Part shown: piece by piece, positions 1-64,000 of the stretch
Numbering within the stretch: position 1 is the stretch's first letter
How the letters are laid out: every line of letters begins with the position of its first letter
Sequence record: OP752703.1
Strand: one strand, 5' to 3'
Length of the DNA: 64,000 nucleotides
Notes under the pieces: generated by a model
What the model was told of the DNA's origin: nothing
Seen by the model: the letters and a program-made list of their open reading frames with translations, nothing else
Databases searched by the model: none
Translations under genes and position numbers: made by a program

Positions 1-60
1 GTACGCAGTAACCCGTTGTAAAACTAACCTTAACTAAACCAAACCATAGGAATAAATGCA

Positions 61-366
61 ATGAGCGAAACCGTCAAGAACGAAACCACCACCGTTGCCG
101 TCGAAGTGAAGACCCTTCCGGCCTTCCGTCAGGAAGGCGATTTCATCGAAGCCACCGCCAAGGCCCTGATTGAACACGGCCTGACCATCAACGACAAGCC
201 GGCCGCACTGACCGACATTTCCAGCATGGCAAAGCTCGGCTTTGTGGAAACCATCGGCATCGCCGAAAAGGCCAAGAGTGAAGATGGTAAGGCAACCCGT
301 GGCCCGTCCGCTGCTGTGTACCGCCTCGCAACCAACACCGGCTTTTTCCGCGTGGCTCTGCGCTAA
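61..366 (+). CDS. Hypothetical early protein
   Basis: GGA RBS, biased codons, terminator after. Confidence 0.85.
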   Translation: MSETVKNETTTVAVEVKTLPAFRQEGDFIEATAKALIEHGLTINDKPAALTDISSMAKLGFVETIGIAEKAKSEDGKATRGPSAAVYRLATNTGFFRVALR

Positions 367-388
367 TCCGCAACCACAATAGCACGAA

Positions 389-415
389 AGAAAAGGGGCC
401 GAAAGGCCCTTTTTC
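389..415 (+). terminator. Intrinsic terminator
   Basis: AAAAGGGGCC-GAAA-GGCCCTTTTT. Confidence 0.85.
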
Positions 416-471
416 TGTTGACAATCCCTAGAAACCTGCTAATATACACACATCAACCACGGAGCTAGATC

Positions 472-744
472 ATGGATCAGAAAGTCATTACCCGAATCGC
501 AGTCATCCGCGCAATCGAAAGTCTGTTCGACGGGATCACCGACGACGATCATGCGTTGTTCGTGTTTGAAGTGATGGCCGAGTTCCCCGACGATCAGCGC
601 GTATCGGCCATTGACGTGAATGGCGCACAGGCAAAGTGGCTTTACAAGAGCTACCCGCTGCCCATGTTCAGGGAAGCCCTGAACAACCGCGTCACGGTGA
701 ATGCGGATACTGTCGCATTGAATCTGTTGGTAAATCAACTTTAA
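472..744 (+). CDS. Hypothetical early protein
   Basis: Cassette promoter and GGAG RBS. Confidence 0.85.
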   Translation: MDQKVITRIAVIRAIESLFDGITDDDHALFVFEVMAEFPDDQRVSAIDVNGAQAKWLYKSYPLPMFREALNNRVTVNADTVALNLLVNQL

Positions 745-807
745 AAAGTAGTTGACACCCGCCAGAAATCTGTTAATATACACACATCAACTACGGAGTA
801 ACTAAAA

Positions 808-1212
808 ATGGTCAAGTATCCCGAAGGTTCCAGCGATGAAATCCAGATGGAAGTCATCGCGTCTCTGCTGTTGAAGCTGAAAGCCATTTTCCCGACCAGC
901 GGTATTCGCGTAATTCAGCGCGTTTTCATTGGCGAAAGTAACATTCACATTCGTTACACCAATGCACGTACCGATGAAAATTGCATGGCAGGGTATTATG
1001 AAAATGACCCAGCTTACATGCTGTTTTCCATTGAATATGATGGCGAAGGCTTCTACATTGAAGCTCCGTCCACTCATTCCAATGTTCTAAAAAATGCCGG
1101 TGTCAAGTTCCGCAAGATCAAGGGCGCAACTGAAAAGGCATGTGCTGACAAGCTGGCCGCATGGTTCAAGAAAAATTCTGCGGAATTCCTGAAATTGGGC
1201 TTGTCTCGCTAA
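808..1212 (+). CDS. Hypothetical early protein
   Basis: Cassette promoter and GGAG RBS. Confidence 0.85.
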   Translation: MVKYPEGSSDEIQMEVIASLLLKLKAIFPTSGIRVIQRVFIGESNIHIRYTNARTDENCMAGYYENDPAYMLFSIEYDGEGFYIEAPSTHSNVLKNAGVKFRKIKGATEKACADKLAAWFKKNSAEFLKLGLSR

Positions 1213-1235
1213 TCGAACTAGGATAGAATACACAC

Positions 1236-1439
1236 ATGGATACCAAACTTTACAACGACTATAAGCAGGTCGAGAGCAATCCCCCGCCGCGTACACCCTC
1301 ACGACCCTTCCCGCCACAAGCGGGGGCAACCCCGGAACAATACCGCAAGTATGCGGATGAACTGGACAAGTACAATGCCGACGCTATCGTGTTTGCTGCA
1401 AAGCGCGATGAATGCGTGATAAGGCCCGTGAAGCGGTGA
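1236..1439 (+). CDS. Hypothetical Pro-rich protein, probably leaderless
   Basis: TTGTCT-17-TAGAAT-ACACAC-ATG. Confidence 0.75.
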   Translation: MDTKLYNDYKQVESNPPPRTPSRPFPPQAGATPEQYRKYADELDKYNADAIVFAAKRDECVIRPVKR

Positions 1440-1618
1440 TGGATTCCATCATTGAGGAATACTCCCGCTCCCCGTTCAAGCGCGAAACCATCAGTTATAT
1501 CCTGAACCATGCTGTGCATGCAACGGACAGCCTGACCGAAGCGGACGACATGATGATGGAGCTTGTCCAGCTTGTGCGCGACGTGATCGCTATCGAAAAG
1601 GGCGAACCTGTCCACTAA
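1439..1618 (+). CDS. Hypothetical protein (start moved from 1412)
   Basis: TGATG overlap with upstream stop. Confidence 0.7.
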   Translation: MDSIIEEYSRSPFKRETISYILNHAVHATDSLTEADDMMMELVQLVRDVIAIEKGEPVH

Positions 1619-1682
1619 AAACGCTTGACAAGGTGTGTGTAGCCCTGTAATCTACACACATCAACTCAACGGAGCAACACAG

Positions 1683-1775
1683 ATGGAAGACGCCGCAGAC
1701 CTCGCCTACATCAACGATATGGAAGCGAACGCTGAATACGCCAACTTTGATGCACAGGAATACGGGGAGGGTTAA
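1683..1775 (+). CDS. 30-aa acidic peptide MEDAADLAYINDMEANAEYANFDAQEYGEG
   Basis: Own cassette promoter and GGAG RBS; not in ORF track. Confidence 0.7.
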   Translation: MEDAADLAYINDMEANAEYANFDAQEYGEG

Positions 1776-1844
1776 CCTCCCCCGCTTGACAAACCAGAAA
1801 TAACCCCTATACTACACACACCAACCAACAAACCGGAGTCTAAA

Positions 1845-2123
1845 ATGTCCTACATCGTCAAGGTGAACGGTAAGACCACCACTGAAACCTCCTACAACGC
1901 CGCTGGTGCCACTGTCAAGGCTTCCGTGGCCCGTGTGGCTGCATCCCTGCGTGAACCGCTGCGCAAGGGCCTGTATCGATCCCCGAAGGCACAGACGCGA
2001 GCAAATGCCGAACGCCTGAACAGGGCTGTAAAGCTGGAAGCCGCCAAGGTCACGTTGCCCAAGGCCGCTGGCGATGCTTTCGGTAAGCTGCCCGGCTTCA
2101 CCTTCGCCATTGCCCGTCGATAA
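1845..2123 (+). CDS. Basic Ala-rich hypothetical protein
   Basis: Cassette promoter and GGAG. Confidence 0.85.
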   Translation: MSYIVKVNGKTTTETSYNAAGATVKASVARVAASLREPLRKGLYRSPKAQTRANAERLNRAVKLEAAKVTLPKAAGDAFGKLPGFTFAIARR

Positions 2124-2142
2124 GACGGGCTTTAGGGGTAGT

Positions 2143-2388
2143 ATGCTACTAAATCTAAATCATCAAGAAAACGCCCAGCGCGTAGCTATCGCAAACCGCC
2201 AGAAACTCTACCATACCGCATCCGCTGCGAAGGTGGGTGAGACTTGCAAGTGTCCAAGCTGTGTGCGAGAATTCGTTAAGAAATCGTATCAGCAAAAATT
2301 CTGCTCTAACAAGGGTGGTGGGAACTGCAAAGATACCTATTGGAATGCAGTAGACCCTAAGCGTGCTGGACGCGGTTTCATTCTCTAA
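2143..2388 (+). CDS. Putative zinc-finger protein
   Basis: CPSC...QKFCS...CKDTYWN; start moved to ATG 2143. Confidence 0.7.
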   Translation: MLLNLNHQENAQRVAIANRQKLYHTASAAKVGETCKCPSCVREFVKKSYQQKFCSNKGGGNCKDTYWNAVDPKRAGRGFIL

Positions 2389-2397
2389 AGGATTCCC

Positions 2398-2574
2398 ATG
2401 GAATACGAAAAAATCTCCCTGTCCCTTTCGCACTTTCAGGTGCAGGAAGCGATTAAGCAGCTAGTAAGGCAAGACTTCCCCGACCACTCTGTGGTTAATA
2501 TTAGCATCCGCGCAGATGGCGGTGCAAATGTGGAAGTCAAGAACCGCGAACCGCGATACAGTCAAAGGGATTGA
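2398..2574 (+). CDS. 58-aa hypothetical protein
   Basis: AAGGA RBS; TGA stop lies in next TTGACA. Confidence 0.7.
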   Translation: MEYEKISLSLSHFQVQEAIKQLVRQDFPDHSVVNISIRADGGANVEVKNREPRYSQRD

Positions 2575-2627
2575 CAGGCACTAAAAACCTGTTATAGTAC
2601 ACACATCAACTAAACCAAGGCATTCAA

Positions 2628-3419
2628 ATGTCCCGTATCGCCCGATCCGAACTGGCCCCACTCGCTGATGAAATCCGCCGCTTGATTGTGGAACGACTCG
2701 GGACAAGGGATGACTTCATGGTTACCCCTGCGGTGATCGCTGAACTGTTTGGCGACAACAATATTGATTCGTTCAATCTGCGTCAAGCACTTGAATGCCA
2801 CACCGGCAACGTGATGGCTCGCACGCCGCATTTCCTCGCCCACCTTCACGCTGCACTGGTAGCCAAGGGCCATGACCGTCTGAATCCGTATGAAATTAGC
2901 TCCTGTGATCGTCGCGTTTCGTTCATCGAAACGGTAGACCCCAAGGTTAAGCTATTGGCCTTTGAAAATCAAAACTTTACCTATATGGTACTGTTGAAGC
3001 CTGATATTCTGACAAAGTATGTCGGCGATAAGATCATGCAATATGAAATGCACGTCCGTGCCAGCACGCCAGCAGCGCCACAAAATCACTACCGCTACAA
3101 CAATCCGGGCATTAAGCGCGTCCCGTATGGTAACAAGCTGGCTAATGAATTCACCGACTATCACGGCTATTTCCGTTTTCTGGATTCACGTGATCGTGGG
3201 TTCGTTGGCTGCATCAAGCCTGAACAGTCTTACAAGGTCGCTGCGGACGGTAAATTCACTGACCGCGACGAAATCGTGTGGATCGGTAAGGATACAGTGG
3301 GTGCTATCTTTGGCGCTAGTGCCATACTGGATGAACTGAAAGCATATACCACCATGGCGGAAGAAACTTTTCAAGAATTGGAGTACAAAGTAGTTGACAA
3401 GGCCAGCGAAGGGGGCTAA
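2628..3419 (+). CDS. Hypothetical early protein
   Basis: 263 aa ORF with cassette promoter. Confidence 0.85.
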   Translation: MSRIARSELAPLADEIRRLIVERLGTRDDFMVTPAVIAELFGDNNIDSFNLRQALECHTGNVMARTPHFLAHLHAALVAKGHDRLNPYEISSCDRRVSFIETVDPKVKLLAFENQNFTYMVLLKPDILTKYVGDKIMQYEMHVRASTPAAPQNHYRYNNPGIKRVPYGNKLANEFTDYHGYFRFLDSRDRGFVGCIKPEQSYKVAADGKFTDRDEIVWIGKDTVGAIFGASAILDELKAYTTMAEETFQELEYKVVDKASEGG

Positions 3420-3450
3420 TATACACACATCAACTACGGAGTGACACGAA

Positions 3451-3603
3451 ATGAACGCTTGGAACCTGATTTCCTTCCTGCTGGTCGTCATCGCCCTGAT
3501 CGAAGCCTACCAGATGAATTGGGCGCGTCCGAAGTTCGTTAGCTGGGCAACCATTGCTGGCCTGTGGCTGGTCGGTTCCTTCGCACTGTGGCTGGTGTCC
3601 TGA
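3451..3603 (+). CDS. 50-aa two-helix membrane protein
   Basis: Cassette promoter; MNAWNLISFLLVVIALIEA...IAGLWLVGSFALWLVS. Confidence 0.75.
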   Translation: MNAWNLISFLLVVIALIEAYQMNWARPKFVSWATIAGLWLVGSFALWLVS

Positions 3604-3683
3604 TGCTCTACACTATCTGCAAGTGGTCGTATATCGGCCTTTGGATTGTTTGCATCGGCTGCGCAGTCTACCGCGTAATCTGA
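3603..3683 (+). CDS. 26-aa membrane peptide
   Basis: TGATG coupling; MLYTICKWSYIGLWIVCIGCAVYRVI. Confidence 0.55.
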   Translation: MLYTICKWSYIGLWIVCIGCAVYRVI

Positions 3684-3752
3684 TTTAAAAAAGGGGTTGC
3701 AATCGTAACCCCTCCCCTGTATACTACACACATACCAACCAAGGATTAAAAC

Positions 3753-4028
3753 ATGGCTCGTCTCGTTACTGGTGTCGTTCGTATTGAAAAGCGTTCGGTA
3801 GCCAAGCGCTTCCGCTCCACTGACGGCAACATGTATCATTCGGCTCTAGGTGCCAATATCCAGCAGAAGGCAATCAACCGGGCGAACGCTGCACGGGATA
3901 TTTTCGACCGTCTCGGCCTGACCATGCCCAGCAATAAAAACGTGGTGAGCATCAATCGCCTGATCGGTGTTCTGCGCCACAACCCGAAGGAAGCTGCGAA
4001 GTTTATCAAGCTTTTGCAGGAAGCGTAA
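3753..4028 (+). CDS. Basic hypothetical protein
   Basis: Hairpin promoter and AAGGA. Confidence 0.85.
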   Translation: MARLVTGVVRIEKRSVAKRFRSTDGNMYHSALGANIQQKAINRANAARDIFDRLGLTMPSNKNVVSINRLIGVLRHNPKEAAKFIKLLQEA

Positions 4029-4100
4029 CTAAATAAAACTGGACAAACAAGAGGCAGGGGGCTACAATCTCCTGCCTCAACTACTTTAAAGGAATCCAAA

Positions 4101-4238
4101 ATGCACAACCCCGTACACAAGCACAGCAAAAACATTAACAAGCCCAAAACGCACCGTGATCGTAAGAACGATTACAAGCGCAAAGACCGCAATAACAGGA
4201 ATGGTTCGGATGGAAGTTCGGACCATTTTTGTTTCTAA
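4101..4238 (+). CDS. 45-aa basic peptide
   Basis: AAGGA RBS; MHNPVHKHSKNINKPKTHRDRK. Confidence 0.65.
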   Translation: MHNPVHKHSKNINKPKTHRDRKNDYKRKDRNNRNGSDGSSDHFCF

Positions 4239-4299
4239 AGTGCTTGCATTCCTTTAAAGTCTGTCCTATACTACACGCACACTTTAAAGGAATACAAGC

Positions 4300-4587
4300 A
4301 TGCTTGATGAAGAATTTGGTTTTGAATTTGGTATTGGATTGGAGTTCGTTTCTCCTGCTGAATCCCTGCGCTACAGGGTTAATAAGCTCGAAACCATTCG
4401 TAACAAAATGCTTGAATGCTTGGAAAGCGCCAATGATGACCTTGCATCCATCGGGGTAGAATTGCAGTTCAATACTGCCATTGCGCATCCGTCCTACGAA
4501 ATCCATCTGATTGACGATCTTATCACAAAGCTGTCGGCTGAATTGGCAATCGAATCTCGCAAAGAAAAGCTTGCACAATCCGTTTAA
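4300..4587 (+). CDS. Acidic hypothetical protein
   Basis: TATACT-ACACGCAC and AAGGA. Confidence 0.8.
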   Translation: MLDEEFGFEFGIGLEFVSPAESLRYRVNKLETIRNKMLECLESANDDLASIGVELQFNTAIAHPSYEIHLIDDLITKLSAELAIESRKEKLAQSV

Positions 4588-4629
4588 ACCTGTATACTAC
4601 ACACATCAACCAACAACACGGAGTTAGCC

Positions 4630-5004
4630 ATGACCCTCAGCATCGCCACCGTCGAACGTCGCTTCACTTCCTTTGACGTGTACCTGAACGATAAGCTGAT
4701 CGACACCACTTTCCACCAAGGCGAGACGGTCGAGGATCAGAAGCGCTCGCTGATCGACCATGACGGCTATGATTCGGAAATCGAAGTCTACGGCGTGGCC
4801 GAATCGGTTCTCCCGCTGACAAAAAAGGAAATGCGTACCCTGCTGGAAGACGTGGGCGGCGAAGTGTTTCAGGACGTGGTGAGCTGGCATTGGCGCGATG
4901 ACACGGGCGCAAGCCTGCCGTTCCAGACCGAAAGCGATGCACTGGCCGATGCCGTCGAATCGCTGGGACTGGACACCAAGGGTATCGAGGATACCCGCCA
5001 GTAA
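4630..5004 (+). CDS. Hypothetical phage protein
   Basis: Cassette promoter; KRSLIDHDGY segment. Confidence 0.85.
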   Translation: MTLSIATVERRFTSFDVYLNDKLIDTTFHQGETVEDQKRSLIDHDGYDSEIEVYGVAESVLPLTKKEMRTLLEDVGGEVFQDVVSWHWRDDTGASLPFQTESDALADAVESLGLDTKGIEDTRQ

Positions 5005-5075
5005 AAAGATTTAAAAGGGGGTTGCAAAAGATCGTAACCCCCTGTATACTACACGCACACCACAAGGAAATCGCA

Positions 5076-5387
5076 ATGGACGTTGAAGCCCGCATTCGTG
5101 AATTCGCCGCCAAGCTGGAAGACTACTGCAATGCCGACCAGCCGGATTACCTGCAACAAAAGGTGACGATCATCACTGGCAAGAAGTATGTAAAGATTGC
5201 CATTGGTTATGTCAAGAGTGAAGGCCGCAGCGTCTATTGTTTCATTGACCAGAGCAACGGCGATATTTACAAGGCCGCAAGCTGGAAGGCCCCGGCCAAG
5301 GGTGTGCGCGGTTCGATCTTTAACGATAACTGCGACGTGGGTGACGACAAGCCCTGCAATCGATTCGGGAGCGGATTGTACCGCTAA
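5076..5387 (+). CDS. Conserved phage protein (GKKYxKI...GDIYKAASWKAPAK type)
   Basis: Motif recalled from many large phages; start moved to 5076. Confidence 0.8.
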   Translation: MDVEARIREFAAKLEDYCNADQPDYLQQKVTIITGKKYVKIAIGYVKSEGRSVYCFIDQSNGDIYKAASWKAPAKGVRGSIFNDNCDVGDDKPCNRFGSGLYR

Positions 5388-5427
5388 AACAGTTGACATA
5401 GGGTTCAAGTAGAATTAAACTGAACAC

Positions 5428-5649
5428 CTAACGTAATCCCATCAACGAGAAACGATACCACTAAGGGGGTTGGAAAGTATGTAACGGTTAAACTTAATTT
5501 TACTCTATCTTATTAAATTAATCTTGTATACTTAAACGCAACACCGTAACATTGTAAACCACGTTAGCAGCAGGGAGCGCCCATAAAAGCAACGCTAACA
5601 TAACATCGTAAACCACGGCCCGCTAGTGAGTTCACCTAGCGGGCTTTTT
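5428..5649 (+). ncRNA. Candidate non-coding RNA of about 220 nt
   Basis: TTGACA(5393)-17-TAAACT(5416); no usable ORF; terminator 5618-5649. Confidence 0.55.
5618..5649 (+). terminator. Intrinsic terminator
   Basis: GCCCGCTAG-N9-CTAGCGGGC-TTTTT. Confidence 0.88.
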
Positions 5650-5783
5650 CGTGTCTAATCAATGACTTAGCGGGATATATCCCCGGCCTACCATCCATTT
5701 TACAGCAAATATAATTTAATGCAAGGGGTTGCAATGAAATAAAATAGGCGTATACTACACACATACCAACAACGGAGCTACAC

Positions 5784-6008
5784 ATGAACACCATTCGCGT
5801 CGATACCAACAATGCCAAGTGCGCCCCGTGCGGGATGAATTCGATTCGCTATATCGGTGACAACATGGCTGCGGCCCGTCGCGCTTTCGACAATGCTACG
5901 GTCGGCATTGATGCGTGGGGTAAGGCTAATCCGGCCTATGGTATCGTCCTGTCGAAGTGGGATCGATCCAAAAACGATTATGTGGTGATTGATAGCAAGG
6001 GCTTGTAA
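5784..6008 (+). CDS. Hypothetical early protein
   Basis: Cassette promoter and GGAG. Confidence 0.85.
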   Translation: MNTIRVDTNNAKCAPCGMNSIRYIGDNMAAARRAFDNATVGIDAWGKANPAYGIVLSKWDRSKNDYVVIDSKGL

Positions 6009-6057
6009 TTCTCAAAGACTGCTGTATACTACACACATACCAACCACGGAGTTACAC

Positions 6058-6162
6058 ATGAACAACCAAGGCACCCTTGAAGAACGTTACGCGATCTATC
6101 TGGCCTGCGCAAAGGATTTGGGTTGGCAGATCAAGACTTTCGATGAATGGTTGAATAGTTGA
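6058..6162 (+). CDS. 34-aa peptide
   Basis: Cassette promoter and GGAG; stop inside next TTGACA. Confidence 0.7.
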   Translation: MNNQGTLEERYAIYLACAKDLGWQIKTFDEWLNS

Positions 6163-6216
6163 CACAAGCCAAAATCCTGTTATACTAACCACACACACAC
6201 TAACAAGGAAGCACGA

Positions 6217-6984
6217 ATGCCCATCACCGATAACGCTACTGTCATTCTCACCGACGCGGACGGCAACCGTTTCCGCGCAAGCATGGAACAGGCCAACGCA
6301 CTGGCCGCAATGGAACAGGCCAACAAGGGTGGCTTTGCTACCATCATCGGTTATCAGCCGTCAAGCGACTACGTGGTTAAGCCGCTGCACGATTATCAGG
6401 TCATCACCCGTTTTGACTATGGTCGCCTGAACAACCGTAAGCGCGATGCACTGGAAGGTATCACGTGGAATCAGGTTAAGGATGAAATTCTGGCCCTGCC
6501 CAAGGTGATCGAACTGGTCAAGGCCAAGGGTGAAGAACACGTGCGCGGCATTTTCAACGAACGCAAGGCAAAGGAACTGGACAGCATCCACGTTTCGGCA
6601 ATGGGCGACCGTTCCGATGCACACCGACAGGGCCATGATCGTTGCTATGGCCGCATTGTCGAAGGTGTCCGCGTTCATTACAAGACTGAAAAGGTTGACG
6701 GCATCATGCAGCCGGTGTTCACTGATGGACTGCCTACCGCTGATTCCATCATGTTGAACGTGCTGATCCTGAGCCGTAACGTGCGTGAACCGGGTGAACG
6801 TAAGGTAGTGAACAGCGGCGTTCCAGTGCTTATCTCCAACGTCCTGAAAAAGCAGATGAACAGCCGCAGCGTGGGTTTCAAGGCACTGAGCTTGAAGCCG
6901 GGCAATTTTGAAGAAGTGCGTATGGGCGGTGTCACCCTGAACGAAGCTGACACGGCCCGACTCGGCGACCTGCTGATTCTGTAA
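6217..6984 (+). CDS. Hypothetical early protein
   Basis: 255 aa, cassette promoter, AAGGA. Confidence 0.88.
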   Translation: MPITDNATVILTDADGNRFRASMEQANALAAMEQANKGGFATIIGYQPSSDYVVKPLHDYQVITRFDYGRLNNRKRDALEGITWNQVKDEILALPKVIELVKAKGEEHVRGIFNERKAKELDSIHVSAMGDRSDAHRQGHDRCYGRIVEGVRVHYKTEKVDGIMQPVFTDGLPTADSIMLNVLILSRNVREPGERKVVNSGVPVLISNVLKKQMNSRSVGFKALSLKPGNFEEVRMGGVTLNEADTARLGDLLIL

Positions 6985-7003
6985 CCGATCAGCCTAACAG
7001 AAA

Positions 7004-7027
7004 GCCCTAGAGAAATCTAGGGCTTTT
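7004..7027 (+). terminator. Intrinsic terminator, identical to 12879-12902
   Basis: GCCCTAGA-GAAA-TCTAGGGC-TTTT. Confidence 0.88.
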
Positions 7028-7099
7028 TTAATTCAAAAAGTGCTTGACAGGGCATTACCTAGGCCCCATAATACACGCATCAACTACGGAGCAAACCAC

Positions 7100-7408
7100 A
7101 TGCGCAAGATTGAAGCCCAACTGATCGAAGCAATCCGCCAGAATCGTGAGTGGTCCAGTGGTAACACTACCTTTGCCGGTGGCCTTGTCCTGCTGCACGG
7201 TCACGTGATCGCCCGCAAGGATGGAAGCATCTGGCAGATCAATCTCCAAGGTTGGAACACCGCCACCACCCGTTCCCGTCTTACTGCCATTCTGTCGGAA
7301 CTGGTTGGCACCGCATTCAGTGTGACCACAAAGAATGGGCAGGCTTATATCAACTATCGTAACGGTTTCAGCAAGGCCATTGCCAGCGAAGGTTGGCACA
7401 GTGTCTAA
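7100..7408 (+). CDS. Conserved phage protein (GWNTxTTRSRL type)
   Basis: Cassette promoter; start moved to 7100. Confidence 0.8.
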   Translation: MRKIEAQLIEAIRQNREWSSGNTTFAGGLVLLHGHVIARKDGSIWQINLQGWNTATTRSRLTAILSELVGTAFSVTTKNGQAYINYRNGFSKAIASEGWHSV

Positions 7409-7541
7409 CGAATCGGTATGGACAATCAAGGTATGGGACGGCTTTTCTAGCCGTTCCTTCACCCGAAGGGGGACGTATGGAGCGCTGGCTCAGGCGTATA
7501 TCTACAATGCCCCGCCCGGATATATTGTCAGCATTAGTTGA
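7401..7541 (+). CDS. Small hypothetical protein (GTG start)
   Basis: Fills gap; stop inside next TTGACA. Confidence 0.5.
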   Translation: MSNESVWTIKVWDGFSSRSFTRRGTYGALAQAYIYNAPPGYIVSIS

Positions 7542-7594
7542 CAATCCCTAAAATCCCTGTATACTACACACATACCAACCACATGAGGCACACC

Positions 7595-7822
7595 ATGGCA
7601 CGTTATATGCGATCCAATCTGGAACAGGAAATCGAAGCCATCAATCAGACTGGCGGACGCAATGGCCGAACCACCTATCTAAAGGTGCAGGCCCGCAATG
7701 GTTACACTGCCATTGACGAATATAGCGTAAGGCAAGGTGGTGGTGCAATCTGCCTGCGCAATATCCAGTGCGGAACGCCGCGTGAATGTCGTGAAAGTGC
7801 GATGGAATGGGCCGCAAATTAA
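7595..7822 (+). CDS. Hypothetical early protein
   Basis: Cassette promoter, GAGG RBS. Confidence 0.8.
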   Translation: MARYMRSNLEQEIEAINQTGGRNGRTTYLKVQARNGYTAIDEYSVRQGGGAICLRNIQCGTPRECRESAMEWAAN

Positions 7823-7883
7823 AGTTTGCATCCTGATCTAACTACTGTATACTAACCACACACAACAAACAAAGGGTAACACG

Positions 7884-8264
7884 ATGACCTCTCCCAACGT
7901 AATTCCGGGTTTCAAGAAGCTGAGTAAGCAGCGCATTTTTAATAAGGCAGTAGCTCACATTGCCGTCACCCGTCAACTTTCCGTTCGTGATGGGGGTTGC
8001 GTTTATGGTGGGTCTGGCTGTAACGCTGCACCGCTGCTGACCCCCGACGGTCGTGCGCTTGCGGATAGTGTCGGTAGTTGGCAATATCTCGTAGAAACGG
8101 GGTTTGTCCCCTCCAATAATGCCGAATTCATCGAGGAATTGCAGGAAGCTCACGATTCCGTGCGTATCGCACAGGATTTCATGCCAACGTGGAAAGAGAA
8201 CATGGCGGCTCTCGCAAAGCGCTGGAACCTGTCCACTTCCACCCTTGACAAGGTGCCTGCCTAA
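7884..8264 (+). CDS. Hypothetical phage protein with CxY..C and LQxAHD motifs
   Basis: Cassette promoter. Confidence 0.82.
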   Translation: MTSPNVIPGFKKLSKQRIFNKAVAHIAVTRQLSVRDGGCVYGGSGCNAAPLLTPDGRALADSVGSWQYLVETGFVPSNNAEFIEELQEAHDSVRIAQDFMPTWKENMAALAKRWNLSTSTLDKVPA

Positions 8265-8476
8265 TGGACGTTCAGAAGTTCCGCAAGATTCATGCCAAGT
8301 ACGAACAGGGCGACCGTCTGACCGATGCCGAACTGAAAACCCTGCTGGCATTTTATGACGATCTTGTCAAGGTGCTTGACACGGCCTATCTGCCCATGTT
8401 CACCCTGACTCAGCGCGAAGCATGGCAGAATCAGCGCCGTCTACGTTACATGCAGGAAGCCCGACAGGGCAAGTGA
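8264..8476 (+). CDS. Hypothetical protein
   Basis: TAATG coupling. Confidence 0.8.
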   Translation: MDVQKFRKIHAKYEQGDRLTDAELKTLLAFYDDLVKVLDTAYLPMFTLTQREAWQNQRRLRYMQEARQGK

Positions 8477-8556
8477 AAATAGTTTAAAAAAGGGGTTGCA
8501 TCCCGTAACCCCTTTCTGTATACTACACACATCAACCAACAACACGGAGCAACACC

Positions 8557-8724
8557 ATGGATTACCGCATCTACACCGTCGCCATCATGCTGGGTAACAA
8601 GATTGTGAAGGAAATCCACAACGTGTTCGCGCAGAATCGTGACCAAGCGATTGCCAATGCATGGCAGTCGAATGCAGCCCAGCCGTACCGCGATGGTAAG
8701 CACGAAGCCAAGGCGTATGCCTAA
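8557..8724 (+). CDS. 55-aa hypothetical protein
   Basis: Hairpin promoter and GGAG; not in ORF track. Confidence 0.75.
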   Translation: MDYRIYTVAIMLGNKIVKEIHNVFAQNRDQAIANAWQSNAAQPYRDGKHEAKAYA

Positions 8725-9089
8725 TGCGAGTCTATCGGATTCAGGACGCTAACAACCTAGGTCCGATGCACTACCTTAGCACCATTCGCCGCAACGTCAT
8801 CCATCACAAAGACCCCAGCGAAATGCAAGCCACTAAGGGTGGCGTACCGATCTACCCACAAATCGGTGGCAGTGCAGCCCGTTTCGGTTGGGATTCCCTC
8901 GAAAAGATTTGCGGATTCATCAAGTATCCGCGCTCTGTAGACGAAGCGGGTTATACCGTGGTAGTCTATGAAGTGGATGCAGACGAATGCGTATTGTATC
9001 CCGATGGTCAAGTGTTTTTCTACCCCTCCAAGGCTGAAAAGGTAGATGAATTTCTTTACAGCCAAGCGCTTGCAAAGCTGTTAGCATGA
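8724..9089 (+). CDS. Hypothetical protein (VYRI...GP N-terminus)
   Basis: TAATG coupling. Confidence 0.8.
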   Translation: MRVYRIQDANNLGPMHYLSTIRRNVIHHKDPSEMQATKGGVPIYPQIGGSAARFGWDSLEKICGFIKYPRSVDEAGYTVVVYEVDADECVLYPDGQVFFYPSKAEKVDEFLYSQALAKLLA

Positions 9090-9124
9090 CGCTATAATAC
9101 CCACACACCAACAAGGATTAACAA

Positions 9125-9691
9125 ATGTCCAGCGTAATGAAGAAGCTCACCACGACTCAGGCCGCAAACCTCGTTCGACTGATCGGCTCCCTGCGCAACC
9201 GCGCACAGACTGTCAGCGAGATGAAGGCTGGCTTGACGGATAAGAATGGCCTAGTGGCCTTCTATGCCCCGATGATTAATCACAGCGTGACGTTTAGCGA
9301 GCCGTTCGGCCATGCTCCGGTGATGCTGTTCGATGGTCACATGGTCACTGCCAACAACGTCAACCGTATCGCCAGTGCATTCAATGCCTCGTTCGGTCCC
9401 GCATTCTATAATGAAGTGCTGGAAAACGGCCAGTCGGCAAACGTGACTGTTTCGATCATAAATGACGTGATCCCGCATCTGGAAGCGTATCAGGCTCGCC
9501 ATGATCGTGAATTGCCGCTGCGCAAGTTGAAGGCTGCACGCGAACAGGTCCGTACCATGCTGAAAATCTTTGACAATCCGGCCACCCCGGAAGTGGCAAA
9601 GAACATTCCCGCCGCGACTGCTGCACGCTGGGGAGCGCTGGAAAAGCATCTTACCGCAGAAATTGCCAAGCTGGAATCTTTCGGCGTCTGA
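9125..9691 (+). CDS. Hypothetical early protein
   Basis: TTGCAA-17-TATAAT and AAGGA. Confidence 0.85.
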   Translation: MSSVMKKLTTTQAANLVRLIGSLRNRAQTVSEMKAGLTDKNGLVAFYAPMINHSVTFSEPFGHAPVMLFDGHMVTANNVNRIASAFNASFGPAFYNEVLENGQSANVTVSIINDVIPHLEAYQARHDRELPLRKLKAAREQVRTMLKIFDNPATPEVAKNIPAATAARWGALEKHLTAEIAKLESFGV

Positions 9692-9741
9692 TATACAGAA
9701 AGGGGTTGACAGAAATGTCAGCCCCTTTTACACTTACACGC

Positions 9742-10062
9742 ATGAAAGAACACCCCCTCGACCCCCTCTGTAAACCCATTAAGAAAGGCTGGAATTGTCC
9801 CCATTGTGGCGAAAAGCCCAAGGGAGTACAGACCTACAATGGCGAAAAATGGATGACAGAAGGCAGATATTACCTCGCCCCTCATACCTGTAAGGGTGGA
9901 ACCATGATCGGTGGATTCAACTACACCGTATGGGATTGCCTGCACGAATATTGGGGGCCATGGGTTAAGGCACAACGCAAGATCATCGATAACCCTCCCC
10001 CTGTTGTCAAGCCTGTTGTTAAGAAAAGTTTTTGGCAAAAGCTCTTGACAGGCTGGAACTAA
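9742..10062 (+). CDS. Cys/His-containing hypothetical protein, probably leaderless
   Basis: TTGACA-17-TACACT-N7-ATG; CPHC motif. Confidence 0.75.
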   Translation: MKEHPLDPLCKPIKKGWNCPHCGEKPKGVQTYNGEKWMTEGRYYLAPHTCKGGTMIGGFNYTVWDCLHEYWGPWVKAQRKIIDNPPPVVKPVVKKSFWQKLLTGWN

Positions 10063-10098
10063 TCCACTATTCTACACACATCAACCACGGAGCCACAC

Positions 10099-10488
10099 AT
10101 GAACAAGCTTTTCTCTGCTAACCTCCACGTCAAGAAGATGGACGGCGGTTACAATATCACCCTGTACGTCCTCGCTGAAAGTGAAGACAAGGTGAAGGAT
10201 GCAGTTCTGTCGCTCGGCCTGTATGACCACCTGATTGACACCCTCACCAGTGAAGAAATCGACATTGTGAAGGTGCCGTATCTGGAAGTGAACGCATTCA
10301 TGGGCAAGTTCTTTGGCAAGGAGTTCGGCGACCAGCGTTTGGGTCAGGCATTCCTGAACCATTTCGGTAAGGATTATCCGCTTGTCGAAGCGAATCGCCA
10401 TGGTCCCTACTTGTGGGAAGAAAAGAACAACAACGTGGCCGTAGACAAGCTGGATGCACTTGGCCTGATCGATTGGAGCGCAAACTAA
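10099..10488 (+). CDS. Hypothetical early protein
   Basis: Cassette promoter and GGAG. Confidence 0.85.
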   Translation: MNKLFSANLHVKKMDGGYNITLYVLAESEDKVKDAVLSLGLYDHLIDTLTSEEIDIVKVPYLEVNAFMGKFFGKEFGDQRLGQAFLNHFGKDYPLVEANRHGPYLWEEKNNNVAVDKLDALGLIDWSAN

Positions 10489-10733
10489 TGCGTAAGATTA
10501 CCGCATATCAGACCGCAGACGGCCATATTCATACCTGTGCTGATAAAGCAAAGAGCCATGCAGCGAACATGCATGGGCTTGCCCTGTCAAATCTTGCCCA
10601 TCGAATGGTAAGGGAAACGGGTGCGCGCTATAGCTCTTCGGGTGAATGGCTGATGGAAAATCGCCAACTAATTGAAACCATGTATAAACTGCATGATGAC
10701 ATGAAAGTAGTTGCAGACGACGAAGAAGTCTGA
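10488..10733 (+). CDS. Hypothetical protein
   Basis: TAATG coupling; start moved to 10488. Confidence 0.78.
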   Translation: MRKITAYQTADGHIHTCADKAKSHAANMHGLALSNLAHRMVRETGARYSSSGEWLMENRQLIETMYKLHDDMKVVADDEEV

Positions 10734-10745
10734 TATAGTACACGC

Positions 10746-10961
10746 ATGAAGCACACGAACGAACAGCGTAACAAGTGGGGCCGTCACGACGCAATCAATT
10801 CCGTCACGATGGCCAACCCCATCCACAACAACTGGCGTTCGCCCTCTGGTGTGTTGCGTCATTATGATGCTGCATACGTTGATGGTTATGTCAAGGCATG
10901 GAAAGCCAAAACGGGCGAAACCCTCACGATTCTCATTGACCACTGGAACCCCAATGTCTGA
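10746..10961 (+). CDS. Hypothetical protein, probably leaderless
   Basis: TTGCAG-17-TATAGT-ACACGC-ATG. Confidence 0.75.
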   Translation: MKHTNEQRNKWGRHDAINSVTMANPIHNNWRSPSGVLRHYDAAYVDGYVKAWKAKTGETLTILIDHWNPNV

Positions 10962-11205
10962 TTTCTTCACTGGATACCACCAGCGTGCATGGAAAGCTGA
11001 TCTGGAATCCTATAAGCGTTATGCAAAACTGGCATTGAGCCAGAATGAACAACTGCGCGATATGGCGAACCGTTCCCGTCATCGTGTTCGCACCGACTGG
11101 CCGACTCATGGCAAGGTGTTCGATGCCATTGACGTTGAGTGTAACTCACTTTATAATTACGTACCACCCAAGGAAACAACTGATGAAATTGCCCAAGCTG
11201 CTTAA
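10954..11205 (+). CDS. Hypothetical protein
   Basis: 8-nt overlap; start moved to 10954. Confidence 0.7.
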   Translation: MSDFFTGYHQRAWKADLESYKRYAKLALSQNEQLRDMANRSRHRVRTDWPTHGKVFDAIDVECNSLYNYVPPKETTDEIAQAA

Positions 11206-11512
11206 ACCTGAACCCACTGGCTTTGCTGTTGCCGCTGCACCTGTCCTGCTCGCATTTGCTGTAGTGGGTTGTATGGTCAGCCTTGACCGTAAGGGCCACT
11301 ATACGGGTATTGAAGTGGTGGATCACCACTATGACCCTGCCATTGCCGCCGAACTGAACAAAAACAACTGCACTCGCTACATGCCGAGCGCTGATGAATC
11401 TCTGCTCGCGGTAAGCTGCGACCCGTCCAACGTGGTCCCTGCTGTCATCACATACACGGAACCCAAGCGCTTTGGCTGGCGTCCGTCATTCGATTACAGT
11501 CTACCGCAGTAA
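11183..11512 (+). CDS. Membrane-anchored or exported protein
   Basis: AAGGA RBS; hydrophobic FAVAAAPVLLAFAVVGCMV. Confidence 0.72.
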   Translation: MKLPKLLKPEPTGFAVAAAPVLLAFAVVGCMVSLDRKGHYTGIEVVDHHYDPAIAAELNKNNCTRYMPSADESLLAVSCDPSNVVPAVITYTEPKRFGWRPSFDYSLPQ

Positions 11513-11585
11513 AAAGATTTAAAAAGGGGTTGCCAAGTGCAGCCCCTTTTGTTATAGTACACGCATCAACTACGGAGACGTATAC

Positions 11586-11852
11586 ATGTTTGGACTGTTC
11601 AGCGGAACCCCCAAAAATGACCATATCATCGTCATTCGCAATTCGGATGGGTACATTCAGCACACGCTCTATATGCCTATGTCGAGCAAGGCTGTCATGG
11701 GGATCACCACACAGTGCCATACGCGTGGCATTGATGACTTCGGAAACCGCTTCTGGATTCTGCCGAAAGACGTTACGATGACCTTGACTGGTCCTGATGG
11801 CAGCACCTACACCATTCCGGGTGGCTACAAAATCACTTACAAGTGCGATTAA
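11586..11852 (+). CDS. Hypothetical early protein
   Basis: Hairpin promoter and GGAG. Confidence 0.85.
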   Translation: MFGLFSGTPKNDHIIVIRNSDGYIQHTLYMPMSSKAVMGITTQCHTRGIDDFGNRFWILPKDVTMTLTGPDGSTYTIPGGYKITYKCD

Positions 11853-11862
11853 GGAGCATTCC

Positions 11863-12042
11863 ATGCAAACTGAATTGATACATGTACTGTTTGAAAAGGG
11901 ACCGGAGGATACCTGTCGCCAGCCCATCGAATGGTGTAAGTCGCTGGACGAAGCCAAACGCCGCTGTGATGAACTGGCAGGCGATTCGGCCAATGATGGG
12001 TACAAGTACAGCTATTGTCAACTGCCCGGCATCATGAAATAA
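11863..12042 (+). CDS. Hypothetical protein
   Basis: AAGGAG RBS. Confidence 0.78.
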   Translation: MQTELIHVLFEKGPEDTCRQPIEWCKSLDEAKRRCDELAGDSANDGYKYSYCQLPGIMK

Positions 12043-12112
12043 GTTTTAAAAAGGGGTTGCAATTCATTTCAACCCCTGTATACTGACCACACACACCAAC
12101 GGAGCTACTGAA

Positions 12113-12256
12113 ATGAAGGCATATCTGGTTCTCTTCCGTGACAACACCCCGGCCCGCGAAGTCATCGCCGAATCCGCCGACCACGCAATGACCATGATTC
12201 CCGATGACGAAAAGCCGTGGGTTTCCTCCATCGTCCCCAACCCGACTGCCGACTAA
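12113..12256 (+). CDS. 47-aa peptide
   Basis: Hairpin promoter and GGAG; not in track. Confidence 0.72.
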   Translation: MKAYLVLFRDNTPAREVIAESADHAMTMIPDDEKPWVSSIVPNPTAD

Positions 12257-12270
12257 GGAATAATTCCTAA

Positions 12271-12870
12271 ATGATTAGCCTGAAAGAATACAATAATATC
12301 TGCACCCTCCTGAACTATCTGCGTGAGCAGTTGCATACACCGCTGGGTGACAAGTATTATCATGGCAGTTACAACACCTGTAGCATTGGCTTCGCTGCTA
12401 TTTCGGGGAAGTTCCCCTCACTGCCGATGACCGTCGAATACTACGAAAGCGGTTTGTGGAATCTCAAATATAAGGGCAATGCTGAGAATCACTCTCGCGC
12501 TGTGTTCGGTGACGATTACACAAGGCACGTTGCACTGCCCTACAATGACGTGATTATGGGTCGCCCCGAAGGAAAGAAGCAGTTGTCCTATGTCATTGAA
12601 AAGATTGAAAATCTCCTGATCGCTAATGACTATGCGGTCCCTGCTGCGACACCTGTCAAGGCGGCAAAGGTGCCGAAGGTGCCGAAGGTGAAGCAGCCGA
12701 AGGCCCCGAACCCTGCCACTGCTGGAAAGCGTATTGAAGCACGCATTGCCCGCATGGAAAAGGTCAAGGCTGACATTGCAAAGCTGGGCGTAGACGCAAA
12801 GCACTTCACCGTCAACGTTCAGAGCATGGATGCACAAATCGCCGCACTGCGTGATGCCCTCGCATCGTAA
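12271..12870 (+). CDS. Paralog family A, member 1
   Basis: YxH..CSIGFA, FGxDY, C-terminal coiled coil. Confidence 0.88.
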   Translation: MISLKEYNNICTLLNYLREQLHTPLGDKYYHGSYNTCSIGFAAISGKFPSLPMTVEYYESGLWNLKYKGNAENHSRAVFGDDYTRHVALPYNDVIMGRPEGKKQLSYVIEKIENLLIANDYAVPAATPVKAAKVPKVPKVKQPKAPNPATAGKRIEARIARMEKVKADIAKLGVDAKHFTVNVQSMDAQIAALRDALAS

Positions 12871-12878
12871 CACGAAAG

Positions 12879-12902
12879 GCCCTAGAGAAATCTAGGGCTT
12901 TT
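12879..12902 (+). terminator. Intrinsic terminator, identical to 7004-7027
   Basis: GCCCTAGA-GAAA-TCTAGGGC-TTTT. Confidence 0.88.
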
Positions 12903-12962
12903 CTCTTGCACATTCCCTAGAGTGTGTGTATACTAAACCCATACCAACCAATGGAGCTAACC

Positions 12963-13097
12963 ATGACCAACGCAACCCGCCGCAAAGCCAATCGAACCAT
13001 GTATCGCACTGCCAAGGCCGGTTATCACGCGTTCGGCTACGTCAAGATGATGGGTCGCATTGTGTCCAGCGGTAAGAACGTGGAGAAGGCATCCTAA
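12963..13097 (+). CDS. 44-aa basic peptide
   Basis: Cassette promoter and GGAG. Confidence 0.7.
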   Translation: MTNATRRKANRTMYRTAKAGYHAFGYVKMMGRIVSSGKNVEKAS

Positions 13098-13264
13098 TGC
13101 GTTACAAGATCATTACCGGCGATAACGCCGTCGAGTTTTCGCAGCAGGTTGAGGGCTATCTGCAATCAGGCTACAAGCTCCACGGGGAAACGCAAGTCAT
13201 TCAGACCAAGGAAGCGTTTAGCATCTATTACCACTTCTTCCAAGCCGTAGTTAAGGAGGATTGA
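13097..13264 (+). CDS. DUF1737-like small protein
   Basis: MRYKIITG...FSQQVEGYLQSGYKLHG...FQAVVK. Confidence 0.65.
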   Translation: MRYKIITGDNAVEFSQQVEGYLQSGYKLHGETQVIQTKEAFSIYYHFFQAVVKED

Positions 13265-13266
13265 AA

Positions 13267-13428
13267 TTGAGCATCGAAGGTCAAATTCGTGAAACTATGG
13301 CATGGCTGCGCAGCGGTAATTCAGTGCCAGTAAGTAAGCGCGATGTTACCAAGAATGAAAAATTCTGGAAAGATATTGACAAGCTCAATGAAATGGTCAA
13401 CAATGACAATCTGAATCTATCGGAGTGA
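13267..13428 (+). CDS. 53-aa protein (TTG start)
   Basis: AAGGAGG RBS. Confidence 0.62.
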   Translation: MSIEGQIRETMAWLRSGNSVPVSKRDVTKNEKFWKDIDKLNEMVNNDNLNLSE

Positions 13429-13430
13429 CC

Positions 13431-13583
13431 ATGAAAGTATCAGTCTGGAAGCGCCTCAAATCGTTTGTAAGGGGCGTTCGTGAATCCCGCGACCACCGTA
13501 TCACTAAGTACGGCCATCAGTCCAGAAACGACGCCTACGCGGCAGGAAGGGCATTCGCTCGATGGGTCATGCGAAAGCATTGA
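13431..13583 (+). CDS. 50-aa basic protein
   Basis: GGAG RBS; stop in TTGACA. Confidence 0.65.
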   Translation: MKVSVWKRLKSFVRGVRESRDHRITKYGHQSRNDAYAAGRAFARWVMRKH

Positions 13584-13633
13584 CAGAGACACCACTTCAT
13601 AGTTAAAATTCTCGTTTTAACAGGAATAAAACT

Positions 13634-13777
13634 ATGAAGTGGATTATCCCGTCTGCCCCTTGGGCTGCTGAAATGCGCCTAATCATGGAATCGCTGGGCG
13701 TTTGTATGAATGATGCCTTTAAACTGCTGAATCAACATGGAACGGCTGAGGCTGTGTTTGACCACGTAACCGCTTGA
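13634..13777 (+). CDS. 47-aa protein
   Basis: Own promoter, AGGA RBS; stop in TTGACA. Confidence 0.68.
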   Translation: MKWIIPSAPWAAEMRLIMESLGVCMNDAFKLLNQHGTAEAVFDHVTA

Positions 13778-13835
13778 CAAACGTTTAAAAGCTGCTATTC
13801 TATAACCACACACCCAAACTATAAAGAACAACAAC

Positions 13836-13967
13836 ATGAAATGGAAAGTTCTTAGCAAAAATGGCTTTTGGTTGACGACTGAATTTGCATCGTCTGAGGA
13901 TAATGCAGTAGAACAAAGTAAAATGCGTGGCTATGCCGCAGTTAAAGCAGTTTTGATGGAAGATTGA
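13836..13967 (+). CDS. 43-aa protein
   Basis: Cassette promoter; stop in TTGACC. Confidence 0.65.
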   Translation: MKWKVLSKNGFWLTTEFASSEDNAVEQSKMRGYAAVKAVLMED

Positions 13968-14021
13968 CCACAAACGTTTAAAAGCTGCTATACTATCCAC
14001 ATCAACCACGGAGCAACCATC

Positions 14022-14177
14022 ATGACCAAGTATGAAGTCACCATCGAAGGCCGCAACGGGCGTGAAATCCTGTGGACGCGCTGCTACTGGTGCTATGCAA
14101 ACGACAAGATGGATGCTGTTGCTATGGCCCGTGAAGAATACCCCAATGGCAATTATTTCAACGCAAAGGCTCACTAA
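14022..14177 (+). CDS. 51-aa protein
   Basis: Cassette promoter and GGAG. Confidence 0.72.
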   Translation: MTKYEVTIEGRNGREILWTRCYWCYANDKMDAVAMAREEYPNGNYFNAKAH

Positions 14178-14377
14178 TGGCTACCCGTATTGAACTGTTT
14201 GAACAGGCTCTAGATGATTTTGGTGAAACCGTCTATTTCTATGTGGACGGCTCATATATCCGCCGTGATGCTGGTAATGGCATGTGGCGTTTGTATGACA
14301 CCAATAATAAGAATATTGACAACGATCAATATCGACATGACCTGATGGAGCGTAACGGATTGCAGTTCCCGTATTAA
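14177..14377 (+). CDS. Hypothetical protein
   Basis: TAATG coupling. Confidence 0.78.
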   Translation: MATRIELFEQALDDFGETVYFYVDGSYIRRDAGNGMWRLYDTNNKNIDNDQYRHDLMERNGLQFPY

Positions 14378-14410
14378 AACGCGAACCCGTTACTTTAATG
14401 ATAGAAGACC

Positions 14411-14446
14411 CAAACTCCCCAAGTCAATAGATTTGGGGAGCAAAAT
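14411..14446. repeat. 36-bp element identical to 17954-17989; hairpin containing an antisense -35
   Basis: CAAACTCCCCAAGTCAATAGATTTGGGGAGCAAAAT. Confidence 0.9.
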
Positions 14447-14527
14447 TATTTTAAATTATTTGCTGAAAAGTGTTGACAGCCCCTCCGAATCTGTCTAATA
14501 TACACACATCAACCACGGAGACACACC

Positions 14528-14752
14528 ATGAACAACGAAACCACCTTCAAGACCATCGCCCGCTGCGCCCCGGCTGCTTATGCCACTCAGTTCTGCAAGG
14601 CCATGCGTAACGCAGGTTATGAAGTGGTCCGCGACAACACCGCAAAGACCATCGTGTGTAAGATGGACGGGGTTGTGGTGGCTCGCGGCATGCAGATGGG
14701 TGGCATGGGCTGGCTGATCCGCGCCAACCCGGAAGTGGTCAGCGCAAAGTAA
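14528..14752 (+). CDS. Hypothetical early protein
   Basis: Cassette promoter and GGAG. Confidence 0.85.
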   Translation: MNNETTFKTIARCAPAAYATQFCKAMRNAGYEVVRDNTAKTIVCKMDGVVVARGMQMGGMGWLIRANPEVVSAK

Positions 14753-14820
14753 TTCAACAAAGGGGGTTGTGCAAGAGTGCAACCCCCTGTATACTACACA
14801 CATCAACTACGGAGCTAACC

Positions 14821-15042
14821 ATGAACATTCTCTCCAACGCCGAAATCGCCACCGCTCTGGAAAGCATCGTGATCGGGGAATCCCGTAATGAGTATGCGCT
14901 GAACACTGCCGCGAGCCATCAGGCCATCAGCGAAAGTGAACGCGAAGTGGTTCAGAAGTTCCAGCGTCGTGAGGCTGTGACGTTCGTGGATCGTAGCATT
15001 CTGGAACAGGTTGCTGCAAAGATTCGCAAGCATTCTTTTTAA
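14821..15042 (+). CDS. Hypothetical early protein
   Basis: Hairpin promoter; start moved to 14821. Confidence 0.82.
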   Translation: MNILSNAEIATALESIVIGESRNEYALNTAASHQAISESEREVVQKFQRREAVTFVDRSILEQVAAKIRKHSF

Positions 15043-15102
15043 TTGACAGGGGAGAAATCCCCTGTTATCATACACACAACAACCCCAATCAAAGGCCATT
15101 AA

Positions 15103-15720
15103 ATGACCACTCGCGTACTGAAAGCCAACCCGACCCAGCGCAAGAACATTGCAAAGCTGGTATCGTATCTGACCCAGCAGCTTGCCGCGAAGGACAAGAC
15201 TTACAATCATAGCAACGTGGCCGCATGCACGATTGGCTTTGCCATCAAATCGGGGCTATTTGAACCGCTGAACCGCTACAGCATCAGCACTGGCCGATTC
15301 GGTGAGCCGAACGTTCATCATGCAGGCCGCAACCCCTTCACCACCGCTGTCGTGTCCGAAGTCATCATGAAGGGCCTGTTTGGCAGTGATTACGTGAATG
15401 AAATCGTGTTCCCCGGTCGTCGTGGAGTGGACAGCGATTTCCAGCCGTTCGGCAAAAAGGGCCTTAGCGCTCTGCGCTATGTCATCAAGCATATCACCAA
15501 GGTGTACGAACTGGATGCCCCGGCCCCCGCTGGCGTGGTTGCTGCCAAGGTCGAAGCCGACAACATCCGTGCGAAGGTTACTGCCCGTGTGGCCGAATTG
15601 GAAGAACTGGTAAAGGCGTGCAAAGTGGTTTACAAGCATAGCCCGCTGGACACCGTGAAGCAAACCAAGGACGCAGCCGCTACCGAACTACTGATCCTGA
15701 AAAATCTGCTGGAAAAGTAA
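15103..15720 (+). CDS. Paralog family A, member 2
   Basis: YNHS..CTIGFA, LFGSDY. Confidence 0.88.
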   Translation: MTTRVLKANPTQRKNIAKLVSYLTQQLAAKDKTYNHSNVAACTIGFAIKSGLFEPLNRYSISTGRFGEPNVHHAGRNPFTTAVVSEVIMKGLFGSDYVNEIVFPGRRGVDSDFQPFGKKGLSALRYVIKHITKVYELDAPAPAGVVAAKVEADNIRAKVTARVAELEELVKACKVVYKHSPLDTVKQTKDAAATELLILKNLLEK

Positions 15721-15784
15721 TGAAAAGGGGTTGCAGAAATGCAGCCCCTTTGCTATTATACACACATCAACTACGGAGCGAGCC

Positions 15785-15964
15785 ATGACCCACAACATGC
15801 TGTCTGTCCTGAACGGTGCAAAGCTGACCTGTTACATCGACGGTCGCCGTGTCAGCCGTGACGCATTCAATGCAATGAATGGTAGCGCAATCCGTAAGGA
15901 ATGCTTTACCACTCAGAATAAGAATGGTAAGCTCTACCATCGCCACGTAATCAGGACCATGTGA
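15785..15964 (+). CDS. Hypothetical early protein
   Basis: Hairpin promoter and GGAG. Confidence 0.8.
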   Translation: MTHNMLSVLNGAKLTCYIDGRRVSRDAFNAMNGSAIRKECFTTQNKNGKLYHRHVIRTM

Positions 15965-16173
15965 TGAATCACGATGAACTGAACGACCATATCCGCAAGA
16001 ATCTGAGCATCAATGCCGACCTGTCGTGGGCATATGATGACAGGCTCGACCCCGTGTTGCAGCTTGAAATCGGCCTGCGAATCGACGGTATCACGTTCAA
16101 TGACGTTAAGCTATCCATTCAGATGCCTAGCGAATTATTGAACAATTGTGTTGACGCGGACAAACATCGCTGA
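15961..16173 (+). CDS. Hypothetical protein
   Basis: GTGATG coupling. Confidence 0.75.
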   Translation: MMNHDELNDHIRKNLSINADLSWAYDDRLDPVLQLEIGLRIDGITFNDVKLSIQMPSELLNNCVDADKHR

Positions 16174-16212
16174 TATACTACACACATCAACCAACCACAA
16201 AGGGCTTTAACA

Positions 16213-16773
16213 ATGAAGCGTGCACGAATTACCGACAATCAGCGTTTCCAGATCACCAAGCTGGTGCAAGTGCTGACCGAACTACGTGACACTCCCGAAG
16301 CCGCGAAGTATGACCATTCCGACGTGAATACCTGCACCATCGGTTTTGCGGTCAAGTCGGGGCAGTTTGAATTCCTGAACAAGCATATTGACGTAACGCC
16401 CGCTGGTCATCCGATTGTGCGCGAAGATAGTATCTATTCCTACATGAGTATCAGCGCCATTGCCGCCAAGCTCTTTGGTTCTGATTACGACAATAATGTG
16501 GTGTTCGGCGGTGGCGAGTCGGGCATCTTCGCAGTCCCGGTCGGTGTGGAACAGCTTGATTTCATTATTAAGTTCATCGTCAATCGCTACAAGATCGAAG
16601 TTACTGCACCGAAGCCAGATGCAACCAAGATCAAGGTTCAGGCCGCGATTGACGAAAATGTCAAGCTGATTGAAGCATGTAACGTGGTGCTTGCCAAGGG
16701 CAACATTGCAAGCGTGGTGGAACGCCGTGATACGGCTATCAATGAAAACGTCCTGTTGCGACAGTTCGTGTAA
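16213..16773 (+). CDS. Paralog family A, member 3
   Basis: YDHS..CTIGFA, LFGSDY. Confidence 0.88.
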   Translation: MKRARITDNQRFQITKLVQVLTELRDTPEAAKYDHSDVNTCTIGFAVKSGQFEFLNKHIDVTPAGHPIVREDSIYSYMSISAIAAKLFGSDYDNNVVFGGGESGIFAVPVGVEQLDFIIKFIVNRYKIEVTAPKPDATKIKVQAAIDENVKLIEACNVVLAKGNIASVVERRDTAINENVLLRQFV

Positions 16774-16845
16774 TTAGTTTTAAAAAGGGGTTGCCAAGTG
16801 CAGCCCCTTTTTGTTATAGTACACGCATCAACCACGGAGATATAC

Positions 16846-17298
16846 ATGTACCCCATTCTGATTATGTGCATCGGTGCTGCAAAGGTCTGGCACACCAACA
16901 ACCAAGGCGAAGGTGCTCATTGCTTCCACAATCGCTATCCTGCTGACCTTCCTGACCCCGATCACGTCCGCCTGTTGTGTGCAAACTATGTCCGCACTCA
17001 GGCATGGGAAGCCCTGAAAATAGGCAATCGCAAGCTGCAAAAATACGGCAATGGTACAAGGGTGCGCTGGCGTTGGGCGCTTGAACCGAATCAGTGGGGT
17101 AGTGGGAAGCTCAGTGGTCGCAATTCCTACCTTGAACTGTTCACAGATCAAAAGGGCGATGAAACTGGCTCTAAGCCGCTGGTCCTGCTGGCACGTTACC
17201 CGATTTGTGGTGCAGATTTCAAGGCCCTGCCCATCCACCAGCGTCTAGCAATCGAACTGCTGTTCCGTAAGGATTGTGGCGGACACGACACCGAATAA
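16846..17298 (+). CDS. Hypothetical early protein
   Basis: Hairpin promoter and GGAG. Confidence 0.82.
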   Translation: MYPILIMCIGAAKVWHTNNQGEGAHCFHNRYPADLPDPDHVRLLCANYVRTQAWEALKIGNRKLQKYGNGTRVRWRWALEPNQWGSGKLSGRNSYLELFTDQKGDETGSKPLVLLARYPICGADFKALPIHQRLAIELLFRKDCGGHDTE

Positions 17299-17369
17299 AG
17301 TTTTAAAAAGGGGTTGCCAAGTGCAGCCCCTTTTGTTATAGTACACACATCAACCACGGAGCGCCCGCC

Positions 17370-17639
17370 ATGCTGAACATGACCTTTGAAGAAGCCAAGG
17401 CCCACGCAAACGAACTGTACGCCAAGCTCAATGAATGCAGTGCTGCCCTGAACAAATACCCGAAGGGCGATATGGGCATGGTGGCCGAATCCATCCGCAT
17501 GACCCCCGAATACAAGGCAGAAACCGCTGCATTCCGTAAGGTGTTCGAGGAACTGCGCCAGTTTAACACGGTGTATGTCAAGCAATTCAAAAAAGAATTG
17601 CGTGAGGAACGTGCAAAGAAATACGCACAAACCCCTTGA
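17370..17639 (+). CDS. Helical hypothetical protein
   Basis: Hairpin promoter; stop in TTGACA. Confidence 0.85.
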   Translation: MLNMTFEEAKAHANELYAKLNECSAALNKYPKGDMGMVAESIRMTPEYKAETAAFRKVFEELRQFNTVYVKQFKKELREERAKKYAQTP

Positions 17640-17689
17640 CAGGGGACGCGCTGTACTCTACTATACACGCATCAACCACGGAGCAAGCC

Positions 17690-17917
17690 ATGAAACCCAT
17701 GTTCGTACATGATTGCGACTGCTGCAAGCACCTTGGCACTGTGCTTGTGGCGGGTGAGTATCATGACCTGTATGCCCATCCCAATGGCATCCTAGGGACC
17801 ACTCTGGTGGCTCGTTGGAGCGACAATGGCCCTGACTATGAGTCTGCCCCTGTCCAGTACATCACCGACCTCCACAATCCCCCGTTACGCATGGCTCTTA
17901 TCGCCTACAAGGCTTAA
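17690..17917 (+). CDS. Hypothetical protein (HDCDCC)
   Basis: Cassette promoter and GGAG. Confidence 0.82.
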   Translation: MKPMFVHDCDCCKHLGTVLVAGEYHDLYAHPNGILGTTLVARWSDNGPDYESAPVQYITDLHNPPLRMALIAYKA

Positions 17918-17953
17918 AAAAGCGCCAGATCGTTACCACCATTGTGACATACA

Positions 17954-17989
17954 CAAACTCCCCAAGTCAATAGATTTGGGGAGCAAAAT
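17954..17989. repeat. 36-bp element identical to 14411-14446
   Basis: Direct comparison. Confidence 0.9.
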
Positions 17990-18071
17990 AATTTAAAAAA
18001 AGTGTTGACAAGAGTCCATAAGGGGCGTATTCTACACACATCAAGTCAACACCAACCCAACGGAGCAACCC

Positions 18072-18293
18072 ATGAACTACGTCGCCACCAACACCGCCAA
18101 CGCCGCCTCCTACGTCGCTCAGGCTGAAAGCAACATCGAACTGGTCGCTACTGGTCTGGACGCTGGCGCAAAGCACTTCTACAACAACGAAGGCCGCTAC
18201 ATCGGCACCCGCTTCACGGACGGCTCTGCAATCACCCCGACCCATGGCGGTGGCTGTGTGGAATTCCTCAGCACCTTCGCACAGGAGGGCTAA
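18072..18293 (+). CDS. Hypothetical early protein
   Basis: Cassette promoter and GGAG. Confidence 0.85.
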   Translation: MNYVATNTANAASYVAQAESNIELVATGLDAGAKHFYNNEGRYIGTRFTDGSAITPTHGGGCVEFLSTFAQEG

Positions 18294-18303
18294 GGAGTCA
18301 AGA

Positions 18304-18333
18304 GGGAGGGGCTATGGCCTCTCCCTTTATTTT
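18304..18333 (+). terminator. Intrinsic terminator
   Basis: GGGAGGGGC-TATG-GCCTCTCCC-TTTATTTT. Confidence 0.8.
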
Positions 18334-18363
18334 AAGGTAGCTATTCCCCCGTCCTTCCATCCC

Positions 18364-18392
18364 ATTTTATATTATAATTTAGCGCGAGTCAA
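18364..18392 (-). promoter_or_regulatory. Antisense sigma70-like promoter
   Basis: TTGACT-17-TAAAAT on - strand. Confidence 0.7.
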
Positions 18393-18471
18393 CAACAAAA
18401 TTAATTAAAATAATGCTTGACAAGTCGCGCGCTGTACCCTAATATACACACATCAACCACGGAGACACACC

Positions 18472-18708
18472 ATGAACTATCTCGCCATTGGTCCGTACTG
18501 CTGGGGTAAGGGTTCCACCCGTAAGGAAGCCGTTGATAAGGCAAAGGAGAATTTCCCGCACTCCTACTTCCCCAGCGTCAAGCGTGTGGCTGACAAGCAT
18601 TTCAGCATCTACACCAGCGAGGGCGTGTTCACTGTCGATGGCATGGGGGATATTCAATCCACCGCTAACGATATTGTCAAGGTCCAGAAATCGATTCTGG
18701 CTGATTAA
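18472..18708 (+). CDS. Hypothetical early protein
   Basis: Cassette promoter and GGAG. Confidence 0.85.
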   Translation: MNYLAIGPYCWGKGSTRKEAVDKAKENFPHSYFPSVKRVADKHFSIYTSEGVFTVDGMGDIQSTANDIVKVQKSILAD

Positions 18709-18777
18709 TCAGCCAAGGGGGTTGACAATCCAGTCAGCCCCCTTTACTATACACACATCAACCACGGAGACGCACAC

Positions 18778-18984
18778 ATGAAGTTTCTGGATTTTGGCGG
18801 CGAACCGATCAACGTCAAGCTGGCTGCGCAGTTCACCTACAAGGGCCTGACCATTTCCGCCTCCACCATCTTCACCCCCTACGCCTCCATTGCCATTCTG
18901 GATGCTGAGGGTGAATTCCTCGCTACCGATCTGAACAGCGTGGAAGAAGCCATCGCCCTGATCGACAATGGCACGGTGGGTTGA
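18778..18984 (+). CDS. Hypothetical early protein
   Basis: Hairpin promoter; stop in TTGACA. Confidence 0.85.
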   Translation: MKFLDFGGEPINVKLAAQFTYKGLTISASTIFTPYASIAILDAEGEFLATDLNSVEEAIALIDNGTVG

Positions 18985-19038
18985 CACAAACCCACTGACC
19001 AGTTAAACTAACACACATCCACTCACCATAGGAACACC

Positions 19039-19662
19039 ATGACCGCTATCCTGCTATCCGCCACCCCGACCCAGCGTAAAAACCTGCTGCAACTGGTCGG
19101 CTACCTCATGTCGATTCAGAACACGCCCAAGGCTGATGAATACGACCATAGCGACGAAGAACGCTGCACTTTCGGCTTCGCTGTCCTGAGCAAAAAGATC
19201 AAGGCTCTGAACGCACGTTTCATGGTTACTGGCGTGGGCCGAAGCTATGTGAAGCGTGCCAAATACAACGGTATCGCTTTATCCGAACTGGCTAATGCTG
19301 TGTTCGGTAAGGACTACTGGTCACGAATCGTTTACGGCCCGTATACCAGCAGCAGCGCACGCGCCTTCGCGGAAATCAAAGACCTTCCGAAGGGCCGCGA
19401 GCAGATGAATTTCATCATCAACGCCATGATTTCCGCATACAAGATGACCCCGGAAGAACTGGCCCCGTACAAGGAAAGTGTCACCATCATCACCAATGAA
19501 GTGGACACGACCCGTAATCGCATTCTGGACCGCATTACCAAGCTGGAAGCTTTCGTGAACTACGCCAGTGCGTTTGATAATGATGACACCATCAAGCTGA
19601 CCCAGCAAGTGCAGGCCGCACAGGCTGACATTAAGGCGCTGAAACGCGCACTGTCCCTGTAA
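19039..19662 (+). CDS. Paralog family A, member 4
   Basis: YDHS..CTFGFA, VFGKDY. Confidence 0.88.
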   Translation: MTAILLSATPTQRKNLLQLVGYLMSIQNTPKADEYDHSDEERCTFGFAVLSKKIKALNARFMVTGVGRSYVKRAKYNGIALSELANAVFGKDYWSRIVYGPYTSSSARAFAEIKDLPKGREQMNFIINAMISAYKMTPEELAPYKESVTIITNEVDTTRNRILDRITKLEAFVNYASAFDNDDTIKLTQQVQAAQADIKALKRALSL

Positions 19663-19734
19663 TTAGTTTAAAAAGGGGGTTGCAGAAATGCAGCCCCTTT
19701 GCTATTCTACACACATCAACTACGGAGACGCATC

Positions 19735-19923
19735 ATGTTCGCAGCTACCAGTTCCAAAGTAATCGACCAGTGGGGTGATGGCAGGTATGGTGCTGTCTTC
19801 TGGCGTACTGATCGCCGCGACGTGTGGTATTGCTATGACGGCCATTACAGCTATCAGGCTGTGGTGGATGAATTCGGCAACCTGATCTGTATCTCTCACT
19901 ACACCAATGAGGCAGGTTACTAA
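19735..19923 (+). CDS. Hypothetical early protein
   Basis: Hairpin promoter and GGAG. Confidence 0.8.
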   Translation: MFAATSSKVIDQWGDGRYGAVFWRTDRRDVWYCYDGHYSYQAVVDEFGNLICISHYTNEAGY

Positions 19924-20075
19924 TGTGTACCTCTGACTGTAACTATCTGAACTGCTGTGACTGTGGTGGCAATGGCTGCGGTTGCTCTGGCTGCTGGTCC
20001 TGTCAAGCCTGTGAAGAATGCAAGTGGGAAAATGGCGAGTGTGATGATTGTAAGGAGGAATCCGATGGAGTTTGA
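19923..20075 (+). CDS. 50-aa Cys-rich metallothionein-like peptide
   Basis: MCTSDCNYLNCCDCGGNGCGCSGCWSCQACEECKWENGECDDCKEESDGV; TAATG coupling; not in track. Confidence 0.72.
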   Translation: MCTSDCNYLNCCDCGGNGCGCSGCWSCQACEECKWENGECDDCKEESDGV

Positions 20076-20325
20076 ATTCCAGACAATCCACCGCGTCTGT
20101 TTCAGTTGCACCACGAACGGCGATGCAGCAGACGACTACAATGATGCCCTTGTGAGGCTCGCAAAGCAATTCAGTACAGTCTACTTCAATAACGATAGCC
20201 GTTACATGTGGAAATGGTGCTGGATTTTTGAGTGCGAAAACAGGGACACCCTGAACGAAATTCTTAAAGCGGCAACCGTCCTAGCAGACATGCAAGGGGT
20301 TGTACTCACCAACGAACTAGGCTAA
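20065..20325 (+). CDS. Hypothetical protein (start moved from 19957)
   Basis: AAGGAGG RBS before ATG 20065. Confidence 0.78.
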   Translation: MEFEFQTIHRVCFSCTTNGDAADDYNDALVRLAKQFSTVYFNNDSRYMWKWCWIFECENRDTLNEILKAATVLADMQGVVLTNELG

Positions 20326-20354
20326 GATACACACATCAACCACGGAGACATACC

Positions 20355-20708
20355 ATGTTCGCTATCGTGATGCTTGGCAAGAACAACGAAATCCGCTCCT
20401 TCGCATACTATGACCCCGACTGTGGTCACATGATGAGCCGCTACACCACTCCCGGTTCTGGTCTGGTCGGTGCAAAGTTCTTCCCCACCCGTGAAGCTGC
20501 GCAGACTGTGTATGATGGAATGCGTAAGGAACGCGTGAACGAATACAGCGACGGTTCCACCACTCCCCCGATGCACATCTGGCAGGGCCTCCAAATCTGC
20601 AACGACAATCCGAAGGATGAAGGCACTTTTGCCATTGTCGAACTGTCGTGGGCCGTGGTCGAATCCGTACATGTGCAGGGGGAATTGACCTCCTGCAAAC
20701 ATCGCTAA
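20355..20708 (+). CDS. Hypothetical early protein
   Basis: Cassette leader and GGAG. Confidence 0.82.
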   Translation: MFAIVMLGKNNEIRSFAYYDPDCGHMMSRYTTPGSGLVGAKFFPTREAAQTVYDGMRKERVNEYSDGSTTPPMHIWQGLQICNDNPKDEGTFAIVELSWAVVESVHVQGELTSCKHR

Positions 20709-20720
20709 GGAGCTTAACAT

Positions 20721-20927
20721 ATGTTTTACAAATTCATTGACGCCCTGTGGTCGTTCGGCCTGCGCTGGTTCCCGCCACTCATGGTGCTGAATTTCATACT
20801 CTGCACGCACAAGATTGTGGTAGACGGCTTTAAGGTCAGCCATGTGGTGCTGTGGATTCTGGCTGTATTCTATCTCACCATGTGGTGTGATCGTAACTCC
20901 GAATTCATAAAAGAAATGGAGAAATAA
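20721..20927 (+). CDS. Two-helix membrane protein
   Basis: AAGGAG RBS; two hydrophobic segments. Confidence 0.78.
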   Translation: MFYKFIDALWSFGLRWFPPLMVLNFILCTHKIVVDGFKVSHVVLWILAVFYLTMWCDRNSEFIKEMEK

Positions 20928-21007
20928 TCGCTCAAAAGTGTTGACGGGTGGGCGGTAACTCTTTAATATACACACATCGAGTCACCACCCACCCAACGGA
21001 GAACACC

Positions 21008-21280
21008 ATGAGCAACGTCACCAACTTCCTCGCCAACGTCGCCGCTGCTGAGAAGATTGTGCAGGCCAACCACAAGGCTAGCTGGGATTGGGCCGCTTCT
21101 GATCGTGCCACCCGTGGCCCCTCCCCGCGTCTGGAAAAGGGTGCTGATACTGTGACCATGGGCAACGTCTCCTGCAAGCTGTCTGCCCCCGCTCAGAATG
21201 CTCGCACCAACGCCTGCCGCCGCAACTGGAAGATCAACGGCAAGCGTGCAACTGAGGCGGAAGCTCTGGCCGCACTCTAA
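21008..21280 (+). CDS. Ala-rich basic hypothetical protein
   Basis: Cassette promoter and GGAG. Confidence 0.83.
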   Translation: MSNVTNFLANVAAAEKIVQANHKASWDWAASDRATRGPSPRLEKGADTVTMGNVSCKLSAPAQNARTNACRRNWKINGKRATEAEALAAL

Positions 21281-21350
21281 ATCTTAAAAAAGGGGGTTGG
21301 CAAGAGCCAGCCCCCTTGCTATACTACACACACCATCAACGGAAACCATC

Positions 21351-21725
21351 ATGAGCGCTCACACCATCCCCACCACCCCCGTCGAAGTGCTGGATCGTAC
21401 CATCGCCCTGCTGTCCGACCCCGCCAACTGGACTACTGACTACTTCGCACGTAATGCAAAGGGTCAGGACGTTGACGTTCGTTCGCCCGATGCTACCTGT
21501 TTCTGCATCATGGGCGCAATTGAGCGTGTCACCCGTGGACCGGAAAATGGCGAGCGCGTCACGATGGAACAAATCCATACCGAATGTGATGCGGAAGCCG
21601 CATTGCAGACCATTCTAACCAAGCGCATTGGTGATTCCAACATCGCCAATTTCAACGACTCGGCAAGCCATGAACAGGTGATCGAAGCCCTGACCGAAGC
21701 AAGGGATAGCATCAAAAGGGCTTGA
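21351..21725 (+). CDS. DUF6197-like protein, copy 1
   Basis: NWT...CFCIMGAI...NFND...VIEAL. Confidence 0.65.
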   Translation: MSAHTIPTTPVEVLDRTIALLSDPANWTTDYFARNAKGQDVDVRSPDATCFCIMGAIERVTRGPENGERVTMEQIHTECDAEAALQTILTKRIGDSNIANFNDSASHEQVIEALTEARDSIKRA

Positions 21726-21775
21726 CCCCCTTACCGCATACCCCTATAATACACACACCATCAACGGAAACCATC

Positions 21776-22243
21776 ATGAGCGCCATCGATAACCTGAACA
21801 CCAAGCCGGTCAAGGAAATTCTCACGAACGTTCGTGAGCGTTTCTCCAATCGCACCAACTGGCAAACCAGTTCCCTGAGCAATCACCGTGGTTGCATGTG
21901 CCTGCTGGGCGGTATGTCCGTGGCTGAGGGCATCGTCACTGCTGACGATTATATCAAACACTATAATGGAGAAACGGATAGCCTTACCATTGGCGAGTTC
22001 CCCAACCAAGCAGCCATCTACAAGGCCATGGCTGACAGTCGCGCACTGCAATTCCTGATGGATGACATTGCGACCGAAAACAAAAACATCGCTCTCGCCA
22101 TCGAGGCCGATAAGGATGGACTGCACTACGTAGACGCCGCATGGACCTTCAATGACGGCCATGACAGGCCCGGTGAGCGTGATAAGGAAAAGAGCTATAA
22201 CCGCGTGCTGGATGCTCTGGATCGAGCCATCGCAAAGGCTTGA
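21776..22243 (+). CDS. DUF6197-like protein, copy 2
   Basis: NWQ...CMCLLGG...TFND...VLDAL. Confidence 0.62.
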   Translation: MSAIDNLNTKPVKEILTNVRERFSNRTNWQTSSLSNHRGCMCLLGGMSVAEGIVTADDYIKHYNGETDSLTIGEFPNQAAIYKAMADSRALQFLMDDIATENKNIALAIEADKDGLHYVDAAWTFNDGHDRPGERDKEKSYNRVLDALDRAIAKA

Positions 22244-22295
22244 CCATCTGAAACAATGTGGGTATGATACACACATACCCACTCAGGCCATAACC

Positions 22296-22511
22296 ATGAA
22301 CAAAACCAAGGCGAACAAATTCCTAGAGGCCAAAGGCTTTGATATGGAAGTTGACAAGTTCGAGGGCATCTGGTTCATGGTCAACGCCTACAGGGGATAC
22401 GGTCAACCCATCCGTAGCACGGAAGGCTCTTGCATGAATATCGTTCGCATGAGTGATATGACTGAATCCGATCTGCTATACTACGCCAATAAACTCGCTA
22501 AGGAAGACTAA
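22296..22511 (+). CDS. Hypothetical early protein
   Basis: Cassette promoter. Confidence 0.78.
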   Translation: MNKTKANKFLEAKGFDMEVDKFEGIWFMVNAYRGYGQPIRSTEGSCMNIVRMSDMTESDLLYYANKLAKED

Positions 22512-22514
22512 GCC

Positions 22515-22715
22515 ATGAACCTACAGCAGCAGAATTTCCCGAAATACGTTATCGTACATAGCGAAATCGGTAACGAACTGACCAGTCCCTTGACTCTCGA
22601 AGAAGTCAACAACGGCTCACAGGCATATCCCGCCATCAAGGCCCGTTCCCTGCGCATCGGCGAAACCCTGAAAAGCACCCTCGACCATGATCGAGAAATT
22701 CGCCGCGTAAGCTAA
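22515..22715 (+). CDS. Hypothetical protein
   Basis: AAGGA upstream. Confidence 0.78.
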   Translation: MNLQQQNFPKYVIVHSEIGNELTSPLTLEEVNNGSQAYPAIKARSLRIGETLKSTLDHDREIRRVS

Positions 22716-22781
22716 AAAACACTTGACGATTACTCAGTGGGTATGTACTATACACATACCCACTCACTAAGGAGCTACGCC

Positions 22782-22991
22782 ATGAACAACCTCTACTGCG
22801 CAACCCACAAGGACGAAAACCTTGACTCGTTGCAGGGCGAGCGTTTGGATGCCATGACCGATCACATGGTCAAGCATAAGGCGTATGATTTCAACACCCT
22901 CAATGACTCCGCCAGTGGTAACTACGTCATTTGGGAAATGGTCCGTAAGGCAGACGGTCACTACTACTTCCACCATATCATGGGGCGATAA
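22782..22991 (+). CDS. Hypothetical early protein
   Basis: Cassette promoter and AAGGAG. Confidence 0.8.
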   Translation: MNNLYCATHKDENLDSLQGERLDAMTDHMVKHKAYDFNTLNDSASGNYVIWEMVRKADGHYYFHHIMGR

Positions 22992-23065
22992 TTCTTAAAA
23001 AGGGCTTGCCAAGTGCAAGCCCTTTTGCTATTCTACACACATACCCACTCACTAAGGAAACGACC

Positions 23066-23437
23066 ATGGAACTGCATCCGTCGATCACTCTCCCCTTCAT
23101 TGAGTACGTGTGCAAGTCCGTCCACAACAACGATACCGACGACCTCGCCAGCGACTACTGCGACCGCCATAAGGACGCCTATGGCATCAAGGCCCGTTGG
23201 GTGTTCTCCCGTACCTATACCGTCAATGAATGGCTCGTCATGTTCTCGGGCCTCGCCTACGCCATCGATGCAGAGTGCGAACGCGAGGAAGCCGAACAGA
23301 AAGCATTCATGGAACGTATCGCTTCCGTGGGCCTTACCGCATGGGCCGAGCGCAACAACATCCGCTCGGAATATGATCTGATGGAACACAACCAAATCAA
23401 TGAGTACAGGATGCTTGACCGTGGGGAAGTGCGCTAG
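23066..23437 (+). CDS. Phage protein (DxHKDAYGIKxR type)
   Basis: Hairpin promoter and AAGGA. Confidence 0.82.
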   Translation: MELHPSITLPFIEYVCKSVHNNDTDDLASDYCDRHKDAYGIKARWVFSRTYTVNEWLVMFSGLAYAIDAECEREEAEQKAFMERIASVGLTAWAERNNIRSEYDLMEHNQINEYRMLDRGEVR

Positions 23438-23468
23438 TATACTACACACACCATCACGGAAAACCATC

Positions 23469-23822
23469 ATGAACCAGATTAACCCTGAATTCGGACGTAA
23501 GCTGTTCGACGCCATGGCTGACACCCTCTATAAGGACCGTAGCCGACTGGCCTACATCATCACCGTGTCGCCCTCGCAGGCTAACACCCTCTACCTGCGC
23601 GCTACCCGTGACGTACAGTGTGCGCCCCTCCTGCATCATATCTCCAATGGCATGACCGCCGCAACCATCTGCATCCGCTATGAGGATATGGCTCTCCTGC
23701 GCACGGCCATCATTCAGGAGAATGACGCTACTCGACGCAACGGCCATACGCCAGCCCAGCACATGGTTGACATTGACACCATGCTTGCCATCGCATACCA
23801 GACAACTAACACCATCGACTAA
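23469..23822 (+). CDS. Hypothetical early protein
   Basis: Cassette promoter and CGGA. Confidence 0.8.
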   Translation: MNQINPEFGRKLFDAMADTLYKDRSRLAYIITVSPSQANTLYLRATRDVQCAPLLHHISNGMTAATICIRYEDMALLRTAIIQENDATRRNGHTPAQHMVDIDTMLAIAYQTTNTID

Positions 23823-23884
23823 ACCTCTTGCACCCTAGGGTATGTCCCTGTATACTACACACATACCCTCAAAGGAGATAACAC

Positions 23885-24052
23885 ATGAATGTAATGCACA
23901 ACATAGAGCGCATCAATGGCCGCTGGGTAGGCTATGACTCCAAGGGACAGGCCCACCGCATCAGTGGCAATACACATAGTGGATACATTGTAAAGGGTAA
24001 GTCGTTCAAGTATCTACGTAGTGTGTCAGAATACCTCTACACTGTAGCATAG
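23885..24052 (+). CDS. 55-aa protein, last cassette
   Basis: Cassette promoter and AAGGAG; not in track. Confidence 0.72.
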   Translation: MNVMHNIERINGRWVGYDSKGQAHRISGNTHSGYIVKGKSFKYLRSVSEYLYTVA

Positions 24053-24073
24053 CATACACACCACAGCTATGCA

Positions 24074-24108
24074 AGGGGTTGACATACACTCAGCCCCTAT
24101 GCTACCAT
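24074..24108 (+). promoter_or_regulatory. Orphan hairpin promoter with no downstream gene
   Basis: AGGGGTTGA-N7-TCAGCCCCT; TTGACA-18-TACCAT. Confidence 0.6.
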
Positions 24109-24234
24109 GGGGAGGGGTGAAGGCAAAACAAGTTTGAGTTTTTAAAGACTTTCTTTTTATTTTGTTGTGGAATCGCCCGTAGCCCTATGGCTCAAGCCTC
24201 GATATGGACACAGACAAAAAACATTTTACCCCCT

Positions 24235-24377
24235 ACCATACACAAACCATACAGACAGACCATCCCTTAAAAAAATTTTTCTACCATAAAATTACCATCT
24301 GTCCAACCATTTCCCCAAACAAGTTTGTGTTTTTACCATACGGAAATACCATTAGGTCCACCATTTCGGCAGACCAT
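24235..24377. repeat. Ten ACCAT pentamers at about 12-bp phasing
   Basis: At 24235, 24246, 24259, 24283, 24294, 24306, 24335, 24348, 24360, 24373. Confidence 0.85.
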
Positions 24378-24419
24378 TTCAAATTTTTCCCAAATTTTTC
24401 TTGCGGCCAGACCTTTTTC

Positions 24420-24635
24420 TTATCCTAATAGAGCATCTAGGTAGTGGACAACCTTCTTGATTACCACAGGAAGAACCTCTCTATTGGCATAAAAGTCCAC
24501 ATGTTTGTAATTACCATCCCTTAGATAGCGGTGATTATCTTTTAGGTATTCCACTACGGTCATTTTGCGGCTGTTGGCGGCAACACAATCTTCCCATAGT
24601 ATTGATTGAACTTTTATTTCGTTATCACATGCCAC
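24420..24635 (-). CDS. Micro-ORF array protein (GTG start likely)
   Basis: C-term IKKVVHYLDALLG. Confidence 0.7.
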   Translation of the reverse strand: MACDNEIKVQSILWEDCVAANSRKMTVVEYLKDNHRYLRDGNYKHVDFYANREVLPVVIKKVVHYLDALLG

Positions 24636-24640
24636 GGCGA

Positions 24641-24862
24641 TTAATCCTTTATCAGATGGGTATCGATTACCCACATCATATGTTTGATGTATGTGAGACG
24701 GTAGAAGTCATATTCTTTTCTAAACCTTCCGTATTCTTCGACATATGATAGTGGGTTATAGTCAAAGCTTGCGAATGCGGCCCCACCTTCCAATATATTA
24801 CGAGCGATATCGGTTTTGTTGTGGAACTTTATGAAATGTACGTCAACTACTGGCGGGCGCAT
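24641..24862 (-). CDS. Micro-ORF array protein
   Basis: C-term IKHMMWVIDTHL. Confidence 0.75.
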   Translation of the reverse strand: MRPPVVDVHFIKFHNKTDIARNILEGGAAFASFDYNPLSYVEEYGRFRKEYDFYRLTYIKHMMWVIDTHLIKD

Positions 24863-25145
24863 GATCCTCTCCGAATAGTTCAATGAACCATCCTTTATGC
24901 TTTAGGTTGATAGCGTATAGGGAACGATATTTCGTATCGGCTCTATTTCTACACTCTGGCCCACCGAATGCCTCAATGTATAACTTTAGGTCGTAATCGT
25001 ATTTGATGAAGTCAAGAGCGATTTCGGTGTACTCTGTCCCACGATTACTGATCTTACCCCAACTATCTTCTACGTTTTCTATAGTGTAGTTTGCATTTAG
25101 CTTTCTTGGGCTAGCGAGGACTACACCCATATTGACTAATTTCAT
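24843..25145 (-). CDS. Micro-ORF array protein
   Basis: AGGAG RBS; LKHKGWFIELF. Confidence 0.8.
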   Translation of the reverse strand: MKLVNMGVVLASPRKLNANYTIENVEDSWGKISNRGTEYTEIALDFIKYDYDLKLYIEAFGGPECRNRADTKYRSLYAINLKHKGWFIELFGEDHAPASS

Positions 25146-25391
25146 TTATTCTCCTAGATGCTGGTCATAAAAGTACATAAGCTTCCACTTACGGACGGTT
25201 TGTTTAGCGTATGTTAAATTGTAGTTTCCACTAATGTATGCTGCCTGAATACCTTTGAAGATCATATCATATAACTCTGTTGACCCTATTAGGATAGTGC
25301 TTCGGGTGGAAAGCGTATCAAAAGTATAGGAACACCATATGGCATTCCTTTCTTCGCTACTTAGATTGTAGTATTCATCATCTGTAATCAT
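25146..25391 (-). CDS. Micro-ORF array protein, paralog of 31344-31622
   Basis: IWCS, LSTR, WKLMYFYD. Confidence 0.85.
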   Translation of the reverse strand: MITDDEYYNLSSEERNAIWCSYTFDTLSTRSTILIGSTELYDMIFKGIQAAYISGNYNLTYAKQTVRKWKLMYFYDQHLGE

Positions 25392-25392
25392 A

Positions 25393-25578
25393 TCATTTGT
25401 TTGAAAGAAGGTTAAATGACCATGTGATGTATTTTATCTCAATCATCTGATATAGGCAATAAGCTGCACGTTTGTGTTGGCCTAATAGTTTCCTATAAGC
25501 ATAGGCACCACCGGATGCTATACTGGCTATTTGCTGCGCGTCAATGAAACGTGATGGGGGAGAGTAGCGGTAGTTCAT
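25393..25578 (-). CDS. Micro-ORF array protein
   Basis: IKYITWSFNLL; ATGA overlap. Confidence 0.75.
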   Translation of the reverse strand: MNYRYSPPSRFIDAQQIASIASGGAYAYRKLLGQHKRAAYCLYQMIEIKYITWSFNLLSNK

Positions 25579-25772
25579 CCTTCATCTACCATTGTCATGA
25601 GGAATCGATAGAACTTCGTGTTGTTCATATACCATTTGCAGTAGGAACGATCCATTCTATTGTGCAGAGTTAGACGCTTCACGGTTAGTTCATGAGTTCC
25701 ATGAATGTCAATGAGAACTTTAGCGTTGTGAAGAGACAGAGGCATTTTTCGATTATCCGGTAGAGAGTTCAT
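25575..25772 (-). CDS. Micro-ORF array protein
   Basis: TKFYRFLMTMVDE; TAATG overlap. Confidence 0.75.
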   Translation of the reverse strand: MNSLPDNRKMPLSLHNAKVLIDIHGTHELTVKRLTLHNRMDRSYCKWYMNNTKFYRFLMTMVDEG

Positions 25773-25975
25773 TATTTTACTCTACGTTTTAGGGAAGTCA
25801 AGAACCAATCATATGACTCTTTGATTAGTTCCATACTCCAACCAGAGTACTTAATGTATTTCATCTTTTCTGAATTATAGTCCCAAAGGTTGTGGCCGAA
25901 GATACGGTGTTGCATGAACTTCTCAGGACTTTCATTTCTTAGGAGGGTTCGAGCATACTCGAATTTGTCTCTCAT
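25772..25975 (-). CDS. Micro-ORF array protein (start moved)
   Basis: ATGA overlap; motif weak. Confidence 0.75.
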   Translation of the reverse strand: MRDKFEYARTLLRNESPEKFMQHRIFGHNLWDYNSEKMKYIKYSGWSMELIKESYDWFLTSLKRRVK

Positions 25976-26166
25976 TGTGGTGGAGTCTCTTGTAGAAGTA
26001 TGATCTGCCATGCGGTGTTCTTGAATTGTAGTAGGGATTGGGGGACGTAGGTCTTCTTTATTTTATTAAAATGAAACGCAACATTACACAAGTATCGATA
26101 TGGATCGAACTTGCATTCCCTATAAGCAAAATATTTTGATTTCTCAAATTCCTTAGAGTTAATCAT
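25972..26166 (-). CDS. Micro-ORF array protein
   Basis: FKNTAWQIILLQE. Confidence 0.75.
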   Translation of the reverse strand: MINSKEFEKSKYFAYRECKFDPYRYLCNVAFHFNKIKKTYVPQSLLQFKNTAWQIILLQETPPQ

Positions 26167-26167
26167 T

Positions 26168-26401
26168 TCAATCCTTTAAGTAGTGCATATACCAGAAGAC
26201 GTGGCGGATAGTTCTCATATGATATATCGAATAGTATGGGCAATTTTGTTGAAACCAGTACGATTCAATGTATTCTTCTGGTTTGGTATCTATGGAGAGA
26301 AAGTGATATGCGCCTTTAGTAATTAGCTCAACAATATTGTTAGATGTATATCTGGTTCTCGCTGATGCTTCGTAGAAATCATACAGGGTAGATAATATCA
26401 T
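26168..26401 (-). CDS. Micro-ORF array protein
   Basis: GAGGA RBS; IRHVFWYMHYLKD. Confidence 0.8.
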   Translation of the reverse strand: MILSTLYDFYEASARTRYTSNNIVELITKGAYHFLSIDTKPEEYIESYWFQQNCPYYSIYHMRTIRHVFWYMHYLKD

Positions 26402-26404
26402 CCT

Positions 26405-26602
26405 TTAATCCTCATTGAACCAGTATATGGTTTCATTACATAGTTCTTCAAACTCTTCCTGAGATAGTTCTTTTCCGGCCTTCTCGGCTTCATAGGCTAC
26501 GCATCTAGCTACCTGATAATGGAACTTTAGGTAAGCTGGTCGATTATCTTCTCTTACGTTGTTTTGATAGAATTGTACGGCTCGTTCAGTAATGTCATGC
26601 AT
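26405..26602 (-). CDS. Micro-ORF array protein (start moved)
   Basis: 8-nt overlap; motif weak. Confidence 0.72.
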   Translation of the reverse strand: MHDITERAVQFYQNNVREDNRPAYLKFHYQVARCVAYEAEKAGKELSQEEFEELCNETIYWFNED

Positions 26603-26825
26603 TGATTTGGTTCTCTGTGGGATTGTCAATGATAAGGTCTAAGAAGAATATAGCAGTCTTTCTATTGACTAGAAATCTAAAAAAGTCCTTATGGTAGTTG
26701 TTACCATGAATTAGCTGCAAACACGTAGTAGTCAACTCTTCAACGGTGGTATTACAATTAAGTATACCATTCACGTTAGCTACTAGCAAGGAGATATCAT
26801 TCCAGTTATTAGAAGACGCGTTCAT
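26595..26825 (-). CDS. Micro-ORF array protein
   Basis: RKTAIFFLDLIID. Confidence 0.8.
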   Translation of the reverse strand: MNASSNNWNDISLLVANVNGILNCNTTVEELTTTCLQLIHGNNYHKDFFRFLVNRKTAIFFLDLIIDNPTENQINA

Positions 26826-27057
26826 TGGTGTCTATACAAGAGTCCATGAAGAAGAGGGCCACCTTTCTATGGTTTAGGTACGGCGGGAAGTAGCCCCTTG
26901 CATGAACATTACCTAGGCTAGCGTTGGCTACAATCATTAAATCCATATCACCGCGTTCAATGATGTTATTGGCGTTTTCCTTGATATTAGAAGTATCAAT
27001 CGGCCCGATAGAGAAACCACCGCCACTGTATTTTGCAATAATGTCTTTATGGATCAT
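26809..27057 (-). CDS. Micro-ORF array protein
   Basis: RKVALFFMDSCID. Confidence 0.8.
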   Translation of the reverse strand: MIHKDIIAKYSGGGFSIGPIDTSNIKENANNIIERGDMDLMIVANASLGNVHARGYFPPYLNHRKVALFFMDSCIDTNERVF

Positions 27058-27066
27058 GATTCTTTG

Positions 27067-27252
27067 TCATTCCTCGTTCAGTAGCATAGCCCAGCCAACA
27101 TACTTTGATCGTCGGATATAATGTTCGGCATAGTTAATACCTACAACATTATGGGAGTCAAATCTTGACCTCAAATACTCGTAAGGCTCCATATGGCCTT
27201 TAATATTGATGGATTCTTCATACCAAGTAATTCGTATTAACTCCGTTTTCAT
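27067..27252 (-). CDS. Micro-ORF array protein (start moved)
   Basis: ATGA overlap; SKYVGWAMLLNEE. Confidence 0.78.
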   Translation of the reverse strand: MKTELIRITWYEESINIKGHMEPYEYLRSRFDSHNVVGINYAEHYIRRSKYVGWAMLLNEE

Positions 27253-27482
27253 GAGTATGCATCCAATCGTAGGTCTAGCATCCACGTGTTAAGTTTGCTG
27301 CCGTTAGAATAGAGGGGTAGGTATTGGTCTTCCAATGAGCAGTTAATACCGGAATAAATGCGGACATATTCAGTCAAGTCAAAGCCTAGATAGGCATTGT
27401 GATAGGCATTTTCCCATCGCATTTCCATTGGAGTTGTTGCCACGGAATAGAACTTCTTTAGTTTTGGCGTATTCATTATCAA
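27249..27482 (-). CDS. Micro-ORF array protein
   Basis: SKLNTWMLDLRLD. Confidence 0.78.
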   Translation of the reverse strand: MIMNTPKLKKFYSVATTPMEMRWENAYHNAYLGFDLTEYVRIYSGINCSLEDQYLPLYSNGSKLNTWMLDLRLDAYS

Positions 27483-27703
27483 TCCAAAATGATGTAATTC
27501 ATTGCGGACAGAGTATACCTGACCAGAAGTAGGCGGTCAATATCATATCCATAGGAAGGGGTGAACGAACTACAGAAGCTCTCTGAGGTATACCCACGGT
27601 TAATGAACGCTTCGGCATTCTTGACATACTTGTCTCGGGGGTTTAGGCCGAGGTAGCAAATATTTCTATCAGAATGTAGTCTGTATTGGGTCATATCAGT
27701 CAT
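27479..27703 (-). CDS. Micro-ORF array protein
   Basis: VRYTLSAMNYIILD. Confidence 0.78.
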   Translation of the reverse strand: MTDMTQYRLHSDRNICYLGLNPRDKYVKNAEAFINRGYTSESFCSSFTPSYGYDIDRLLLVRYTLSAMNYIILD

Positions 27704-27923
27704 GACCTACTGCTAGCTTATGCTTGTTCAACAAGGACTTATGACCATTCTTAATCTGTGTCCAAGTTTTATCATTGACCTTATTTCTATTATATTTGGC
27801 TTCAAGGCGCATGAACTCAATGCTGTAGGCGATCAGATATTCGTCCGGGGTAGTAGCATTAGGCATATCCCACGTGAACATTCTAGACCAGCCGGTTTGA
27901 GGGTTGTGGAGTTCTAGTAGCAT
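27696..27923 (-). CDS. Micro-ORF array protein
   Basis: Packing; motif weak. Confidence 0.72.
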   Translation of the reverse strand: MLLELHNPQTGWSRMFTWDMPNATTPDEYLIAYSIEFMRLEAKYNRNKVNDKTWTQIKNGHKSLLNKHKLAVGHD

Positions 27924-27925
27924 AG

Positions 27926-28105
27926 TTAATCCATTGAGTCCAAGTAAAACATTATCAACTTAATTTTGTCTTTCAGTAATTCTCTGGTAGTATTGTTTCT
28001 AAGATTATGAATATACTTCGGCATATCATAATTTGACTCTTTGAACCACAGAGCGCTAAACCATGCAGATTCTTGTACTGAGTGTTTGATATTTTTGTCA
28101 AACAT
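27926..28105 (-). CDS. Micro-ORF array protein, 59 aa, not in track
   Basis: MFDKNIKHSVQESAWF...IKLIMFYLDSMD; 8-nt overlap. Confidence 0.8.
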   Translation of the reverse strand: MFDKNIKHSVQESAWFSALWFKESNYDMPKYIHNLRNNTTRELLKDKIKLIMFYLDSMD

Positions 28106-28295
28106 CAGTCAAAGACTCCATGGCTCGAACGACTTGCTTGACTTCCACTGAAAGTGACATGATGTATCCACGTCCTTGAATAATCCTAGGACAGAAGTGG
28201 TCGCAGAACTCGGACACCGTAACTTCTTGATTTAAATAGGAATTTGCGGTCTTATAGAGTCTACCGTGTGCTATGGTAAGTACTTTCTTATTCAT
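28098..28295 (-). CDS. Micro-ORF array protein
   Basis: VKQVVRAMESLTD. Confidence 0.75.
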   Translation of the reverse strand: MNKKVLTIAHGRLYKTANSYLNQEVTVSEFCDHFCPRIIQGRGYIMSLSVEVKQVVRAMESLTDV

Positions 28296-28479
28296 CGATT
28301 AAATCCAGAAAAGACGTTTGTATCTTCATTGTAACTAGTAAAGAGATTGAATATCCTTGCCAATAAGAATTGTGTAGGTGTCTGTCTATATACCAATTAG
28401 CATAAGCTTCATATCGGTCACCAAATGTATACAAGTCATAAGCGACTTTAAGTAGAGAAGGTGTATCAGTAAGTGACAT
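28288..28479 (-). CDS. Micro-ORF array protein
   Basis: MKIQTSFLDLIDE. Confidence 0.75.
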   Translation of the reverse strand: MSLTDTPSLLKVAYDLYTFGDRYEAYANWYIDRHLHNSYWQGYSISLLVTMKIQTSFLDLIDE

Positions 28480-28485
28480 ATTAGA

Positions 28486-28680
28486 TTACGGATAATATTC
28501 GAGGATATGAATTGCTCGCTTACGGCGAATGATGTTACTAAATTCATCAGGATAGTGAACCGTATCTGCGATATTCCACGCTAAGTTATTGATACCCCTG
28601 ACTTTTAGTTCATACGTAGTAGCTATACTGAAAGAATTAACAAGGAATTCTGAATCTAGGAATTTATTTTTGTTATCCAT
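28486..28680 (-). CDS. Micro-ORF array protein
   Basis: RKRAIHILEYY. Confidence 0.75.
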   Translation of the reverse strand: MDNKNKFLDSEFLVNSFSIATTYELKVRGINNLAWNIADTVHYPDEFSNIIRRKRAIHILEYYP

Positions 28681-28853
28681 TATTGCGATTCTCTCACTAA
28701 TAGTTCCCTATATTCTGCCATTTCGTAATAATCCATAAGCATTATTCTAGTCTTTGCCTTAATCCAGCGCTGTAAACGCTTATCCGAGTAGAAATAGCAT
28801 GCGGATATTGTGAAACTCACCTGATAATTCATATTCGCCGCTGTATCATCCAT
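28680..28853 (-). CDS. Micro-ORF array protein (start moved)
   Basis: TAATG overlap; AKTRIMLMDYYE. Confidence 0.75.
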   Translation of the reverse strand: MDDTAANMNYQVSFTISACYFYSDKRLQRWIKAKTRIMLMDYYEMAEYRELLVRESQ

Positions 28854-29047
28854 TAGGTACGACCCTTGAAATGGGTATGATACCATAGCACCATTTTGGT
28901 GGTTTGGGTAGCATCAGTATGAACAAAGTTCAACGTCTTTCCGCTAGCAATAATGTATTTCGCATAGATGGCAGAATAGTGTTGCCAGCCAATACGTTCA
29001 GCTTTTTTGAAGGATGCATCGTCATATTTGGCATTTCGATTCGTCAT
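28853..29047 (-). CDS. Micro-ORF array protein
   Basis: TKMVLWYHTHF. Confidence 0.75.
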   Translation of the reverse strand: MTNRNAKYDDASFKKAERIGWQHYSAIYAKYIIASGKTLNFVHTDATQTTKMVLWYHTHFKGRT

Positions 29048-29228
29048 GTATAATTAACTCTCTGAAAAATAAAGAAATTTTCTTAAAACTTATAGATTCA
29101 CGTTTATTATTATTGTATGAAAACTGATAATTGAGATATTCATTGCCACTAGTGAGGGTATTAGAATGATTATTCAGCATAATCCATAGATTACTTGGCA
29201 AGAAAAACATATCTGCACTCTTTTTCAT
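29022..29228 (-). CDS. Micro-ORF array protein (start moved)
   Basis: ATGA overlap; KKISLFFRELII. Confidence 0.75.
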   Translation of the reverse strand: MKKSADMFFLPSNLWIMLNNHSNTLTSGNEYLNYQFSYNNNKRESISFKKISLFFRELIIHDESKCQI

Positions 29229-29425
29229 TCTAAATGATCCATACAATGAATTACATTTTTGAATAATACATGGAAATCATCAGTAATTTCCGTTCTACTG
29301 TAGGTATAAATGGAATTATTCAGAACATAAGATGCCACAGTGGAGTTTCTTCTAATTAAATTCCCACTATATTTCAAAACATCCGACATATTCAAAAAAT
29401 TAGAGGCAGTCTTACGGACGTTCAT
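29225..29425 (-). CDS. Micro-ORF array protein
   Basis: FKNVIHCMDHLE. Confidence 0.78.
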   Translation of the reverse strand: MNVRKTASNFLNMSDVLKYSGNLIRRNSTVASYVLNNSIYTYSRTEITDDFHVLFKNVIHCMDHLE

Positions 29426-29657
29426 CTAGTAAATCTCTACAAAATGATGCCATTTTAACCACAGGGAAGAATGAACTGTAGTAACTCTTAACGAATTTAG
29501 GAAATATGCTATTAACATACGACTCCATAGTCGATTCATTGACTACAGTAGACACGCTAATGTTATATTGAACAGTTTCCATTATCAATGGTGGATTAAC
29601 TGGCGATGTGATGCGTTTCATAGAACCCCTGAAATGAGAAACCCCAAGCGGGGGCAT
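29412..29657 (-). CDS. Micro-ORF array protein
   Basis: VKMASFCRDLLDE. Confidence 0.75.
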   Translation of the reverse strand: MPPLGVSHFRGSMKRITSPVNPPLIMETVQYNISVSTVVNESTMESYVNSIFPKFVKSYYSSFFPVVKMASFCRDLLDERP

Positions 29658-29681
29658 GGGGTAATTATAGCAAACCGGATT

Positions 29682-29894
29682 TTAGACTGCAACAGGAATA
29701 TAGCTGTCAAGATAGAAGATTCGCAACTTAGCATCCATCAAATAATTGATCTTATTTGTCATAGATGACCTCTCTTGATTACGATTCAAAGGCAACCAAA
29801 TACCCGCAACAATGGATAGGTCGGATGTAGTAGGATTTACATAAACGGACAAGATTCTGTTGTATACAACGGTGTTATACTGCAAATCATTCAT
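29682..29894 (-). CDS. Micro-ORF array protein
   Basis: DAKLRIFYLDSY. Confidence 0.78.
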   Translation of the reverse strand: MNDLQYNTVVYNRILSVYVNPTTSDLSIVAGIWLPLNRNQERSSMTNKINYLMDAKLRIFYLDSYIPVAV

Positions 29895-30103
29895 TCGTTG
29901 GTTTCCAGATCGAAGATGAACATAGTATGCTTCCTACCTAGAATGTTGTCAAGCGCACCGAAATGCGTATACGCTATTCCACGAAGATTATACGCTTCAC
30001 TAATGTAAGGGAATGCATCTTTAATCAAATCCTTTATACTAACTCCAATTTTTATAAGATGGAGAGCTTCTTCAAATAGAAATTCTTGATATGTGTTAGC
30101 CAT
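29891..30103 (-). CDS. Micro-ORF array protein
   Basis: RKHTMFIFDLE. Confidence 0.78.
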   Translation of the reverse strand: MANTYQEFLFEEALHLIKIGVSIKDLIKDAFPYISEAYNLRGIAYTHFGALDNILGRKHTMFIFDLETNE

Positions 30104-30104
30104 A

Positions 30105-30383
30105 TCAAGTCAACCTAATGTCGTTAAAGAATAGTACTGTTTTAAGATCGGAAATCGCAATGGATGCAGGCTTAATCTCAAAGACAAACTCGCGGGCATA
30201 CTGCCTTGCAATAGTCTGCACCTGTTCATTATTGAACTTTCTAATGGACTTGCCAGCCGTCAATCGGTCAACACTCGCAAATAGACTAGTCCTTAGAGTA
30301 TACTTGGACGGGATGTAGGGGGCGTAGTATGTACTTCTGCCCGGTACTATTTTATTAGGATAAACTTGCATGTCATTTCTCAT
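30105..30383 (-). CDS. Micro-ORF array protein
   Basis: SDLKTVLFFNDI. Confidence 0.8.
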   Translation of the reverse strand: MRNDMQVYPNKIVPGRSTYYAPYIPSKYTLRTSLFASVDRLTAGKSIRKFNNEQVQTIARQYAREFVFEIKPASIAISDLKTVLFFNDIRLT

Positions 30384-30594
30384 TCAAATTCAATGTGTGG
30401 ACTACGTACTTGGAAGCCATGTTTTCGTCTAACGTTTCATACGCGTTATACTTCGAGTTTCTATAATGCTGGTAAGTGAAGCGGATAAATTGAACCGCAT
30501 CCGTGATAGCAATCTCAATATCCCTAGCATCACTCAAAATATTATCATACAGAATTTCCATCGAAGTACCGAATCTCATTCGATTACCCATCAT
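30373..30594 (-). CDS. Micro-ORF array protein
   Basis: SKYVVHTLNLNE. Confidence 0.78.
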   Translation of the reverse strand: MMGNRMRFGTSMEILYDNILSDARDIEIAITDAVQFIRFTYQHYRNSKYNAYETLDENMASKYVVHTLNLNEK

Positions 30595-30848
30595 TCCACC
30601 ACTAGATTATGCAGATGCAAATGGTACTTACAATCGAAGATACTGTTCAGAATGTAGGATTTCTTGTATTCAAGATGATTCATATACCCCTTAGTGATGT
30701 AGTCCATGAATGAATTATAATTATTCCTGATACTAGCAGTCAAGTTCTGGTAGATCACATCACGGGTATATTCATGACAGTATTCATTACTGAAAGTGAA
30801 ATAATCACTTCGTGATGTAGCATAGACTTCGTATGTCTTATCGTTCAT
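30591..30848 (-). CDS. Micro-ORF array protein, tandem paralog of next ORF
   Basis: EYCHE, IFDCKYHLHLHNLV. Confidence 0.85.
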   Translation of the reverse strand: MNDKTYEVYATSRSDYFTFSNEYCHEYTRDVIYQNLTASIRNNYNSFMDYITKGYMNHLEYKKSYILNSIFDCKYHLHLHNLVVE

Positions 30849-31104
30849 AGTTAGCTACTAGTTCGTGTAGGTGTAAATGATACTTCGCGTCTAGGATTTC
30901 GTTAACCCTAGCACCCATATGATGGGCGATATCCTCCGCACCCTCTTCAATACATTGAAGAAACAGAGAATAATGCCTAGTGATAGAGCGACAATTAATA
31001 AGCATCATATGAGTATAGGTCTTCTCTTGGCAGTATTCAACACTCCATTCATAAGATCGACTACGATTACAGGCGTACATACCACCATATTTCTTATAGT
31101 TCAT
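30838..31104 (-). CDS. Micro-ORF array protein
   Basis: EYCQE, ILDAKYHLHLHELV. Confidence 0.85.
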   Translation of the reverse strand: MNYKKYGGMYACNRSRSYEWSVEYCQEKTYTHMMLINCRSITRHYSLFLQCIEEGAEDIAHHMGARVNEILDAKYHLHLHELVANYER

Positions 31105-31360
31105 CGACTAAATCCGCACAGAAACAAACATAACGATAGTCATTGATCGTCTGCATGAAGTTGGTAGGCTGATGACTATAATAGAGAGTAATCGCGTCCA
31201 CAGAAGATTTGAAGTAGGTAGTAGCACTATCCAGCCCTCGCTGAATATGACTAGTCACATTCTCTAGCTGTTCCGGTCTGATTTGCTTGTATGCATTCAT
31301 CTTATAACTCTCAACCGCCCTTAAATATTCATCGACGGCAACTTTAAGTGGAGTGGTCAT
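31094..31360 (-). CDS. Micro-ORF array protein
   Basis: INDYRYVCFCADLVDE. Confidence 0.85.
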   Translation of the reverse strand: MTTPLKVAVDEYLRAVESYKMNAYKQIRPEQLENVTSHIQRGLDSATTYFKSSVDAITLYYSHQPTNFMQTINDYRYVCFCADLVDEL

Positions 31361-31622
31361 TATGCGCTAGTCTGTGGTAAAAGTAAATCATCTTCCAGTT
31401 TCTAATGCGCTTGTCTCTGCCATTCAGGTTAGGACCAGCATATTCCTCAGCAACGTTACTCTTAATGGAATCCAGAAAGTCGGCCCCATTAATGTGTAAG
31501 AATCGCGTACTGATATAGTTCCACTGAAACGAACACCATATTTTGTCCCTAAGCTCTGCATCCAGATCATAGAATGCAAACATGTCCATTTCATTAATGT
31601 CAGTAACCTGTTTCTTCTTCAT
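31344..31622 (-). CDS. Micro-ORF array protein, paralog of 25146-25391
   Basis: IWCS, ISTR, WKMIYFY. Confidence 0.85.
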   Translation of the reverse strand: MKKKQVTDINEMDMFAFYDLDAELRDKIWCSFQWNYISTRFLHINGADFLDSIKSNVAEEYAGPNLNGRDKRIRNWKMIYFYHRLAHNDHST

Positions 31623-31837
31623 CCTAAATCCACATGATGGGCGCAGTATAACACACGTTTCCAGTGTACGACTTCTTCCAACAGAAGATGACGCGACTGT
31701 TCACCGAACATATAAGCATCACGAATATAGTCCACTGAAATCTGAATCATCCCATTAAATGTAGTTCCTTTATGATGGTGCTGCATCATATTATAAAAGA
31801 AATAATGGTGACTATCGGGCTTTTTCATATTCATCAT
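31619..31837 (-). CDS. Micro-ORF array protein
   Basis: VHWKRVLYCAHHVD. Confidence 0.8.
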   Translation of the reverse strand: MMNMKKPDSHHYFFYNMMQHHHKGTTFNGMIQISVDYIRDAYMFGEQSRHLLLEEVVHWKRVLYCAHHVDLG

Positions 31838-32066
31838 CTATTAGTTGACAGGCATGAACCAAGTAACGCCAGTCATTAAGCTCAACACTCAAAGTAGGAT
31901 TCGGTTCAAACCTATGTTCTTTATACAGTCTCTTGCAAGCTTGTTGGACAGTACGAAAGTAAGATCGGCGAGCGTTTCCTTCAAAGCCTCTGGCGTTCAG
32001 GTTTTCCCACTGTTCTACTCTACGCCAATCATATCGGCGCTCGGCAAGCACTTCTCTGTCAGCCAT
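31812..32066 (-). CDS. Micro-ORF array protein (start moved)
   Basis: LNDWRYLVHACQLIDD. Confidence 0.85.
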   Translation of the reverse strand: MADREVLAERRYDWRRVEQWENLNARGFEGNARRSYFRTVQQACKRLYKEHRFEPNPTLSVELNDWRYLVHACQLIDDEYEKAR

Positions 32067-32298
32067 TCCCTTTATCCTCTGTAATAATATCGCATACAAA
32101 CAGTACGTAACGCCAATCGCCTAACTCTCGTTTCAGAAAGTTCCCCGACAAGTAACCTTCTTTGTTATTCTCGTAACACTCTCTAACGCTTAAAGTTGTC
32201 AGCTTCGAGTAGTCGCCGGAAAACGGTCTTGTCAAGTATCCTTCCCACTGTATGTTTCGCCTCTGGCAATAACCATAGTCGATATCATATACGCCCAT
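32059..32298 (-). CDS. Micro-ORF array protein
   Basis: LGDWRYVLFVCDII. Confidence 0.85.
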   Translation of the reverse strand: MGVYDIDYGYCQRRNIQWEGYLTRPFSGDYSKLTTLSVRECYENNKEGYLSGNFLKRELGDWRYVLFVCDIITEDKGNG

Positions 32299-32552
32299 TA
32301 GTCATCGTCCTTTAGAAGGTCACATACAAACAGTACATAACGCCAGTCGCCCAAATGGTTATTCGGTATCTTTCTTACAAGAGGGTCTGCCTCCATCCAA
32401 GCTTCGTAATAACGCCTAATACCAACGGTAACCGTAGGGTCCATAGACATATCTTTACCATTACTATGTCTATTAGAGAATCCACTAAGCTGGTCATGGC
32501 GTCTATAAGCTAGTTGTGTAAGGTCAAACATCTTAGTAAGGTCCAACATCAT
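32298..32552 (-). CDS. Micro-ORF array protein
   Basis: GGAGG RBS; LGDWRYVLFVCDLL. Confidence 0.87.
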   Translation of the reverse strand: MMLDLTKMFDLTQLAYRRHDQLSGFSNRHSNGKDMSMDPTVTVGIRRYYEAWMEADPLVRKIPNNHLGDWRYVLFVCDLLKDDD

Positions 32553-32585
32553 CTATCCTCCCGTAAGATGCCAGTATACCGTAAA

Positions 32586-32849
32586 TTACAAGCGTCCACA
32601 AGCCTCGTCATCAACAATATCACATACGAATAACTTATAGCGTAAGTGAGACAGTCTGGCGTTCAATAGGCTTTGGTTTATTTCCGTACAACAGGCGTTA
32701 TGTTCGTTATAAGCATTAATCACAAACGTCTGTAAGCTGTATACGTTTCCGTTTAAAGCTTCTCCCGTAGGGAAGTCGTCACGCATACGGTTCAATAGCC
32801 TCTGTTTGAAATGAGGGTGTAGGATTACGGTAGTCTTTGTTATGGTCAT
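32586..32849 (-). CDS. Micro-ORF array protein
   Basis: LSHLRYKLFVCDIVDD. Confidence 0.85.
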   Translation of the reverse strand: MTITKTTVILHPHFKQRLLNRMRDDFPTGEALNGNVYSLQTFVINAYNEHNACCTEINQSLLNARLSHLRYKLFVCDIVDDEACGRL

Positions 32850-33175
32850 TACTGTCTATCGTAAAGGTTTTCGAGGATTAGTGTGGCCGCGTGTAGTTCG
32901 TATCGTAGATCAATCGTCTTTCTGTAATCGTTGCTATTCTTGTGCAATCGTCTCTGTATGGATTCCAAAATATCGTCCAGTCTATCCTTGGATAGATAAC
33001 GATCACACATCCTGATCTGTGTTTTGTAAAAATGATCTGCTCTGTCTCTGTATGCTGAAACACTGAACTGATACTTTGATTTGTATTGATAGCTCTGTAT
33101 GTACGAAGGGATTTTGTAGGTGGAATTGAATAGTTTGTTAAGATAACGTTGGTGGAGAGCAGCAGCTAGGGTCAT
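32849..33175 (-). CDS. Micro-ORF array protein
   Basis: IDLRYELHAATLILE. Confidence 0.82.
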   Translation of the reverse strand: MTLAAALHQRYLNKLFNSTYKIPSYIQSYQYKSKYQFSVSAYRDRADHFYKTQIRMCDRYLSKDRLDDILESIQRRLHKNSNDYRKTIDLRYELHAATLILENLYDRQ

Positions 33176-33217
33176 AAAAAATTTTCCGTGCCGTAATGTG
33201 GTAACTAAACAAACTGC

Positions 33218-33409
33218 TTACGCAGTTTGTTGGAAGAGCAGATCATAGCAGAATATTCTATACTTAATCGTTATTGGAAGTTTAGACGTAGGTCTAAAGC
33301 GAGTAAGATTCGGGGTGGGAAAGACAGTCTTTTGAGTGGGAGTCAGGGCGTTATAATTTTGACAGCATATACGGAACATGTCACTATAATCTTGCTCAGA
33401 AAACGTCAT
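33218..33409 (-). CDS. Micro-ORF array protein (start moved from 33565)
   Basis: MTFSEQ start; IKYRIFCYDLL. Confidence 0.78.
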   Translation of the reverse strand: MTFSEQDYSDMFRICCQNYNALTPTQKTVFPTPNLTRFRPTSKLPITIKYRIFCYDLLFQQTA

Positions 33410-33578
33410 CGCGGTCAATCCCATAGTCAATGTAGATGAAGTACTTTCGGCAGATGGCCGAGTATCGTCTAATACGCACATCATCCGACTTACTGAGCCA
33501 ACTCCACACATGCTTATGCACGAATGATTCAATTGTATGGAAACGTTGCATATCGTACACTTCACGTGCGATACTCAT
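33396..33578 (-). CDS. Micro-ORF array protein
   Basis: ATGA overlap; CRKYFIYIDY. Confidence 0.75.
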   Translation of the reverse strand: MSIAREVYDMQRFHTIESFVHKHVWSWLSKSDDVRIRRYSAICRKYFIYIDYGIDRDDVF

Positions 33579-33814
33579 TGTTGATTCTCTGCATGAAGCT
33601 CTAGGAAGAATGCGAAGGTCTTAACCACTCGGATGTACGCATGCGGATTATCCTTGAACACACCCGATTTGGCAAAGTTACCTTCTAGGATAACATCACC
33701 ATAAGTCTGCAAATAGTATTCACGGGTGCTGTGTATAAGGTACTGACGAGCGTTCTCGAAAAGACGCTCTCCCATGGTACGCTGTTCTAGGGTTTTAGGA
33801 TTATCATCAGTCAT
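33575..33814 (-). CDS. Micro-ORF array protein
   Basis: VKTFAFFLELH. Confidence 0.8.
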   Translation of the reverse strand: MTDDNPKTLEQRTMGERLFENARQYLIHSTREYYLQTYGDVILEGNFAKSGVFKDNPHAYIRVVKTFAFFLELHAENQQ

Positions 33815-34050
33815 AGGTAATTGTACTCAGGCGTTGAGCGTAAATTATACTGAGGCTCGCATACGAAGTCAAGGCAGAAAATGTAAGCTTTAATTTTAAT
33901 ATGAAACAGCATAAATCCTTTCGGACTTACATTTATGTTCACACGCCTAACGTAATCACAGACAGGACTTACATTATCTTTAGGTGTTAGCTCAAAATAT
34001 TCCTGTATGCCTTCTAGTTGTTTGGTGAGGTTAATTCGTTCGCTAGCCAT
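33811..34050 (-). CDS. Micro-ORF array protein (start moved)
   Basis: IKAYIFCLDFV. Confidence 0.75.
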   Translation of the reverse strand: MASERINLTKQLEGIQEYFELTPKDNVSPVCDYVRRVNINVSPKGFMLFHIKIKAYIFCLDFVCEPQYNLRSTPEYNYL

Positions 34051-34274
34051 GGAATTGTTCCCTGTTCTCCAAACCACATGTGGACTGCATAGAACTGCAT
34101 TTTGTAAGTTGCAGCCATCCAATCTTCTCCCTTATCAGTATACACTCTCACGTATCCTGCTGCTAGGTTTGAATACACTTCCACGTACTTTGGCATATTA
34201 ATTTTTGCCATCTGGCGTTCTAGCTTATCAACGCATGAATCAAATGAGGAAATTCGGGTTGGTCTGCCTCTCAT
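34014..34274 (-). CDS. Micro-ORF array protein
   Basis: AGGAG RBS; YKMQFYAVHMW. Confidence 0.78.
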   Translation of the reverse strand: MRGRPTRISSFDSCVDKLERQMAKINMPKYVEVYSNLAAGYVRVYTDKGEDWMAATYKMQFYAVHMWFGEQGTIPWLANELTSPNN

Positions 34275-34377
34275 AGTTCGTCTCCTACTACATCAACGTA
34301 GTGTAGCACTAATTTTCCGCTCTGGTGAGTCCCGATCCCTCTCATATAACTTCATCGATTCAATTTCGAGAATTTCT

Positions 34378-34551
34378 TCAACAGTCTGTGTCTTCCTGCG
34401 CAGTACACTCTGGACTATCTGTAATAAAAATGTTGTCGAGGATTTCGCCATAAAATATAAAATGTTTGTATTTGAGGATTGAAGCATAGTCTTTCTTACT
34501 AGCCAATGAATGGATGATAGCTACTAAGTTTGCTGAAAAGTTTGTGGTCAC
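34378..34551 (-). CDS. Micro-ORF array protein, 57 aa, GTG start, not in track
   Basis: GTGA overlap; ILKYKHFIFYGEILD. Confidence 0.75.
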   Translation of the reverse strand: MTTNFSANLVAIIHSLASKKDYASILKYKHFIFYGEILDNIFITDSPECTAQEDTDC

Positions 34552-34763
34552 GGTTCTTCCTTTAGATATATTTGCTGTTTAAGCAATGTGACCATATCTA
34601 TGTTGTAATCTTCACTCTGAGCGATAATCTGAGTCTTCAAAGTAAGATATTTGTCATATGTGAACTTACCGACAGTAGTCCCTCCGTTGTTTGCATCACG
34701 AAACATCAAAGAGTTTGTATACTGGTTCCTAGCTAACTTCATACTAGAATTGAACTGTCTCAC
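34548..34763 (-). CDS. Micro-ORF array protein
   Basis: LKQQIYLKE. Confidence 0.75.
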   Translation of the reverse strand: MRQFNSSMKLARNQYTNSLMFRDANNGGTTVGKFTYDKYLTLKTQIIAQSEDYNIDMVTLLKQQIYLKEEP

Positions 34764-34981
34764 AGATCGTCTCCGATTGTATCACAGAAGAATACTGCAA
34801 TCTTAATATCCGACATTCGTGCGGAATCCACAGGCGTTATAGTGCCATGGGTCATCTTCGCATAGTGGATGATAATATTTGCAGTAGTTCCATAATGAAT
34901 CTTATAGTACGGAGAGTTGCACATGTATTCTACCATTGCATCCCATAAGTCAGTTCTTCGTAAGTGAATGCGACTACTCAT
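34760..34981 (-). CDS. Micro-ORF array protein
   Basis: SDIKIAVFFCDTI. Confidence 0.82.
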   Translation of the reverse strand: MSSRIHLRRTDLWDAMVEYMCNSPYYKIHYGTTANIIIHYAKMTHGTITPVDSARMSDIKIAVFFCDTIGDDL

Positions 34982-35219
34982 TTGCCATATCCATGTAATG
35001 TATACGAACTTTTTCTACTTGTGGTCGATTTCTCTTTTCGTTAGCATGAAGCTTACGAGCGATAAAACCAGTTGTTGACGTAGGCGCTTTGTATACTTTG
35101 TAGTTAGGATCATAGTATCGAATGATCTTAGTAATACAATCCAATATATTAGGCTCTACTGCATAACTTCTAGAAATACAAGAGGTCCATATTGCCGAGT
35201 TTGCGATAACCATTTTCAT
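34974..35219 (-). CDS. Micro-ORF array protein
   Basis: EKVRIHYMDMANE. Confidence 0.78.
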   Translation of the reverse strand: MKMVIANSAIWTSCISRSYAVEPNILDCITKIIRYYDPNYKVYKAPTSTTGFIARKLHANEKRNRPQVEKVRIHYMDMANE

Positions 35220-35434
35220 TTCTTTCTTTTCGCTCTTTCCGGTTCACATAGGGATACAGCATGGGCGTAATGACGCCAATCATTGACTTGGTAATTCAAA
35301 TCTTCAAGGTTGTATCGTTTCTCGGAATAGAAGCTCATAATGCGTTCGCTCACGTATTTCATCGTGTAGGCTTCGGTTCTCTTACCTGCACGTTCCATAG
35401 CTAGTTTTAAGTTTTCATTTGCGTCGAAATTCAT
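35216..35434 (-). CDS. Micro-ORF array protein
   Basis: VNDWRHYAHAVSL. Confidence 0.82.
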   Translation of the reverse strand: MNFDANENLKLAMERAGKRTEAYTMKYVSERIMSFYSEKRYNLEDLNYQVNDWRHYAHAVSLCEPERAKRKK

Positions 35435-35667
35435 TATACATTATCCATGCAAAAGATGAAGTGCTTCCAGTCCAGAACACTACAGTATCGTGCTTTACCT
35501 ACATCACTATCCCACGAATGACCAGTTTCTCTTAAGCTTTCTTGTGCCATGTTTACGTGACTCGCAAATCTTTCTAAGCTCGCATAGTGATCTTGCCTGT
35601 TATAGGAGATAGCTTTATTTTTCAATGCAATCTCTAGGTTACTGTTGCATTTAATTTTATTACTCAT
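35434..35667 (-). CDS. Micro-ORF array protein (start moved)
   Basis: ATGA overlap; VLDWKHFIFCMDNV. Confidence 0.82.
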   Translation of the reverse strand: MSNKIKCNSNLEIALKNKAISYNRQDHYASLERFASHVNMAQESLRETGHSWDSDVGKARYCSVLDWKHFIFCMDNV

Positions 35668-35855
35668 TCTAACTCCATGATGCACATATGGTAAATTACG
35701 TATTTGGAGAACTGGCGTTGATTGAATTCATACTCACCGCTAGCACTTCGCTTGAAGCATTCCTCTTCCATACTAATACCTTGTGCGTAATTAGGCTTTA
35801 ATGCTTTCAGATACTTGCATGCGGTATTGGCGAGGTCATTGGCAGATTTAATCAC
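35664..35855 (-). CDS. Micro-ORF array protein
   Basis: SKYVIYHMCIME. Confidence 0.78.
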   Translation of the reverse strand: MIKSANDLANTACKYLKALKPNYAQGISMEEECFKRSASGEYEFNQRQFSKYVIYHMCIMELE

Positions 35856-36057
35856 TTAGGTAATCCGGGCATAGGTCCATTTGAAGTAGGACAGATTTAG
35901 CTTCAAGTACATTCAACAAAAAGTCACTATTGGTGGTTACGTCTCTAGTGAAACGATCCCTCCAAGCTTTGTGTAGAATTTGTGCTTCATGCATTAGCAC
36001 CGTTTCTTTAGATGCACCTTGGGGGTAGTATGTTTTTAGTAGGTTGGTCTTCATCAT
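35848..36057 (-). CDS. Micro-ORF array protein (start moved)
   Basis: ATGA overlap; LEAKSVLLQMDL. Confidence 0.8.
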   Translation of the reverse strand: MMKTNLLKTYYPQGASKETVLMHEAQILHKAWRDRFTRDVTTNSDFLLNVLEAKSVLLQMDLCPDYLSD

Positions 36058-36284
36058 TCCTCCCACATAACATCTACAGCGCCAATATACCACTTTCGCA
36101 TTCTGATTGATTGCTCTAACTGATCTTTCGCAAACACTTCCTTATCAAGGATAGCATTTTGGATAGCCACAACCTGACCTGTAATATACGTTTCAATACA
36201 TTCAGGGTGGGACCATGGGTATTCTCGGTTAACCAGCTTTGTGGCATTACTGAAATACTTTGACATGTTAGTCATACGGTTCAT
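36054..36284 (-). CDS. Micro-ORF array protein
   Basis: RKWYIGAVDVMWEE. Confidence 0.8.
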   Translation of the reverse strand: MNRMTNMSKYFSNATKLVNREYPWSHPECIETYITGQVVAIQNAILDKEVFAKDQLEQSIRMRKWYIGAVDVMWEE

Positions 36285-36302
36285 CCGTTAGTGTGTCTCG
36301 AA

Positions 36303-36339
36303 ATTATACCAAACGACAAAGGGACCGTAAAGCCCCTTT
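36303..36339 (-). promoter_or_regulatory. Hairpin-embedded promoter heading the main array
   Basis: TTTACG-17-TATAAT inside AAAGGGG...CCCTTT; followed by ACACAC. Confidence 0.72.
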
Positions 36340-36605
36340 CATTCGTATACGATTAATTGTGCGGCAAACAGATAGTTCTTGAATGTGATAAGACGATACA
36401 CGTGATACCAGTTCACACCCTCCATATCAGCCGTATATGGACTATTCTTATAAGCTGTATACGCAATGTCATGGATTGAACGAATGTAGTAATTTATTCG
36501 CCCTTCCTTATCCTTCATTGTTGGACAATCAGCGAATACTTGTTCAAATCTAGGAATAAGGTTGTAGGTGTATTTGCTAAGTTGATGTACGTATAGATCG
36601 GTCAT
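36339..36605 (-). CDS. Micro-ORF array protein
   Basis: FKNYLFAAQLIV. Confidence 0.8.
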   Translation of the reverse strand: MTDLYVHQLSKYTYNLIPRFEQVFADCPTMKDKEGRINYYIRSIHDIAYTAYKNSPYTADMEGVNWYHVYRLITFKNYLFAAQLIVYE

Positions 36606-36919
36606 TTTAAAAAATCCAACCCCATTATCATTGCTTTGTATACGATGGAGTAGGGGCGATTCACTTCACATACCGTGGGTATCACTTCTGCTAGGCGTCT
36701 AATATTGGCTACACGATAAGTCTCACATGCTCTTTCCCACCTTGCAGTCTTAGCTGGTGATCGTTTGATTCTCTTATTTTTGGGAGGATGGTAGTGTACT
36801 CTTTCGCAATAATCTGTAACCATTTCACCGGTAAAATAGTGTGGCTTACGTGAATGCATATCGTAAAGCTCTTCCCATTGATTGGTATTCATATATGGAG
36901 TCATATAGAGGGTAGCCAA
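36602..36919 (-). CDS. Micro-ORF array protein (start may be downstream)
   Basis: YKAMIMGLDFL. Confidence 0.72.
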   Translation of the reverse strand: MATLYMTPYMNTNQWEELYDMHSRKPHYFTGEMVTDYCERVHYHPPKNKRIKRSPAKTARWERACETYRVANIRRLAEVIPTVCEVNRPYSIVYKAMIMGLDFLK

Positions 36920-37085
36920 AGTGAGTGCGCGATAGCTCCATCTTCCTTTTCACCCTATATTGCGGTGTGTTCATAAAATCGCGTAGGAAGTGAGCATTCA
37001 ACATAAATGATTTACCAGTATTGCGAGTTATTGGCATTACCGATAATAGTGTCTGTCCCTTGTTTATTTGAGATAAGTCGAACAT
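36846..37085 (-). CDS. Hypothetical protein, first gene after the 37139 promoter
   Basis: TTGCCA-17-TATAAT upstream. Confidence 0.68.
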   Translation of the reverse strand: MFDLSQINKGQTLLSVMPITRNTGKSFMLNAHFLRDFMNTPQYRVKRKMELSRTHFGYPLYDSIYEYQSMGRALRYAFT

Positions 37086-37110
37086 AAATGTGGCCTGTTG
37101 ATTGCCGTGA

Positions 37111-37160
37111 ATTATAGACCTTCTGATAGGGCTTGGCAAGACCTTAGAGTGTGCTATAAT
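37111..37160. promoter_or_regulatory. Divergent promoter pair with shared -35 region
   Basis: - strand TTGCCA-17-TATAAT; + strand TTGGCA-16-TATAAT around CTTGGCAAG. Confidence 0.72.
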
Positions 37161-37166
37161 ATCGCC

Positions 37167-37457
37167 ATGGAACCAAAAACATTTAGCGATATGTCAGCCC
37201 AACTATACGTCATGCAGCATGTCAAGACGATCATGAGCTATTACAAGAAGCCGACTCGAAAGGGCTATTCATCTATCATAACGGCCAAAAAGAATGTGCA
37301 GCGTGTGTTGATGGTGGTGGAGAATGTGAAGCCAGATAAGCGACTGCTAAGAGATTCGACGTGGAGAATGAATCAATATCCAGTGGAACGAGACAGAAAG
37401 AAGAAAAGGAAGCGACCAAGTAAGTCGCCTTATACCTTATTTGGGGATGATCTTTGA
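37167..37457 (+). CDS. Basic hypothetical protein, probably leaderless
   Basis: TATAAT-N6-ATG. Confidence 0.68.
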   Translation: MEPKTFSDMSAQLYVMQHVKTIMSYYKKPTRKGYSSIITAKKNVQRVLMVVENVKPDKRLLRDSTWRMNQYPVERDRKKKRKRPSKSPYTLFGDDL

Positions 37458-37658
37458 CTTGACGATCATTCGGTAGTGTTTCTCATTGAAACAGTCCATG
37501 ACCAGTAGGTGCAGACCGATCTTGGTGTTCTGATGATAGAAGGCTCTATATGACTTGTTATGCGAAGGTAGTCCGTGACGATTGAAGGCTCTATGTCGGA
37601 TATACAGATCGAGATTGTCGTCTGAGTAAATTTTGCGTTTCTGGCTGAATGTGTTCAT
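37437..37658 (-). CDS. Small hypothetical protein, probably leaderless
   Basis: TTGACT-17-TATAAT-N7-ATG. Confidence 0.7.
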   Translation of the reverse strand: MNTFSQKRKIYSDDNLDLYIRHRAFNRHGLPSHNKSYRAFYHQNTKIGLHLLVMDCFNEKHYRMIVKSKIIPK

Positions 37659-37665
37659 GTGAAGG

Positions 37666-37712
37666 ATTATACTACTCACCCTCTTTACAGTCAACTACAT
37701 AGGAGCTATAAT
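37666..37712. promoter_or_regulatory. Divergent promoter pair with overlapping -35 boxes
   Basis: - strand TTGACT-17-TATAAT; + strand TTTACA-17-TATAAT. Confidence 0.75.
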
Positions 37713-37733
37713 CAAACTCTTAAAGGTAACCCT

Positions 37734-38042
37734 ATGACTAGTAAAACATATAATCCATCGTTCTCAGGCCATCTAGCTAACAACACCTTCCTTAAAGGGA
37801 ATCCCGATGCCCCTGAGCATGAAATCTTTGAAGTAGTGACTATGATACTGTCATCATCTTCACGTATACAGATCACGTACAACCACATTCATAAAATCCA
37901 TGGAATGTTGGTCGAAGCAACTATGACTCCTGCAATTCAGAGTTACGTCAATACGCACATGCGTGCTATGATTCAGGAAAAGAAATACCTATACGATATT
38001 CTGCAATCAATTCCACACTCGGACGAACACGACCTACTGTAA
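37734..38042 (+). CDS. Hypothetical protein
   Basis: AAGG RBS; start moved to 37734. Confidence 0.75.
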   Translation: MTSKTYNPSFSGHLANNTFLKGNPDAPEHEIFEVVTMILSSSSRIQITYNHIHKIHGMLVEATMTPAIQSYVNTHMRAMIQEKKYLYDILQSIPHSDEHDLL

Positions 38043-38106
38043 GATTTGACAAAGCCCGTAAACGGCGTATACTTAACCCCTAACTCAACCTTCGGACCTT
38101 AAACAT

Positions 38107-38526
38107 ATGCTGAATAACATTGATGCCACTAAACAGAAGACTGTCATTGGAAATCTAAAGCTCTTTAAAGTTGTTTCTCTTGACGAAGTAGACCCCACTC
38201 TCCTAAAAGACCCTCACATCACTGGTGAATCATTTAGGCTAGGGGAAGAAGTCTTCCGACCCGTTGAAATTGTGTCAGATGGATATGACACCTTTGTATA
38301 CAAGGGACTGGTTGCATTTGATAGTTTAGTAGGAGCATGGGACTGCATCCGACTACTGGAACGCCATTATCCATCAATGGCTGACCGATTCACCGTGGCT
38401 GAAATCAGCCTATCCAATAACACCACGTTCTATACGGGCTATCATGTTCGTAAGGATACCAGTATCAAGATTTACGCTGTCGATTCATTCAAGGTTGAGA
38501 GAATCGTAGAGGAAATGGCGGCATGA
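38107..38526 (+). CDS. Hypothetical protein
   Basis: TTGACA/TATACT promoter upstream. Confidence 0.8.
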   Translation: MLNNIDATKQKTVIGNLKLFKVVSLDEVDPTLLKDPHITGESFRLGEEVFRPVEIVSDGYDTFVYKGLVAFDSLVGAWDCIRLLERHYPSMADRFTVAEISLSNNTTFYTGYHVRKDTSIKIYAVDSFKVERIVEEMAA

Positions 38527-38657
38527 AAACGCATGCCTTCGTTCCGATCACCAAGACACTGCCGATCAAGTATTGTGATCGCTGTGGACTTATTCGTTTA
38601 AACAATAAAGAAACAAACAAGGCAGCATCAAAGCCTTGTCCCGGTAGAGAGGACTGA
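38523..38657 (+). CDS. 44-aa CxxC peptide
   Basis: ATGA overlap; YCDRCGL. Confidence 0.6.
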   Translation: MKTHAFVPITKTLPIKYCDRCGLIRLNNKETNKAASKPCPGRED

Positions 38658-38849
38658 TATGGCAACGTTTTCAAAGGTAGGACTCCGTAGTAATGGAGAA
38701 ACACTTAAAGCTGCAATTATTAAGCAACAACTAAAAGAGCGGTTTGGAAAGACTTGGAATATACGATGAAGCTCGTCAAGCTGACCTCATGAAGTACGGG
38801 AAGGATGTAGATGGTCCTGTTGAATATGCAATATTAAAGGTTAATCGAA

Positions 38850-39146
38850 ATGTCTAAAGTAGTTCTAGATCGTTACAATAGTAAGCTCCGAACGGAAAAT
38901 GGTGACGCTATTCACTTTGATCCTCACACGATGCAATATTACTATGAACAGCGCTTGCGTGACGAAGTAGGAAAGGACATTGAATCTCTTCGTAAAGTCC
39001 TGATTGCAGATGGACTAATCGACGGTACGTTAGTCGATGAAATGTTAGGGATGCCGCCCAAGGACAGATATCAAAGTCCTTACATTCCTATGAATGCACA
39101 TGATAGTGATGTAACTTTAACTGTCGAATATGCTGTATTGAGGTAA
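38850..39146 (+). CDS. Hypothetical protein
   Basis: Packing, RBS. Confidence 0.75.
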   Translation: MSKVVLDRYNSKLRTENGDAIHFDPHTMQYYYEQRLRDEVGKDIESLRKVLIADGLIDGTLVDEMLGMPPKDRYQSPYIPMNAHDSDVTLTVEYAVLR

Positions 39147-39150
39147 TATA

Positions 39151-39459
39151 ATGTTTTTACACAACCGTCATAAATCTTATCATGCAGTAAAAGTATTCTC
39201 GTCTCGACTAATCATGCCTCTACGTAGTAGGCATGAAGGAGTGGCCGAAGATAAAATTCACACCATGGGTACTAGTGAATATATGTTAGAGGACAGTAGG
39301 GGTATAACTCATGAATATGAAGGTGAGAGTAAGAATCAGTTCTTCCCCTATCGTGCATATATTGGCTGCTATGGCAGACACTTATCCTTGGTCGCAGATC
39401 ATTTGACTAAGTTATCAGATTACGAAGCATTATCAGGATCAAATTCATTATACTCATGA
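39151..39459 (+). CDS. Hypothetical protein
   Basis: GAGG RBS. Confidence 0.7.
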   Translation: MFLHNRHKSYHAVKVFSSRLIMPLRSRHEGVAEDKIHTMGTSEYMLEDSRGITHEYEGESKNQFFPYRAYIGCYGRHLSLVADHLTKLSDYEALSGSNSLYS

Positions 39460-39965
39460 CAAACAGTTACAGTTTCAATTTAATCAAAGACTACTACGGT
39501 GATCGCGTAGCTGCACGATCACAAGTACCACTAATCAATCATATCATTGAAGGTATGGAGATTCTAACTATGATCGGAGCAAATGATCTAGCGAAGGATG
39601 CATTCTGCATTCATCCTATGATTCAAAATGACGATGATATGGTTAAGACCTATGAAAGACTTTTCACTACAGACCCTTCCATTTTAGACCCACGTGTGGT
39701 TTACTATGCCCTCGAATACAGAAACATCGCAAACCAGTACCTAAGCTTCCGAGAAATTGATTCCCTAGATGACATTACTCTAAGCCCGATTCCAGAAGTA
39801 AACCAAATGCTGGTAGCGGATAAAGTACAAAACTACAAAGACTTCCTGATCTATCATCAGGCCACCCATAAGCGTTCAAGGGAATTGACTCATTACTTCT
39901 GCAATTGGTTGAAGAAGTTGAATGCGGTTCATATCTTTGACACCTATTTTGAATTGAAGCGTTAA
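39456..39965 (+). CDS. Degenerate HD-domain-like protein
   Basis: NHIIEG, CIHP (HD to HP), LVADKVQN. Confidence 0.55.
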   Translation: MTNSYSFNLIKDYYGDRVAARSQVPLINHIIEGMEILTMIGANDLAKDAFCIHPMIQNDDDMVKTYERLFTTDPSILDPRVVYYALEYRNIANQYLSFREIDSLDDITLSPIPEVNQMLVADKVQNYKDFLIYHQATHKRSRELTHYFCNWLKKLNAVHIFDTYFELKR

Positions 39966-40432
39966 TGACTAACCCATTCCCATTAACATATCCAATCCCC
40001 GTAGAAGGTGACCCCGGTTACTTTGGTGCTGTACGAAAGCATGACATTCATACGGGGATTGATCTTTACTGTGGCCCCTATCAGCCCGTGTATGCGATTG
40101 AGAGAGGGGTTGTAGTTAAGATGGAGGACTTTACCGGGGAAAGTGCCGGAAGCCCGTGGTGGAACGATACGAGGGCTGTATTGGTGGAAGGTAAGTCCGG
40201 TGTCATTGTCTATGGCGAGATATCACCACTGGAAGGTCTTGAAGTCGGTGAAGTCCTTGAAAAAGGGGATTTCATCGGCAATGTCATTCCTGTGCTAAAG
40301 AAACGTAAGGGCGATATCCCTCAACACATGCTTCATCTTGAATTGATGACTCACGGCAGTTATACTACTCTGGTATGGGACTTGGATACACCAAAGCCCG
40401 ATTGCCTACTTAATCCTATTACATTACTATGA
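39965..40432 (+). CDS. M23 family peptidase
   Basis: HTGIDL and LHLE zinc motifs. Confidence 0.85.
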   Translation: MTNPFPLTYPIPVEGDPGYFGAVRKHDIHTGIDLYCGPYQPVYAIERGVVVKMEDFTGESAGSPWWNDTRAVLVEGKSGVIVYGEISPLEGLEVGEVLEKGDFIGNVIPVLKKRKGDIPQHMLHLELMTHGSYTTLVWDLDTPKPDCLLNPITLL

Positions 40433-40641
40433 GCTATACTTCGCTTAAGATTCACGATCATCATGATAAGCTAGAATCTTTAGGTAAGCGAGAAGAAGAC
40501 ACTTCTGACAGAGAATTCCTTCGCGCTCCTATTATTGGTACATACGGAATCAGTACGCATACTGATGGTATAGAATATAGAAGTAGAGAATACATCCGTT
40601 TATCGCTAGGTTATGATACTGGCGCTAAAATATCAATTTAA
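40429..40641 (+). CDS. Hypothetical protein
   Basis: ATGA overlap. Confidence 0.65.
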   Translation: MSYTSLKIHDHHDKLESLGKREEDTSDREFLRAPIIGTYGISTHTDGIEYRSREYIRLSLGYDTGAKISI

Positions 40642-40651
40642 AGGAAATTAA

Positions 40652-41461
40652 ATGAAAAAAGTAGCATGGGTCATTCAAACTAACTTACTCCAAGACTCAA
40701 CTGTCTTGGGCGTATGGAATAGTGCCAAAGAACTAGGCTGTGATACCCACGAAGCCATCATCATTCCCTTCCAAGAGGAAATGGGCAATGAAGAAGAATT
40801 AATGGCAATTCCCGTTGATGATGTTACTGTCATCCCTTATGGCTCTTGCAAACTCGCCCGCATTTCTAATGCTCGCGGTTGGAAGGGTAATTGCTACGTA
40901 GATGAAACCTTTAGAACTGATGTATGGCTACGTGAGCGTGATGATATGCTCAACAAGGACGCCGTAATGATGATGGTCAAGGACACTGAGCAATATCTAA
41001 AGGATGTTCCTGATGATGAAGAGTTCTTCATTCGTCCTGTAAAGGACTTGAAGTCTTTCTCTGGTAGTGTGGCCGAAGCCCATGACATTCGTAACTGGAT
41101 GAACAGTACGAAGTCTGGTAATTTCAGCTTCACAGAAGATACTGAAATCATTATCGCTCCTATTCAGAAGCTTTATTCTGAATCTCGCTTCTTCATTGTA
41201 GGTGGTAAGGTTGTTGATGGCTCATACTATCGCATGGGCGGTAGCCTTCAAGTATCTGCAATCAAACAGCCAGAAATGTATGAACTAGCTCAGACATTCG
41301 CTGACAAGTGGCTTCCGCACGAATGCTGTGTTATGGACCTTGCTGAAACTGATGACGGTTACAGGGTTATCGAGTTCAACACTATCAATTCGTCAGGATT
41401 CTATGAGCATGACATTCGTAAGATTGTAACTGCTATGACTGAATGGGGTAGAAATCAATGA
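40652..41461 (+). CDS. ATP-grasp protein (R2K/DUF4343-like)
   Basis: FIRPVKDLKSFSG, ESRFFIV, VMDLA, VIEFNTINSSGFY. Confidence 0.8.
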   Translation: MKKVAWVIQTNLLQDSTVLGVWNSAKELGCDTHEAIIIPFQEEMGNEEELMAIPVDDVTVIPYGSCKLARISNARGWKGNCYVDETFRTDVWLRERDDMLNKDAVMMMVKDTEQYLKDVPDDEEFFIRPVKDLKSFSGSVAEAHDIRNWMNSTKSGNFSFTEDTEIIIAPIQKLYSESRFFIVGGKVVDGSYYRMGGSLQVSAIKQPEMYELAQTFADKWLPHECCVMDLAETDDGYRVIEFNTINSSGFYEHDIRKIVTAMTEWGRNQ

Positions 41462-41712
41462 CTAGAGCACACAAACCTTTAAAGGTTTTTCAAACCTGTT
41501 TCGGTAAAGCCGACGATGTTTTAAGATATACATTGGCGACAGAAGATGAAGCCATGTACCTTTCTTCTTTAAGTGAAGTGAATCCATATTTCCGTCATTC
41601 GGAAATTACAGAAATGGGGTTGCGTTGTAAAGTTGAAAATTTCTTTGATGGAAAAGAGCCATATTTGGGGATAACCCCTCATGCGGACTATGCGGAAAAT
41701 ATAATTCGATGA
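41458..41712 (+). CDS. Hypothetical protein
   Basis: ATGA overlap. Confidence 0.7.
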   Translation: MTRAHKPLKVFQTCFGKADDVLRYTLATEDEAMYLSSLSEVNPYFRHSEITEMGLRCKVENFFDGKEPYLGITPHADYAENIIR

Positions 41713-41975
41713 ACAGTATGAAATATTTCAATAAAGAAATCAATCTCGCAAAGAAAGATGGAGATTGGGAGAGGTTCGATAAGGCATGGACCGATTTAGA
41801 GGCGTGGCGCGACGGCCCACTATATCAAGAAGTCAAAGCTTTATTTGAATCTAAAGATGAAGACGTGTATTCTAAACGCAAGAAGGAACATGATGCCGCT
41901 TGGGAATTGGGCATGAAGTGTTTTGACATTGCTAGAGAAACGTTCTTGGTCGAATTTTCCAGAGTAATACCATAA
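41709..41975 (+). CDS. Hypothetical protein
   Basis: ATGA overlap. Confidence 0.75.
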   Translation: MNSMKYFNKEINLAKKDGDWERFDKAWTDLEAWRDGPLYQEVKALFESKDEDVYSKRKKEHDAAWELGMKCFDIARETFLVEFSRVIP

Positions 41976-42139
41976 TGACATTTGCAGAATTAGTAGAAAG
42001 TGCCAGAAAGGTTACGTTTGACGAAGAAGCAGCTAAAAAGTTGCGTGAAGAAATTCGTCTAATCAATGAAACTTATGACAGATTAGAGCGTGAGCGTAGA
42101 GTTACTACAGCGGTTCTAAATCAAGTATGCGACTTATAA
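41975..42139 (+). CDS. 54-aa helical protein
   Basis: TAATG overlap; not in track. Confidence 0.68.
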   Translation: MTFAELVESARKVTFDEEAAKKLREEIRLINETYDRLERERRVTTAVLNQVCDL

Positions 42140-42148
42140 GGATGGTTT

Positions 42149-42352
42149 ATGGATGATTTTAAAATATTTGAACTATATGAATTGACCCGTGAATCTTCAT
42201 TCACTTCATATGGTGATCCCGAAATGATTGTAGGTGAAGAAGAAGTCGATGATGTATTGTGCGAAGATAATGACTTTGCAGTTGTTATGACATTGCAAGT
42301 GAAAGAAAAATTCGTTGACAGTGAAGATAATTTGTGGGTTCGAATTAAGTAA
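42149..42352 (+). CDS. Acidic hypothetical protein
   Basis: AAGGA RBS. Confidence 0.72.
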   Translation: MDDFKIFELYELTRESSFTSYGDPEMIVGEEEVDDVLCEDNDFAVVMTLQVKEKFVDSEDNLWVRIK

Positions 42353-42403
42353 TAATTCCCAAGATGGAGCGTCAATTTATTGACACTCACAAAACTGAAT
42401 GGG

Positions 42404-42410
42404 ATAAATA
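42404..42410 (+). promoter_or_regulatory. T4-like late promoter
   Basis: ATAAATA 22 nt before ATG 42433. Confidence 0.6.
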
Positions 42411-42432
42411 AGCGCATTACTGAAAGAGAACC

Positions 42433-43140
42433 ATGAAACTTATAGACTTATTTGAAGATCAACAACATCAGACGAACGGCAGTACAACAAACTTCTCTGG
42501 TAGATTCAGACAATCCAAGGCAGCATTTTCTGATCCTAAATCAGGTGCGTTTTCCTCGGTGAAAGATGATAAACGTGATCCTCATATGGTGAAGAAATAT
42601 CACCATGGACCTATGGAAGATGATACTCCCGAAGCCGAAGTTGGCGAAGATGCATACGTATATTTTGCCCAATGGCTGGCTGACCAGAATGTCACAAACC
42701 CGCACATGCCTAGAATTTATGACATAAAGAAGATTCAGGATAGTACAGGTAAGTTCATTTACAAGTATCAAGTTGAAAAGCTTAATTCGGCTACGGAACT
42801 AGGTCTTGAAGAACTAATGAATGTATTCGGCCAACACTTTGTGTCAGATACAACTGCACAACAAGTTGCCGATGAATTGGATTTTGAATCAGGTGTTGAT
42901 ACGCCTGACAATAAGAAGATTCTAATCCATGTAATGGGTAGATTCTGTGAAGATATGGTCAAACAAGGGTCGAATAATATCAAGAGTGATTCTCTAAGAG
43001 AAGCACTGATGCTTATTCAGAAGTTCCTGAAAGATCATAAGGGCAAGATGTTTGGCTTGGATATCGAAAATTCAGGCAACATCATGTTCCGTCGAGGGCC
43101 ACATGGACTACAATTAGTCATCACTGACCCCGTATCTTAA
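42433..43140 (+). CDS. Protein-kinase-like enzyme
   Basis: KSGAFSSV Gly loop, VKK, PRIY, LDIENSGNIM, VITDP. Confidence 0.72.
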   Translation: MKLIDLFEDQQHQTNGSTTNFSGRFRQSKAAFSDPKSGAFSSVKDDKRDPHMVKKYHHGPMEDDTPEAEVGEDAYVYFAQWLADQNVTNPHMPRIYDIKKIQDSTGKFIYKYQVEKLNSATELGLEELMNVFGQHFVSDTTAQQVADELDFESGVDTPDNKKILIHVMGRFCEDMVKQGSNNIKSDSLREALMLIQKFLKDHKGKMFGLDIENSGNIMFRRGPHGLQLVITDPVS

Positions 43141-43283
43141 AAACATTATCGGCCTTTAGTTGAGAAACTTTAGGCCGATTTCACAAAGAGGTTGACAGCA
43201 CCAGTTTCACTTGGTACTATATACCTCTACTCCTACTTGATATTAGGGGTTTGCAACACACAAAACTAACAAGGAAATAAAAC

Positions 43284-44015
43284 ATGTTTAAACTACTAAC
43301 CGCTACTGCCCTATCACTTGCTCTAGCTGCTCCGGCAATGGCTTCCGAAGGTAAGGCTTCTGGCTTCATCGAAGCATCATCAGATTACCTATACCGTGGT
43401 CAGTCAGTAACCAACGATAAGCCTGCTGTTTCTGCTGGCCTACAGGTTACCGATCTAGTTGTTGATGGCACTTTCGCATCTGTTAAGGGTACTACCGTTG
43501 ACGTAGGCGATCTAGACCGCAATGGTAAGATTCGCGCTGAATACGAAGTTGGTTATGGTAAGACTTTCGCTGACCGCTATTCACTAGCTGTCTCAGTTGC
43601 TCGCGTCCAGAACCCGGTTCTATACACCGAAGATTACACCGAAGCCCGCGTAAGTGGTGCTGTCCGTCTAACCGACAAGCTATTCGCCACTGGTGAATAC
43701 GCTCAGATTCTAACCACCAAGGTTGGTAATGACAAGTACGCTGCTCTAGGTCTAGAGTACAAGGGTCTAGGTGTTGAAGAACTAAGCGCTGGCGTCAAGG
43801 CTTCTTACCAGAGCTACGACCTAAGCGGTCGTTCAGAGTTCAATAACGCTGAACTATACGCAACCTATGCTCTAACCAAGAACGTAGAAGCTTTCGGTTC
43901 ATACTCATGGGGTGGTAAGTCAATCACTCACGCAACTGATGCTTTCAGCTTCCTAGACTATCGCGCATCTTCACTACGCGATCAGGGTCAGGTCGGTGTA
44001 CGTGTCCGCTTCTGA
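43284..44015 (+). CDS. TIGR02001 (Gcw_chp)-like outer-membrane beta-barrel
   Basis: Signal peptide, SDYLYRGQSVTNDKPAVSAG, C-terminal Phe; TTGACA-17-TACTAT promoter. Confidence 0.75.
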   Translation: MFKLLTATALSLALAAPAMASEGKASGFIEASSDYLYRGQSVTNDKPAVSAGLQVTDLVVDGTFASVKGTTVDVGDLDRNGKIRAEYEVGYGKTFADRYSLAVSVARVQNPVLYTEDYTEARVSGAVRLTDKLFATGEYAQILTTKVGNDKYAALGLEYKGLGVEELSAGVKASYQSYDLSGRSEFNNAELYATYALTKNVEAFGSYSWGGKSITHATDAFSFLDYRASSLRDQGQVGVRVRF

Positions 44016-44064
44016 TAATCGCCAATTCATCGGCAAAGTCCCCCCAACAGAAGAGGGGGATACT

Positions 44065-44322
44065 GTGGATGATATGGTTCGTTTAACGAACTATATCATC
44101 CCAAACATTCATAATGTGAATAAAATACTAAGAGACGGGAAGGAAACTTGGATTGATAAACTAGTCAAGCAAATTGACTACGATACTACCGAAGGAATGG
44201 AATTCTCTAGATTGTTTATACTGATTAGTGACCCAAATACTAAAGAAGTAAAGATCGCATCCTTCCCTTATTCCATTAAGAATGGACCAGATATTAAAGC
44301 TCTCATAAAAGCCCCTGCTTGA
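44065..44322 (+). CDS. Hypothetical protein (GTG start)
   Basis: GAGGGGG RBS. Confidence 0.68.
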   Translation: MDDMVRLTNYIIPNIHNVNKILRDGKETWIDKLVKQIDYDTTEGMEFSRLFILISDPNTKEVKIASFPYSIKNGPDIKALIKAPA

Positions 44323-44347
44323 CAGGGGCTTTTTTGTGGCCTATAAT
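44308..44347 (+). promoter_or_regulatory. Combined stop codon, terminator and promoter
   Basis: AAAGCCCCTG-CTTGA-CAGGGGCTTTTTT; TTGACA-17-TATAAT. Confidence 0.85.
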
Positions 44348-44373
44348 TTCCCCATCAACTACGGAAATCCCCC

Positions 44374-44886
44374 ATGAACACTCTTTCCACTACTATCAAT
44401 TCTACTACTTTCAACGTTTCAACTCATGTTAATAAAACTGAAACAGGTTTGGAGCTTACGCGTCAGCATTGGGAGCCAGTTATTGATCCTATTGTAGTAA
44501 GTGATGAAACTTTGACCCTAGAACGTTTCGTACTTGCTGTGGAGAGTGTTTCATTTGACGGTCCCGATTACTTCCACTTCGGAATCTATCATACCTCCAA
44601 GAAAGCTCTCCGCAATGACCTTAATACTCTAATTGAGTATAGAAAGTCACAGATGGTGGAACTACAAGCTAAGGCCGAAGCTTATTGGCCGTTGTTTGAT
44701 TATGAACAAGATGATTTAGGGGTTGAAGATACTCTTCATGTAGAATACCTAGCAGTTGAGGAAAAGCTCAATCTTCTTCGTTCAATGCGATTTGAAGTGA
44801 ATGGGAAGTCCATTCATATGGGTCACTTTGATGATGGTTGTACGTTCAAGATTTTAACTCTGGATGAATGGTTTAATGCAAATTGA
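44374..44886 (+). CDS. Hypothetical protein
   Basis: Early-type promoter, CATCAACTACGGA leader. Confidence 0.82.
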   Translation: MNTLSTTINSTTFNVSTHVNKTETGLELTRQHWEPVIDPIVVSDETLTLERFVLAVESVSFDGPDYFHFGIYHTSKKALRNDLNTLIEYRKSQMVELQAKAEAYWPLFDYEQDDLGVEDTLHVEYLAVEEKLNLLRSMRFEVNGKSIHMGHFDDGCTFKILTLDEWFNAN

Positions 44887-45163
44887 TTATGAAAGTTTGT
44901 TGAAGGTATACTATTCCGAGCTAGAGAGTAATATTGAAAGCCTACATGATAACTTGATGGTATGTATTAAGTATCAACTCATTAACCAATCTAGAAATTT
45001 GACGGAAGATGGGAATGATAGTTATGAAATATACCGTTTTCTTATGTTCAAGAAAAATTGGCACCACGGATGTATGTACCATGAAGAAGAATTACATAGA
45101 CCCCCTGTATTCCACAACGGCAGATACATTCCGGGTCGATATGCTCACTTGACAGACGACTAA
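44864..45163 (+). CDS. Hypothetical protein
   Basis: Packing. Confidence 0.7.
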   Translation: MNGLMQIDYESLLKVYYSELESNIESLHDNLMVCIKYQLINQSRNLTEDGNDSYEIYRFLMFKKNWHHGCMYHEEELHRPPVFHNGRYIPGRYAHLTDD

Positions 45164-45205
45164 CCCGCTCTTATAATATTCGAAATTCCAAGGACAACAC
45201 CTTAC

Positions 45206-46480
45206 ATGACTAAGCGATACGTAATGCTCGTTAAGAATGACGCAGCAGCAAACAACAACAAGTTCTACGAAATCAAGCTGGAAGACAACGATGAAGTAAT
45301 GATTCGCTATGGCCGAGTCGGTGCTACTGGTGCTTCCGAAAGCAAGGGCTTCGGTGAAGCTGTATTCGAGAAGGTTCTAAAGTCGAAGACTGGTGCCAAG
45401 AAGGGCTATCAGCAGGTTGACGTTGTTGTGAACGAAGGTGGTACTCCTACCTCCACTGCTACTGGCGGCTCTCTTGTAGAGATTGCTATGCGTGACGTTG
45501 CCGGTGGTAATGCCGATCTACGCGCACTTCTAACCCGTCTAAATAACATCAACCGCTTCCAGCTACAGGCTGCATCTGGCGGTCAGATCGATATCGTGGA
45601 CGGTGAAGTAAAGACCGCTCTAGGTGTTCTGATTTCTCTTGATAGCATCGCTTCCGCTAAGGAAATGTTGAACGAGCTATCAGGCTATGTTGAAAAGAGC
45701 GACTATTCGTCCTCTTACGTCCAGCTACTACAGAACTACCTAACTAAGATTCCGCAGAAGGTTTCGCACCGCCGTGGTTGGGACCAAACGTTCTTCACTG
45801 AACACACCACTCTTGTCAACCAGATGGACCTTCTAGAACAGCTAGAGAACTCTGTAAAGAACTCTAAGCCGGTCGAAGTCACTGAGGAACAGGGTGAAAT
45901 TGCTCGCCTATTTGGTTACAGTCTTGAAGTTGTTCAGGACGGCGCTGAGTTTGAGAAGCTACGCAAGTTCTACAACGCTACCCTACAATCCAAGCACGTT
46001 TCTTCTTCTAAGAAGCTAGTTCGTGTCTACAAGATGATTAATCCTGAGAAGGATGAAGCATATCAGAAGAAGCTAGCCAAGATCGGCAATGAAATGATGC
46101 TATGGCATGGTACTCGCGCATGTAATGTTCTTTCGATTCTAAAGGGCGGTCTAATCATTCCTCCGACTGTCGGTGGTAACTTCACCATTGCTGGACGCAT
46201 GTTCGGTGACGGCGTATACTTCTCCGATCAGTCTTCTAAGTCGCTGAACTACTCTGTAGGTTATTGGGGCCGTGATGGTGTCGATAATGGCTCTGTGTTC
46301 ATGCTCAACGCGTCCGTGGCAATGGGTAAGGCACACACCCCTACCCGTCCCATCAACGCCCGTCCTAGCGGCTACGATTCGATCTACGCGAAGGGTGGTC
46401 AGAGTGGCGTAATGAACAATGAAATGATTGTTCCGCACCTAGACCAGTTCCGCCTTGACTTCCTATGTGAGTTCGAGTGA
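45206..46480 (+). CDS. WGR-domain poly(ADP-ribose) polymerase-like protein
   Basis: NNKFY...YGRVG; LWHGT, GRMFGDGVYF, SKSLNY, NNEMIV (H-Y-E triad). Confidence 0.9.
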   Translation: MTKRYVMLVKNDAAANNNKFYEIKLEDNDEVMIRYGRVGATGASESKGFGEAVFEKVLKSKTGAKKGYQQVDVVVNEGGTPTSTATGGSLVEIAMRDVAGGNADLRALLTRLNNINRFQLQAASGGQIDIVDGEVKTALGVLISLDSIASAKEMLNELSGYVEKSDYSSSYVQLLQNYLTKIPQKVSHRRGWDQTFFTEHTTLVNQMDLLEQLENSVKNSKPVEVTEEQGEIARLFGYSLEVVQDGAEFEKLRKFYNATLQSKHVSSSKKLVRVYKMINPEKDEAYQKKLAKIGNEMMLWHGTRACNVLSILKGGLIIPPTVGGNFTIAGRMFGDGVYFSDQSSKSLNYSVGYWGRDGVDNGSVFMLNASVAMGKAHTPTRPINARPSGYDSIYAKGGQSGVMNNEMIVPHLDQFRLDFLCEFE

Positions 46481-46812
46481 TGAAATACCTTCTAGCTCTG
46501 CTACTCCTTCCTGTGTCAGTCTTTGCGGCAGACCTTACTGTCCGTGATGCTACTGATGAAGAAGTAGCTGAGATTGAGAAGAATATGGATCAAATGAAGT
46601 TTCAATTTGATCCTTCCACAGTTAAATTGAAGAAAGTGTTGATTACCGATCACACTTTCTGTGGTAGAATGGACGCAACTCGAAAGAACGGAACTAAAGC
46701 CAGTGACTTAACCGTCTATGGTACTTGGTTCGGTGGAGAGGCAGTTGCCCCCATTGCTACAGGCGTAGGTGCAAGAAGAATGTGCGACCTAGACAAATTT
46801 CCTAAAAATTAA
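46477..46812 (+). CDS. Exported protein with signal peptide
   Basis: MKYLLALLLLPVSVFA; two Cys. Confidence 0.78.
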   Translation: MMKYLLALLLLPVSVFAADLTVRDATDEEVAEIEKNMDQMKFQFDPSTVKLKKVLITDHTFCGRMDATRKNGTKASDLTVYGTWFGGEAVAPIATGVGARRMCDLDKFPKN

Positions 46813-46821
46813 GGTAAACAA

Positions 46822-47343
46822 ATGAATACTATTGAAGAAGAACTAAGCATTCCGCAAGAAGAACTCAGTAATCAGTGGGAAGGTGTCGCATCCCACACTA
46901 TCCTACTCAACACCAATGATATGACTGATACTATCCCTTATCTAAAGGTCGGTAGTAAATGGAAGGTGTATGGTGATCTACCTGTAACTACCAATATCCA
47001 GACATTCATTGATTCTGCACTAATCCAGCACATCGAAGCGATCAAGGCCCACTTTGATCCGTATGATCGAACCTCGGCGTTGGATATGGCTACTGATCCA
47101 CAGACTCTATTTGAAACATACTTTAGAGAGCAGGATATTAGCGATGTTGTCATGGATGATGTTACTGTTCGCTTCTATGCTCCTGTAGTAACACGCTATA
47201 CCCTTTCCGAAAAAGAATTTTCGAATTATGTTGACGGGATGTTGAATGATATCCGAAATGAGTTCACCGAACGCGCTGATGAAATCATCGCAAAACTCTC
47301 TGAGCGCACTGACGAAATCATTGAGCAATTGAAGACCGCATAA
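46822..47343 (+). CDS. Acidic hypothetical protein
   Basis: AAGG RBS. Confidence 0.8.
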   Translation: MNTIEEELSIPQEELSNQWEGVASHTILLNTNDMTDTIPYLKVGSKWKVYGDLPVTTNIQTFIDSALIQHIEAIKAHFDPYDRTSALDMATDPQTLFETYFREQDISDVVMDDVTVRFYAPVVTRYTLSEKEFSNYVDGMLNDIRNEFTERADEIIAKLSERTDEIIEQLKTA

Positions 47344-47425
47344 CTGTCTTGCAAGATCGGTAGCAGTGGTGTATACTGCATCCCACAAGCAACACGACAC
47401 ACATAACCTAACAAGGAAATAAACA

Positions 47426-47968
47426 ATGTCAAACCTAGGAACTCTAATCCTACCTCAGCTACATTCACATGGTAATCCGCTAGTCATCCGCGAGATTACT
47501 CGTAAGGATGCCGAAGGTCTAATCCAGAATCTAGCCGAGCGCACTAAGACTGCCCGTAAGCTAAAGCACTACCCGGCTGCTATTGAAGATGCTTTCTTTG
47601 AAGTAAACGCCGTTGGACCGCGTACATATTTCAACAGCTATGATGAAGAAGACACTCTAAACGATCTAGCGGAATCAAGCATTCCGGGCCTACGTGGTGA
47701 GCGTGCAGTGTTCTTCGAAAGTGGTAACTTTGATAACGGTGAAAACGCGGCCTTCCTAATCGGCACTACCGTAATCTATAACGCCAATTGGGCAACTCTA
47801 GGTGTTCTAGACCTATCCGTTATGGACTTTATCGCCAATTCTACTCACGAAGAAGGTGAAGAGGAAGAAGAGGAAGAAGAAGAAGAAGACGAAGACGAAT
47901 TCTTTGAAGATGAAGACGAATACTACGATGACGATGGCCGTTGTTACTGGTGTGGTGATTACCACTAA
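47426..47968 (+). CDS. Hypothetical protein with poly-Glu/Asp tail
   Basis: TTGCAA-17-TATACT promoter; AAGGA. Confidence 0.82.
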   Translation: MSNLGTLILPQLHSHGNPLVIREITRKDAEGLIQNLAERTKTARKLKHYPAAIEDAFFEVNAVGPRTYFNSYDEEDTLNDLAESSIPGLRGERAVFFESGNFDNGENAAFLIGTTVIYNANWATLGVLDLSVMDFIANSTHEEGEEEEEEEEEEDEDEFFEDEDEYYDDDGRCYWCGDYH

Positions 47969-47973
47969 TTCAT

Positions 47974-48354
47974 ATGGAATATCGCACCCGTAAAATCGTC
48001 AAGGGTGGTGACCTTAATGGCGCTGGCAACCTTTTTGGTGGCCGCGCCCTTGAATGGATTGACGAAGAAGGTGCTATCTTTGCCTTCTGTCAGCTAGGTC
48101 ACCCAAAGAATCTCGTAACCAAAGCAATGTCAGGGATTGAGTTCCTTGCACCGGGCCATGCTAATGATCTAATTGAAATTGGATGTGAAACTATTGCCAT
48201 GGGTCGTACTTCAATTACTATTCAAGTATCCATGCGTAATAAGACCACCGAAAATCTAATTGTACGTGTTGAAAAGATGGTTTTCGTTAATTTAGACGAG
48301 AATGGTAACCCAACACCCCATTATTGTGTGATGCCTGAGAAGGTTTTTGTGTAA
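47974..48354 (+). CDS. Hotdog-fold acyl-CoA thioesterase
   Basis: DLNGAGNLFGGRALEWIDEEG, MGRTSI, MVFVNLDENGNP. Confidence 0.88.
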   Translation: MEYRTRKIVKGGDLNGAGNLFGGRALEWIDEEGAIFAFCQLGHPKNLVTKAMSGIEFLAPGHANDLIEIGCETIAMGRTSITIQVSMRNKTTENLIVRVEKMVFVNLDENGNPTPHYCVMPEKVFV

Positions 48355-48407
48355 CAAAATGCCAAGTTGCATAAATACATTGAAATCCACCAGTCAGGAG
48401 ATAATTA

Positions 48408-48641
48408 ATGGATAATAAGAAATACCTACGTAGTTGCGTTGATGCCATGATTGCTGGTGATTCCGAAGCCGCAAACACTGCATTTACCAAGTACATTACC
48501 CCGAAGGCCCTAGACGTTCTAAGCGAAGCCGTCAAGAATAAGAATCTAGACAAGGCTCTTGAAAAGGTCGATGACCGCGCCCCAAAGGGTCAGAAGAAGA
48601 ACCTAAAGAAGGTTGAAGACGAAGCTGAAAAGTGCGTCTAA
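48408..48641 (+). CDS. Small late protein, possibly prohead-core-like
   Basis: ATAAATA at 48371; AMIAGDSEAANTAF resembles T4-like core proteins. Confidence 0.5.
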   Translation: MDNKKYLRSCVDAMIAGDSEAANTAFTKYITPKALDVLSEAVKNKNLDKALEKVDDRAPKGQKKNLKKVEDEAEKCV

Positions 48642-48670
48642 TATAATAAAAATAAATAGTTACAACATTT

Positions 48671-48694
48671 AGGCCAACGAAAGTTGGCCTTTTT
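48671..48694 (+). terminator. Intrinsic terminator
   Basis: AGGCCAAC-GAAA-GTTGGCCT-TTTT. Confidence 0.85.
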
Positions 48695-48757
48695 TGTGCT
48701 TGACAGACGGGGTTTAGGTGCTATAATCTCCCCATACCAACTAACCAAGGACATTAA

Positions 48758-49921
48758 ATGAGTCACAACTCACAGTACATGCGTTCCGTTAACGACTATT
48801 CTCTATCGGCACATGAACTATTCACCCGCGAATCAGGACAGTCACATCCGTCTGAAACTCGCGTATTTGTAATTAAGAATATTCCCGAGCTAGTAGAATT
48901 TGATAAGGTGAAAGCCGAAATCATTGAAACCATTCGTGCGAATAGTCCTGAGCTATCCACAGAATCCAATTACAACATTCAGTTCCGTGATACTCTAAAG
49001 ATTGATATGGAATCTTATTCCATTTACGGTCAGGAGTTCATTGTACGTACTGGTAAGAATATTTCTGATTCGTTTGGTATTAATATTTCGCTTGAAACTC
49101 TAGTAGCGGAAGTATACCGCCGTTCGGACGAACTAATTCTAATCGTTCTAGCAAACGTTTCTCTAAACTGGCTAGATGCGGTCTATGAAAATATCCAGAC
49201 TCGTTACCCGGAAATTGAGGAAGAAAAGCCTAATACCTTCTACACCATTTCCCGTAATCAGAATGGTTTTGAGCTACAGAGCATGGAACTAGAAACCGTA
49301 TATGATGAAAAAATCATCGACGGCAACTACAATGATTCATTCCGTGAAACTTGGGAGCTAACAACTAATGCAATCGATAATGACAAGCGTGGCCTAATTC
49401 TGCTTCACGGCGTTCCGGGTTCGGGTAAGAGTCACATTCTAAAGCAAATCATCGCTCGCGGTGGTAAGCGTAAGATCGTTTATATCCCATCCTATCTCGC
49501 TACTTCTCTAAGTGATCCAGCATTCATTGGCTTTGTTCGTAAGCAAATGTCCAATGCAGTTCTGGTAATCGAAGACGGTGAAGACGTACTAGTTAGCCGT
49601 GAGATTGCACCTAATCCTGCTGTTACGAACATCCTACAGATTTCGGACGGTATCTTGGGTGATGCACTTAACATGCTAATCATTTCAACCTTCAATACCG
49701 ATCTACAGCGTATTGACGCCGCTCTACAGCGAAAGGGTCGTATGATTGCTGAGTATAAGTTCGATGAACTAGATATCGTCAAGGCCGAAGCATTGGCTGA
49801 AAAGCTCTTCGGTGAAGACCATAATATGGTTCTACCGAAGGAACTAACCCTAGCCAATATCTTCACCATGGAAGAAAACCAGCCTAAGACTGTAATCCAG
49901 CAGCGTAAGATTGGCTTTTAA
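48758..49921 (+). CDS. AAA+ ATPase
   Basis: HGVPGSGKS, LVIED, ALQRKGR. Confidence 0.88.
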   Translation: MSHNSQYMRSVNDYSLSAHELFTRESGQSHPSETRVFVIKNIPELVEFDKVKAEIIETIRANSPELSTESNYNIQFRDTLKIDMESYSIYGQEFIVRTGKNISDSFGINISLETLVAEVYRRSDELILIVLANVSLNWLDAVYENIQTRYPEIEEEKPNTFYTISRNQNGFELQSMELETVYDEKIIDGNYNDSFRETWELTTNAIDNDKRGLILLHGVPGSGKSHILKQIIARGGKRKIVYIPSYLATSLSDPAFIGFVRKQMSNAVLVIEDGEDVLVSREIAPNPAVTNILQISDGILGDALNMLIISTFNTDLQRIDAALQRKGRMIAEYKFDELDIVKAEALAEKLFGEDHNMVLPKELTLANIFTMEENQPKTVIQQRKIGF

Positions 49922-49935
49922 TTAAAGGATAAAAA

Positions 49936-50328
49936 ATGAGTTTCAGTGACGGTGATAAGGAACTAATTCGTTCACTTTGTAATGAAGTGACGTATATGAT
50001 GTTCGATTTGGAAAATGGTAACCATATCCGACCCGATGGGTCGGAAGTGGATATTGATGGACAATGGAAGTTCAAGTATACTGCGAAGCTACTATCCGAT
50101 ACTATTGAAGAAACCCCTTACGGGCCGATGAAGACCATTGTAAAGGACTTCACTATTTCAGTATCAAATGCGGATAGGCCCGTTATTGACTTTGACTTCA
50201 ATCAGCAGACTCGCGGCCTAAAGGTCAGGACTATTGATGCATTCTATGTTTCAATGTTCCTAGACATTCTAGACGCTTACCGCCGCAAGATGTTTAACGT
50301 CCCTGAACCAAATCAATCGGGTTCTTAA
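49936..50328 (+). CDS. Hypothetical protein
   Basis: AAGGA RBS. Confidence 0.8.
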   Translation: MSFSDGDKELIRSLCNEVTYMMFDLENGNHIRPDGSEVDIDGQWKFKYTAKLLSDTIEETPYGPMKTIVKDFTISVSNADRPVIDFDFNQQTRGLKVRTIDAFYVSMFLDILDAYRRKMFNVPEPNQSGS

Positions 50329-51064
50329 CTTTTTGAGCCACGTCTTGGGTTAGACCGCCAACGTTACCCCAAGCCATACCGGAAGTTAGAAGGTACAAGC
50401 CAACGATTCGATTGGCACCTGAGAAACCGATTGTTTCATTTACCTTGAATGACCCCTGCTCAGAATCGCTTACAACAAGCTTTTTGAGTTTGCGGGTCAT
50501 TTCGTCTTTCTGCTGGCGTAGAACCTGTTCGTTTTCCTTTGAACCATTGGTTGCATAAGCGATGACAGTACGGACGTAATCTTTTGCGGTAGGAATGGCA
50601 TTCTTGATTGTTTTGGCATTCAAACCCTTAGCCTGTAGGTTTTGGACCAAAAGGCTCATAGCTTCTTTGTGTAGTTCTTCTGGATCGATTCCGCTTCTAG
50701 CAATCTGCATGATTACCTTGTCGTTAAGTAATCCGTCATCATTTAGACGGTCTTCATCCATTTCAGCAGTCTTGGGCTGAATCTGTGCGCAGATGATTAC
50801 GGAATCGGCCTGATTCTTACCGCTCATATGTTTGGCAAGCTGGAAAGCCTTGTAGTAATCTTTGTAGAAATAAATTCCGGGTAGTGCGGCAAGATCATAG
50901 CCAGCAGAGGATTTATCCCCAGCCGCATAGCCACCGGATTCCTTATTAGGAACTAGACCATTCTTTAGAATTGATCGTAGGTGATTGGCCGATGTTGCAT
51001 GGTACGCCAAGATCGGTTTCGTCTCAGCTTCGTTCAATAATTGTAGGAGAGTCTGTATTTTCAT
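50294..51064 (-). CDS. ADP-ribosyltransferase-fold protein (KptA/PARP-like)
   Basis: YHATSANHLRSILKNGLVP, PGIYF, EMDED; ATAAATA 5 nt upstream. Confidence 0.68.
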   Translation of the reverse strand: MKIQTLLQLLNEAETKPILAYHATSANHLRSILKNGLVPNKESGGYAAGDKSSAGYDLAALPGIYFYKDYYKAFQLAKHMSGKNQADSVIICAQIQPKTAEMDEDRLNDDGLLNDKVIMQIARSGIDPEELHKEAMSLLVQNLQAKGLNAKTIKNAIPTAKDYVRTVIAYATNGSKENEQVLRQQKDEMTRKLKKLVVSDSEQGSFKVNETIGFSGANRIVGLYLLTSGMAWGNVGGLTQDVAQKVKNPIDLVQGR

Positions 51065-51128
51065 GATCCTATTTATTGCTTTTTATAGAGTAAGCTGTAT
51101 ACTGGCCTCGAACCAAACGAGGAAACTA

Positions 51129-52187
51129 ATGGTTAATTTTATCTCACAACAAACTAAGCTAGATTTTGATGACGTACTAATTGTTCCACAGCTAGGCGGC
51201 ATTTCAAGTCGTAGTTTAGTTGATTTCAACCGCGAATTTGAACTCCCCCATTCTGATGAAATTCTACGCGGTCCCGGTATCATCGCGGCCAATATGGATG
51301 GCGTTGGTACTATCGAAGTAGCCAGAGCGCTCTCTAAGCTACAAATGTATACGGCTCTAACCAAGAACCTACCAGCGGAAACTCTAATTAAGTTCTTCCG
51401 TGAAGGTCTTGAAACCGACGATCTACATGCTGCTGATTTCTCATTCTATTCAATGGGAATTGGTATGGAAGACTTCAAGAAGTTCTCAGAAGTAGATGCA
51501 CAGGTTGGTATTGATCGCGTATGTGTAGACGTAGCAAACGGCTATATGTCTGCCTTCTATGAACACATTTCATTCCTACGCGAACGCTGGCCGCATCTAA
51601 CTATCATGGCCGGTAACGTAGTAACCCCCGAAGGCGTTGAAGCCGCATATGAGGCTGGTGCTGATATTGTAAAGGTTGGTATCGGTTCAGGTGCAGTATG
51701 TACCACTCGTTTGGTTACTGGCGTCGGTTATCCACAATTCTCTGCGGTTACTGAGGCCGTTGAAGCTGCTGATGAACTAGGTATCCTAGTTTGCTCGGAT
51801 GGCGGTTGTAAGAACTCTGGTGATGTTGCAAAGGCAATCGCTGGCGGTGCTGACTTTGTTATGCTAGGGTCAATGTTTGCTGGTTCAGATGAAGGTGGAA
51901 ACTTCGCTGCTGACGGTAGCGTAAGCTTCTATGGAATGAGTTCAAAGACGGCCAATGATAAACATTTCGGTGGCCTAAAAGAATATCGTTCAAGTGAAGG
52001 TCGTACCGTTAAGCTATCACCGAAGGGACCGATTGAAGTAATTGCAAAGCAGATTCTAGGTGGTCTGGCAAGTGCATGCACCTATTCCAACTGCAATTCA
52101 CTCTATCAGTTACCGGCAATGGCTCAGTTCGCTCGCGTGAACAACACCCACAATCGCTGGTTAGAAAGTCAGACCATTGGCTTCTAA
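51129..52187 (+). CDS. guaC: GMP reductase
   Basis: [47 protein letters not shown]. Confidence 0.9.
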
Positions 52188-52244
52188 CTAGACAAACGAA
52201 ACAGAGTGGGGTATACTTACCCCACATTAATCAAGGAAACTTAA

Positions 52245-53318
52245 ATGTCAAATCGCAATTACGTAAAGGTTGTATACGTTGATCCGGCTGCAATCGATAC
52301 TTATGGTTACGAATTGAGCAAACTAGCTCTTATTCTAACCAAGGAATGGGCGCATGCTATGTCAAAGTATGTTCAGTCCATGCTTGAAAAGGAAACTGAA
52401 CTAAACGCCCTTTCCGATAAGGAACTTGTACTAGAACTACATTCGGGTTCGGAAGAAATTATTGAAGCTCTATCAATGGGTGTTCAGATTGGTAGTGGCA
52501 ATAACTTTGATATCGTCAATGCCATCATCGGTTTGGTTCGTAAGTCAATCAACACTCCGCAGCAGATGTTTGAGGCTCTAGGTCAGCGTTCACCGGGCAT
52601 CCCGCTATCCATTGCTCTACGCCACAACTATCCGTTCATCGTAATGCCGGTTGTCAATTCTTCCGACATTGAATATTCCGTACACTTCGATCTAAATGAA
52701 TTCACAACCTTCTTTGTTATTGAAAACAATCTAGGCGATTCCGTGTCACAGTTATCATCTTTCCCTATCGATCCCGCTATCCGTGATGGTCTAATGGGTG
52801 AAGATTTCTACGGTAGTCGTGAAGATGATTCGGAAGACGAAAAAGAAGAAGAAGAAGAAGAAGGAAGTGTAGAAGATGACATTCCGGTACTTGACCCCAT
52901 CATGGAAGCAATTGAGCGTGACTTGCAGCGCCATCTAGCACGTGCGTATGAAAGCGAATCAGAAGCCGCAAATGACGACTCTTATGAGGAAGAAGATACT
53001 CCAATCATGGATCGAATGGAGCGTGAAATTTACGAAATGCTACGTAGCATGGTAGAAAATCAGAAGAAGTCAAACCCGGTTGAAGAAACTGACGACAGCG
53101 TTGTTGAACGCACTTCTGAAATCGAATACATCGCCCGTATCTATGATGTATTTGGTAATCTTGAAGATGAACGAATCGGCAATGCAACCCAGCTAGAGTC
53201 GCTCCTAAATTGGGCTAAGGCAGTTGCAGAACTAGATGGTTTGCGTTATTCTGTCGTCCGTGCTGTCACCACTACGGTCGTATCCGTAGAAGAAGAAATT
53301 GTAACTCAATCAACCTAA
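52245..53318 (+). CDS. Acidic hypothetical protein
   Basis: TAGACA-17-TATACT promoter; AAGGA. Confidence 0.82.
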   Translation: MSNRNYVKVVYVDPAAIDTYGYELSKLALILTKEWAHAMSKYVQSMLEKETELNALSDKELVLELHSGSEEIIEALSMGVQIGSGNNFDIVNAIIGLVRKSINTPQQMFEALGQRSPGIPLSIALRHNYPFIVMPVVNSSDIEYSVHFDLNEFTTFFVIENNLGDSVSQLSSFPIDPAIRDGLMGEDFYGSREDDSEDEKEEEEEEGSVEDDIPVLDPIMEAIERDLQRHLARAYESESEAANDDSYEEEDTPIMDRMEREIYEMLRSMVENQKKSNPVEETDDSVVERTSEIEYIARIYDVFGNLEDERIGNATQLESLLNWAKAVAELDGLRYSVVRAVTTTVVSVEEEIVTQST

Positions 53319-53328
53319 AGGGAATCAA

Positions 53329-53856
53329 ATGAGCGGTAAGAACTACAAACTAGTAACGTGGACCAACCATAATTATCTGAAAGAAATTCAGTGTGGTATT
53401 CAAGCCGCTCATTCCTCTAAAGTCATTGAACGAGTTTCTTCTGGAATGAAGTCGTACAAAGAATGGTCAGAGAATGATACTATGGTCATTCTCCAAGGTG
53501 GAGGACACTTGCGCTTGAAGGATATTGCTTTCATTATCGATCAAGTGTCTTATGCCTACAGCATCTTCCATCAAGAAGAACTACCTAACGGTATCTTCTA
53601 TGAACCTGAATTGAACTACTCGGCTACTGCTGTATCTCTAATCGTTTCCGACGAAAGTAGAAATGAATGGCGTGAAAAGTATGATGAATTAGGGGTAACA
53701 GGCGTTGCTATATTTGAACAGCTAATGTCTGCTGCATCCTTCATTCAGGCATTCCGAGACACGTATCACACGAAATACCCGAGTGAAAACTTGGAATATT
53801 ACGCTAATTTCCTAGTCCGTTTCAGTTATTGGATGGACTCTTGTAAACTGGTATAA
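53329..53856 (+). CDS. PTH2-like (peptidyl-tRNA hydrolase II fold) protein
   Basis: YLKEIQCGIQAAHS, VILQGG, FYEPEL..TAV. Confidence 0.55.
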   Translation: MSGKNYKLVTWTNHNYLKEIQCGIQAAHSSKVIERVSSGMKSYKEWSENDTMVILQGGGHLRLKDIAFIIDQVSYAYSIFHQEELPNGIFYEPELNYSATAVSLIVSDESRNEWREKYDELGVTGVAIFEQLMSAASFIQAFRDTYHTKYPSENLEYYANFLVRFSYWMDSCKLV

Positions 53857-53859
53857 ACT

Positions 53860-54207
53860 ATGGACCTAAAATTCACTAAAATCGTAAGTCGTTTGACCAC
53901 CGCCCATCATAAGGGCGAGGGTAAGTATTGCGGTAACACCATTCGATCACTTGTTATCGATACCTCTGGTGTAAATGAACATTTTGAGCGTAATGGTGAA
54001 AGTGGTGATCCGGGTTGGGATAATCATGGTGGTGTAGAAGTATTCGCTATCGCTGAATATGTCCCTGATATGGATGTTTCGGCAATTGACGAATACCGTC
54101 ATCAATTCTCTGAATTTGGTTACGAATTCGAGACTGAGAGAGTGGTTTATAACATTCCTTCACAAGGAATGAAAATATCAATTAAAAGACTACAACCATG
54201 TCAATAA
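53860..54207 (+). CDS. Hypothetical protein
   Basis: Packing. Confidence 0.75.
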   Translation: MDLKFTKIVSRLTTAHHKGEGKYCGNTIRSLVIDTSGVNEHFERNGESGDPGWDNHGGVEVFAIAEYVPDMDVSAIDEYRHQFSEFGYEFETERVVYNIPSQGMKISIKRLQPCQ

Positions 54208-54998
54208 TCAGACAATTAAAAGAAAGAAATATCTTCAAAGTAGAACAGTCCTTCATCTATGATACCGAATTGGAAGTCATGATGGGGTCTGTTGCCTATG
54301 GTGCCGCTACTGGACCTTCTTCCGATATCGACGTTCATGCAATTTGCGTACCAGATATCGATATCGTATTTCCTCAGACGATATCGGGAGGATATGTTGA
54401 GGGGTTCACTCAGCGTCCTACAAATTTTGAAAGTTCGCAGAAGCATCATATGGATATGGACGGTATGCAGCATGACGTATGCGTCTATTCGATTGTTAAG
54501 GCTTTCGCTCTTGCGGTTGACAATAACCCTAACGTACTAGACGTATTATGGGTTCCGGATAAGTGCGTCTTGCGTTCTACTGAAATCGGCCAACATATCA
54601 GGAACAATCGTCAGTTGTTCCTGAGTAAGGCTTCATATCATCGTTTCCGTGGTTATGCATATGCGCAGCAGAAACGAATGATGAATTCCACTCGTACCGA
54701 TCTGATTGAGCGTTACGGGTTCGACGTTAAAAATGCGTATCACATCATCCGTCTTGTCGAACAGGTTAGACAGATTCTAGAAACCGGCGATATGGTTCTG
54801 GATAAGAACTCGATTTTGTTACAAGAAATTCGTGCAGGTAAGTACACTCTACAAGATATCGAACAGATGCTAAGTGATGCTGAGGCCGATTTAGAAAGAC
54901 TATATAAGACCTCAGACCTTCGCTATTCTGCTGATACAAAAGAATTACAGAAGGTTCTTCTAGAATGTCTAGAAATGAAGTACGGATACCTACCTTAA
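54198..54998 (+). CDS. Pol-beta superfamily nucleotidyltransferase (RlaP-like)
   Basis: GSVAYG...SDIDV, NNPNVLDVL, KNAYHIIRL. Confidence 0.85.
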   Translation: MSIIRQLKERNIFKVEQSFIYDTELEVMMGSVAYGAATGPSSDIDVHAICVPDIDIVFPQTISGGYVEGFTQRPTNFESSQKHHMDMDGMQHDVCVYSIVKAFALAVDNNPNVLDVLWVPDKCVLRSTEIGQHIRNNRQLFLSKASYHRFRGYAYAQQKRMMNSTRTDLIERYGFDVKNAYHIIRLVEQVRQILETGDMVLDKNSILLQEIRAGKYTLQDIEQMLSDAEADLERLYKTSDLRYSADTKELQKVLLECLEMKYGYLP

Positions 54999-55008
54999 AG
55001 GAAATAAT

Positions 55009-55443
55009 ATGGAAAATATGACCACTGATGAACTTGGTAAATGGCATGAACAACTTGTCAATACCAAGAATCTAATTAACAAATACAAAGAAACAAGCGA
55101 TAACGGGGTTCTATCACAAATTAAGTTTTCAGCGATGGTGCTGCCAGTAGGCCGTACTGAAATTGAACGAACTGCCGATCCTAAAAATTCAGTGTACCTA
55201 GAACTGATACGATCTGTTACTCCAACCGTTGAAGATGATTCGTTCATCCCTACTATAAACGTCGAAGAAAGTACTCCGGTATCTTTGAAGATTTATAATG
55301 GCCTTGATAATGTAAGCATCAATCCGATCTATATGCAGGAGCTTCAAACAGTTATACTAAAGATCATGGACGATGTTGAATCAACTCTTAGTGCCGAAAG
55401 TCAGAAGCTTCAAGCGGAAGTGGAAAAGAGTTTTAAAGTATAA
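55009..55443 (+). CDS. Hypothetical protein
   Basis: AAGGA RBS. Confidence 0.78.
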   Translation: MENMTTDELGKWHEQLVNTKNLINKYKETSDNGVLSQIKFSAMVLPVGRTEIERTADPKNSVYLELIRSVTPTVEDDSFIPTINVEESTPVSLKIYNGLDNVSINPIYMQELQTVILKIMDDVESTLSAESQKLQAEVEKSFKV

Positions 55444-55739
55444 TGGCGATCAAAGTCGTTCACTGTAAACTAGAACCTTACGACATTTACATTGGTCGAG
55501 CCAACGGGGATTTGCCTAGATCAAAATGGGCAAATCCCTTTATTGTTGGTAAAGACTGTGAACGTGGTAAGTGTATCCAAATGTACGAAGATTGGATTCG
55601 TACCCAACCCCAGCTATTGGCAGACCTTCACGAATTAGACGGTAAAACTCTAGGATGTTGGTGTAAGCCCAATAAGAATTGCCATGGCGATGTGTTAGCT
55701 CGCCTCTATCAAGAATATAGCCTATTTAACTATGAATGA
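55443..55739 (+). CDS. DUF4326 family protein
   Basis: DIYIGR, SKWANPF, LGCWCKP..CHGDVL. Confidence 0.88.
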   Translation: MAIKVVHCKLEPYDIYIGRANGDLPRSKWANPFIVGKDCERGKCIQMYEDWIRTQPQLLADLHELDGKTLGCWCKPNKNCHGDVLARLYQEYSLFNYE

Positions 55740-56145
55740 TATCGACTTTAATGTAAATCAAATCCTTATCCGTACTGATTGGGAAGAAGTAATCGGTACA
55801 GAATCTACAACTAAAACAATACTAGGCTTCATTAGTTCAGAGAAAACTAAGACTATTGTTAAGAATTCCTATAGAATTGTTGATGCTGAAACCGATGAAG
55901 TAGTTGAAACCAATACAACGTCCCTACCAGACTACACAGGAATGACTTCAATTAGCTTTAAATATTCGAGTGATAATCTTCCAGCGATCATGAAGGATAT
56001 GATGAATACGATTTATAGCACTAAACCAATGCGAAAGCTTACCATTGAACGTCCCACTTGCACTCTTCATGGTGTATTCGTTACAGAATGGAATCCTAAG
56101 ATTGGTGGTGGTAAGGGAATAGTTGACTATATCTCGTACAAGTAG
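55732..56145 (+). CDS. Hypothetical protein
   Basis: Packing. Confidence 0.75.
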   Translation: MNDIDFNVNQILIRTDWEEVIGTESTTKTILGFISSEKTKTIVKNSYRIVDAETDEVVETNTTSLPDYTGMTSISFKYSSDNLPAIMKDMMNTIYSTKPMRKLTIERPTCTLHGVFVTEWNPKIGGGKGIVDYISYK

Positions 56146-56175
56146 TACAATAACCCTATAACGAATCAGGAACAA

Positions 56176-56502
56176 ATGTCTAATAAAAATCTAATCAAAG
56201 AGCTTCTGAATTCTATTACAGTAGATGAAAATCTAACAAATGCAATAGAAACTCTTAAGTCGGACGGTACAGCAATCATCACTGTCAGCGTAACCAAAAA
56301 GAATTCTTTGGGAGTTATTCCTATCGACCTCACTATCGGTGATGGAAAGATTGCAGTTCAAACTGCTGGTAATACCAAGCACGTCGTTAGTGATGATACT
56401 CTTTCTGCTGCATTTATTGATCTAATGGAAAAGGCTCGAATCTCTAACACTATTCATAAGAATACCGTGTACCAGAACATCGGCAAATCACTACAGGAAT
56501 AA
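56176..56502 (+). CDS. Hypothetical protein
   Basis: AGGA RBS. Confidence 0.78.
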   Translation: MSNKNLIKELLNSITVDENLTNAIETLKSDGTAIITVSVTKKNSLGVIPIDLTIGDGKIAVQTAGNTKHVVSDDTLSAAFIDLMEKARISNTIHKNTVYQNIGKSLQE

Positions 56503-56503
56503 C

Positions 56504-57424
56504 ATGTCTAATCAATACAAATCACTTCTAGCAAACATTCTAGAAAATGGCGAAGTAAAGTCTGACCGTACCGGGGAAGGTACGAAGTCCATCTTCGCAT
56601 CAACCATGACCTTCGATCTAGCCGAAGGATTCCCTGCGGACACTCTCCGTAAGGTTGCTCCCCGTATTGCCTTTGAAGAAACTATGTTCTTCGCTCGCGG
56701 CGAACGTGACACAAAGAAGCTAGAAGCTAAGAAGATCAATATCTGGAAGGGCAACACCAGCCGTGAATTCCTCGATAAGGTTGGTCTTAACTACCTACCA
56801 GAAGGCGATCTAGGCCGTGGCTACGGCGTCCAGTGGCGTGACTTCCGAACCGCTACCGTAGAACAGTACACCGATTCTATGGACATTTCAAACGATGCTA
56901 CCTACTTCTATGGCGCTAAGGTCAAGATGAAGAGTGTAGATCAGCTAAAGAATCTTCTAGACGGTCTAAAGAATGACCCGAACGGTCGTCGTCACATCAT
57001 CACTGCATGGAACCCGGCTGAACTAGATCAGATGGCACTTCCTCCATGCCACCTATACCAGCAGTATTACGTAAGTAATGGCCGTCTCCATTCTCTATGG
57101 ATGCAGCGTTCAGTTGATACTGTGTTCGGTCTTCCTTACAATGTAATGTCGTATGCCTTCCTGAATATGGCTTTCGCCAAACTCCTAGGTCTAGAACCGG
57201 GCAAGCTGACTTTCATGGGCGGCGATACTCACATTTATCTAAACCAAATGTTCATGGCAGAGGATATGGTCGCTAATCGTGATCCCAAGCCTTTCCCAAA
57301 GCTAGAAATTACTAAGGAAATCAATACCTTAGATGATTTCCTAGAACTGGAATACAGCGATATTCAGATCACTGGATACGATGCACATCCAGACTATAAG
57401 AATAAACCTTCGATGGCTGTTTGA
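56504..57424 (+). CDS. thyA: Thymidylate synthase
   Basis: DRTGEGT, GDLGRGYGVQWR, MALPPCH, QRSVD, GLPYN, HIYLN. Confidence 0.96.
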   Translation: MSNQYKSLLANILENGEVKSDRTGEGTKSIFASTMTFDLAEGFPADTLRKVAPRIAFEETMFFARGERDTKKLEAKKINIWKGNTSREFLDKVGLNYLPEGDLGRGYGVQWRDFRTATVEQYTDSMDISNDATYFYGAKVKMKSVDQLKNLLDGLKNDPNGRRHIITAWNPAELDQMALPPCHLYQQYYVSNGRLHSLWMQRSVDTVFGLPYNVMSYAFLNMAFAKLLGLEPGKLTFMGGDTHIYLNQMFMAEDMVANRDPKPFPKLEITKEINTLDDFLELEYSDIQITGYDAHPDYKNKPSMAV

Positions 57425-57472
57425 CAGCCATCCAAGAATGCTATACAATAACCAACTTACAAGAGAACTCAA

Positions 57473-57811
57473 ATGGAACTAAATCTAAACCCCGATAACA
57501 TCATGCTAGTCAAGCTAGTCAATGGCCTAGAATTGATTGGCCGTGACGAAACCCCCGAAGGCAGCAGCGAACATGTAATCAAGGAAGCGCTGTTCATCGA
57601 ACTAACTGTCGATCAGGAACGTTCAACCCCTGAACACATCAGCTACAAACCAACTTTCGAGCCAGTTTCACGTCTAGTTGATCCGGGTTCAAGTGTCAAT
57701 GGTGAAGTAGACCTTGTTCTACAGCCCACTTCGGTTCTATTCAAGAAGGCTATCCATCCGCACGTAATTCCGCATTACAAGCAGTTGACTTCTAAGATCA
57801 TTTTGCAGTAA
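57473..57811 (+). CDS. Possible Sm-like fold protein
   Basis: IMLVKLVNGLELIG N-terminus; TTGACA-17-TACAAT promoter. Confidence 0.5.
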   Translation: MELNLNPDNIMLVKLVNGLELIGRDETPEGSSEHVIKEALFIELTVDQERSTPEHISYKPTFEPVSRLVDPGSSVNGEVDLVLQPTSVLFKKAIHPHVIPHYKQLTSKIILQ

Positions 57812-57856
57812 ATAAAAGGGGGGGCAGCAAGCCCCCTTTCTCATGGAGATTTAACA

Positions 57857-58219
57857 ATGGCAACACAAAAACGAAATGTATTCCGTATTCTACATGGCTT
57901 TGAAGGTCTTGATGCTGTAGTAGAAAAATGGACAGCAGATATGGATGAAGGTAAGGTTCTATTCACCTATCTAAATCTTGAAAAAGACTCAACGCCTGAG
58001 ATTACCAAAATTGCCGGAACCGTTGTAGAAATGTGGACTGATTCTGAGGGCCTTGTAGTAGCCACGCAGACGATGGACACTGATGCCGGTGCAGAGCTAG
58101 TCGCTCTACTAGAAAACCGCACACTGAGCTTTACAATGGGTCCAATCGCTACTTATCATGATGAAGGTGATAAGAAGGTTATTGATTCCCTAGGTGGCAT
58201 CTATTTTCGTACTAAATAA
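57857..58219 (+). CDS. Hypothetical protein
   Basis: GGAG RBS. Confidence 0.8.
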   Translation: MATQKRNVFRILHGFEGLDAVVEKWTADMDEGKVLFTYLNLEKDSTPEITKIAGTVVEMWTDSEGLVVATQTMDTDAGAELVALLENRTLSFTMGPIATYHDEGDKKVIDSLGGIYFRTK

Positions 58220-58238
58220 GGTATAACTAGGCGGTTTC

Positions 58239-58853
58239 ATGGAATTATACCAACAATTACTACTAACTGAGTCGCAGCGTGCGGCTCAAAAGGAAATTGA
58301 TTATTCTATTTCAGTTGTAAACAAAATCTACAACGAATGGAAGAAGTCTCGCGGTCGTCGTATTAATGCCGTAGACCTTATCACAACAAGCGCTAACAAG
58401 ATTTCAACCCTTAACCCTGATGTAGTATCTCAGGTGCATGAAGCGACTAGAGAGAAGCTTACAGTAATCATCATGCGTTGTATGGATATTCCACCGTGGA
58501 AAGACCCATACTCCAAGGAAAAGATTTACACCAAGCTTTATCCTTTGATTACGAAGCTAGAAACCTATAATCCTAACACAGGAACAGGAGGGAATCTACG
58601 TGAAGCGATCATGACACGTCTATCCTCAACCCTATGTCATAGCTCTAAAGAAAAGGTCTTCGTGGCCTATGAGCCTACTATCAGCGCCAAGTACATCGAC
58701 TATATGTTCAGTCATGACAGTAAGCCGAAGAAAACGTACAAGATGCGTTCGCTCAAACTACCCAGTGACTTCGAGTCCCTTATGGACACCCTAGAAATTA
58801 ATCAGGAAAAGGCTGAGAAAGCCTTTAAGAGTGAAAAAGAAAAGCCCGCATAA
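58239..58853 (+). CDS. Hypothetical protein, possibly late
   Basis: TAAATA at 58213; N-term MELYQQLLLTE. Confidence 0.78.
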   Translation: MELYQQLLLTESQRAAQKEIDYSISVVNKIYNEWKKSRGRRINAVDLITTSANKISTLNPDVVSQVHEATREKLTVIIMRCMDIPPWKDPYSKEKIYTKLYPLITKLETYNPNTGTGGNLREAIMTRLSSTLCHSSKEKVFVAYEPTISAKYIDYMFSHDSKPKKTYKMRSLKLPSDFESLMDTLEINQEKAEKAFKSEKEKPA

Positions 58854-58864
58854 GCGGGCTTTTC
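58841..58864. terminator. Bidirectional terminator
   Basis: AAAGCCCGC-ATAA-GCGGGCTTTT between convergent genes. Confidence 0.88.
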
Positions 58865-58871
58865 TTTTTCT

Positions 58872-59360
58872 TTATTCGATTACAGGTTCCGGCTCTGGCT
58901 CTGGATCAGGAACGGGTTCCGGCTCTGGAAATTGTGGCGGAACATTCTTATCATATCCCAACTCAGCATCCGACAGATAACCGGGCCAATCCAACCATAC
59001 TGGTAGGGGCGACTCTTCCCAACCCGGCTGAACCACACCGTTTTCGTCAGTTAGACGGTCCCATACCCAATATTCATCTGCTGGAACCCAATCTAGGTCT
59101 TTGTTCCATACCATGGCAGGACCATTAGCAGGAAGACGATAGCGCCAGCCGTGGATTACGTAATCCTCACGAATACCTTCTACGATGTAGGCAGGCTGAT
59201 CGTATGCACGATGCTGCATTCCATTATAGCACCAGAATTTAATCTTAGCGGTATAATGTTCATAGGCAGGCGTCCAATGGTCAGGACTGTGAAGTTTGTT
59301 ACCGTTATCAGTATCAATCCATTGATGATAATCAGCAAATTGTTGTTTAATTATTGGCAT
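58872..59360 (-). CDS. Protein with HR..PA-type repeats and Pro-Glu tail
   Basis: LHSPDHWTPA, QHRAYDQPA, YRLPANGPA; PEPEPVPDPEPE. Confidence 0.75.
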   Translation of the reverse strand: MPIIKQQFADYHQWIDTDNGNKLHSPDHWTPAYEHYTAKIKFWCYNGMQHRAYDQPAYIVEGIREDYVIHGWRYRLPANGPAMVWNKDLDWVPADEYWVWDRLTDENGVVQPGWEESPLPVWLDWPGYLSDAELGYDKNVPPQFPEPEPVPDPEPEPEPVIE

Positions 59361-59425
59361 TTAGTTTCCTTATTGTTATTATTGTGAAACAAAAGTACCC
59401 CCGATTACTCGGGAGTACTTATTCT

Positions 59426-62400
59426 TTAGACTGATGGTAATGGCTTCGCTGCGTAAATCGCGCCAGAGTTTGTCTTAGTCACTCCTACGAAAGTTGTATC
59501 TAGGGAGCCATCAAACATCAAGCGAGCTACGCCAGCTCTTGCTACACCACGAACCTGAGTGAAGCTACCAGAAATTAGAGGTCGCTGGTCTTCGCCTACA
59601 TGAATACCATAATATTGACCATTAGTTCCAGTCATAGGAATCCATGAAGGATCGATAGCACCATTAGATAGTAATAGGCGAGTTATACCGGGAGTAGCTA
59701 CTCCATTAACAGTGCTAAATGCACCAATAATGTAAATACCGTCTCTAGTTACAGCTAATGCATTATTACCATATGACAAGTTAGCAGCACCATTTGTACT
59801 AACATTGAATGTGGAGTCTGGAGTACCATTTGTATTATATCGACGGATATTAGCAGAAGAGCCTGATACTGAAATCACTAATTTACCATCTGGCTGAACT
59901 GCCATACCATACAGAGAAACCGCACCATATGATGGACGACTGTATGTTGTGTCTTCGGTTCCATCTTCATTCAAACATAGAATGGTATTATTAGAACTAC
60001 CTGCGTAAATCTTACCACGTACAGAGTCATAGGCTAGCATAGTATATGCAGTTGTCGCTGGCATACCTACACCCCATCCAGTATCTTCTACACCATTACC
60101 ATTCATCTTTCGTATTTTATTTGTTGCAGATACAAACAAATAATTACCTGATGTAAATGGAGTCATTGCTGATACTACATTTGTTTCAGGAGAAGTAAAT
60201 GTAGATACAAATCCGCCAGTATTGGTAACTCTCAAAATAGATGCGTTAGTGTGACCCGATTGTGCAATATTCTGCGCACCAAATACAAAGAAGTCACCAG
60301 TACCGTCCGTAGTTAAACAGATACCATATGGAGGGCCACCTGTGATAGGAGTTACAGTTTCATTACTGATGTTTGCGTTACCAGCATTAGATACTACCAT
60401 AGCCGTAAGTGTTGTAGTATTACCGTTAACTTGCACCAAACCATTACCGATCAACGCAATATTATCACTTGATTTCAATGGAATCTGTGATGGCGTTGGA
60501 GTTACCGAGGGCGTAGGTGTTGGAGTTAGACTTAGGACCGGCTGGTCATAGTCGATCAAACCTCTCAAACCAGTATTAGGTAGAGTTGCAGGAGTGAATG
60601 AAGTATCTAATGATCCATCCGCAAATAATCTAGCACCATACAGTCTTGCCGTTCCGTTTACACTTGTAAAGGCACCACCGATTAAGATTCGTTTGTCTTC
60701 GGTAATACTTACAGTATAAACATATGAGTTTACAATGGCATTGAACGATAGGTCTACGCGGCCATCAAACTTCAAACGAATGAAGTAATTTCTATTCGTT
60801 GAATCGATATTCGTAGCAGATGTTGATACGTATATACCATAATCGTCAACAGCTAGAGCCTTACCACCATAAGTGGCCTGAGTGGCGGAAGCGAACGCGA
60901 AGTACCATGTAGTGTCCAAACTACCATCTGTATTGAAACGAGCGATATAAGGGCGGCTGAAACCAGTACCATTCCATGTAATGTTAGTGAATGCACCCGT
61001 TGCGATAAGCCTTCCATCTGGCTGTACCGCAAAGCCATACACAACACCGTTAGTGGTGATATTAGCAAATGTGTTATCCAACGAACCATCAATATTTACA
61101 CGGTAAATACGGGTGGAGTTGGCAACATATAGCTTATTAATCGCAGGATCATAATGCACAGCCATTGCACCACCAAGAGGTAATGTGCCTCCCCATGAAG
61201 AATCTACCGTACCCATCATATTCATCTTGACAATACGACCATTGCTTGTAGTGAAATATACGTTATAGTCAGCGTCATATACAGCCATTACAATTTGAGC
61301 ATTATTAATTCCCGATGTGTAATTGAAATCTGTATTAATAGTACCACTACGGTCTGCACGAATGATACCATTGACTGCTGTCCCGGCAAACGTAGTAAAC
61401 TGACCATAAATGATAACATCATTACTGTTAGGCACTAGAAGTACACCAGATACTACTGCGTTTGTACTGAAATTCATGGCGACAGATTTAATATCCATAC
61501 CGTTGTTAGCTAATAAAGCATAGCGGTTGTAGTCAGTAATATTATTTACAGAAGTAAACGTACCACTAGCAACAACATCATTATCCAACTTGGCTGCCGA
61601 ACTGACTGACGGGGTTGGAGTCATTGAAGGGGCAGGCATATCTGTTGTTGTAGAAATATATCCGATAGTGTTACCTTCCGCAATACTTCCTCGGTTGTAG
61701 GTATACAATAGATTATTTGTAGGATCATTTAACATGAATCCTACTTCAATATTAGACGTATTGTATAGTGGAGTAGGTTCGTAAAACCATCCGCCATTCC
61801 CGTATTTCGAACGAATAACGCGCTGTAACGTCTGATCTACAAATCCCCCTGCGGTGGCTCTAGTAGTTCCTACAAAGCCCTGAGAGGCTGTACTATATGC
61901 AGCAGCGCCAGTAACTTCACCACTAAGCAATCCGGGGATGGTTTGTATTGTTAAGTTTAATGTTGACGGGAACAAACTAAAGTAAGCATTAGCATTAACA
62001 CCGTGTGTAATATGATGCAGATATAGGTCATTTATTGGATTATAAGATGTGCGCGATATTGACGATGTTTGCGCAAAGTATACCATATTTTCGGGATTTA
62101 CAAAAACTTGGAAATCCAAAGACCCTTGTACCGTACAAATTAGTTCACTTAATGAGGCTGTACTATACGTTACGCGAGCAATTACACCATAAGGACCGCC
62201 ATCAGTCTGTGAAAGATTACATGTACCAGTGACTCCATTATTCGGCTTAGTATATGCGGCTGACCATGTGTTTCCGAAGTCTAGCGACTGTAATACCATT
62301 ACAAATGCAGTGGTATTTGAGTTAGTACTTTTGTTTGTGATAAGGACACGATTGTTTAACCTATCCCATGCCATTGAGTTGAATACAAAATAGGTAGGGG

Positions 62401-62728
62401 TAACCGAATGCGTCACAGTGCGTTCGGTCCAAGTAGCACCGAAGTCCGTGGATGTATATGTATAAATTGTTGTAGAAGTGCCAGACTGACGAATCGACAT
62501 GATGCGACCGTCCCTCGGATCGATTACAACACCAGCTAACGGATAATTCAGGGGGATGCTTAGGAAGTTAGTTTCCCAAGTTAGACCATCAGTCGATTTG
62601 AATACGACGATACCAGTTCCATTTTTTGTACTACTTCTTGCTACTGCGATTACCTTAGTACCATCTGGCAAAATTGCGCCATCATAGCCGTAAGGTACTT
62701 CGAGTCTATCTCCAATGTAGCTTTGCAT
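59426..62728 (-). CDS. 1100-aa multi-propeller protein: BNR/Asp-box domain plus two delta-60-repeat domains
   Basis: FKSTDGLTW, YTSTDFGATW, QSLDFGNTW; AVQPDG..., RFNTDGSLDTT; TPTP linkers. Confidence 0.85.
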   Translation of the reverse strand: MQSYIGDRLEVPYGYDGAILPDGTKVIAVARSSTKNGTGIVVFKSTDGLTWETNFLSIPLNYPLAGVVIDPRDGRIMSIRQSGTSTTIYTYTSTDFGATWTERTVTHSVTPTYFVFNSMAWDRLNNRVLITNKSTNSNTTAFVMVLQSLDFGNTWSAAYTKPNNGVTGTCNLSQTDGGPYGVIARVTYSTASLSELICTVQGSLDFQVFVNPENMVYFAQTSSISRTSYNPINDLYLHHITHGVNANAYFSLFPSTLNLTIQTIPGLLSGEVTGAAAYSTASQGFVGTTRATAGGFVDQTLQRVIRSKYGNGGWFYEPTPLYNTSNIEVGFMLNDPTNNLLYTYNRGSIAEGNTIGYISTTTDMPAPSMTPTPSVSSAAKLDNDVVASGTFTSVNNITDYNRYALLANNGMDIKSVAMNFSTNAVVSGVLLVPNSNDVIIYGQFTTFAGTAVNGIIRADRSGTINTDFNYTSGINNAQIVMAVYDADYNVYFTTSNGRIVKMNMMGTVDSSWGGTLPLGGAMAVHYDPAINKLYVANSTRIYRVNIDGSLDNTFANITTNGVVYGFAVQPDGRLIATGAFTNITWNGTGFSRPYIARFNTDGSLDTTWYFAFASATQATYGGKALAVDDYGIYVSTSATNIDSTNRNYFIRLKFDGRVDLSFNAIVNSYVYTVSITEDKRILIGGAFTSVNGTARLYGARLFADGSLDTSFTPATLPNTGLRGLIDYDQPVLSLTPTPTPSVTPTPSQIPLKSSDNIALIGNGLVQVNGNTTTLTAMVVSNAGNANISNETVTPITGGPPYGICLTTDGTGDFFVFGAQNIAQSGHTNASILRVTNTGGFVSTFTSPETNVVSAMTPFTSGNYLFVSATNKIRKMNGNGVEDTGWGVGMPATTAYTMLAYDSVRGKIYAGSSNNTILCLNEDGTEDTTYSRPSYGAVSLYGMAVQPDGKLVISVSGSSANIRRYNTNGTPDSTFNVSTNGAANLSYGNNALAVTRDGIYIIGAFSTVNGVATPGITRLLLSNGAIDPSWIPMTGTNGQYYGIHVGEDQRPLISGSFTQVRGVARAGVARLMFDGSLDTTFVGVTKTNSGAIYAAKPLPSV

Positions 62729-62757
62729 TGTTTAAAATCTCCTAAATTCTTTAGTTC

Positions 62758-62790
62758 ATTGAGAGGGGTAAGTATATTTACCCCTCTCAT
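62758..62790 (-). promoter_or_regulatory. Perfect hairpin with TAAATA at the loop (terminator and late promoter)
   Basis: TGAGAGGGGTAA-GTATAT-TTACCCCTCTCA. Confidence 0.6.
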
Positions 62791-62798
62791 ATTTTTCA

Positions 62799-64000
62799 TT
62801 ACTGTTGGTACTGAGCTATGCGGAAGGCTAGCGGAGTATCATATATTGCCGATGGAACTGGCGTATGAGTAGGGGTAACACTTGGTGTCTGTGTCGGAGT
62901 AAGTGAAACCAATGGGGCCGAATATTCACCAACACCGAATACTGCGTTAGTTGTAACAGAACCATTGAATGTGGTATCCAATGTCCCATCATAATTCAAA
63001 CGGACAATACCATTTCTAGAAACCTCATTGACACGAATAGTACCAGTTGCTCCTACTAAAATTCTACCATCGTTTAGTACCTTTATACCGTACAATGAGC
63101 CTATGATAGGCTGATTGAATGAAGGATCAAGTCTACCATTAGACTTGAACTTGTTAAGGTAACTATAGCCAGTTTGACCATCAATATTAACTTGAAAACC
63201 AGCGACGATGAACGAATCATCCGGTAGAACTTCTAGATTGTTTAGTGGAACGTTAATACCCGATCCTGTAGTAGTTATAATCGTGAATGTTGGGTCTACC
63301 ACGCCAGTAGTACTCACTCTAGCAAAGTATGACTTACTTACACCACCAATAGTATTAAATTGACCAAAAGCAAGCAAGCTGCCATCGCTTTGTTGACGAA
63401 TAGACGTAGTACCGTTCACCGTTACTGTTGCGAATGAGGAATCAATCGTTCCCGAAGGAATATCAACTTTTATAATTCGACTGCTTGATGCAATATACAT
63501 CTTATTACTATTCTGGTTATCAATCAATATGTAAGGTGTTGAGTGTGTACCAATTGTAGTACCCCATGCAGTATCAACCACACCATTTCCATTCATTTTA
63601 TAAACTCTACCGCCATTTACACCGATATAGTATTCATTTTCACTAATTTTCACCATAGATGAAATGTTTCGTGAAACTCCAATACCTGTTACTGACCATG
63701 TTGGGTTTAAAGTTCCAACTCGGTCAATTCTATTAACTGATACCGTTGGTACTATTCCATTAATAGAGCCGTACTGACCAAATACTATCAATTCATTGGT
63801 TCCTTCAACATGGAAAGAGTTAATGATGAAATCGTTAACCGGTAGTTCTACATTAATCGTCAGTACGTTATTACCATCGTTATCGAACAACGTATATCCC
63901 GTCTGTGCTATACCATTAGCCTGACCAATACGACCATATGCCATCATAGCATTTGTATTGTTTCTCGGAGTAGCAGACATAGTTGCAGTAGCACTAGGAG
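62799..64000 (-). CDS. Delta-60-repeat beta-propeller protein, 5-prime truncated by window edge
   Basis: QQSDGSLL, RLNYDGTLDTTF; frame open past 63980 (PSATAT). Confidence 0.85.
   Translation of the reverse strand, partial: PSATATMSATPRNNTNAMMAYGRIGQANGIAQTGYTLFDNDGNNVLTINVELPVNDFIINSFHVEGTNELIVFGQYGSINGIVPTVSVNRIDRVGTLNPTWSVTGIGVSRNISSMVKISENEYYIGVNGGRVYKMNGNGVVDTAWGTTIGTHSTPYILIDNQNSNKMYIASSSRIIKVDIPSGTIDSSFATVTVNGTTSIRQQSDGSLLAFGQFNTIGGVSKSYFARVSTTGVVDPTFTIITTTGSGINVPLNNLEVLPDDSFIVAGFQVNIDGQTGYSYLNKFKSNGRLDPSFNQPIIGSLYGIKVLNDGRILVGATGTIRVNEVSRNGIVRLNYDGTLDTTFNGSVTTNAVFGVGEYSAPLVSLTPTQTPSVTPTHTPVPSAIYDTPLAFRIAQYQQ

Follow-up and report, generated by a model that had tools for sequence, protein, structure and literature searches.

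Results

Genes and features of the gap

The DNA analysed here (the window, a stretch of 64,000 nucleotides) corresponds to bases 1–64000 of the Stenotrophomonas jumbo phage RAS14 (OP752703.1); window positions 23000–25500 matched this record at 100% with the same coordinates. The RAS14 record is 319,635 bp long, and there is no terminal repeat in the deposited sequence. Phage CM1 (OP883945.1, 319,518 bp) also matches window positions 23000–25500, and the start point of its record differs from that of RAS14. Besides CM1, the sole named relative, and the nearest to RAS14, is the Xanthomonas jumbo phage XacN1 (AP018399.1).

A preliminary description of this locus had reported two converging gene blocks, a G-poor gap between them, an orphan hairpin promoter, a duplicated 18-mer and ten ACCAT units in clusters of 3, 3 and 4 with spacings of 11, 13, 24, 11, 12, 29, 13, 12 and 13 bp. 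All of these were found again. The + strand genes end at 24052, the - strand genes start at 24420, and the RAS14 record carries no annotation from 24052 to 24420. The last + strand gene of the early block (23885–24052) encodes 55 aa. On the other side, the - strand block of small ORFs begins with a gene at 24420–24635. The G+C content drops across the gap from 0.50–0.55 to 0.38–0.41 (about 0.51 versus about 0.40), and G makes up 9.6% of 24193–24420.

The elements of the gap are given here as they follow each other on the + strand. The last hairpin promoter (24074–24108) is followed by a copy of the 11-mer AAACAAGTTTG at 24126–24136 and by a T-rich block, ACTTTCTTTTTATTTT (24148–24163), which is conserved in alignments with XacN1 and other relatives. 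The ten ACCAT units occupy 24235–24377, spaced by 11–13 bp within each group. An A-run/T-run palindrome, TTAAAAAAATTTTT, for which no strand is assigned, lies between the first and second ACCAT groups (24267–24280); XacN1 has TTTTTAAAAAATTT at the aligned position. The second copy of AAACAAGTTTG is in direct orientation at 24317–24327. The gap closes with a distal module (24378–24419) made of two AAATTTTT tracts and then GACCTTTTT (24410–24418). The two 11-mers are the core of the duplicated 18/19-mer, whose copies at 24126 and 24317 are 95% identical, and they are the only occurrences of AAACAAGTTTG on either strand of the 319,635-bp genome.

Alignment with the mapped end of XacN1

XacN1 has a 65,875-bp direct terminal repeat (DTR), with copies at 1–65,875 and 318,796–384,670 (PMC5852040). 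Its first assembly was a collapsed contig of 318,795 bp; the repeat was detected by 2x coverage, PFGE and restriction digests, and the exact ends were determined by run-off sequencing (PMC5852040). The XacN1 paper gives the repeat coordinates only and does not describe elements at the boundary (PMC5852040).

We read the unique/repeat junction of XacN1 on the minus strand and then aligned it to the RAS14 window. The gap aligned base for base with the mapped left end of the XacN1 DTR. The first base of this DTR (record position 318,796, equal to position 1) aligns to window position 24192, so the cut in RAS14 is predicted at 24192|24193. The XacN1 end is thereby placed within …CCCTATGGCT|C…, and the predicted terminase cut site, GCCCGTAGCCCTATGGCT|C, spans 24175–24193 with no strand assigned. 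By this prediction the repeat ends at 24192 and unique DNA starts at 24193. The 55-aa gene and the early block, which is collinear with the XacN1 DTR, are then on the repeat side, and the - strand gene at 24420–24635 is on the unique side.

The neighbouring genes and the motifs agree between the two phages. The RAS14 gene at 23066–23437 is a homologue of XacN1 ORF002 (381–743), which adjoins the left end of XacN1, and has the opposite orientation. Both phages have the same order of elements: CAAAACAAGTTTG, ACTTT.TTTTTATTT, CCC.TA.CCC.ATGGCT|C and an A/T palindrome, then the second AAACAAGTTTG, phased pentamers, two AAATTTTT tracts and ACCTTTT. By its alignment and by these common flanking motifs, the RAS14 gap is homologous to an experimentally mapped DTR end.

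A conserved core surrounds the predicted cut

Homologues of the 123-aa neighbouring protein led to contigs of independent samples (word search and contig look-ups), designated loci L061–L069. A core of ~117 bp (24114–24230) around the predicted cut was kept in seven distinct relatives. It is 80–90% identical to four relatives, compared with 67–70% for the DNA of the neighbouring gene. Between XacN1 and RAS14 the core is 62% and the neighbouring gene 64% identical. Sequences beyond the core are essentially unalignable among relatives (51–56%), apart from the distal module, which is present in RAS14, XacN1, L061, L066, L067 and L068. The unique-side half of the core, ..AATAYGGACA..AAAAACATTT on the + strand, lies at 24193–24230 and was defined from the alignments of relatives. 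All relatives keep AACAAGTTTG and, 59–60 nt on, ATGGCTC, which reads ATAGCCC in the most distant relative. The CCCTATGGCTC motif is also kept in all of them.

The inner copy of AAACAAGTTTG lies 56 nt inside the predicted end of RAS14. It is invariant in the seven distinct relatives and lies 55 nt inside the mapped end in XacN1. XacN1 has AAACAAGTTTG only at 56–66 (repeat copy 318,851–861) and at 318,724–734. Thus the pair brackets the XacN1 end just as in RAS14. The outer copy is less constant: it is 124 nt outside the predicted end in RAS14 and 61 nt outside the end in XacN1, it is present in L061-65 and L069, degenerate in L067, and absent from L066 and L068.

L061-65 and L066 encode an identical 118-aa neighbouring protein, and their repeat sides are identical too; this identity continues past the cut site for ~37 nt. 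Past this point (locus positions about 4660–4800) their unique-side DNA is unrelated: L061-65 has a + strand gene of 163 aa, whereas L066 has an ACAGT array and different genes. The repeat edge is thus also a recombination (mosaic) joint. The last conserved unique-side gene of XacN1, ORF457 (317,529–317,870), has its RAS14 homologue at 144,058–144,366, 120 kb from the RAS14 boundary. RAS14 and XacN1 therefore lack synteny on the unique side of the repeat edge.

Protein-seeded scans of IMG/VR and JGI metagenomes found no relatives. An IMG/VR scan with the pattern AAACAAGTTTG-N40-60-ATGGCTC gave 43 matches, which were set aside as chance matches; none had a second box or similarity to RAS14.

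The pentamer array

The ACCAT units start on the + strand at 24235, 24246, 24259, 24283, 24294, 24306, 24335, 24348, 24360 and 24373. At the genome-wide rate, 0.23 units are expected per 143 nt (Poisson tail 1e-13). The probability is about 6e-8 after accounting for the whole genome and both strands, and 8e-12 with the local base composition. The array is the largest of any pentamer in the 319,635-bp genome, and no other ACCAT cluster exceeds 4 units. Across the window, ACCAT is over-represented (262 sites versus 152 expected), and the + strand is especially dense at 60–70 kb. This wider excess probably stems from the coding content or codons of Thr/Pro-rich genes, with no relation to the array.

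At the same offset, the relatives have arrays phased at ~12 bp, in which the unit is ACCAT, ACAAT or ACAGT and the number varies. Compared with the ten ACCAT of RAS14, L068 has nine ACCAT (spacing 12, 12, 12, 13, 12, 12, 12 and 12 bp), L067 has five ACAAT (12, 23, 11 and 12 bp) and XacN1 has three ACAAT (11 and 11 bp). L066 has five ACAGT plus variant units, spaced by 12, 12, 27 and 13 bp. L061-65 have one ACCAT and one ACAAT, 11 bp apart, which implies that a long array is dispensable for some relatives. The close relative in run X19 differs from RAS14 within the array by unit-sized and odd-length indels, one of which is an inserted AGACCATCTTTTT. These indels indicate gain and loss of units and rule out a coding role.

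The array lies 43–185 nt outside the predicted repeat. Because the predicted end is 43 nt upstream of the first ACCAT, the array itself is not the edge. It is also the least conserved part of the region, whereas the core around the cut is the best conserved part. L061-65 and L066 combine an identical repeat side with different arrays, which argues against the array defining the cut site.

Promoter, ORF and RNA features

The promoter at 24074–24108 has a stem, AGGGG/CCCCT, around the -35 box TTGACA (24079–24084), with a TG before the -10 box TACCAT (24103–24108). In a consensus scan it scored 10/12 as TTGACA-18-TACCAT. It belongs to a real class, AGGGGTTG(A/C)..CAGCCCCT followed by a -10 box, which has at least 12 copies, all on the + strand between 3.7 and 24.1 kb. 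Members of this family (window 3692–24108) carry the -35 box, as TTGACA or TTGCAA, within the loop of a G4/C4 hairpin; TATACT or TATAGT comes after it, along with a conserved ACACACATCAAC start region. The primer used to map the XacN1 end (positions 781–810) carries the same hairpin-promoter motif. No ORF follows the element at 24074, in keeping with its description as an orphan. It is kept in L061–L068, with TACCAT or TATGAT as the -10 box, and is absent from XacN1 and L069. Since XacN1 is without this last hairpin promoter, we left it out of the conserved mechanism proposed below.

An ORF at 24204–24428 was considered as coding and rejected: its ATG (24204) is ACG in three lineages, and relatives differ within it by indels of 1, 2, 4, 8 and 13 nt. 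An Rfam search of the gap gave no match at E<=1, and a terminator scan of the gap found none. Folding of the gap gave no signal (RNA z = +0.24, DNA z = -0.82). The gap thus shows neither a known RNA family nor a stable conserved structure of the kind that marks a structured non-coding RNA.

Extent, content and depth of the predicted repeat

XacN1 1–64 kb is collinear, in inverted orientation, with RAS14 from 23.4 kb to 1 and then from 319.6 to 272.3 kb, and XacN1 76–100 kb continues on RAS14 253–234 kb. All of the RAS14 tRNA genes (29/29) are at 285.6–311.1 kb, inside the predicted repeat. XacN1 has 29 tRNA-like sequences per repeat copy (PMC5852040). The RAS14 segment next to the predicted boundary is therefore both collinear with the repeat of its relative and the same in content, as is characteristic of a DTR boundary. 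The terminase large subunits of RAS14 and XacN1 are 69% identical over their full length, which places them in the same terminase class. ARAGORN placed two suppressor-type tRNAs ('Stop' and 'Pyl') in the RAS14 tRNA region, at 302,428 and 306,328; for XacN1, two CUA suppressor tRNAs in each repeat have been reported.

A weak alignment places the right end of the XacN1 repeat at about 267,039 in RAS14. The RAS14 repeat may thus be ~76.8 kb and the virion genome about 396 kb, a low-confidence estimate in which the second edge depends on this weak alignment. At the other edge predicted for the RAS14 repeat there is no pentamer array, and blastn gave no strongly conserved motif. A match at 281.4 kb was discarded as the other edge, as it is merely a shared promoter region with genes directly after it. 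XacN1 has seven GTTAA units at 65,647–65,745, many of them 11 nt apart, 130–228 nt inside the right end of its repeat. The homologous RAS14 region (about 267.0–267.4 kb) keeps TTAAAAGTT.GTT.AA and TTAAC, without a clear array.

In run X19 (a close relative), contig depth was 106–107 to the left of 24073, 71.7 on the contig spanning 24044–24622, and 57–61 to the right. For this spanning contig, a 2x/1x step at 24192 predicts about 71. The X19 step, which is taken from contig-level depths, is 1.74-fold and not 2-fold, and G+C bias (0.51 versus 0.40) or strain mixtures could mimic it, so that depth is suggestive only. Run X7 had a contig depth step of about 1.5-fold at very low depth. Run X1 had no step (19.8 versus 18.7).

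Discussion

A predicted terminal repeat edge in RAS14

Its homology to the mapped XacN1 boundary makes it likely that the gap contains one edge of a DTR, and with it one terminus of the RAS14 virion DNA, and that terminase recognises and cuts the DNA there. The RAS14 record is probably a collapsed, circular-looking assembly with one repeat copy. The preliminary description had placed a cis-acting site at the edge of the early or terminal-repeat segment. This placement stands, with the gap homologous to the mapped XacN1 boundary and the left block collinear with the XacN1 DTR. Among the functions that it had listed as candidates, a packaging or terminus site is the one we favour. An origin finds no support, as there is neither a DnaA box nor a skew change apart from that due to gene strand, and an injection stop does not fit, as the array is outside the repeat.

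In our model, terminase would cut replicating concatemers between 24192 and 24193. The cut would be guided by the core on both sides: the inner AAACAAGTTTG, the T-rich block and GCCC-N3-GCCCTATGGCT|C, then ~37 nt on the unique side. From 24192 the repeat would extend leftward, past position 1 of the record, as far as about 267,039, with the early hairpin-promoter genes and all 29 tRNA genes inside it. Because the array, the second AAACAAGTTTG and the A/T tracts are on the unique side, they would occur once per mature molecule, directly before the right-hand repeat copy. The promoter at 24074 points at the end, so transcription from it would run off the DNA in the left copy and read into the array in the right copy.

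The array, the outer 11-mer and the A/T tracts may serve as an accessory landing pad for a putative multimeric, phage-encoded DNA-binding protein. The obvious candidate would be a factor resembling a small terminase, able to wrap or loop the DNA and to present the cut site. The ~12 bp period, the clustering and the lineage-specific unit would fit a protein of this kind, and the pentamer it recognises would drift between lineages.

Other readings of the gap

Phased direct repeats beside A/T tracts in non-coding DNA are also what a replication origin could look like. The ACCAT units would then be iterons and the A/T tracts an unwinding element, and the upstream promoter could activate the origin by transcription; in a variant, the origin would prime synthesis that duplicates the repeat before packaging. 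An iteron origin is recognised by DnaA boxes or an adjacent initiator and by a turning point in skew. The gap has no DnaA box at <=1 mismatch. The GC-skew check proposed in the preliminary description gave no change at the gap beyond the effect of gene strand: GC and AT skew follow the gene strand with no turning point there, and the cumulative minimum is near 37 kb. The units are only 5 bp long, their sequence and number vary freely among close relatives, with only 2 in L061-65, and conservation is centred on the cut core and not on the array. We therefore regard an origin as unlikely. An injection stop of the T5 type, which would halt DNA entry once the early genes borne on the repeat are inside the cell, we consider very improbable. 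It is true that the gap is rich in repeats and borders the early block. With the right end leading on entry, the array would be the unique DNA that follows immediately on the right repeat copy, in which early transcription is directed inward. The T5 signal, however, is inside the terminal repeat and the array is outside it, so that such a stop misfits the position. The gap also has no inverted repeats and no DnaA boxes, and a first step of ~77 kb would be unprecedented.

The promoter-like site is kept in most relatives, the gene blocks converge at the gap and depth is flat in run X1. These points agree with a boundary of transcription and nothing more, where the last early promoter makes a leader or small RNA, the G-poor stretch separates the converging blocks, and RAS14 cuts its DNA elsewhere, for example by headful packaging. 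We judge this to be quite unlikely. The gap has no Rfam match, terminator or RNA fold signal, and its sole ORF has an unconserved ATG and frame-breaking indels among relatives. Moreover, XacN1 has the core without the promoter, L061-65 have a + strand gene after the core, so that the core is not tied to convergence, and the RAS14 terminase has 69% identity with its counterpart in a phage whose fixed ends have been mapped. A centromere-like or anchoring site, with the array bound by a partition-type or genome-positioning protein, would resemble parC of plasmid R1, where ParR binds ten 11-bp repeats. The ten clustered and phased units with their ~12 bp period (exactly 12 in L068) are in line with this, and a lineage-specific unit is expected of a cognate pair of protein and site. 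Against it, no partition genes are known or seen nearby, where the neighbours are small unknown ORFs; the array is always at the repeat edge; and some relatives have lost it. There is only a slight chance that the site has such a role.

Implications

Compared with these readings, a terminase cut region at a repeat edge accounts best for the locus, and it allows a further proposal about the array. The pentamers might, as a tentative suggestion, be the recognition code of a co-evolving packaging-specificity protein, by which co-infecting XacN1-like jumbo phages would discriminate their own concatemers. Switching between ACCAT, ACAAT and ACAGT, together with the recombination joint ~37 nt past the cut, would give the specificity, and the AAACAAGTTTG pair would loop the DNA to present the invariant cut site. 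If this is true, phages with the longest known terminal repeats would have a modular, exchangeable packaging address.

At about 319.6 kb, the GenBank records of RAS14 and CM1 match the collapsed XacN1 contig (318,795 bp) in size; they probably omit one repeat copy and fall short of the virion genome by about 66–77 kb. The true ends can now be predicted to the base. Neither a paper on RAS14 or CM1 nor an account of these boundary elements came up in our literature search. For the phage group that has the longest terminal repeats known, the cis-acting layout of the repeat edge would be described here for the first time, which bears on how a repeat of 66–77 kb is duplicated or cut from concatemers. 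The lineage-specific pentamer arrays offer an experimental route to the protein that recognises the site. The 11-mer pair together with CCCTATGGCTC may serve as a marker when metagenomic assemblies of related phages are to be oriented and completed.

Comparison with known systems

In T5 the injection-stop signal occupies a non-coding stretch rich in repeats, which lies within the terminal repeat towards the inner end, and the T5 repeat carries early genes. The RAS14 gap is likewise repeat-rich, non-coding and tied to a predicted long terminal repeat with early genes. The difference is in position, since the RAS14 array is outside the predicted repeat, at its outer edge.

Coliphage T7 has short-repeat arrays, SRL and SRR, reportedly described beside the terminal repeat by Dunn and Studier in 1983. 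In the T7 sequence, the 130 nt that lead up to the right terminal repeat contain seven CCTAWRG units. Like the prediction for RAS14, T7 is a fixed-end DTR genome with short direct repeats on the unique side, adjoining the right repeat copy; the resemblance is one of layout only, as the sequences are unrelated. In T7 an upstream promoter reads across the junction. T7 belongs to an unrelated phage group, and its repeat is 160 bp, compared with about 66–77 kb. Its units are 7 bp long, irregularly spaced and continue into the repeat.

The SPP1 pac region (pacL-pacC-pacR) and lambda cosB (R sites) are binding sites of the small terminase. In both, short repeated boxes phased by about one helical turn and intrinsically bent A/T tracts flank the cut, and the same motif is found on both sides of it. 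By analogy, the direct 11-mer pair across the predicted RAS14 cut recalls pacL and pacR. Packaging in SPP1 and lambda is of the headful or cos type and, in contrast to the prediction for RAS14, involves no long DTR; neither site has sequence similarity to RAS14.

The closest counterpart is the left DTR boundary of XacN1. It differs from RAS14 in having three ACAAT instead of ten ACCAT, an outer 11-mer 61 instead of 124 nt from the end, no hairpin promoter before the end and different unique-side genes. In the other elements the two boundaries are alike. Both have the neighbouring gene, the inner and outer AAACAAGTTTG, the T-rich block and CCC-ATGGCT|C, which in XacN1 is at the mapped end, and both continue with A/T tracts, phased pentamers and the ACCTTTT module.

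Follow-up and report, generated by a model that had tools for sequence, protein, structure and literature searches.

At least 38 of 57 small ORFs tested near the left end of the Stenotrophomonas jumbo phage RAS14 belong to one lineage-restricted protein family. The window, i.e., the whole stretch of DNA analyzed, comprises the first 64 kb of the 319.6-kb RAS14 genome (OP752703.1), and the array proper is a run of 55 co-oriented, minus-strand ORFs of 57-115 aa (24420..36919, ~12.5 kb), ~10% of the ORFs of the phage. It is an orphan region: 49 of its ORFs are annotated in GenBank OP752703.1, every one as "hypothetical protein," and six are unannotated. Gene packing is tight, with 42 of 53 junctions overlapping or abutting, most commonly as an ATGA overlap. 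The initial annotation had described ~57 ORFs across 24420-37658; the co-oriented array exists, but it ends at 36919. Near this end, 36846-37139 is a doubtful gene with a promoter inside its span, and a plus-strand gene (37191-37457) lies between the array and a lone minus-strand ORF (37437..37658) that had been counted in it and that carries no family signal (z = -0.2). At the distal end, ACCAT occurs 11 times in the convergent gap 24053..24419, ten of the copies having 11-13 bp spacing (or twice that). RAS14 has a second small-gene array (33 genes, 258-266 kb), distinct from the first.

The shared motif reads K/R-x-x-[ILV]-[FHWY]-x-[MLC]-[DE]-L-h, with an acidic tail behind it, and the motif K lies 8-29 aa (median 13) from the C-terminus. 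As a strict regular expression applied to the last 30 aa, it matched 19 of 55 ORFs (20 with 34378-34551), as compared to 0.60 ± 0.79 in shuffles, one in reversed sequences, 0/68 in block 1, and 0/50 in block 3 (0/118 for the two flanking blocks pooled). A motif profile, used at a 1% per-sequence false-positive rate, matched 27-31 of 57 ORFs and none in the reversed, block 1, or block 3 sets. Over the whole genome, it matched 24-25 of 53 array ORFs, one of 33 in the second array, and none of the 238 remaining small ORFs. The motif is strongly enriched over all these controls. The aligned motif block contains 11.7 bits of information, vs. 7.4 ± 0.5 for MAFFT alignments of shuffled sequences. Across 57 rows, K/R is present in 55, the aromatic residue in 47, and D/E/N/Q in 45; a looser count of K/R, aromatic, and D/E in a single register gives 28 ORFs, or 34 if N/Q are permitted. 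When all tests were combined, 38/57 ORFs had family support, so that the earlier figure of ~50 ORFs in the same C-terminal register was too high, with 27-38 of 57 demonstrable. The remaining 19 show a degenerate motif by eye, and a group test of them was not significant (P = 0.10). The peptides quoted earlier were all found at the genes named; two ORFs described as missing from the ORF track (27926-28105 and 34378-34551) do carry the motif, but both are annotated in GenBank. No large RAS14 protein ends in this motif, which counts against a generic hub-binding peptide common to the core machinery.

All members lie on the minus strand. At the distal end, 24420-24674 (KKVVHYLD) and 24641-24883 (KHMMWVID; missing from the relatives L014, L015, L016, and L018) are followed by W-type variants and others (24843..26401), in which 24843-25145 (KHKGWFIE; leave-one-out z 12.8), 25146-25391, 25393-25578, 25772-26011, and 26168-26401 (unannotated; a paralogue of 24641-24883) were supported and 25575-25772 and 25972-26166 had no individual support. 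The strict motif occurs in 26595-26825 (KTAIFFLD), 26809-27057 (KVALFFMD), and 27926-28105 (KLIMFYLD); 27067-27285, 27479-27703, 27696-27923, and 28098-28295 have leave-one-out support only, and 26405-26629 and 27249-27482 are unsupported. A replacement hot spot (28296..28673) is occupied in RAS14 by 28486-28680 (KRAIHILE) and the unannotated 28288-28479 (KIQTSFLD). Further strict matches are 29225-29425 (KNVIHCMD), 29682-29894 (KLRIFYLD), and 29891-30103 (KHTMFIFD). In the same stretch, 30105-30383 is profile-positive, 29022-29246 and the pair 30591-30848/30838-31104 have leave-one-out support, and 28680-28886, 28853-29047, 29412-29657, and 30373-30594 are unsupported. The "DWRY" sub-cluster (31094..32849; motif D-W/Y-R-Y-x-x-F/H-x-C-D/Q) consists of 31094-31360, 31812-32099, 32059-32298, 32298-32552, and 32586-32849. 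It is positive by strict motif, profile, and leave-one-out, with pairwise phmmer E values of 2e-10 to 3e-4, and contains the sole DNA-level repeat (D1, 78% identity). Two motif-positive genes, 31344-31622 (a paralogue of 25146-25391) and 31619-31837, are interspersed in it, and a distant, DWRH-type copy is found at 35216-35434. The strict motif is also carried by 33218-33565 (KYRIFCYD; unannotated, the real start probably being an internal ATG), 33575-33814 (KTFAFFLE), 33811-34122 (KAYIFCLD), 34378-34551 (KHFIFYGE), 34760-34981 (KIAVFFCD), 34974-35219 (KVRIHYMD), and 35434-35685 (KHFIFCMD); 32849-33175 has leave-one-out support, and 33396-33578 and 34014-34274 are unsupported. Also among the 19 unsupported ORFs are six promoter-proximal genes (34548-34763, 35664-35855, 35848-36093, 36054-36284, 36339-36605, and 36602-36919), whose degenerate motif is visible by eye and has no statistical support.

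The N-terminal parts alone gave a median leave-one-out z of 0.34 vs. a mean z of 4.0 at full length (paired P = 3e-7), in agreement with the earlier observation that these parts mostly do not align, and mean column identity across array copies is ~10%. Since significant paralogue pairs are so often immediate neighbors (5 of 11 vs. 0.4 expected), tandem duplication is indicated as their origin, and the proposal of one family grown by serial duplication is borne out, mostly in tandem form. Comparison of 51 orthologue pairs between RAS14 and L014 gave an omega of 0.35, with 0.20 for motif plus tail and 0.39 for the N-terminal part, as the described combination of a variable N-terminal part and a conserved C-terminal helix would lead one to expect. 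Amino-acid differences were likewise fewer in the motif (15/408, 3.7%) than in the N-terminal part (298/3242, 9.2%; P = 7e-5). Close relatives, when compared, showed no sign of the pervasive positive selection that a simple arms-race model might predict. We tentatively read the array as a lineage-specific, tandemly expanded family of small early accessory proteins in which the helix is constant and the head varies. The copies are made by tandem duplication, and their N-terminal parts have diverged beyond alignment. Since the last helix is the most constrained while helices 1-2 diverge freely, a shared interaction is suggested, either with one common partner or from member to member.

In two AlphaFold2 models from different sub-lineages, the fold was all-alpha and the motif fell within the last helix; since confidence was low in both (pLDDT 67 and 57, pTM ~0.3), secondary structure alone is usable. 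The array proteins have no transmembrane segments, are low in Gly/Pro and rich in Tyr, and range in net charge from -5 to +11; family members are probably soluble, all-alpha proteins of ~60-100 aa. A possible, if less probable, explanation is that the conserved helix is only the folding core of a rapidly diverging three-helix mini-protein, whose paralogues would act as independent small binders or inhibitors, each with a different target, and with no shared partner or association. Most faces of the motif are hydrophobic, its hydrophobic positions (-3, 0, 4, 7, and 10) show the 3-4, heptad-like pattern that is typical for the cores of helix bundles, and its helix has the top pLDDT in model 1 (block mean 86), so it could simply be a buried core helix without an external partner. 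The N-terminal parts are also under purifying selection, as their omega indicates, which implies a separate conserved function for every paralogue. However, a helix 3 serving purely as folding core should be free to co-vary with the diverging helices 1-2, yet specific identities persist in it, including two charged positions.

Searches of 1.84 billion representative proteins, Pfam, PHROGs, PADLOC, and PDB returned no homologues, and the earlier statement that no described family has such a layout thus held up against the databases. The nearest sequenced relative, XacN1, is of the same clade (portal protein 68.5% identical) and has the same virion and replication core as RAS14. Block 3 is syntenic in XacN1, where a short leftward cluster has no family member; scans of the syntenic 35 kb and of the initial 50 kb of XacN1 found none. 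Judged by these searches, the family is lineage-restricted. Single units are still turning over among phages ~93-96% identical in DNA: in five metagenomic relatives, single array genes are recurrently gained, lost, or replaced, and turnover over three lineages comprises one missing unit, one slot with three states, and one extra DWRY paralogue. At the hot spot (28296..28673), the two RAS14 genes give way to a single, different gene of 81 aa in L014, L015, L016, and L017, and L018 has a 28486-like gene plus a different 82-aa gene. The extra DWRY-type paralogue (75 aa, ...DWRYVLFICD...), not in RAS14 or L014, is inserted on the minus strand of L018 at the point corresponding to 32298..32299. Such free loss, gain, and replacement of single subunits among near-identical phages is hard to square with an obligate multi-subunit assembly, and it is improbable that the shared helix co-assembles homo- or hetero-oligomers into a scaffold or lattice of many related subunits. 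The broad hydrophobic face of the helix would suit this, as would K1 and D8, which lie one heptad apart like coiled-coil e/g salt-bridge positions, and co-expression from a tightly coupled operon could provide matched stoichiometry. However, the family is absent from the scanned parts of XacN1 despite the common virion and replication core, and the wide range of net charges also speaks against a lattice.

A sigma70-type promoter stands at the array head (37111..37139, minus; TTGCCA-17-TATAAT, 11/12). It is identical in L014 and overlaps back-to-back, as a divergent pair, a plus-strand promoter (37133..37160; TTGGCA-16-TATAAT, extended TG) that serves the rightward block from 37191. A possible internal promoter (36303..36331, minus; TTTACG-17-TATAAT, 10/12, extended -10 TG) lies in the gap 36285-36338; the 12.5-kb array is headed by one strong promoter only. 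Intergenic DNA (6% of the genome) holds 38 of the 78 promoters scoring at least 11/12, an ~8-fold enrichment. Neighboring genes encode ThyA, IMPDH/GMP reductase, an ATP-grasp protein, and a PARP-like protein. Considering the overlapping stops and starts, the conserved sigma70-type promoter, and the nucleotide-metabolism neighbors, the most likely mode of expression is early transcription by host RNA polymerase into a single polycistronic message or a few of them, a reading drawn from promoter consensus and gene context.

It is very unlikely that the motif serves as a tag for packaging or targeting, through which the capsid would take up the proteins and inject them into the host as a variable anti-defense set. 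The layout does resemble the hypervariable locus of the T4 internal proteins (IPI-III), in which unrelated-looking small proteins share one short conserved peptide and the locus is plastic. However, the T4 capsid-targeting tag is N-terminal and removed by the prohead protease, and the internal-protein genes are late, as is normal for packaged phage proteins, whereas the RAS14 motif is C-terminal and the array sits behind a host-type, early-like promoter, far from structural genes. In addition, the T4 late-promoter sequence TATAAATA is not enriched in the RAS14 genome.

The array ORFs are real protein-coding genes under purifying selection. In a 20-gene set compared with L009, omega was 0.28 in frame vs. 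0.92 and 1.34 in the wrong frames, and an absence of purifying selection, which had been named as evidence against the family, was not seen (omega 0.28-0.35). The ORFs are intact in three lineages (46 of 51 compared with L014 as listed, the other five failing solely from the longest-ORF start), indels inside genes are all multiples of 3, and independent gene-finder calls recovered the same genes in five metagenomic contigs. Although all are orphan hypotheticals, with some long-ORF starts placed wrongly and one or two listed ORFs in doubt, there is scarcely any likelihood that they are non-functional, be it as chance ORFs, fragments left by the decay of a large repeat protein, or "junk" duplicates evolving neutrally. 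Since the genes overlap or abut, the 3' end of each doubles as the region where translation of its successor starts, and D, E, and L are enriched 1.75-2.4-fold in the last six residues; however, the chance that the motif is a by-product of a 3'-end nucleic-acid signal (Shine-Dalgarno, promoter, or terminator for the next gene) is negligible, considering that third codon positions within it are nearly random (0.04-0.41 bits), its K/F/D codon choice is that of the array as a whole, its distance to the stop varies from 8 to 29 codons, and an SD-like 4-mer precedes only 15 of 54 genes. Constraint acts on protein, not DNA.

An adaptor or docking role for the shared helix is plausible. The formal layout is that of F-box and SOCS-box adaptors, named in the initial annotation, and of poxvirus PRANC adaptors: large sets of paralogues in which the recognition part varies and a short helical element at the C-terminus stays constant. 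The array proteins are, however, far smaller and without a separate recognition domain, and a Pfam scan matched no F-box, SOCS-box, or PRANC domain in them; bacteria are not known to have the cullin-RING partner. Among the multigene families of large eukaryotic DNA viruses, the poxvirus Bcl-2-like family and the African swine fever virus MGFs are small, mostly helical proteins expanded in tandem near the genome end; their sequences diverge down to the structural core, strains gain and lose members, and their roles are in host manipulation. The resemblance of the RAS14 array to these families is one of analogy only, in a different virus realm and with no homology. Closer to RAS14, XacN1 carries 131 ORFs and 29 tRNAs per 66-kb terminal repeat, and its small-ORF terminal regions, dense co-oriented orphan blocks near tRNA genes like the array, were proposed to act in host take-over in a study that also cites the host-takeover module of SPO1 (Yoshikawa et al., 2018, PMC5852040); a paralogue family was not described there.

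In a T4-type phage, tandem amplification of tifA, a small early accessory gene, overcomes a host defense, the copy number changing as recombination generates tandem repeats (Srikant, Guegler & Laub, 2022, PMC9391042). The T4 dmd-tifA anti-toxin island is like the RAS14 array in its small (~85 aa) early-promoter genes, dispensable and differing between close relatives within hyperplastic accessory regions (PMC9391042). The array proteins have no sequence similarity to TifA or Dmd, and whereas amplification in T4 has recently multiplied one gene into near-identical copies, RAS14 has ~55 old, diverged copies, each kept by purifying selection. Taken from sequence and context, the role of the RAS14 family is probably early host interaction: its members would probably be dispensable accessories in host take-over or counter-defense, with the variable heads giving every paralogue its own specificity.

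The window matched the first 64 kb of Stenotrophomonas phage RAS14 at 100% identity, and phage CM1 likewise. RAS14 (OP752703.1; 319,635 bp) originated from sewage in India, and a literature search found no paper on RAS14 or CM1. In its portal protein, RAS14 is closest, among sequenced phages, to the Xanthomonas jumbo phages XacN1 (68.5% identity) and Xoo-sp13 (66.5%), members of a distant T4/Rak2-like clade. At 24420-36919, the minus strand carries an array of 55 tiled ORFs of 57-115 aa, 49 of them annotated (all 49 as "hypothetical protein") and six unannotated. At 42 of 53 junctions the genes overlap or abut, with 4-nt (ATGA-type), 1-nt and 8-nt overlaps being the commonest. The array represents ~10% of RAS14's ORFs (55/554), or ~16% when a second array is added, and its GC content of 0.36-0.42 is below the 0.51 of the rightward block (1-24 kb). 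GC is 0.50-0.51 in the first ~20 kb of the 320-kb genome and 0.39-0.48 (mostly 0.41-0.45) across the remainder. The initial annotation had placed the right-hand limit of the array at 37658, which is too generous, since a plus-strand gene (37191-37457) cuts off a lone minus-strand ORF that is devoid of family signal (37437-37658), and a doubtful minus-strand ORF (36846-37139) overlies the promoter region.

Many of the array proteins end in a common motif. The strict form, [KR]-x-x-h-[FHWY]-x-h-[DE] (h, hydrophobic), occurred within the last 30 residues of 19 of the 55 ORFs (20 if 34378-34551 replaces an overlapping ORF), as opposed to 0.60±0.79 in shuffled sequences, one in reversed sequences, and none in the flanking rightward gene blocks (block 1, 0/68; block 3, 0/50), so the enrichment expected by the initial annotation was borne out. 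A profile built on the motif and iterated with decoys (per-sequence false-positive rate, 1%) matched 27-31 of 57 ORFs and gave no match among the reversed, block 1 and block 3 controls; among 324 small ORFs genome-wide, it matched 24-25 of 53 in the array, 1 of 33 in the second array and 0 of 238 elsewhere. With a leave-one-out, full-length profile, 30 of 57 ORFs outscored all 30 of their own shuffles (~2 expected). When the ORFs were aligned, the motif block held 11.7 bits of information vs. 7.4±0.5 in MAFFT alignments of shuffled sequences, with K/R in register in 55 of 57 rows, the aromatic in 47, and D/E/N/Q in 45; K/R, aromatic and D/E coincided in 28 rows, or 34 if N/Q was allowed. In its extended form, the consensus reads h(-3)..h(0)-K-x-x-[IL]-[FHW]-h-[MLC]-D-L-h-x-[ED], and its K lies 8-29 residues (median 13) from the C-terminus. 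In all, 38 of 57 ORFs are supported by at least one test. Since the remaining 19, which often show a degenerate motif by eye (e.g., KIQTSFLDL, KMASFCRDL, RKWYIGAVD), were not significant in a collective test (P = 0.10), the "about 50" carriers counted initially were an overestimate.

Removal of the motif and tail reduced the leave-one-out median z to 0.34, with 9 of 56 ORFs beating all of their own shuffles, whereas full-length sequences gave a mean z of 4.0 (paired comparison, P = 3e-7). Because the N-terminal-only score barely exceeds background, almost all of the family-wide signal resides in the motif, and homology over the full length of the proteins was rejected as an array-wide property. 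The proposed layout, a variable N-terminal part (head) followed by a conserved C-terminal helix, is therefore correct at the family level. Full-length similarity that includes the head is found within sub-clusters, i.e., the DWRY group of six (five at 31094-32849 plus the distant 35216-35434) and the pairs 30591/30838, 25146/31344, 24641/26168, and 26595/26809. The constraint on the motif acts on protein rather than on nucleic acid: third codon positions inside it hold 0.04-0.41 bits, and the choice of AAA/AAG, TTT/TTC, and GAT/GAC equals array usage elsewhere. The idea that the motif is a DNA or RNA signal (promoter, Shine-Dalgarno [SD] sequence or terminator) is contradicted by these random third positions, by variable spacing to the stop codon, and by SD-like 4-mers upstream of only 15 of 54 genes. 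For the latter reason, the SD of the following gene also does not account for the enrichment of D, E and L in the last six residues, and that origin of the acidic tail is unsupported.

Exact-sequence look-ups retrieved five metagenomic contigs (L009, L014, L015/L016/L017, L018) with 93-96% DNA identity to RAS14. Over 20 genes compared with L009, dN/dS (omega) was 0.28, vs. 0.92 and 1.34 in the wrong frames; all 20 were intact in L009, and in-gene indels were of 15, 9, and 3 nt. Over 51 genes compared with L014, omega was 0.35 overall, 0.20 in the motif plus tail and 0.39 in the N-terminal parts, and the proteins differed at 3.7% of motif residues vs. 9.2% of N-terminal residues (P = 7e-5). Therefore, each paralogue is individually conserved and the common helix is the most constrained part. 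The initial annotation had made its reading depend on translation of, or purifying selection on, these ORFs; the array ORFs are real genes under purifying selection, and the notion that they are not genes is contradicted. The six unannotated minus-strand ORFs (26168-26401, 28288-28479, 29022-29246, 31619-31837, 33218-33565, and 34014-34274), all missing from the OP752703.1 annotation and the first, fourth, and fifth of them bearing the motif, are intact as listed wherever relatives have an orthologue, except for two. One of these, 34014-34274, is interrupted in L009, and gene-finder calls at its position in L009, L014, and L018 are 82-86 aa long. The other is 33218-33565, the true start of which is probably an internal ATG since its long form is interrupted in L014. 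Several GenBank starts within the array likewise differ from longest-ORF starts.

Of 11 significant paralogue pairs, five are immediate neighbours (0.4 expected; P < 1e-4), a signature of tandem duplication that agrees with the serial duplication first proposed. Only one pair in the array is still recognisable as a DNA-level repeat (51 nt, 78% identity), so most duplications are old. Copy number in related phages differs by single units: 24641-24862 occurs in RAS14 only (as compared with two further metagenomic lineages), the slot at 28296-28673 is filled in three different ways among RAS14 and its relatives, and L018 has an extra DWRY paralogue between its orthologues of 32298-32552 and 32059-32298. 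The rightward block has a syntenic counterpart in XacN1 (ATP-grasp, PARP-like, ATPase, GMP reductase, thymidylate synthase), and the leftward cluster adjoining it (positions 1689-4357 of XacN1 284752-319558), which is syntenic to the array, comprises only ~9 unrelated small genes. Because none of these carries the motif of either array, the split from XacN1 preceded the origin or the expansion of the 55-gene array, i.e., the expansion is, by this comparison, specific to the RAS14 lineage.

No significant profile match placed the array in a curated family (Pfam-A, PHROGs v4, PADLOC, PDB sequences). A Pfam scan of all 57 members gave no family, PHROGs v4 gave only three single-member matches (E of 5e-4 or weaker), PADLOC only two (E about 0.007-0.01), and a profile search of PDB sequences none at E ≤ 1. 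The family profile found only RAS14 proteins or near-identical variants among 1.84 billion representative proteins, and a word-indexed profile search for distant homologues in 5.8 billion proteins likewise gave only RAS14's own proteins, near-identical variants, or nothing. Scans of IMG/VR and JGI metagenomes and tblastn against 50,697 phage records were empty. Thus, as first supposed, none of the described families searched matches this layout. AlphaFold2 models of two members from different sub-lineages were all-alpha with the motif in the last helix, at a confidence that supports secondary structure only: 32298-32552 (helices 5-27, 39-61, and 66-81; pLDDT 67), in which the last helix is the most confident segment, and 29682-29894 (helices 4-19, 23-33, 38-42, and 45-64; pLDDT 57). 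Foldseek searches of PDB and BFVD with these models gave no match, which means little given their uncertainty. The array proteins have no transmembrane segments, low Gly and Pro, a Tyr content of 7.4% vs. about 4.2%, and net charges of -5 to +11.

A sigma70-type promoter (TTGCCA-17-TATAAT, 11/12; 37139..37111, minus strand) stands at the head of the array, in a back-to-back pair with one on the plus strand; the array promoter is unchanged in L014, and the surrounding intergenic stretch is 97% conserved. Across RAS14, 38 of 78 near-consensus promoters (TTGACA-16/18-TATAAT, at least 11/12) lie in intergenic DNA, which is 6% of the genome, an ~8-fold enrichment. Judging by sequence, host-type promoters are clearly used by RAS14. 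Several are perfect (12/12), e.g., at 44319, 45149, and 48700. The T4 late promoter TATAAATA was rejected as a timing marker; its nine copies genome-wide, three of them intergenic, are not enriched, and RAS14 does not use it. Next to the array, in divergent orientation, is a block with genes for thymidylate synthase, IMPDH/GMP reductase, an ATP-grasp enzyme, and a PARP-like protein. We infer that the array fits an early, host-polymerase-transcribed, translationally coupled operon. The PARP-like protein (45206-46480, plus strand) has WGR, PARP regulatory and PARP catalytic domains (catalytic Pfam E = 2e-27), and its annotated syntenic counterpart in XacN1 is ORF414.

The second array (RAS14 258261-266389, plus strand; L005:44261-50000 and L006:1-2389 in our division of the genome) holds ~33 dense, co-oriented ORFs of 70-100 aa, an orphan, Tyr-rich (10.1%) family. 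Its motif, K-x-x-h-h-x-Y-[DE]-[FLM], lies mid-protein and is followed by a ~25-residue, beta-like tail ending h-x-h-x-Y. Its profile matched 32 of 33 of its own ORFs and 0 of 53 in the first array, and the reverse search matched 1 of 33. Weak matches of each profile cluster in the other array. Homology between the arrays was rejected, as hhalign put the motifs in register but at P = 0.15, and calibrated profiles gave no cross-matches; the two were treated as separate families. The second-array gene 266177-266389 is absent from three relatives (L010-L012) and present in another (L013). Elsewhere, ACCAT occurs 11 times within 300 bp (24104-24377, plus strand) vs. 0.49 expected genome-wide, the densest such cluster in the genome, with ten copies at intervals of 11-13 bp (or 24-29 bp), roughly a helical turn. 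It lies in the gap at which block 1 and the array converge, and L014, L015, and L018 also have 11 copies; the cluster resembles a phased protein-binding array and is possibly origin-like, iteron-like, or regulatory. Further paralogues include a four-member family near the window start (12271-12870, 15103-15720, 16213-16773, and 19039-19662), two DUF6197 proteins at 21297-22243, where precomputed calls in relatives give three DUF6197 genes, and a 12-member cluster of mostly large paralogues (phmmer E < 1e-4) at RAS14 67332-69017, 79023-80639, 194369-203557, 229305-234170, and 244876-247587 (L002, L004, L005) that, as a guess from size and clustering, may be structural or tail-fibre-like repeats.

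The array is thus a family that is restricted to one lineage and has expanded in tandem, combining a constant C-terminal helix with divergent heads, under purifying selection and with ongoing turnover of units. As a kind of feature it is already known, namely a plastic early accessory region of a T4-type phage amplified by tandem duplication. Like such regions, it consists of small, co-oriented ORFs behind a sigma70-like promoter (timing being predicted from sequence), and its content varies among 93-96%-identical lineages with syntenic flanks, XacN1 keeping block 3 synteny without the family. Its novelty lies in its scale, with about 55 genes making up about 10% of ORFs, in the constant-helix/variable-head layout, and in the presence of a second, independent expansion of 33 genes in RAS14; to our knowledge, large paralogue families are rare in phage genomes. 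In T4, tifA is among the small early accessory genes, and its tandem amplification beats toxIN (PMC9391042). Unlike that "genomic accordion," the array lacks near-identical head-to-tail DNA repeats, its copies being old. A role in host take-over has been proposed for small-ORF regions of XacN1 (PMC5852040). In line with these two precedents, the array proteins are probably early accessory proteins in host take-over or counter-defence. In the full, layered explanation, the constant helix would in addition serve a shared interaction, either with a common partner or between members. We hold this layered explanation as a whole tentatively, at somewhat less than an even chance.

The strongest rival is that the helix is only a fold core, which we consider less likely than the layered explanation. 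Specific identities in helix 3, two charged positions one heptad apart among them, persist while helices 1 and 2 diverge beyond alignment, suggesting an external constraint on helix 3; as argument only, this would favour docking over a pure fold core. A far bolder reading, to which we give little credence, is a combinatorial adaptor library in which the constant helix would dock one hub (a host protease, chaperone, RNA polymerase, ribosome component, or a phage factor) and each head would capture a different host protein, e.g., components of different defence systems. The array resembles F-box/SOCS-box adaptors in layout only, having a constant element, a slower-evolving motif, and unalignable heads, but their domain signature was not found in a Pfam scan, which gave no match of any kind. 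A hub-binding peptide common to core phage proteins was also considered and rejected, as the motif was not found at the end of any large RAS14 protein. A lattice of related subunits is unlikely, since subunits are freely lost between relatives. T4 internal proteins, which are packaged, bear a capsid-targeting sequence with a prohead-protease site at the N-terminus and are expressed late; packaging of the array proteins is unlikely as their common element is C-terminal and their promoter context is of early type.

As dozens of selected mini-proteins with one constant helix, free-running heads, and units turning over among near-identical phages, the family represents a clean natural experiment. 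An adaptor library, if true, would be a bacterial-virus counterpart of the F-box/SOCS-box/PRANC families, and the second array, of 33 genes, could be another such library with a hub of its own. Were the helix no more than a fold core, the family would still be a good system for the limits of mini-fold divergence. Should the heads turn out to recognise different host targets, the family would be a catalogue of small inhibitors or adaptors acting on the cell biology and defence systems of Stenotrophomonas/Xanthomonas, and a model for phage multigene families like those of giant eukaryotic viruses.
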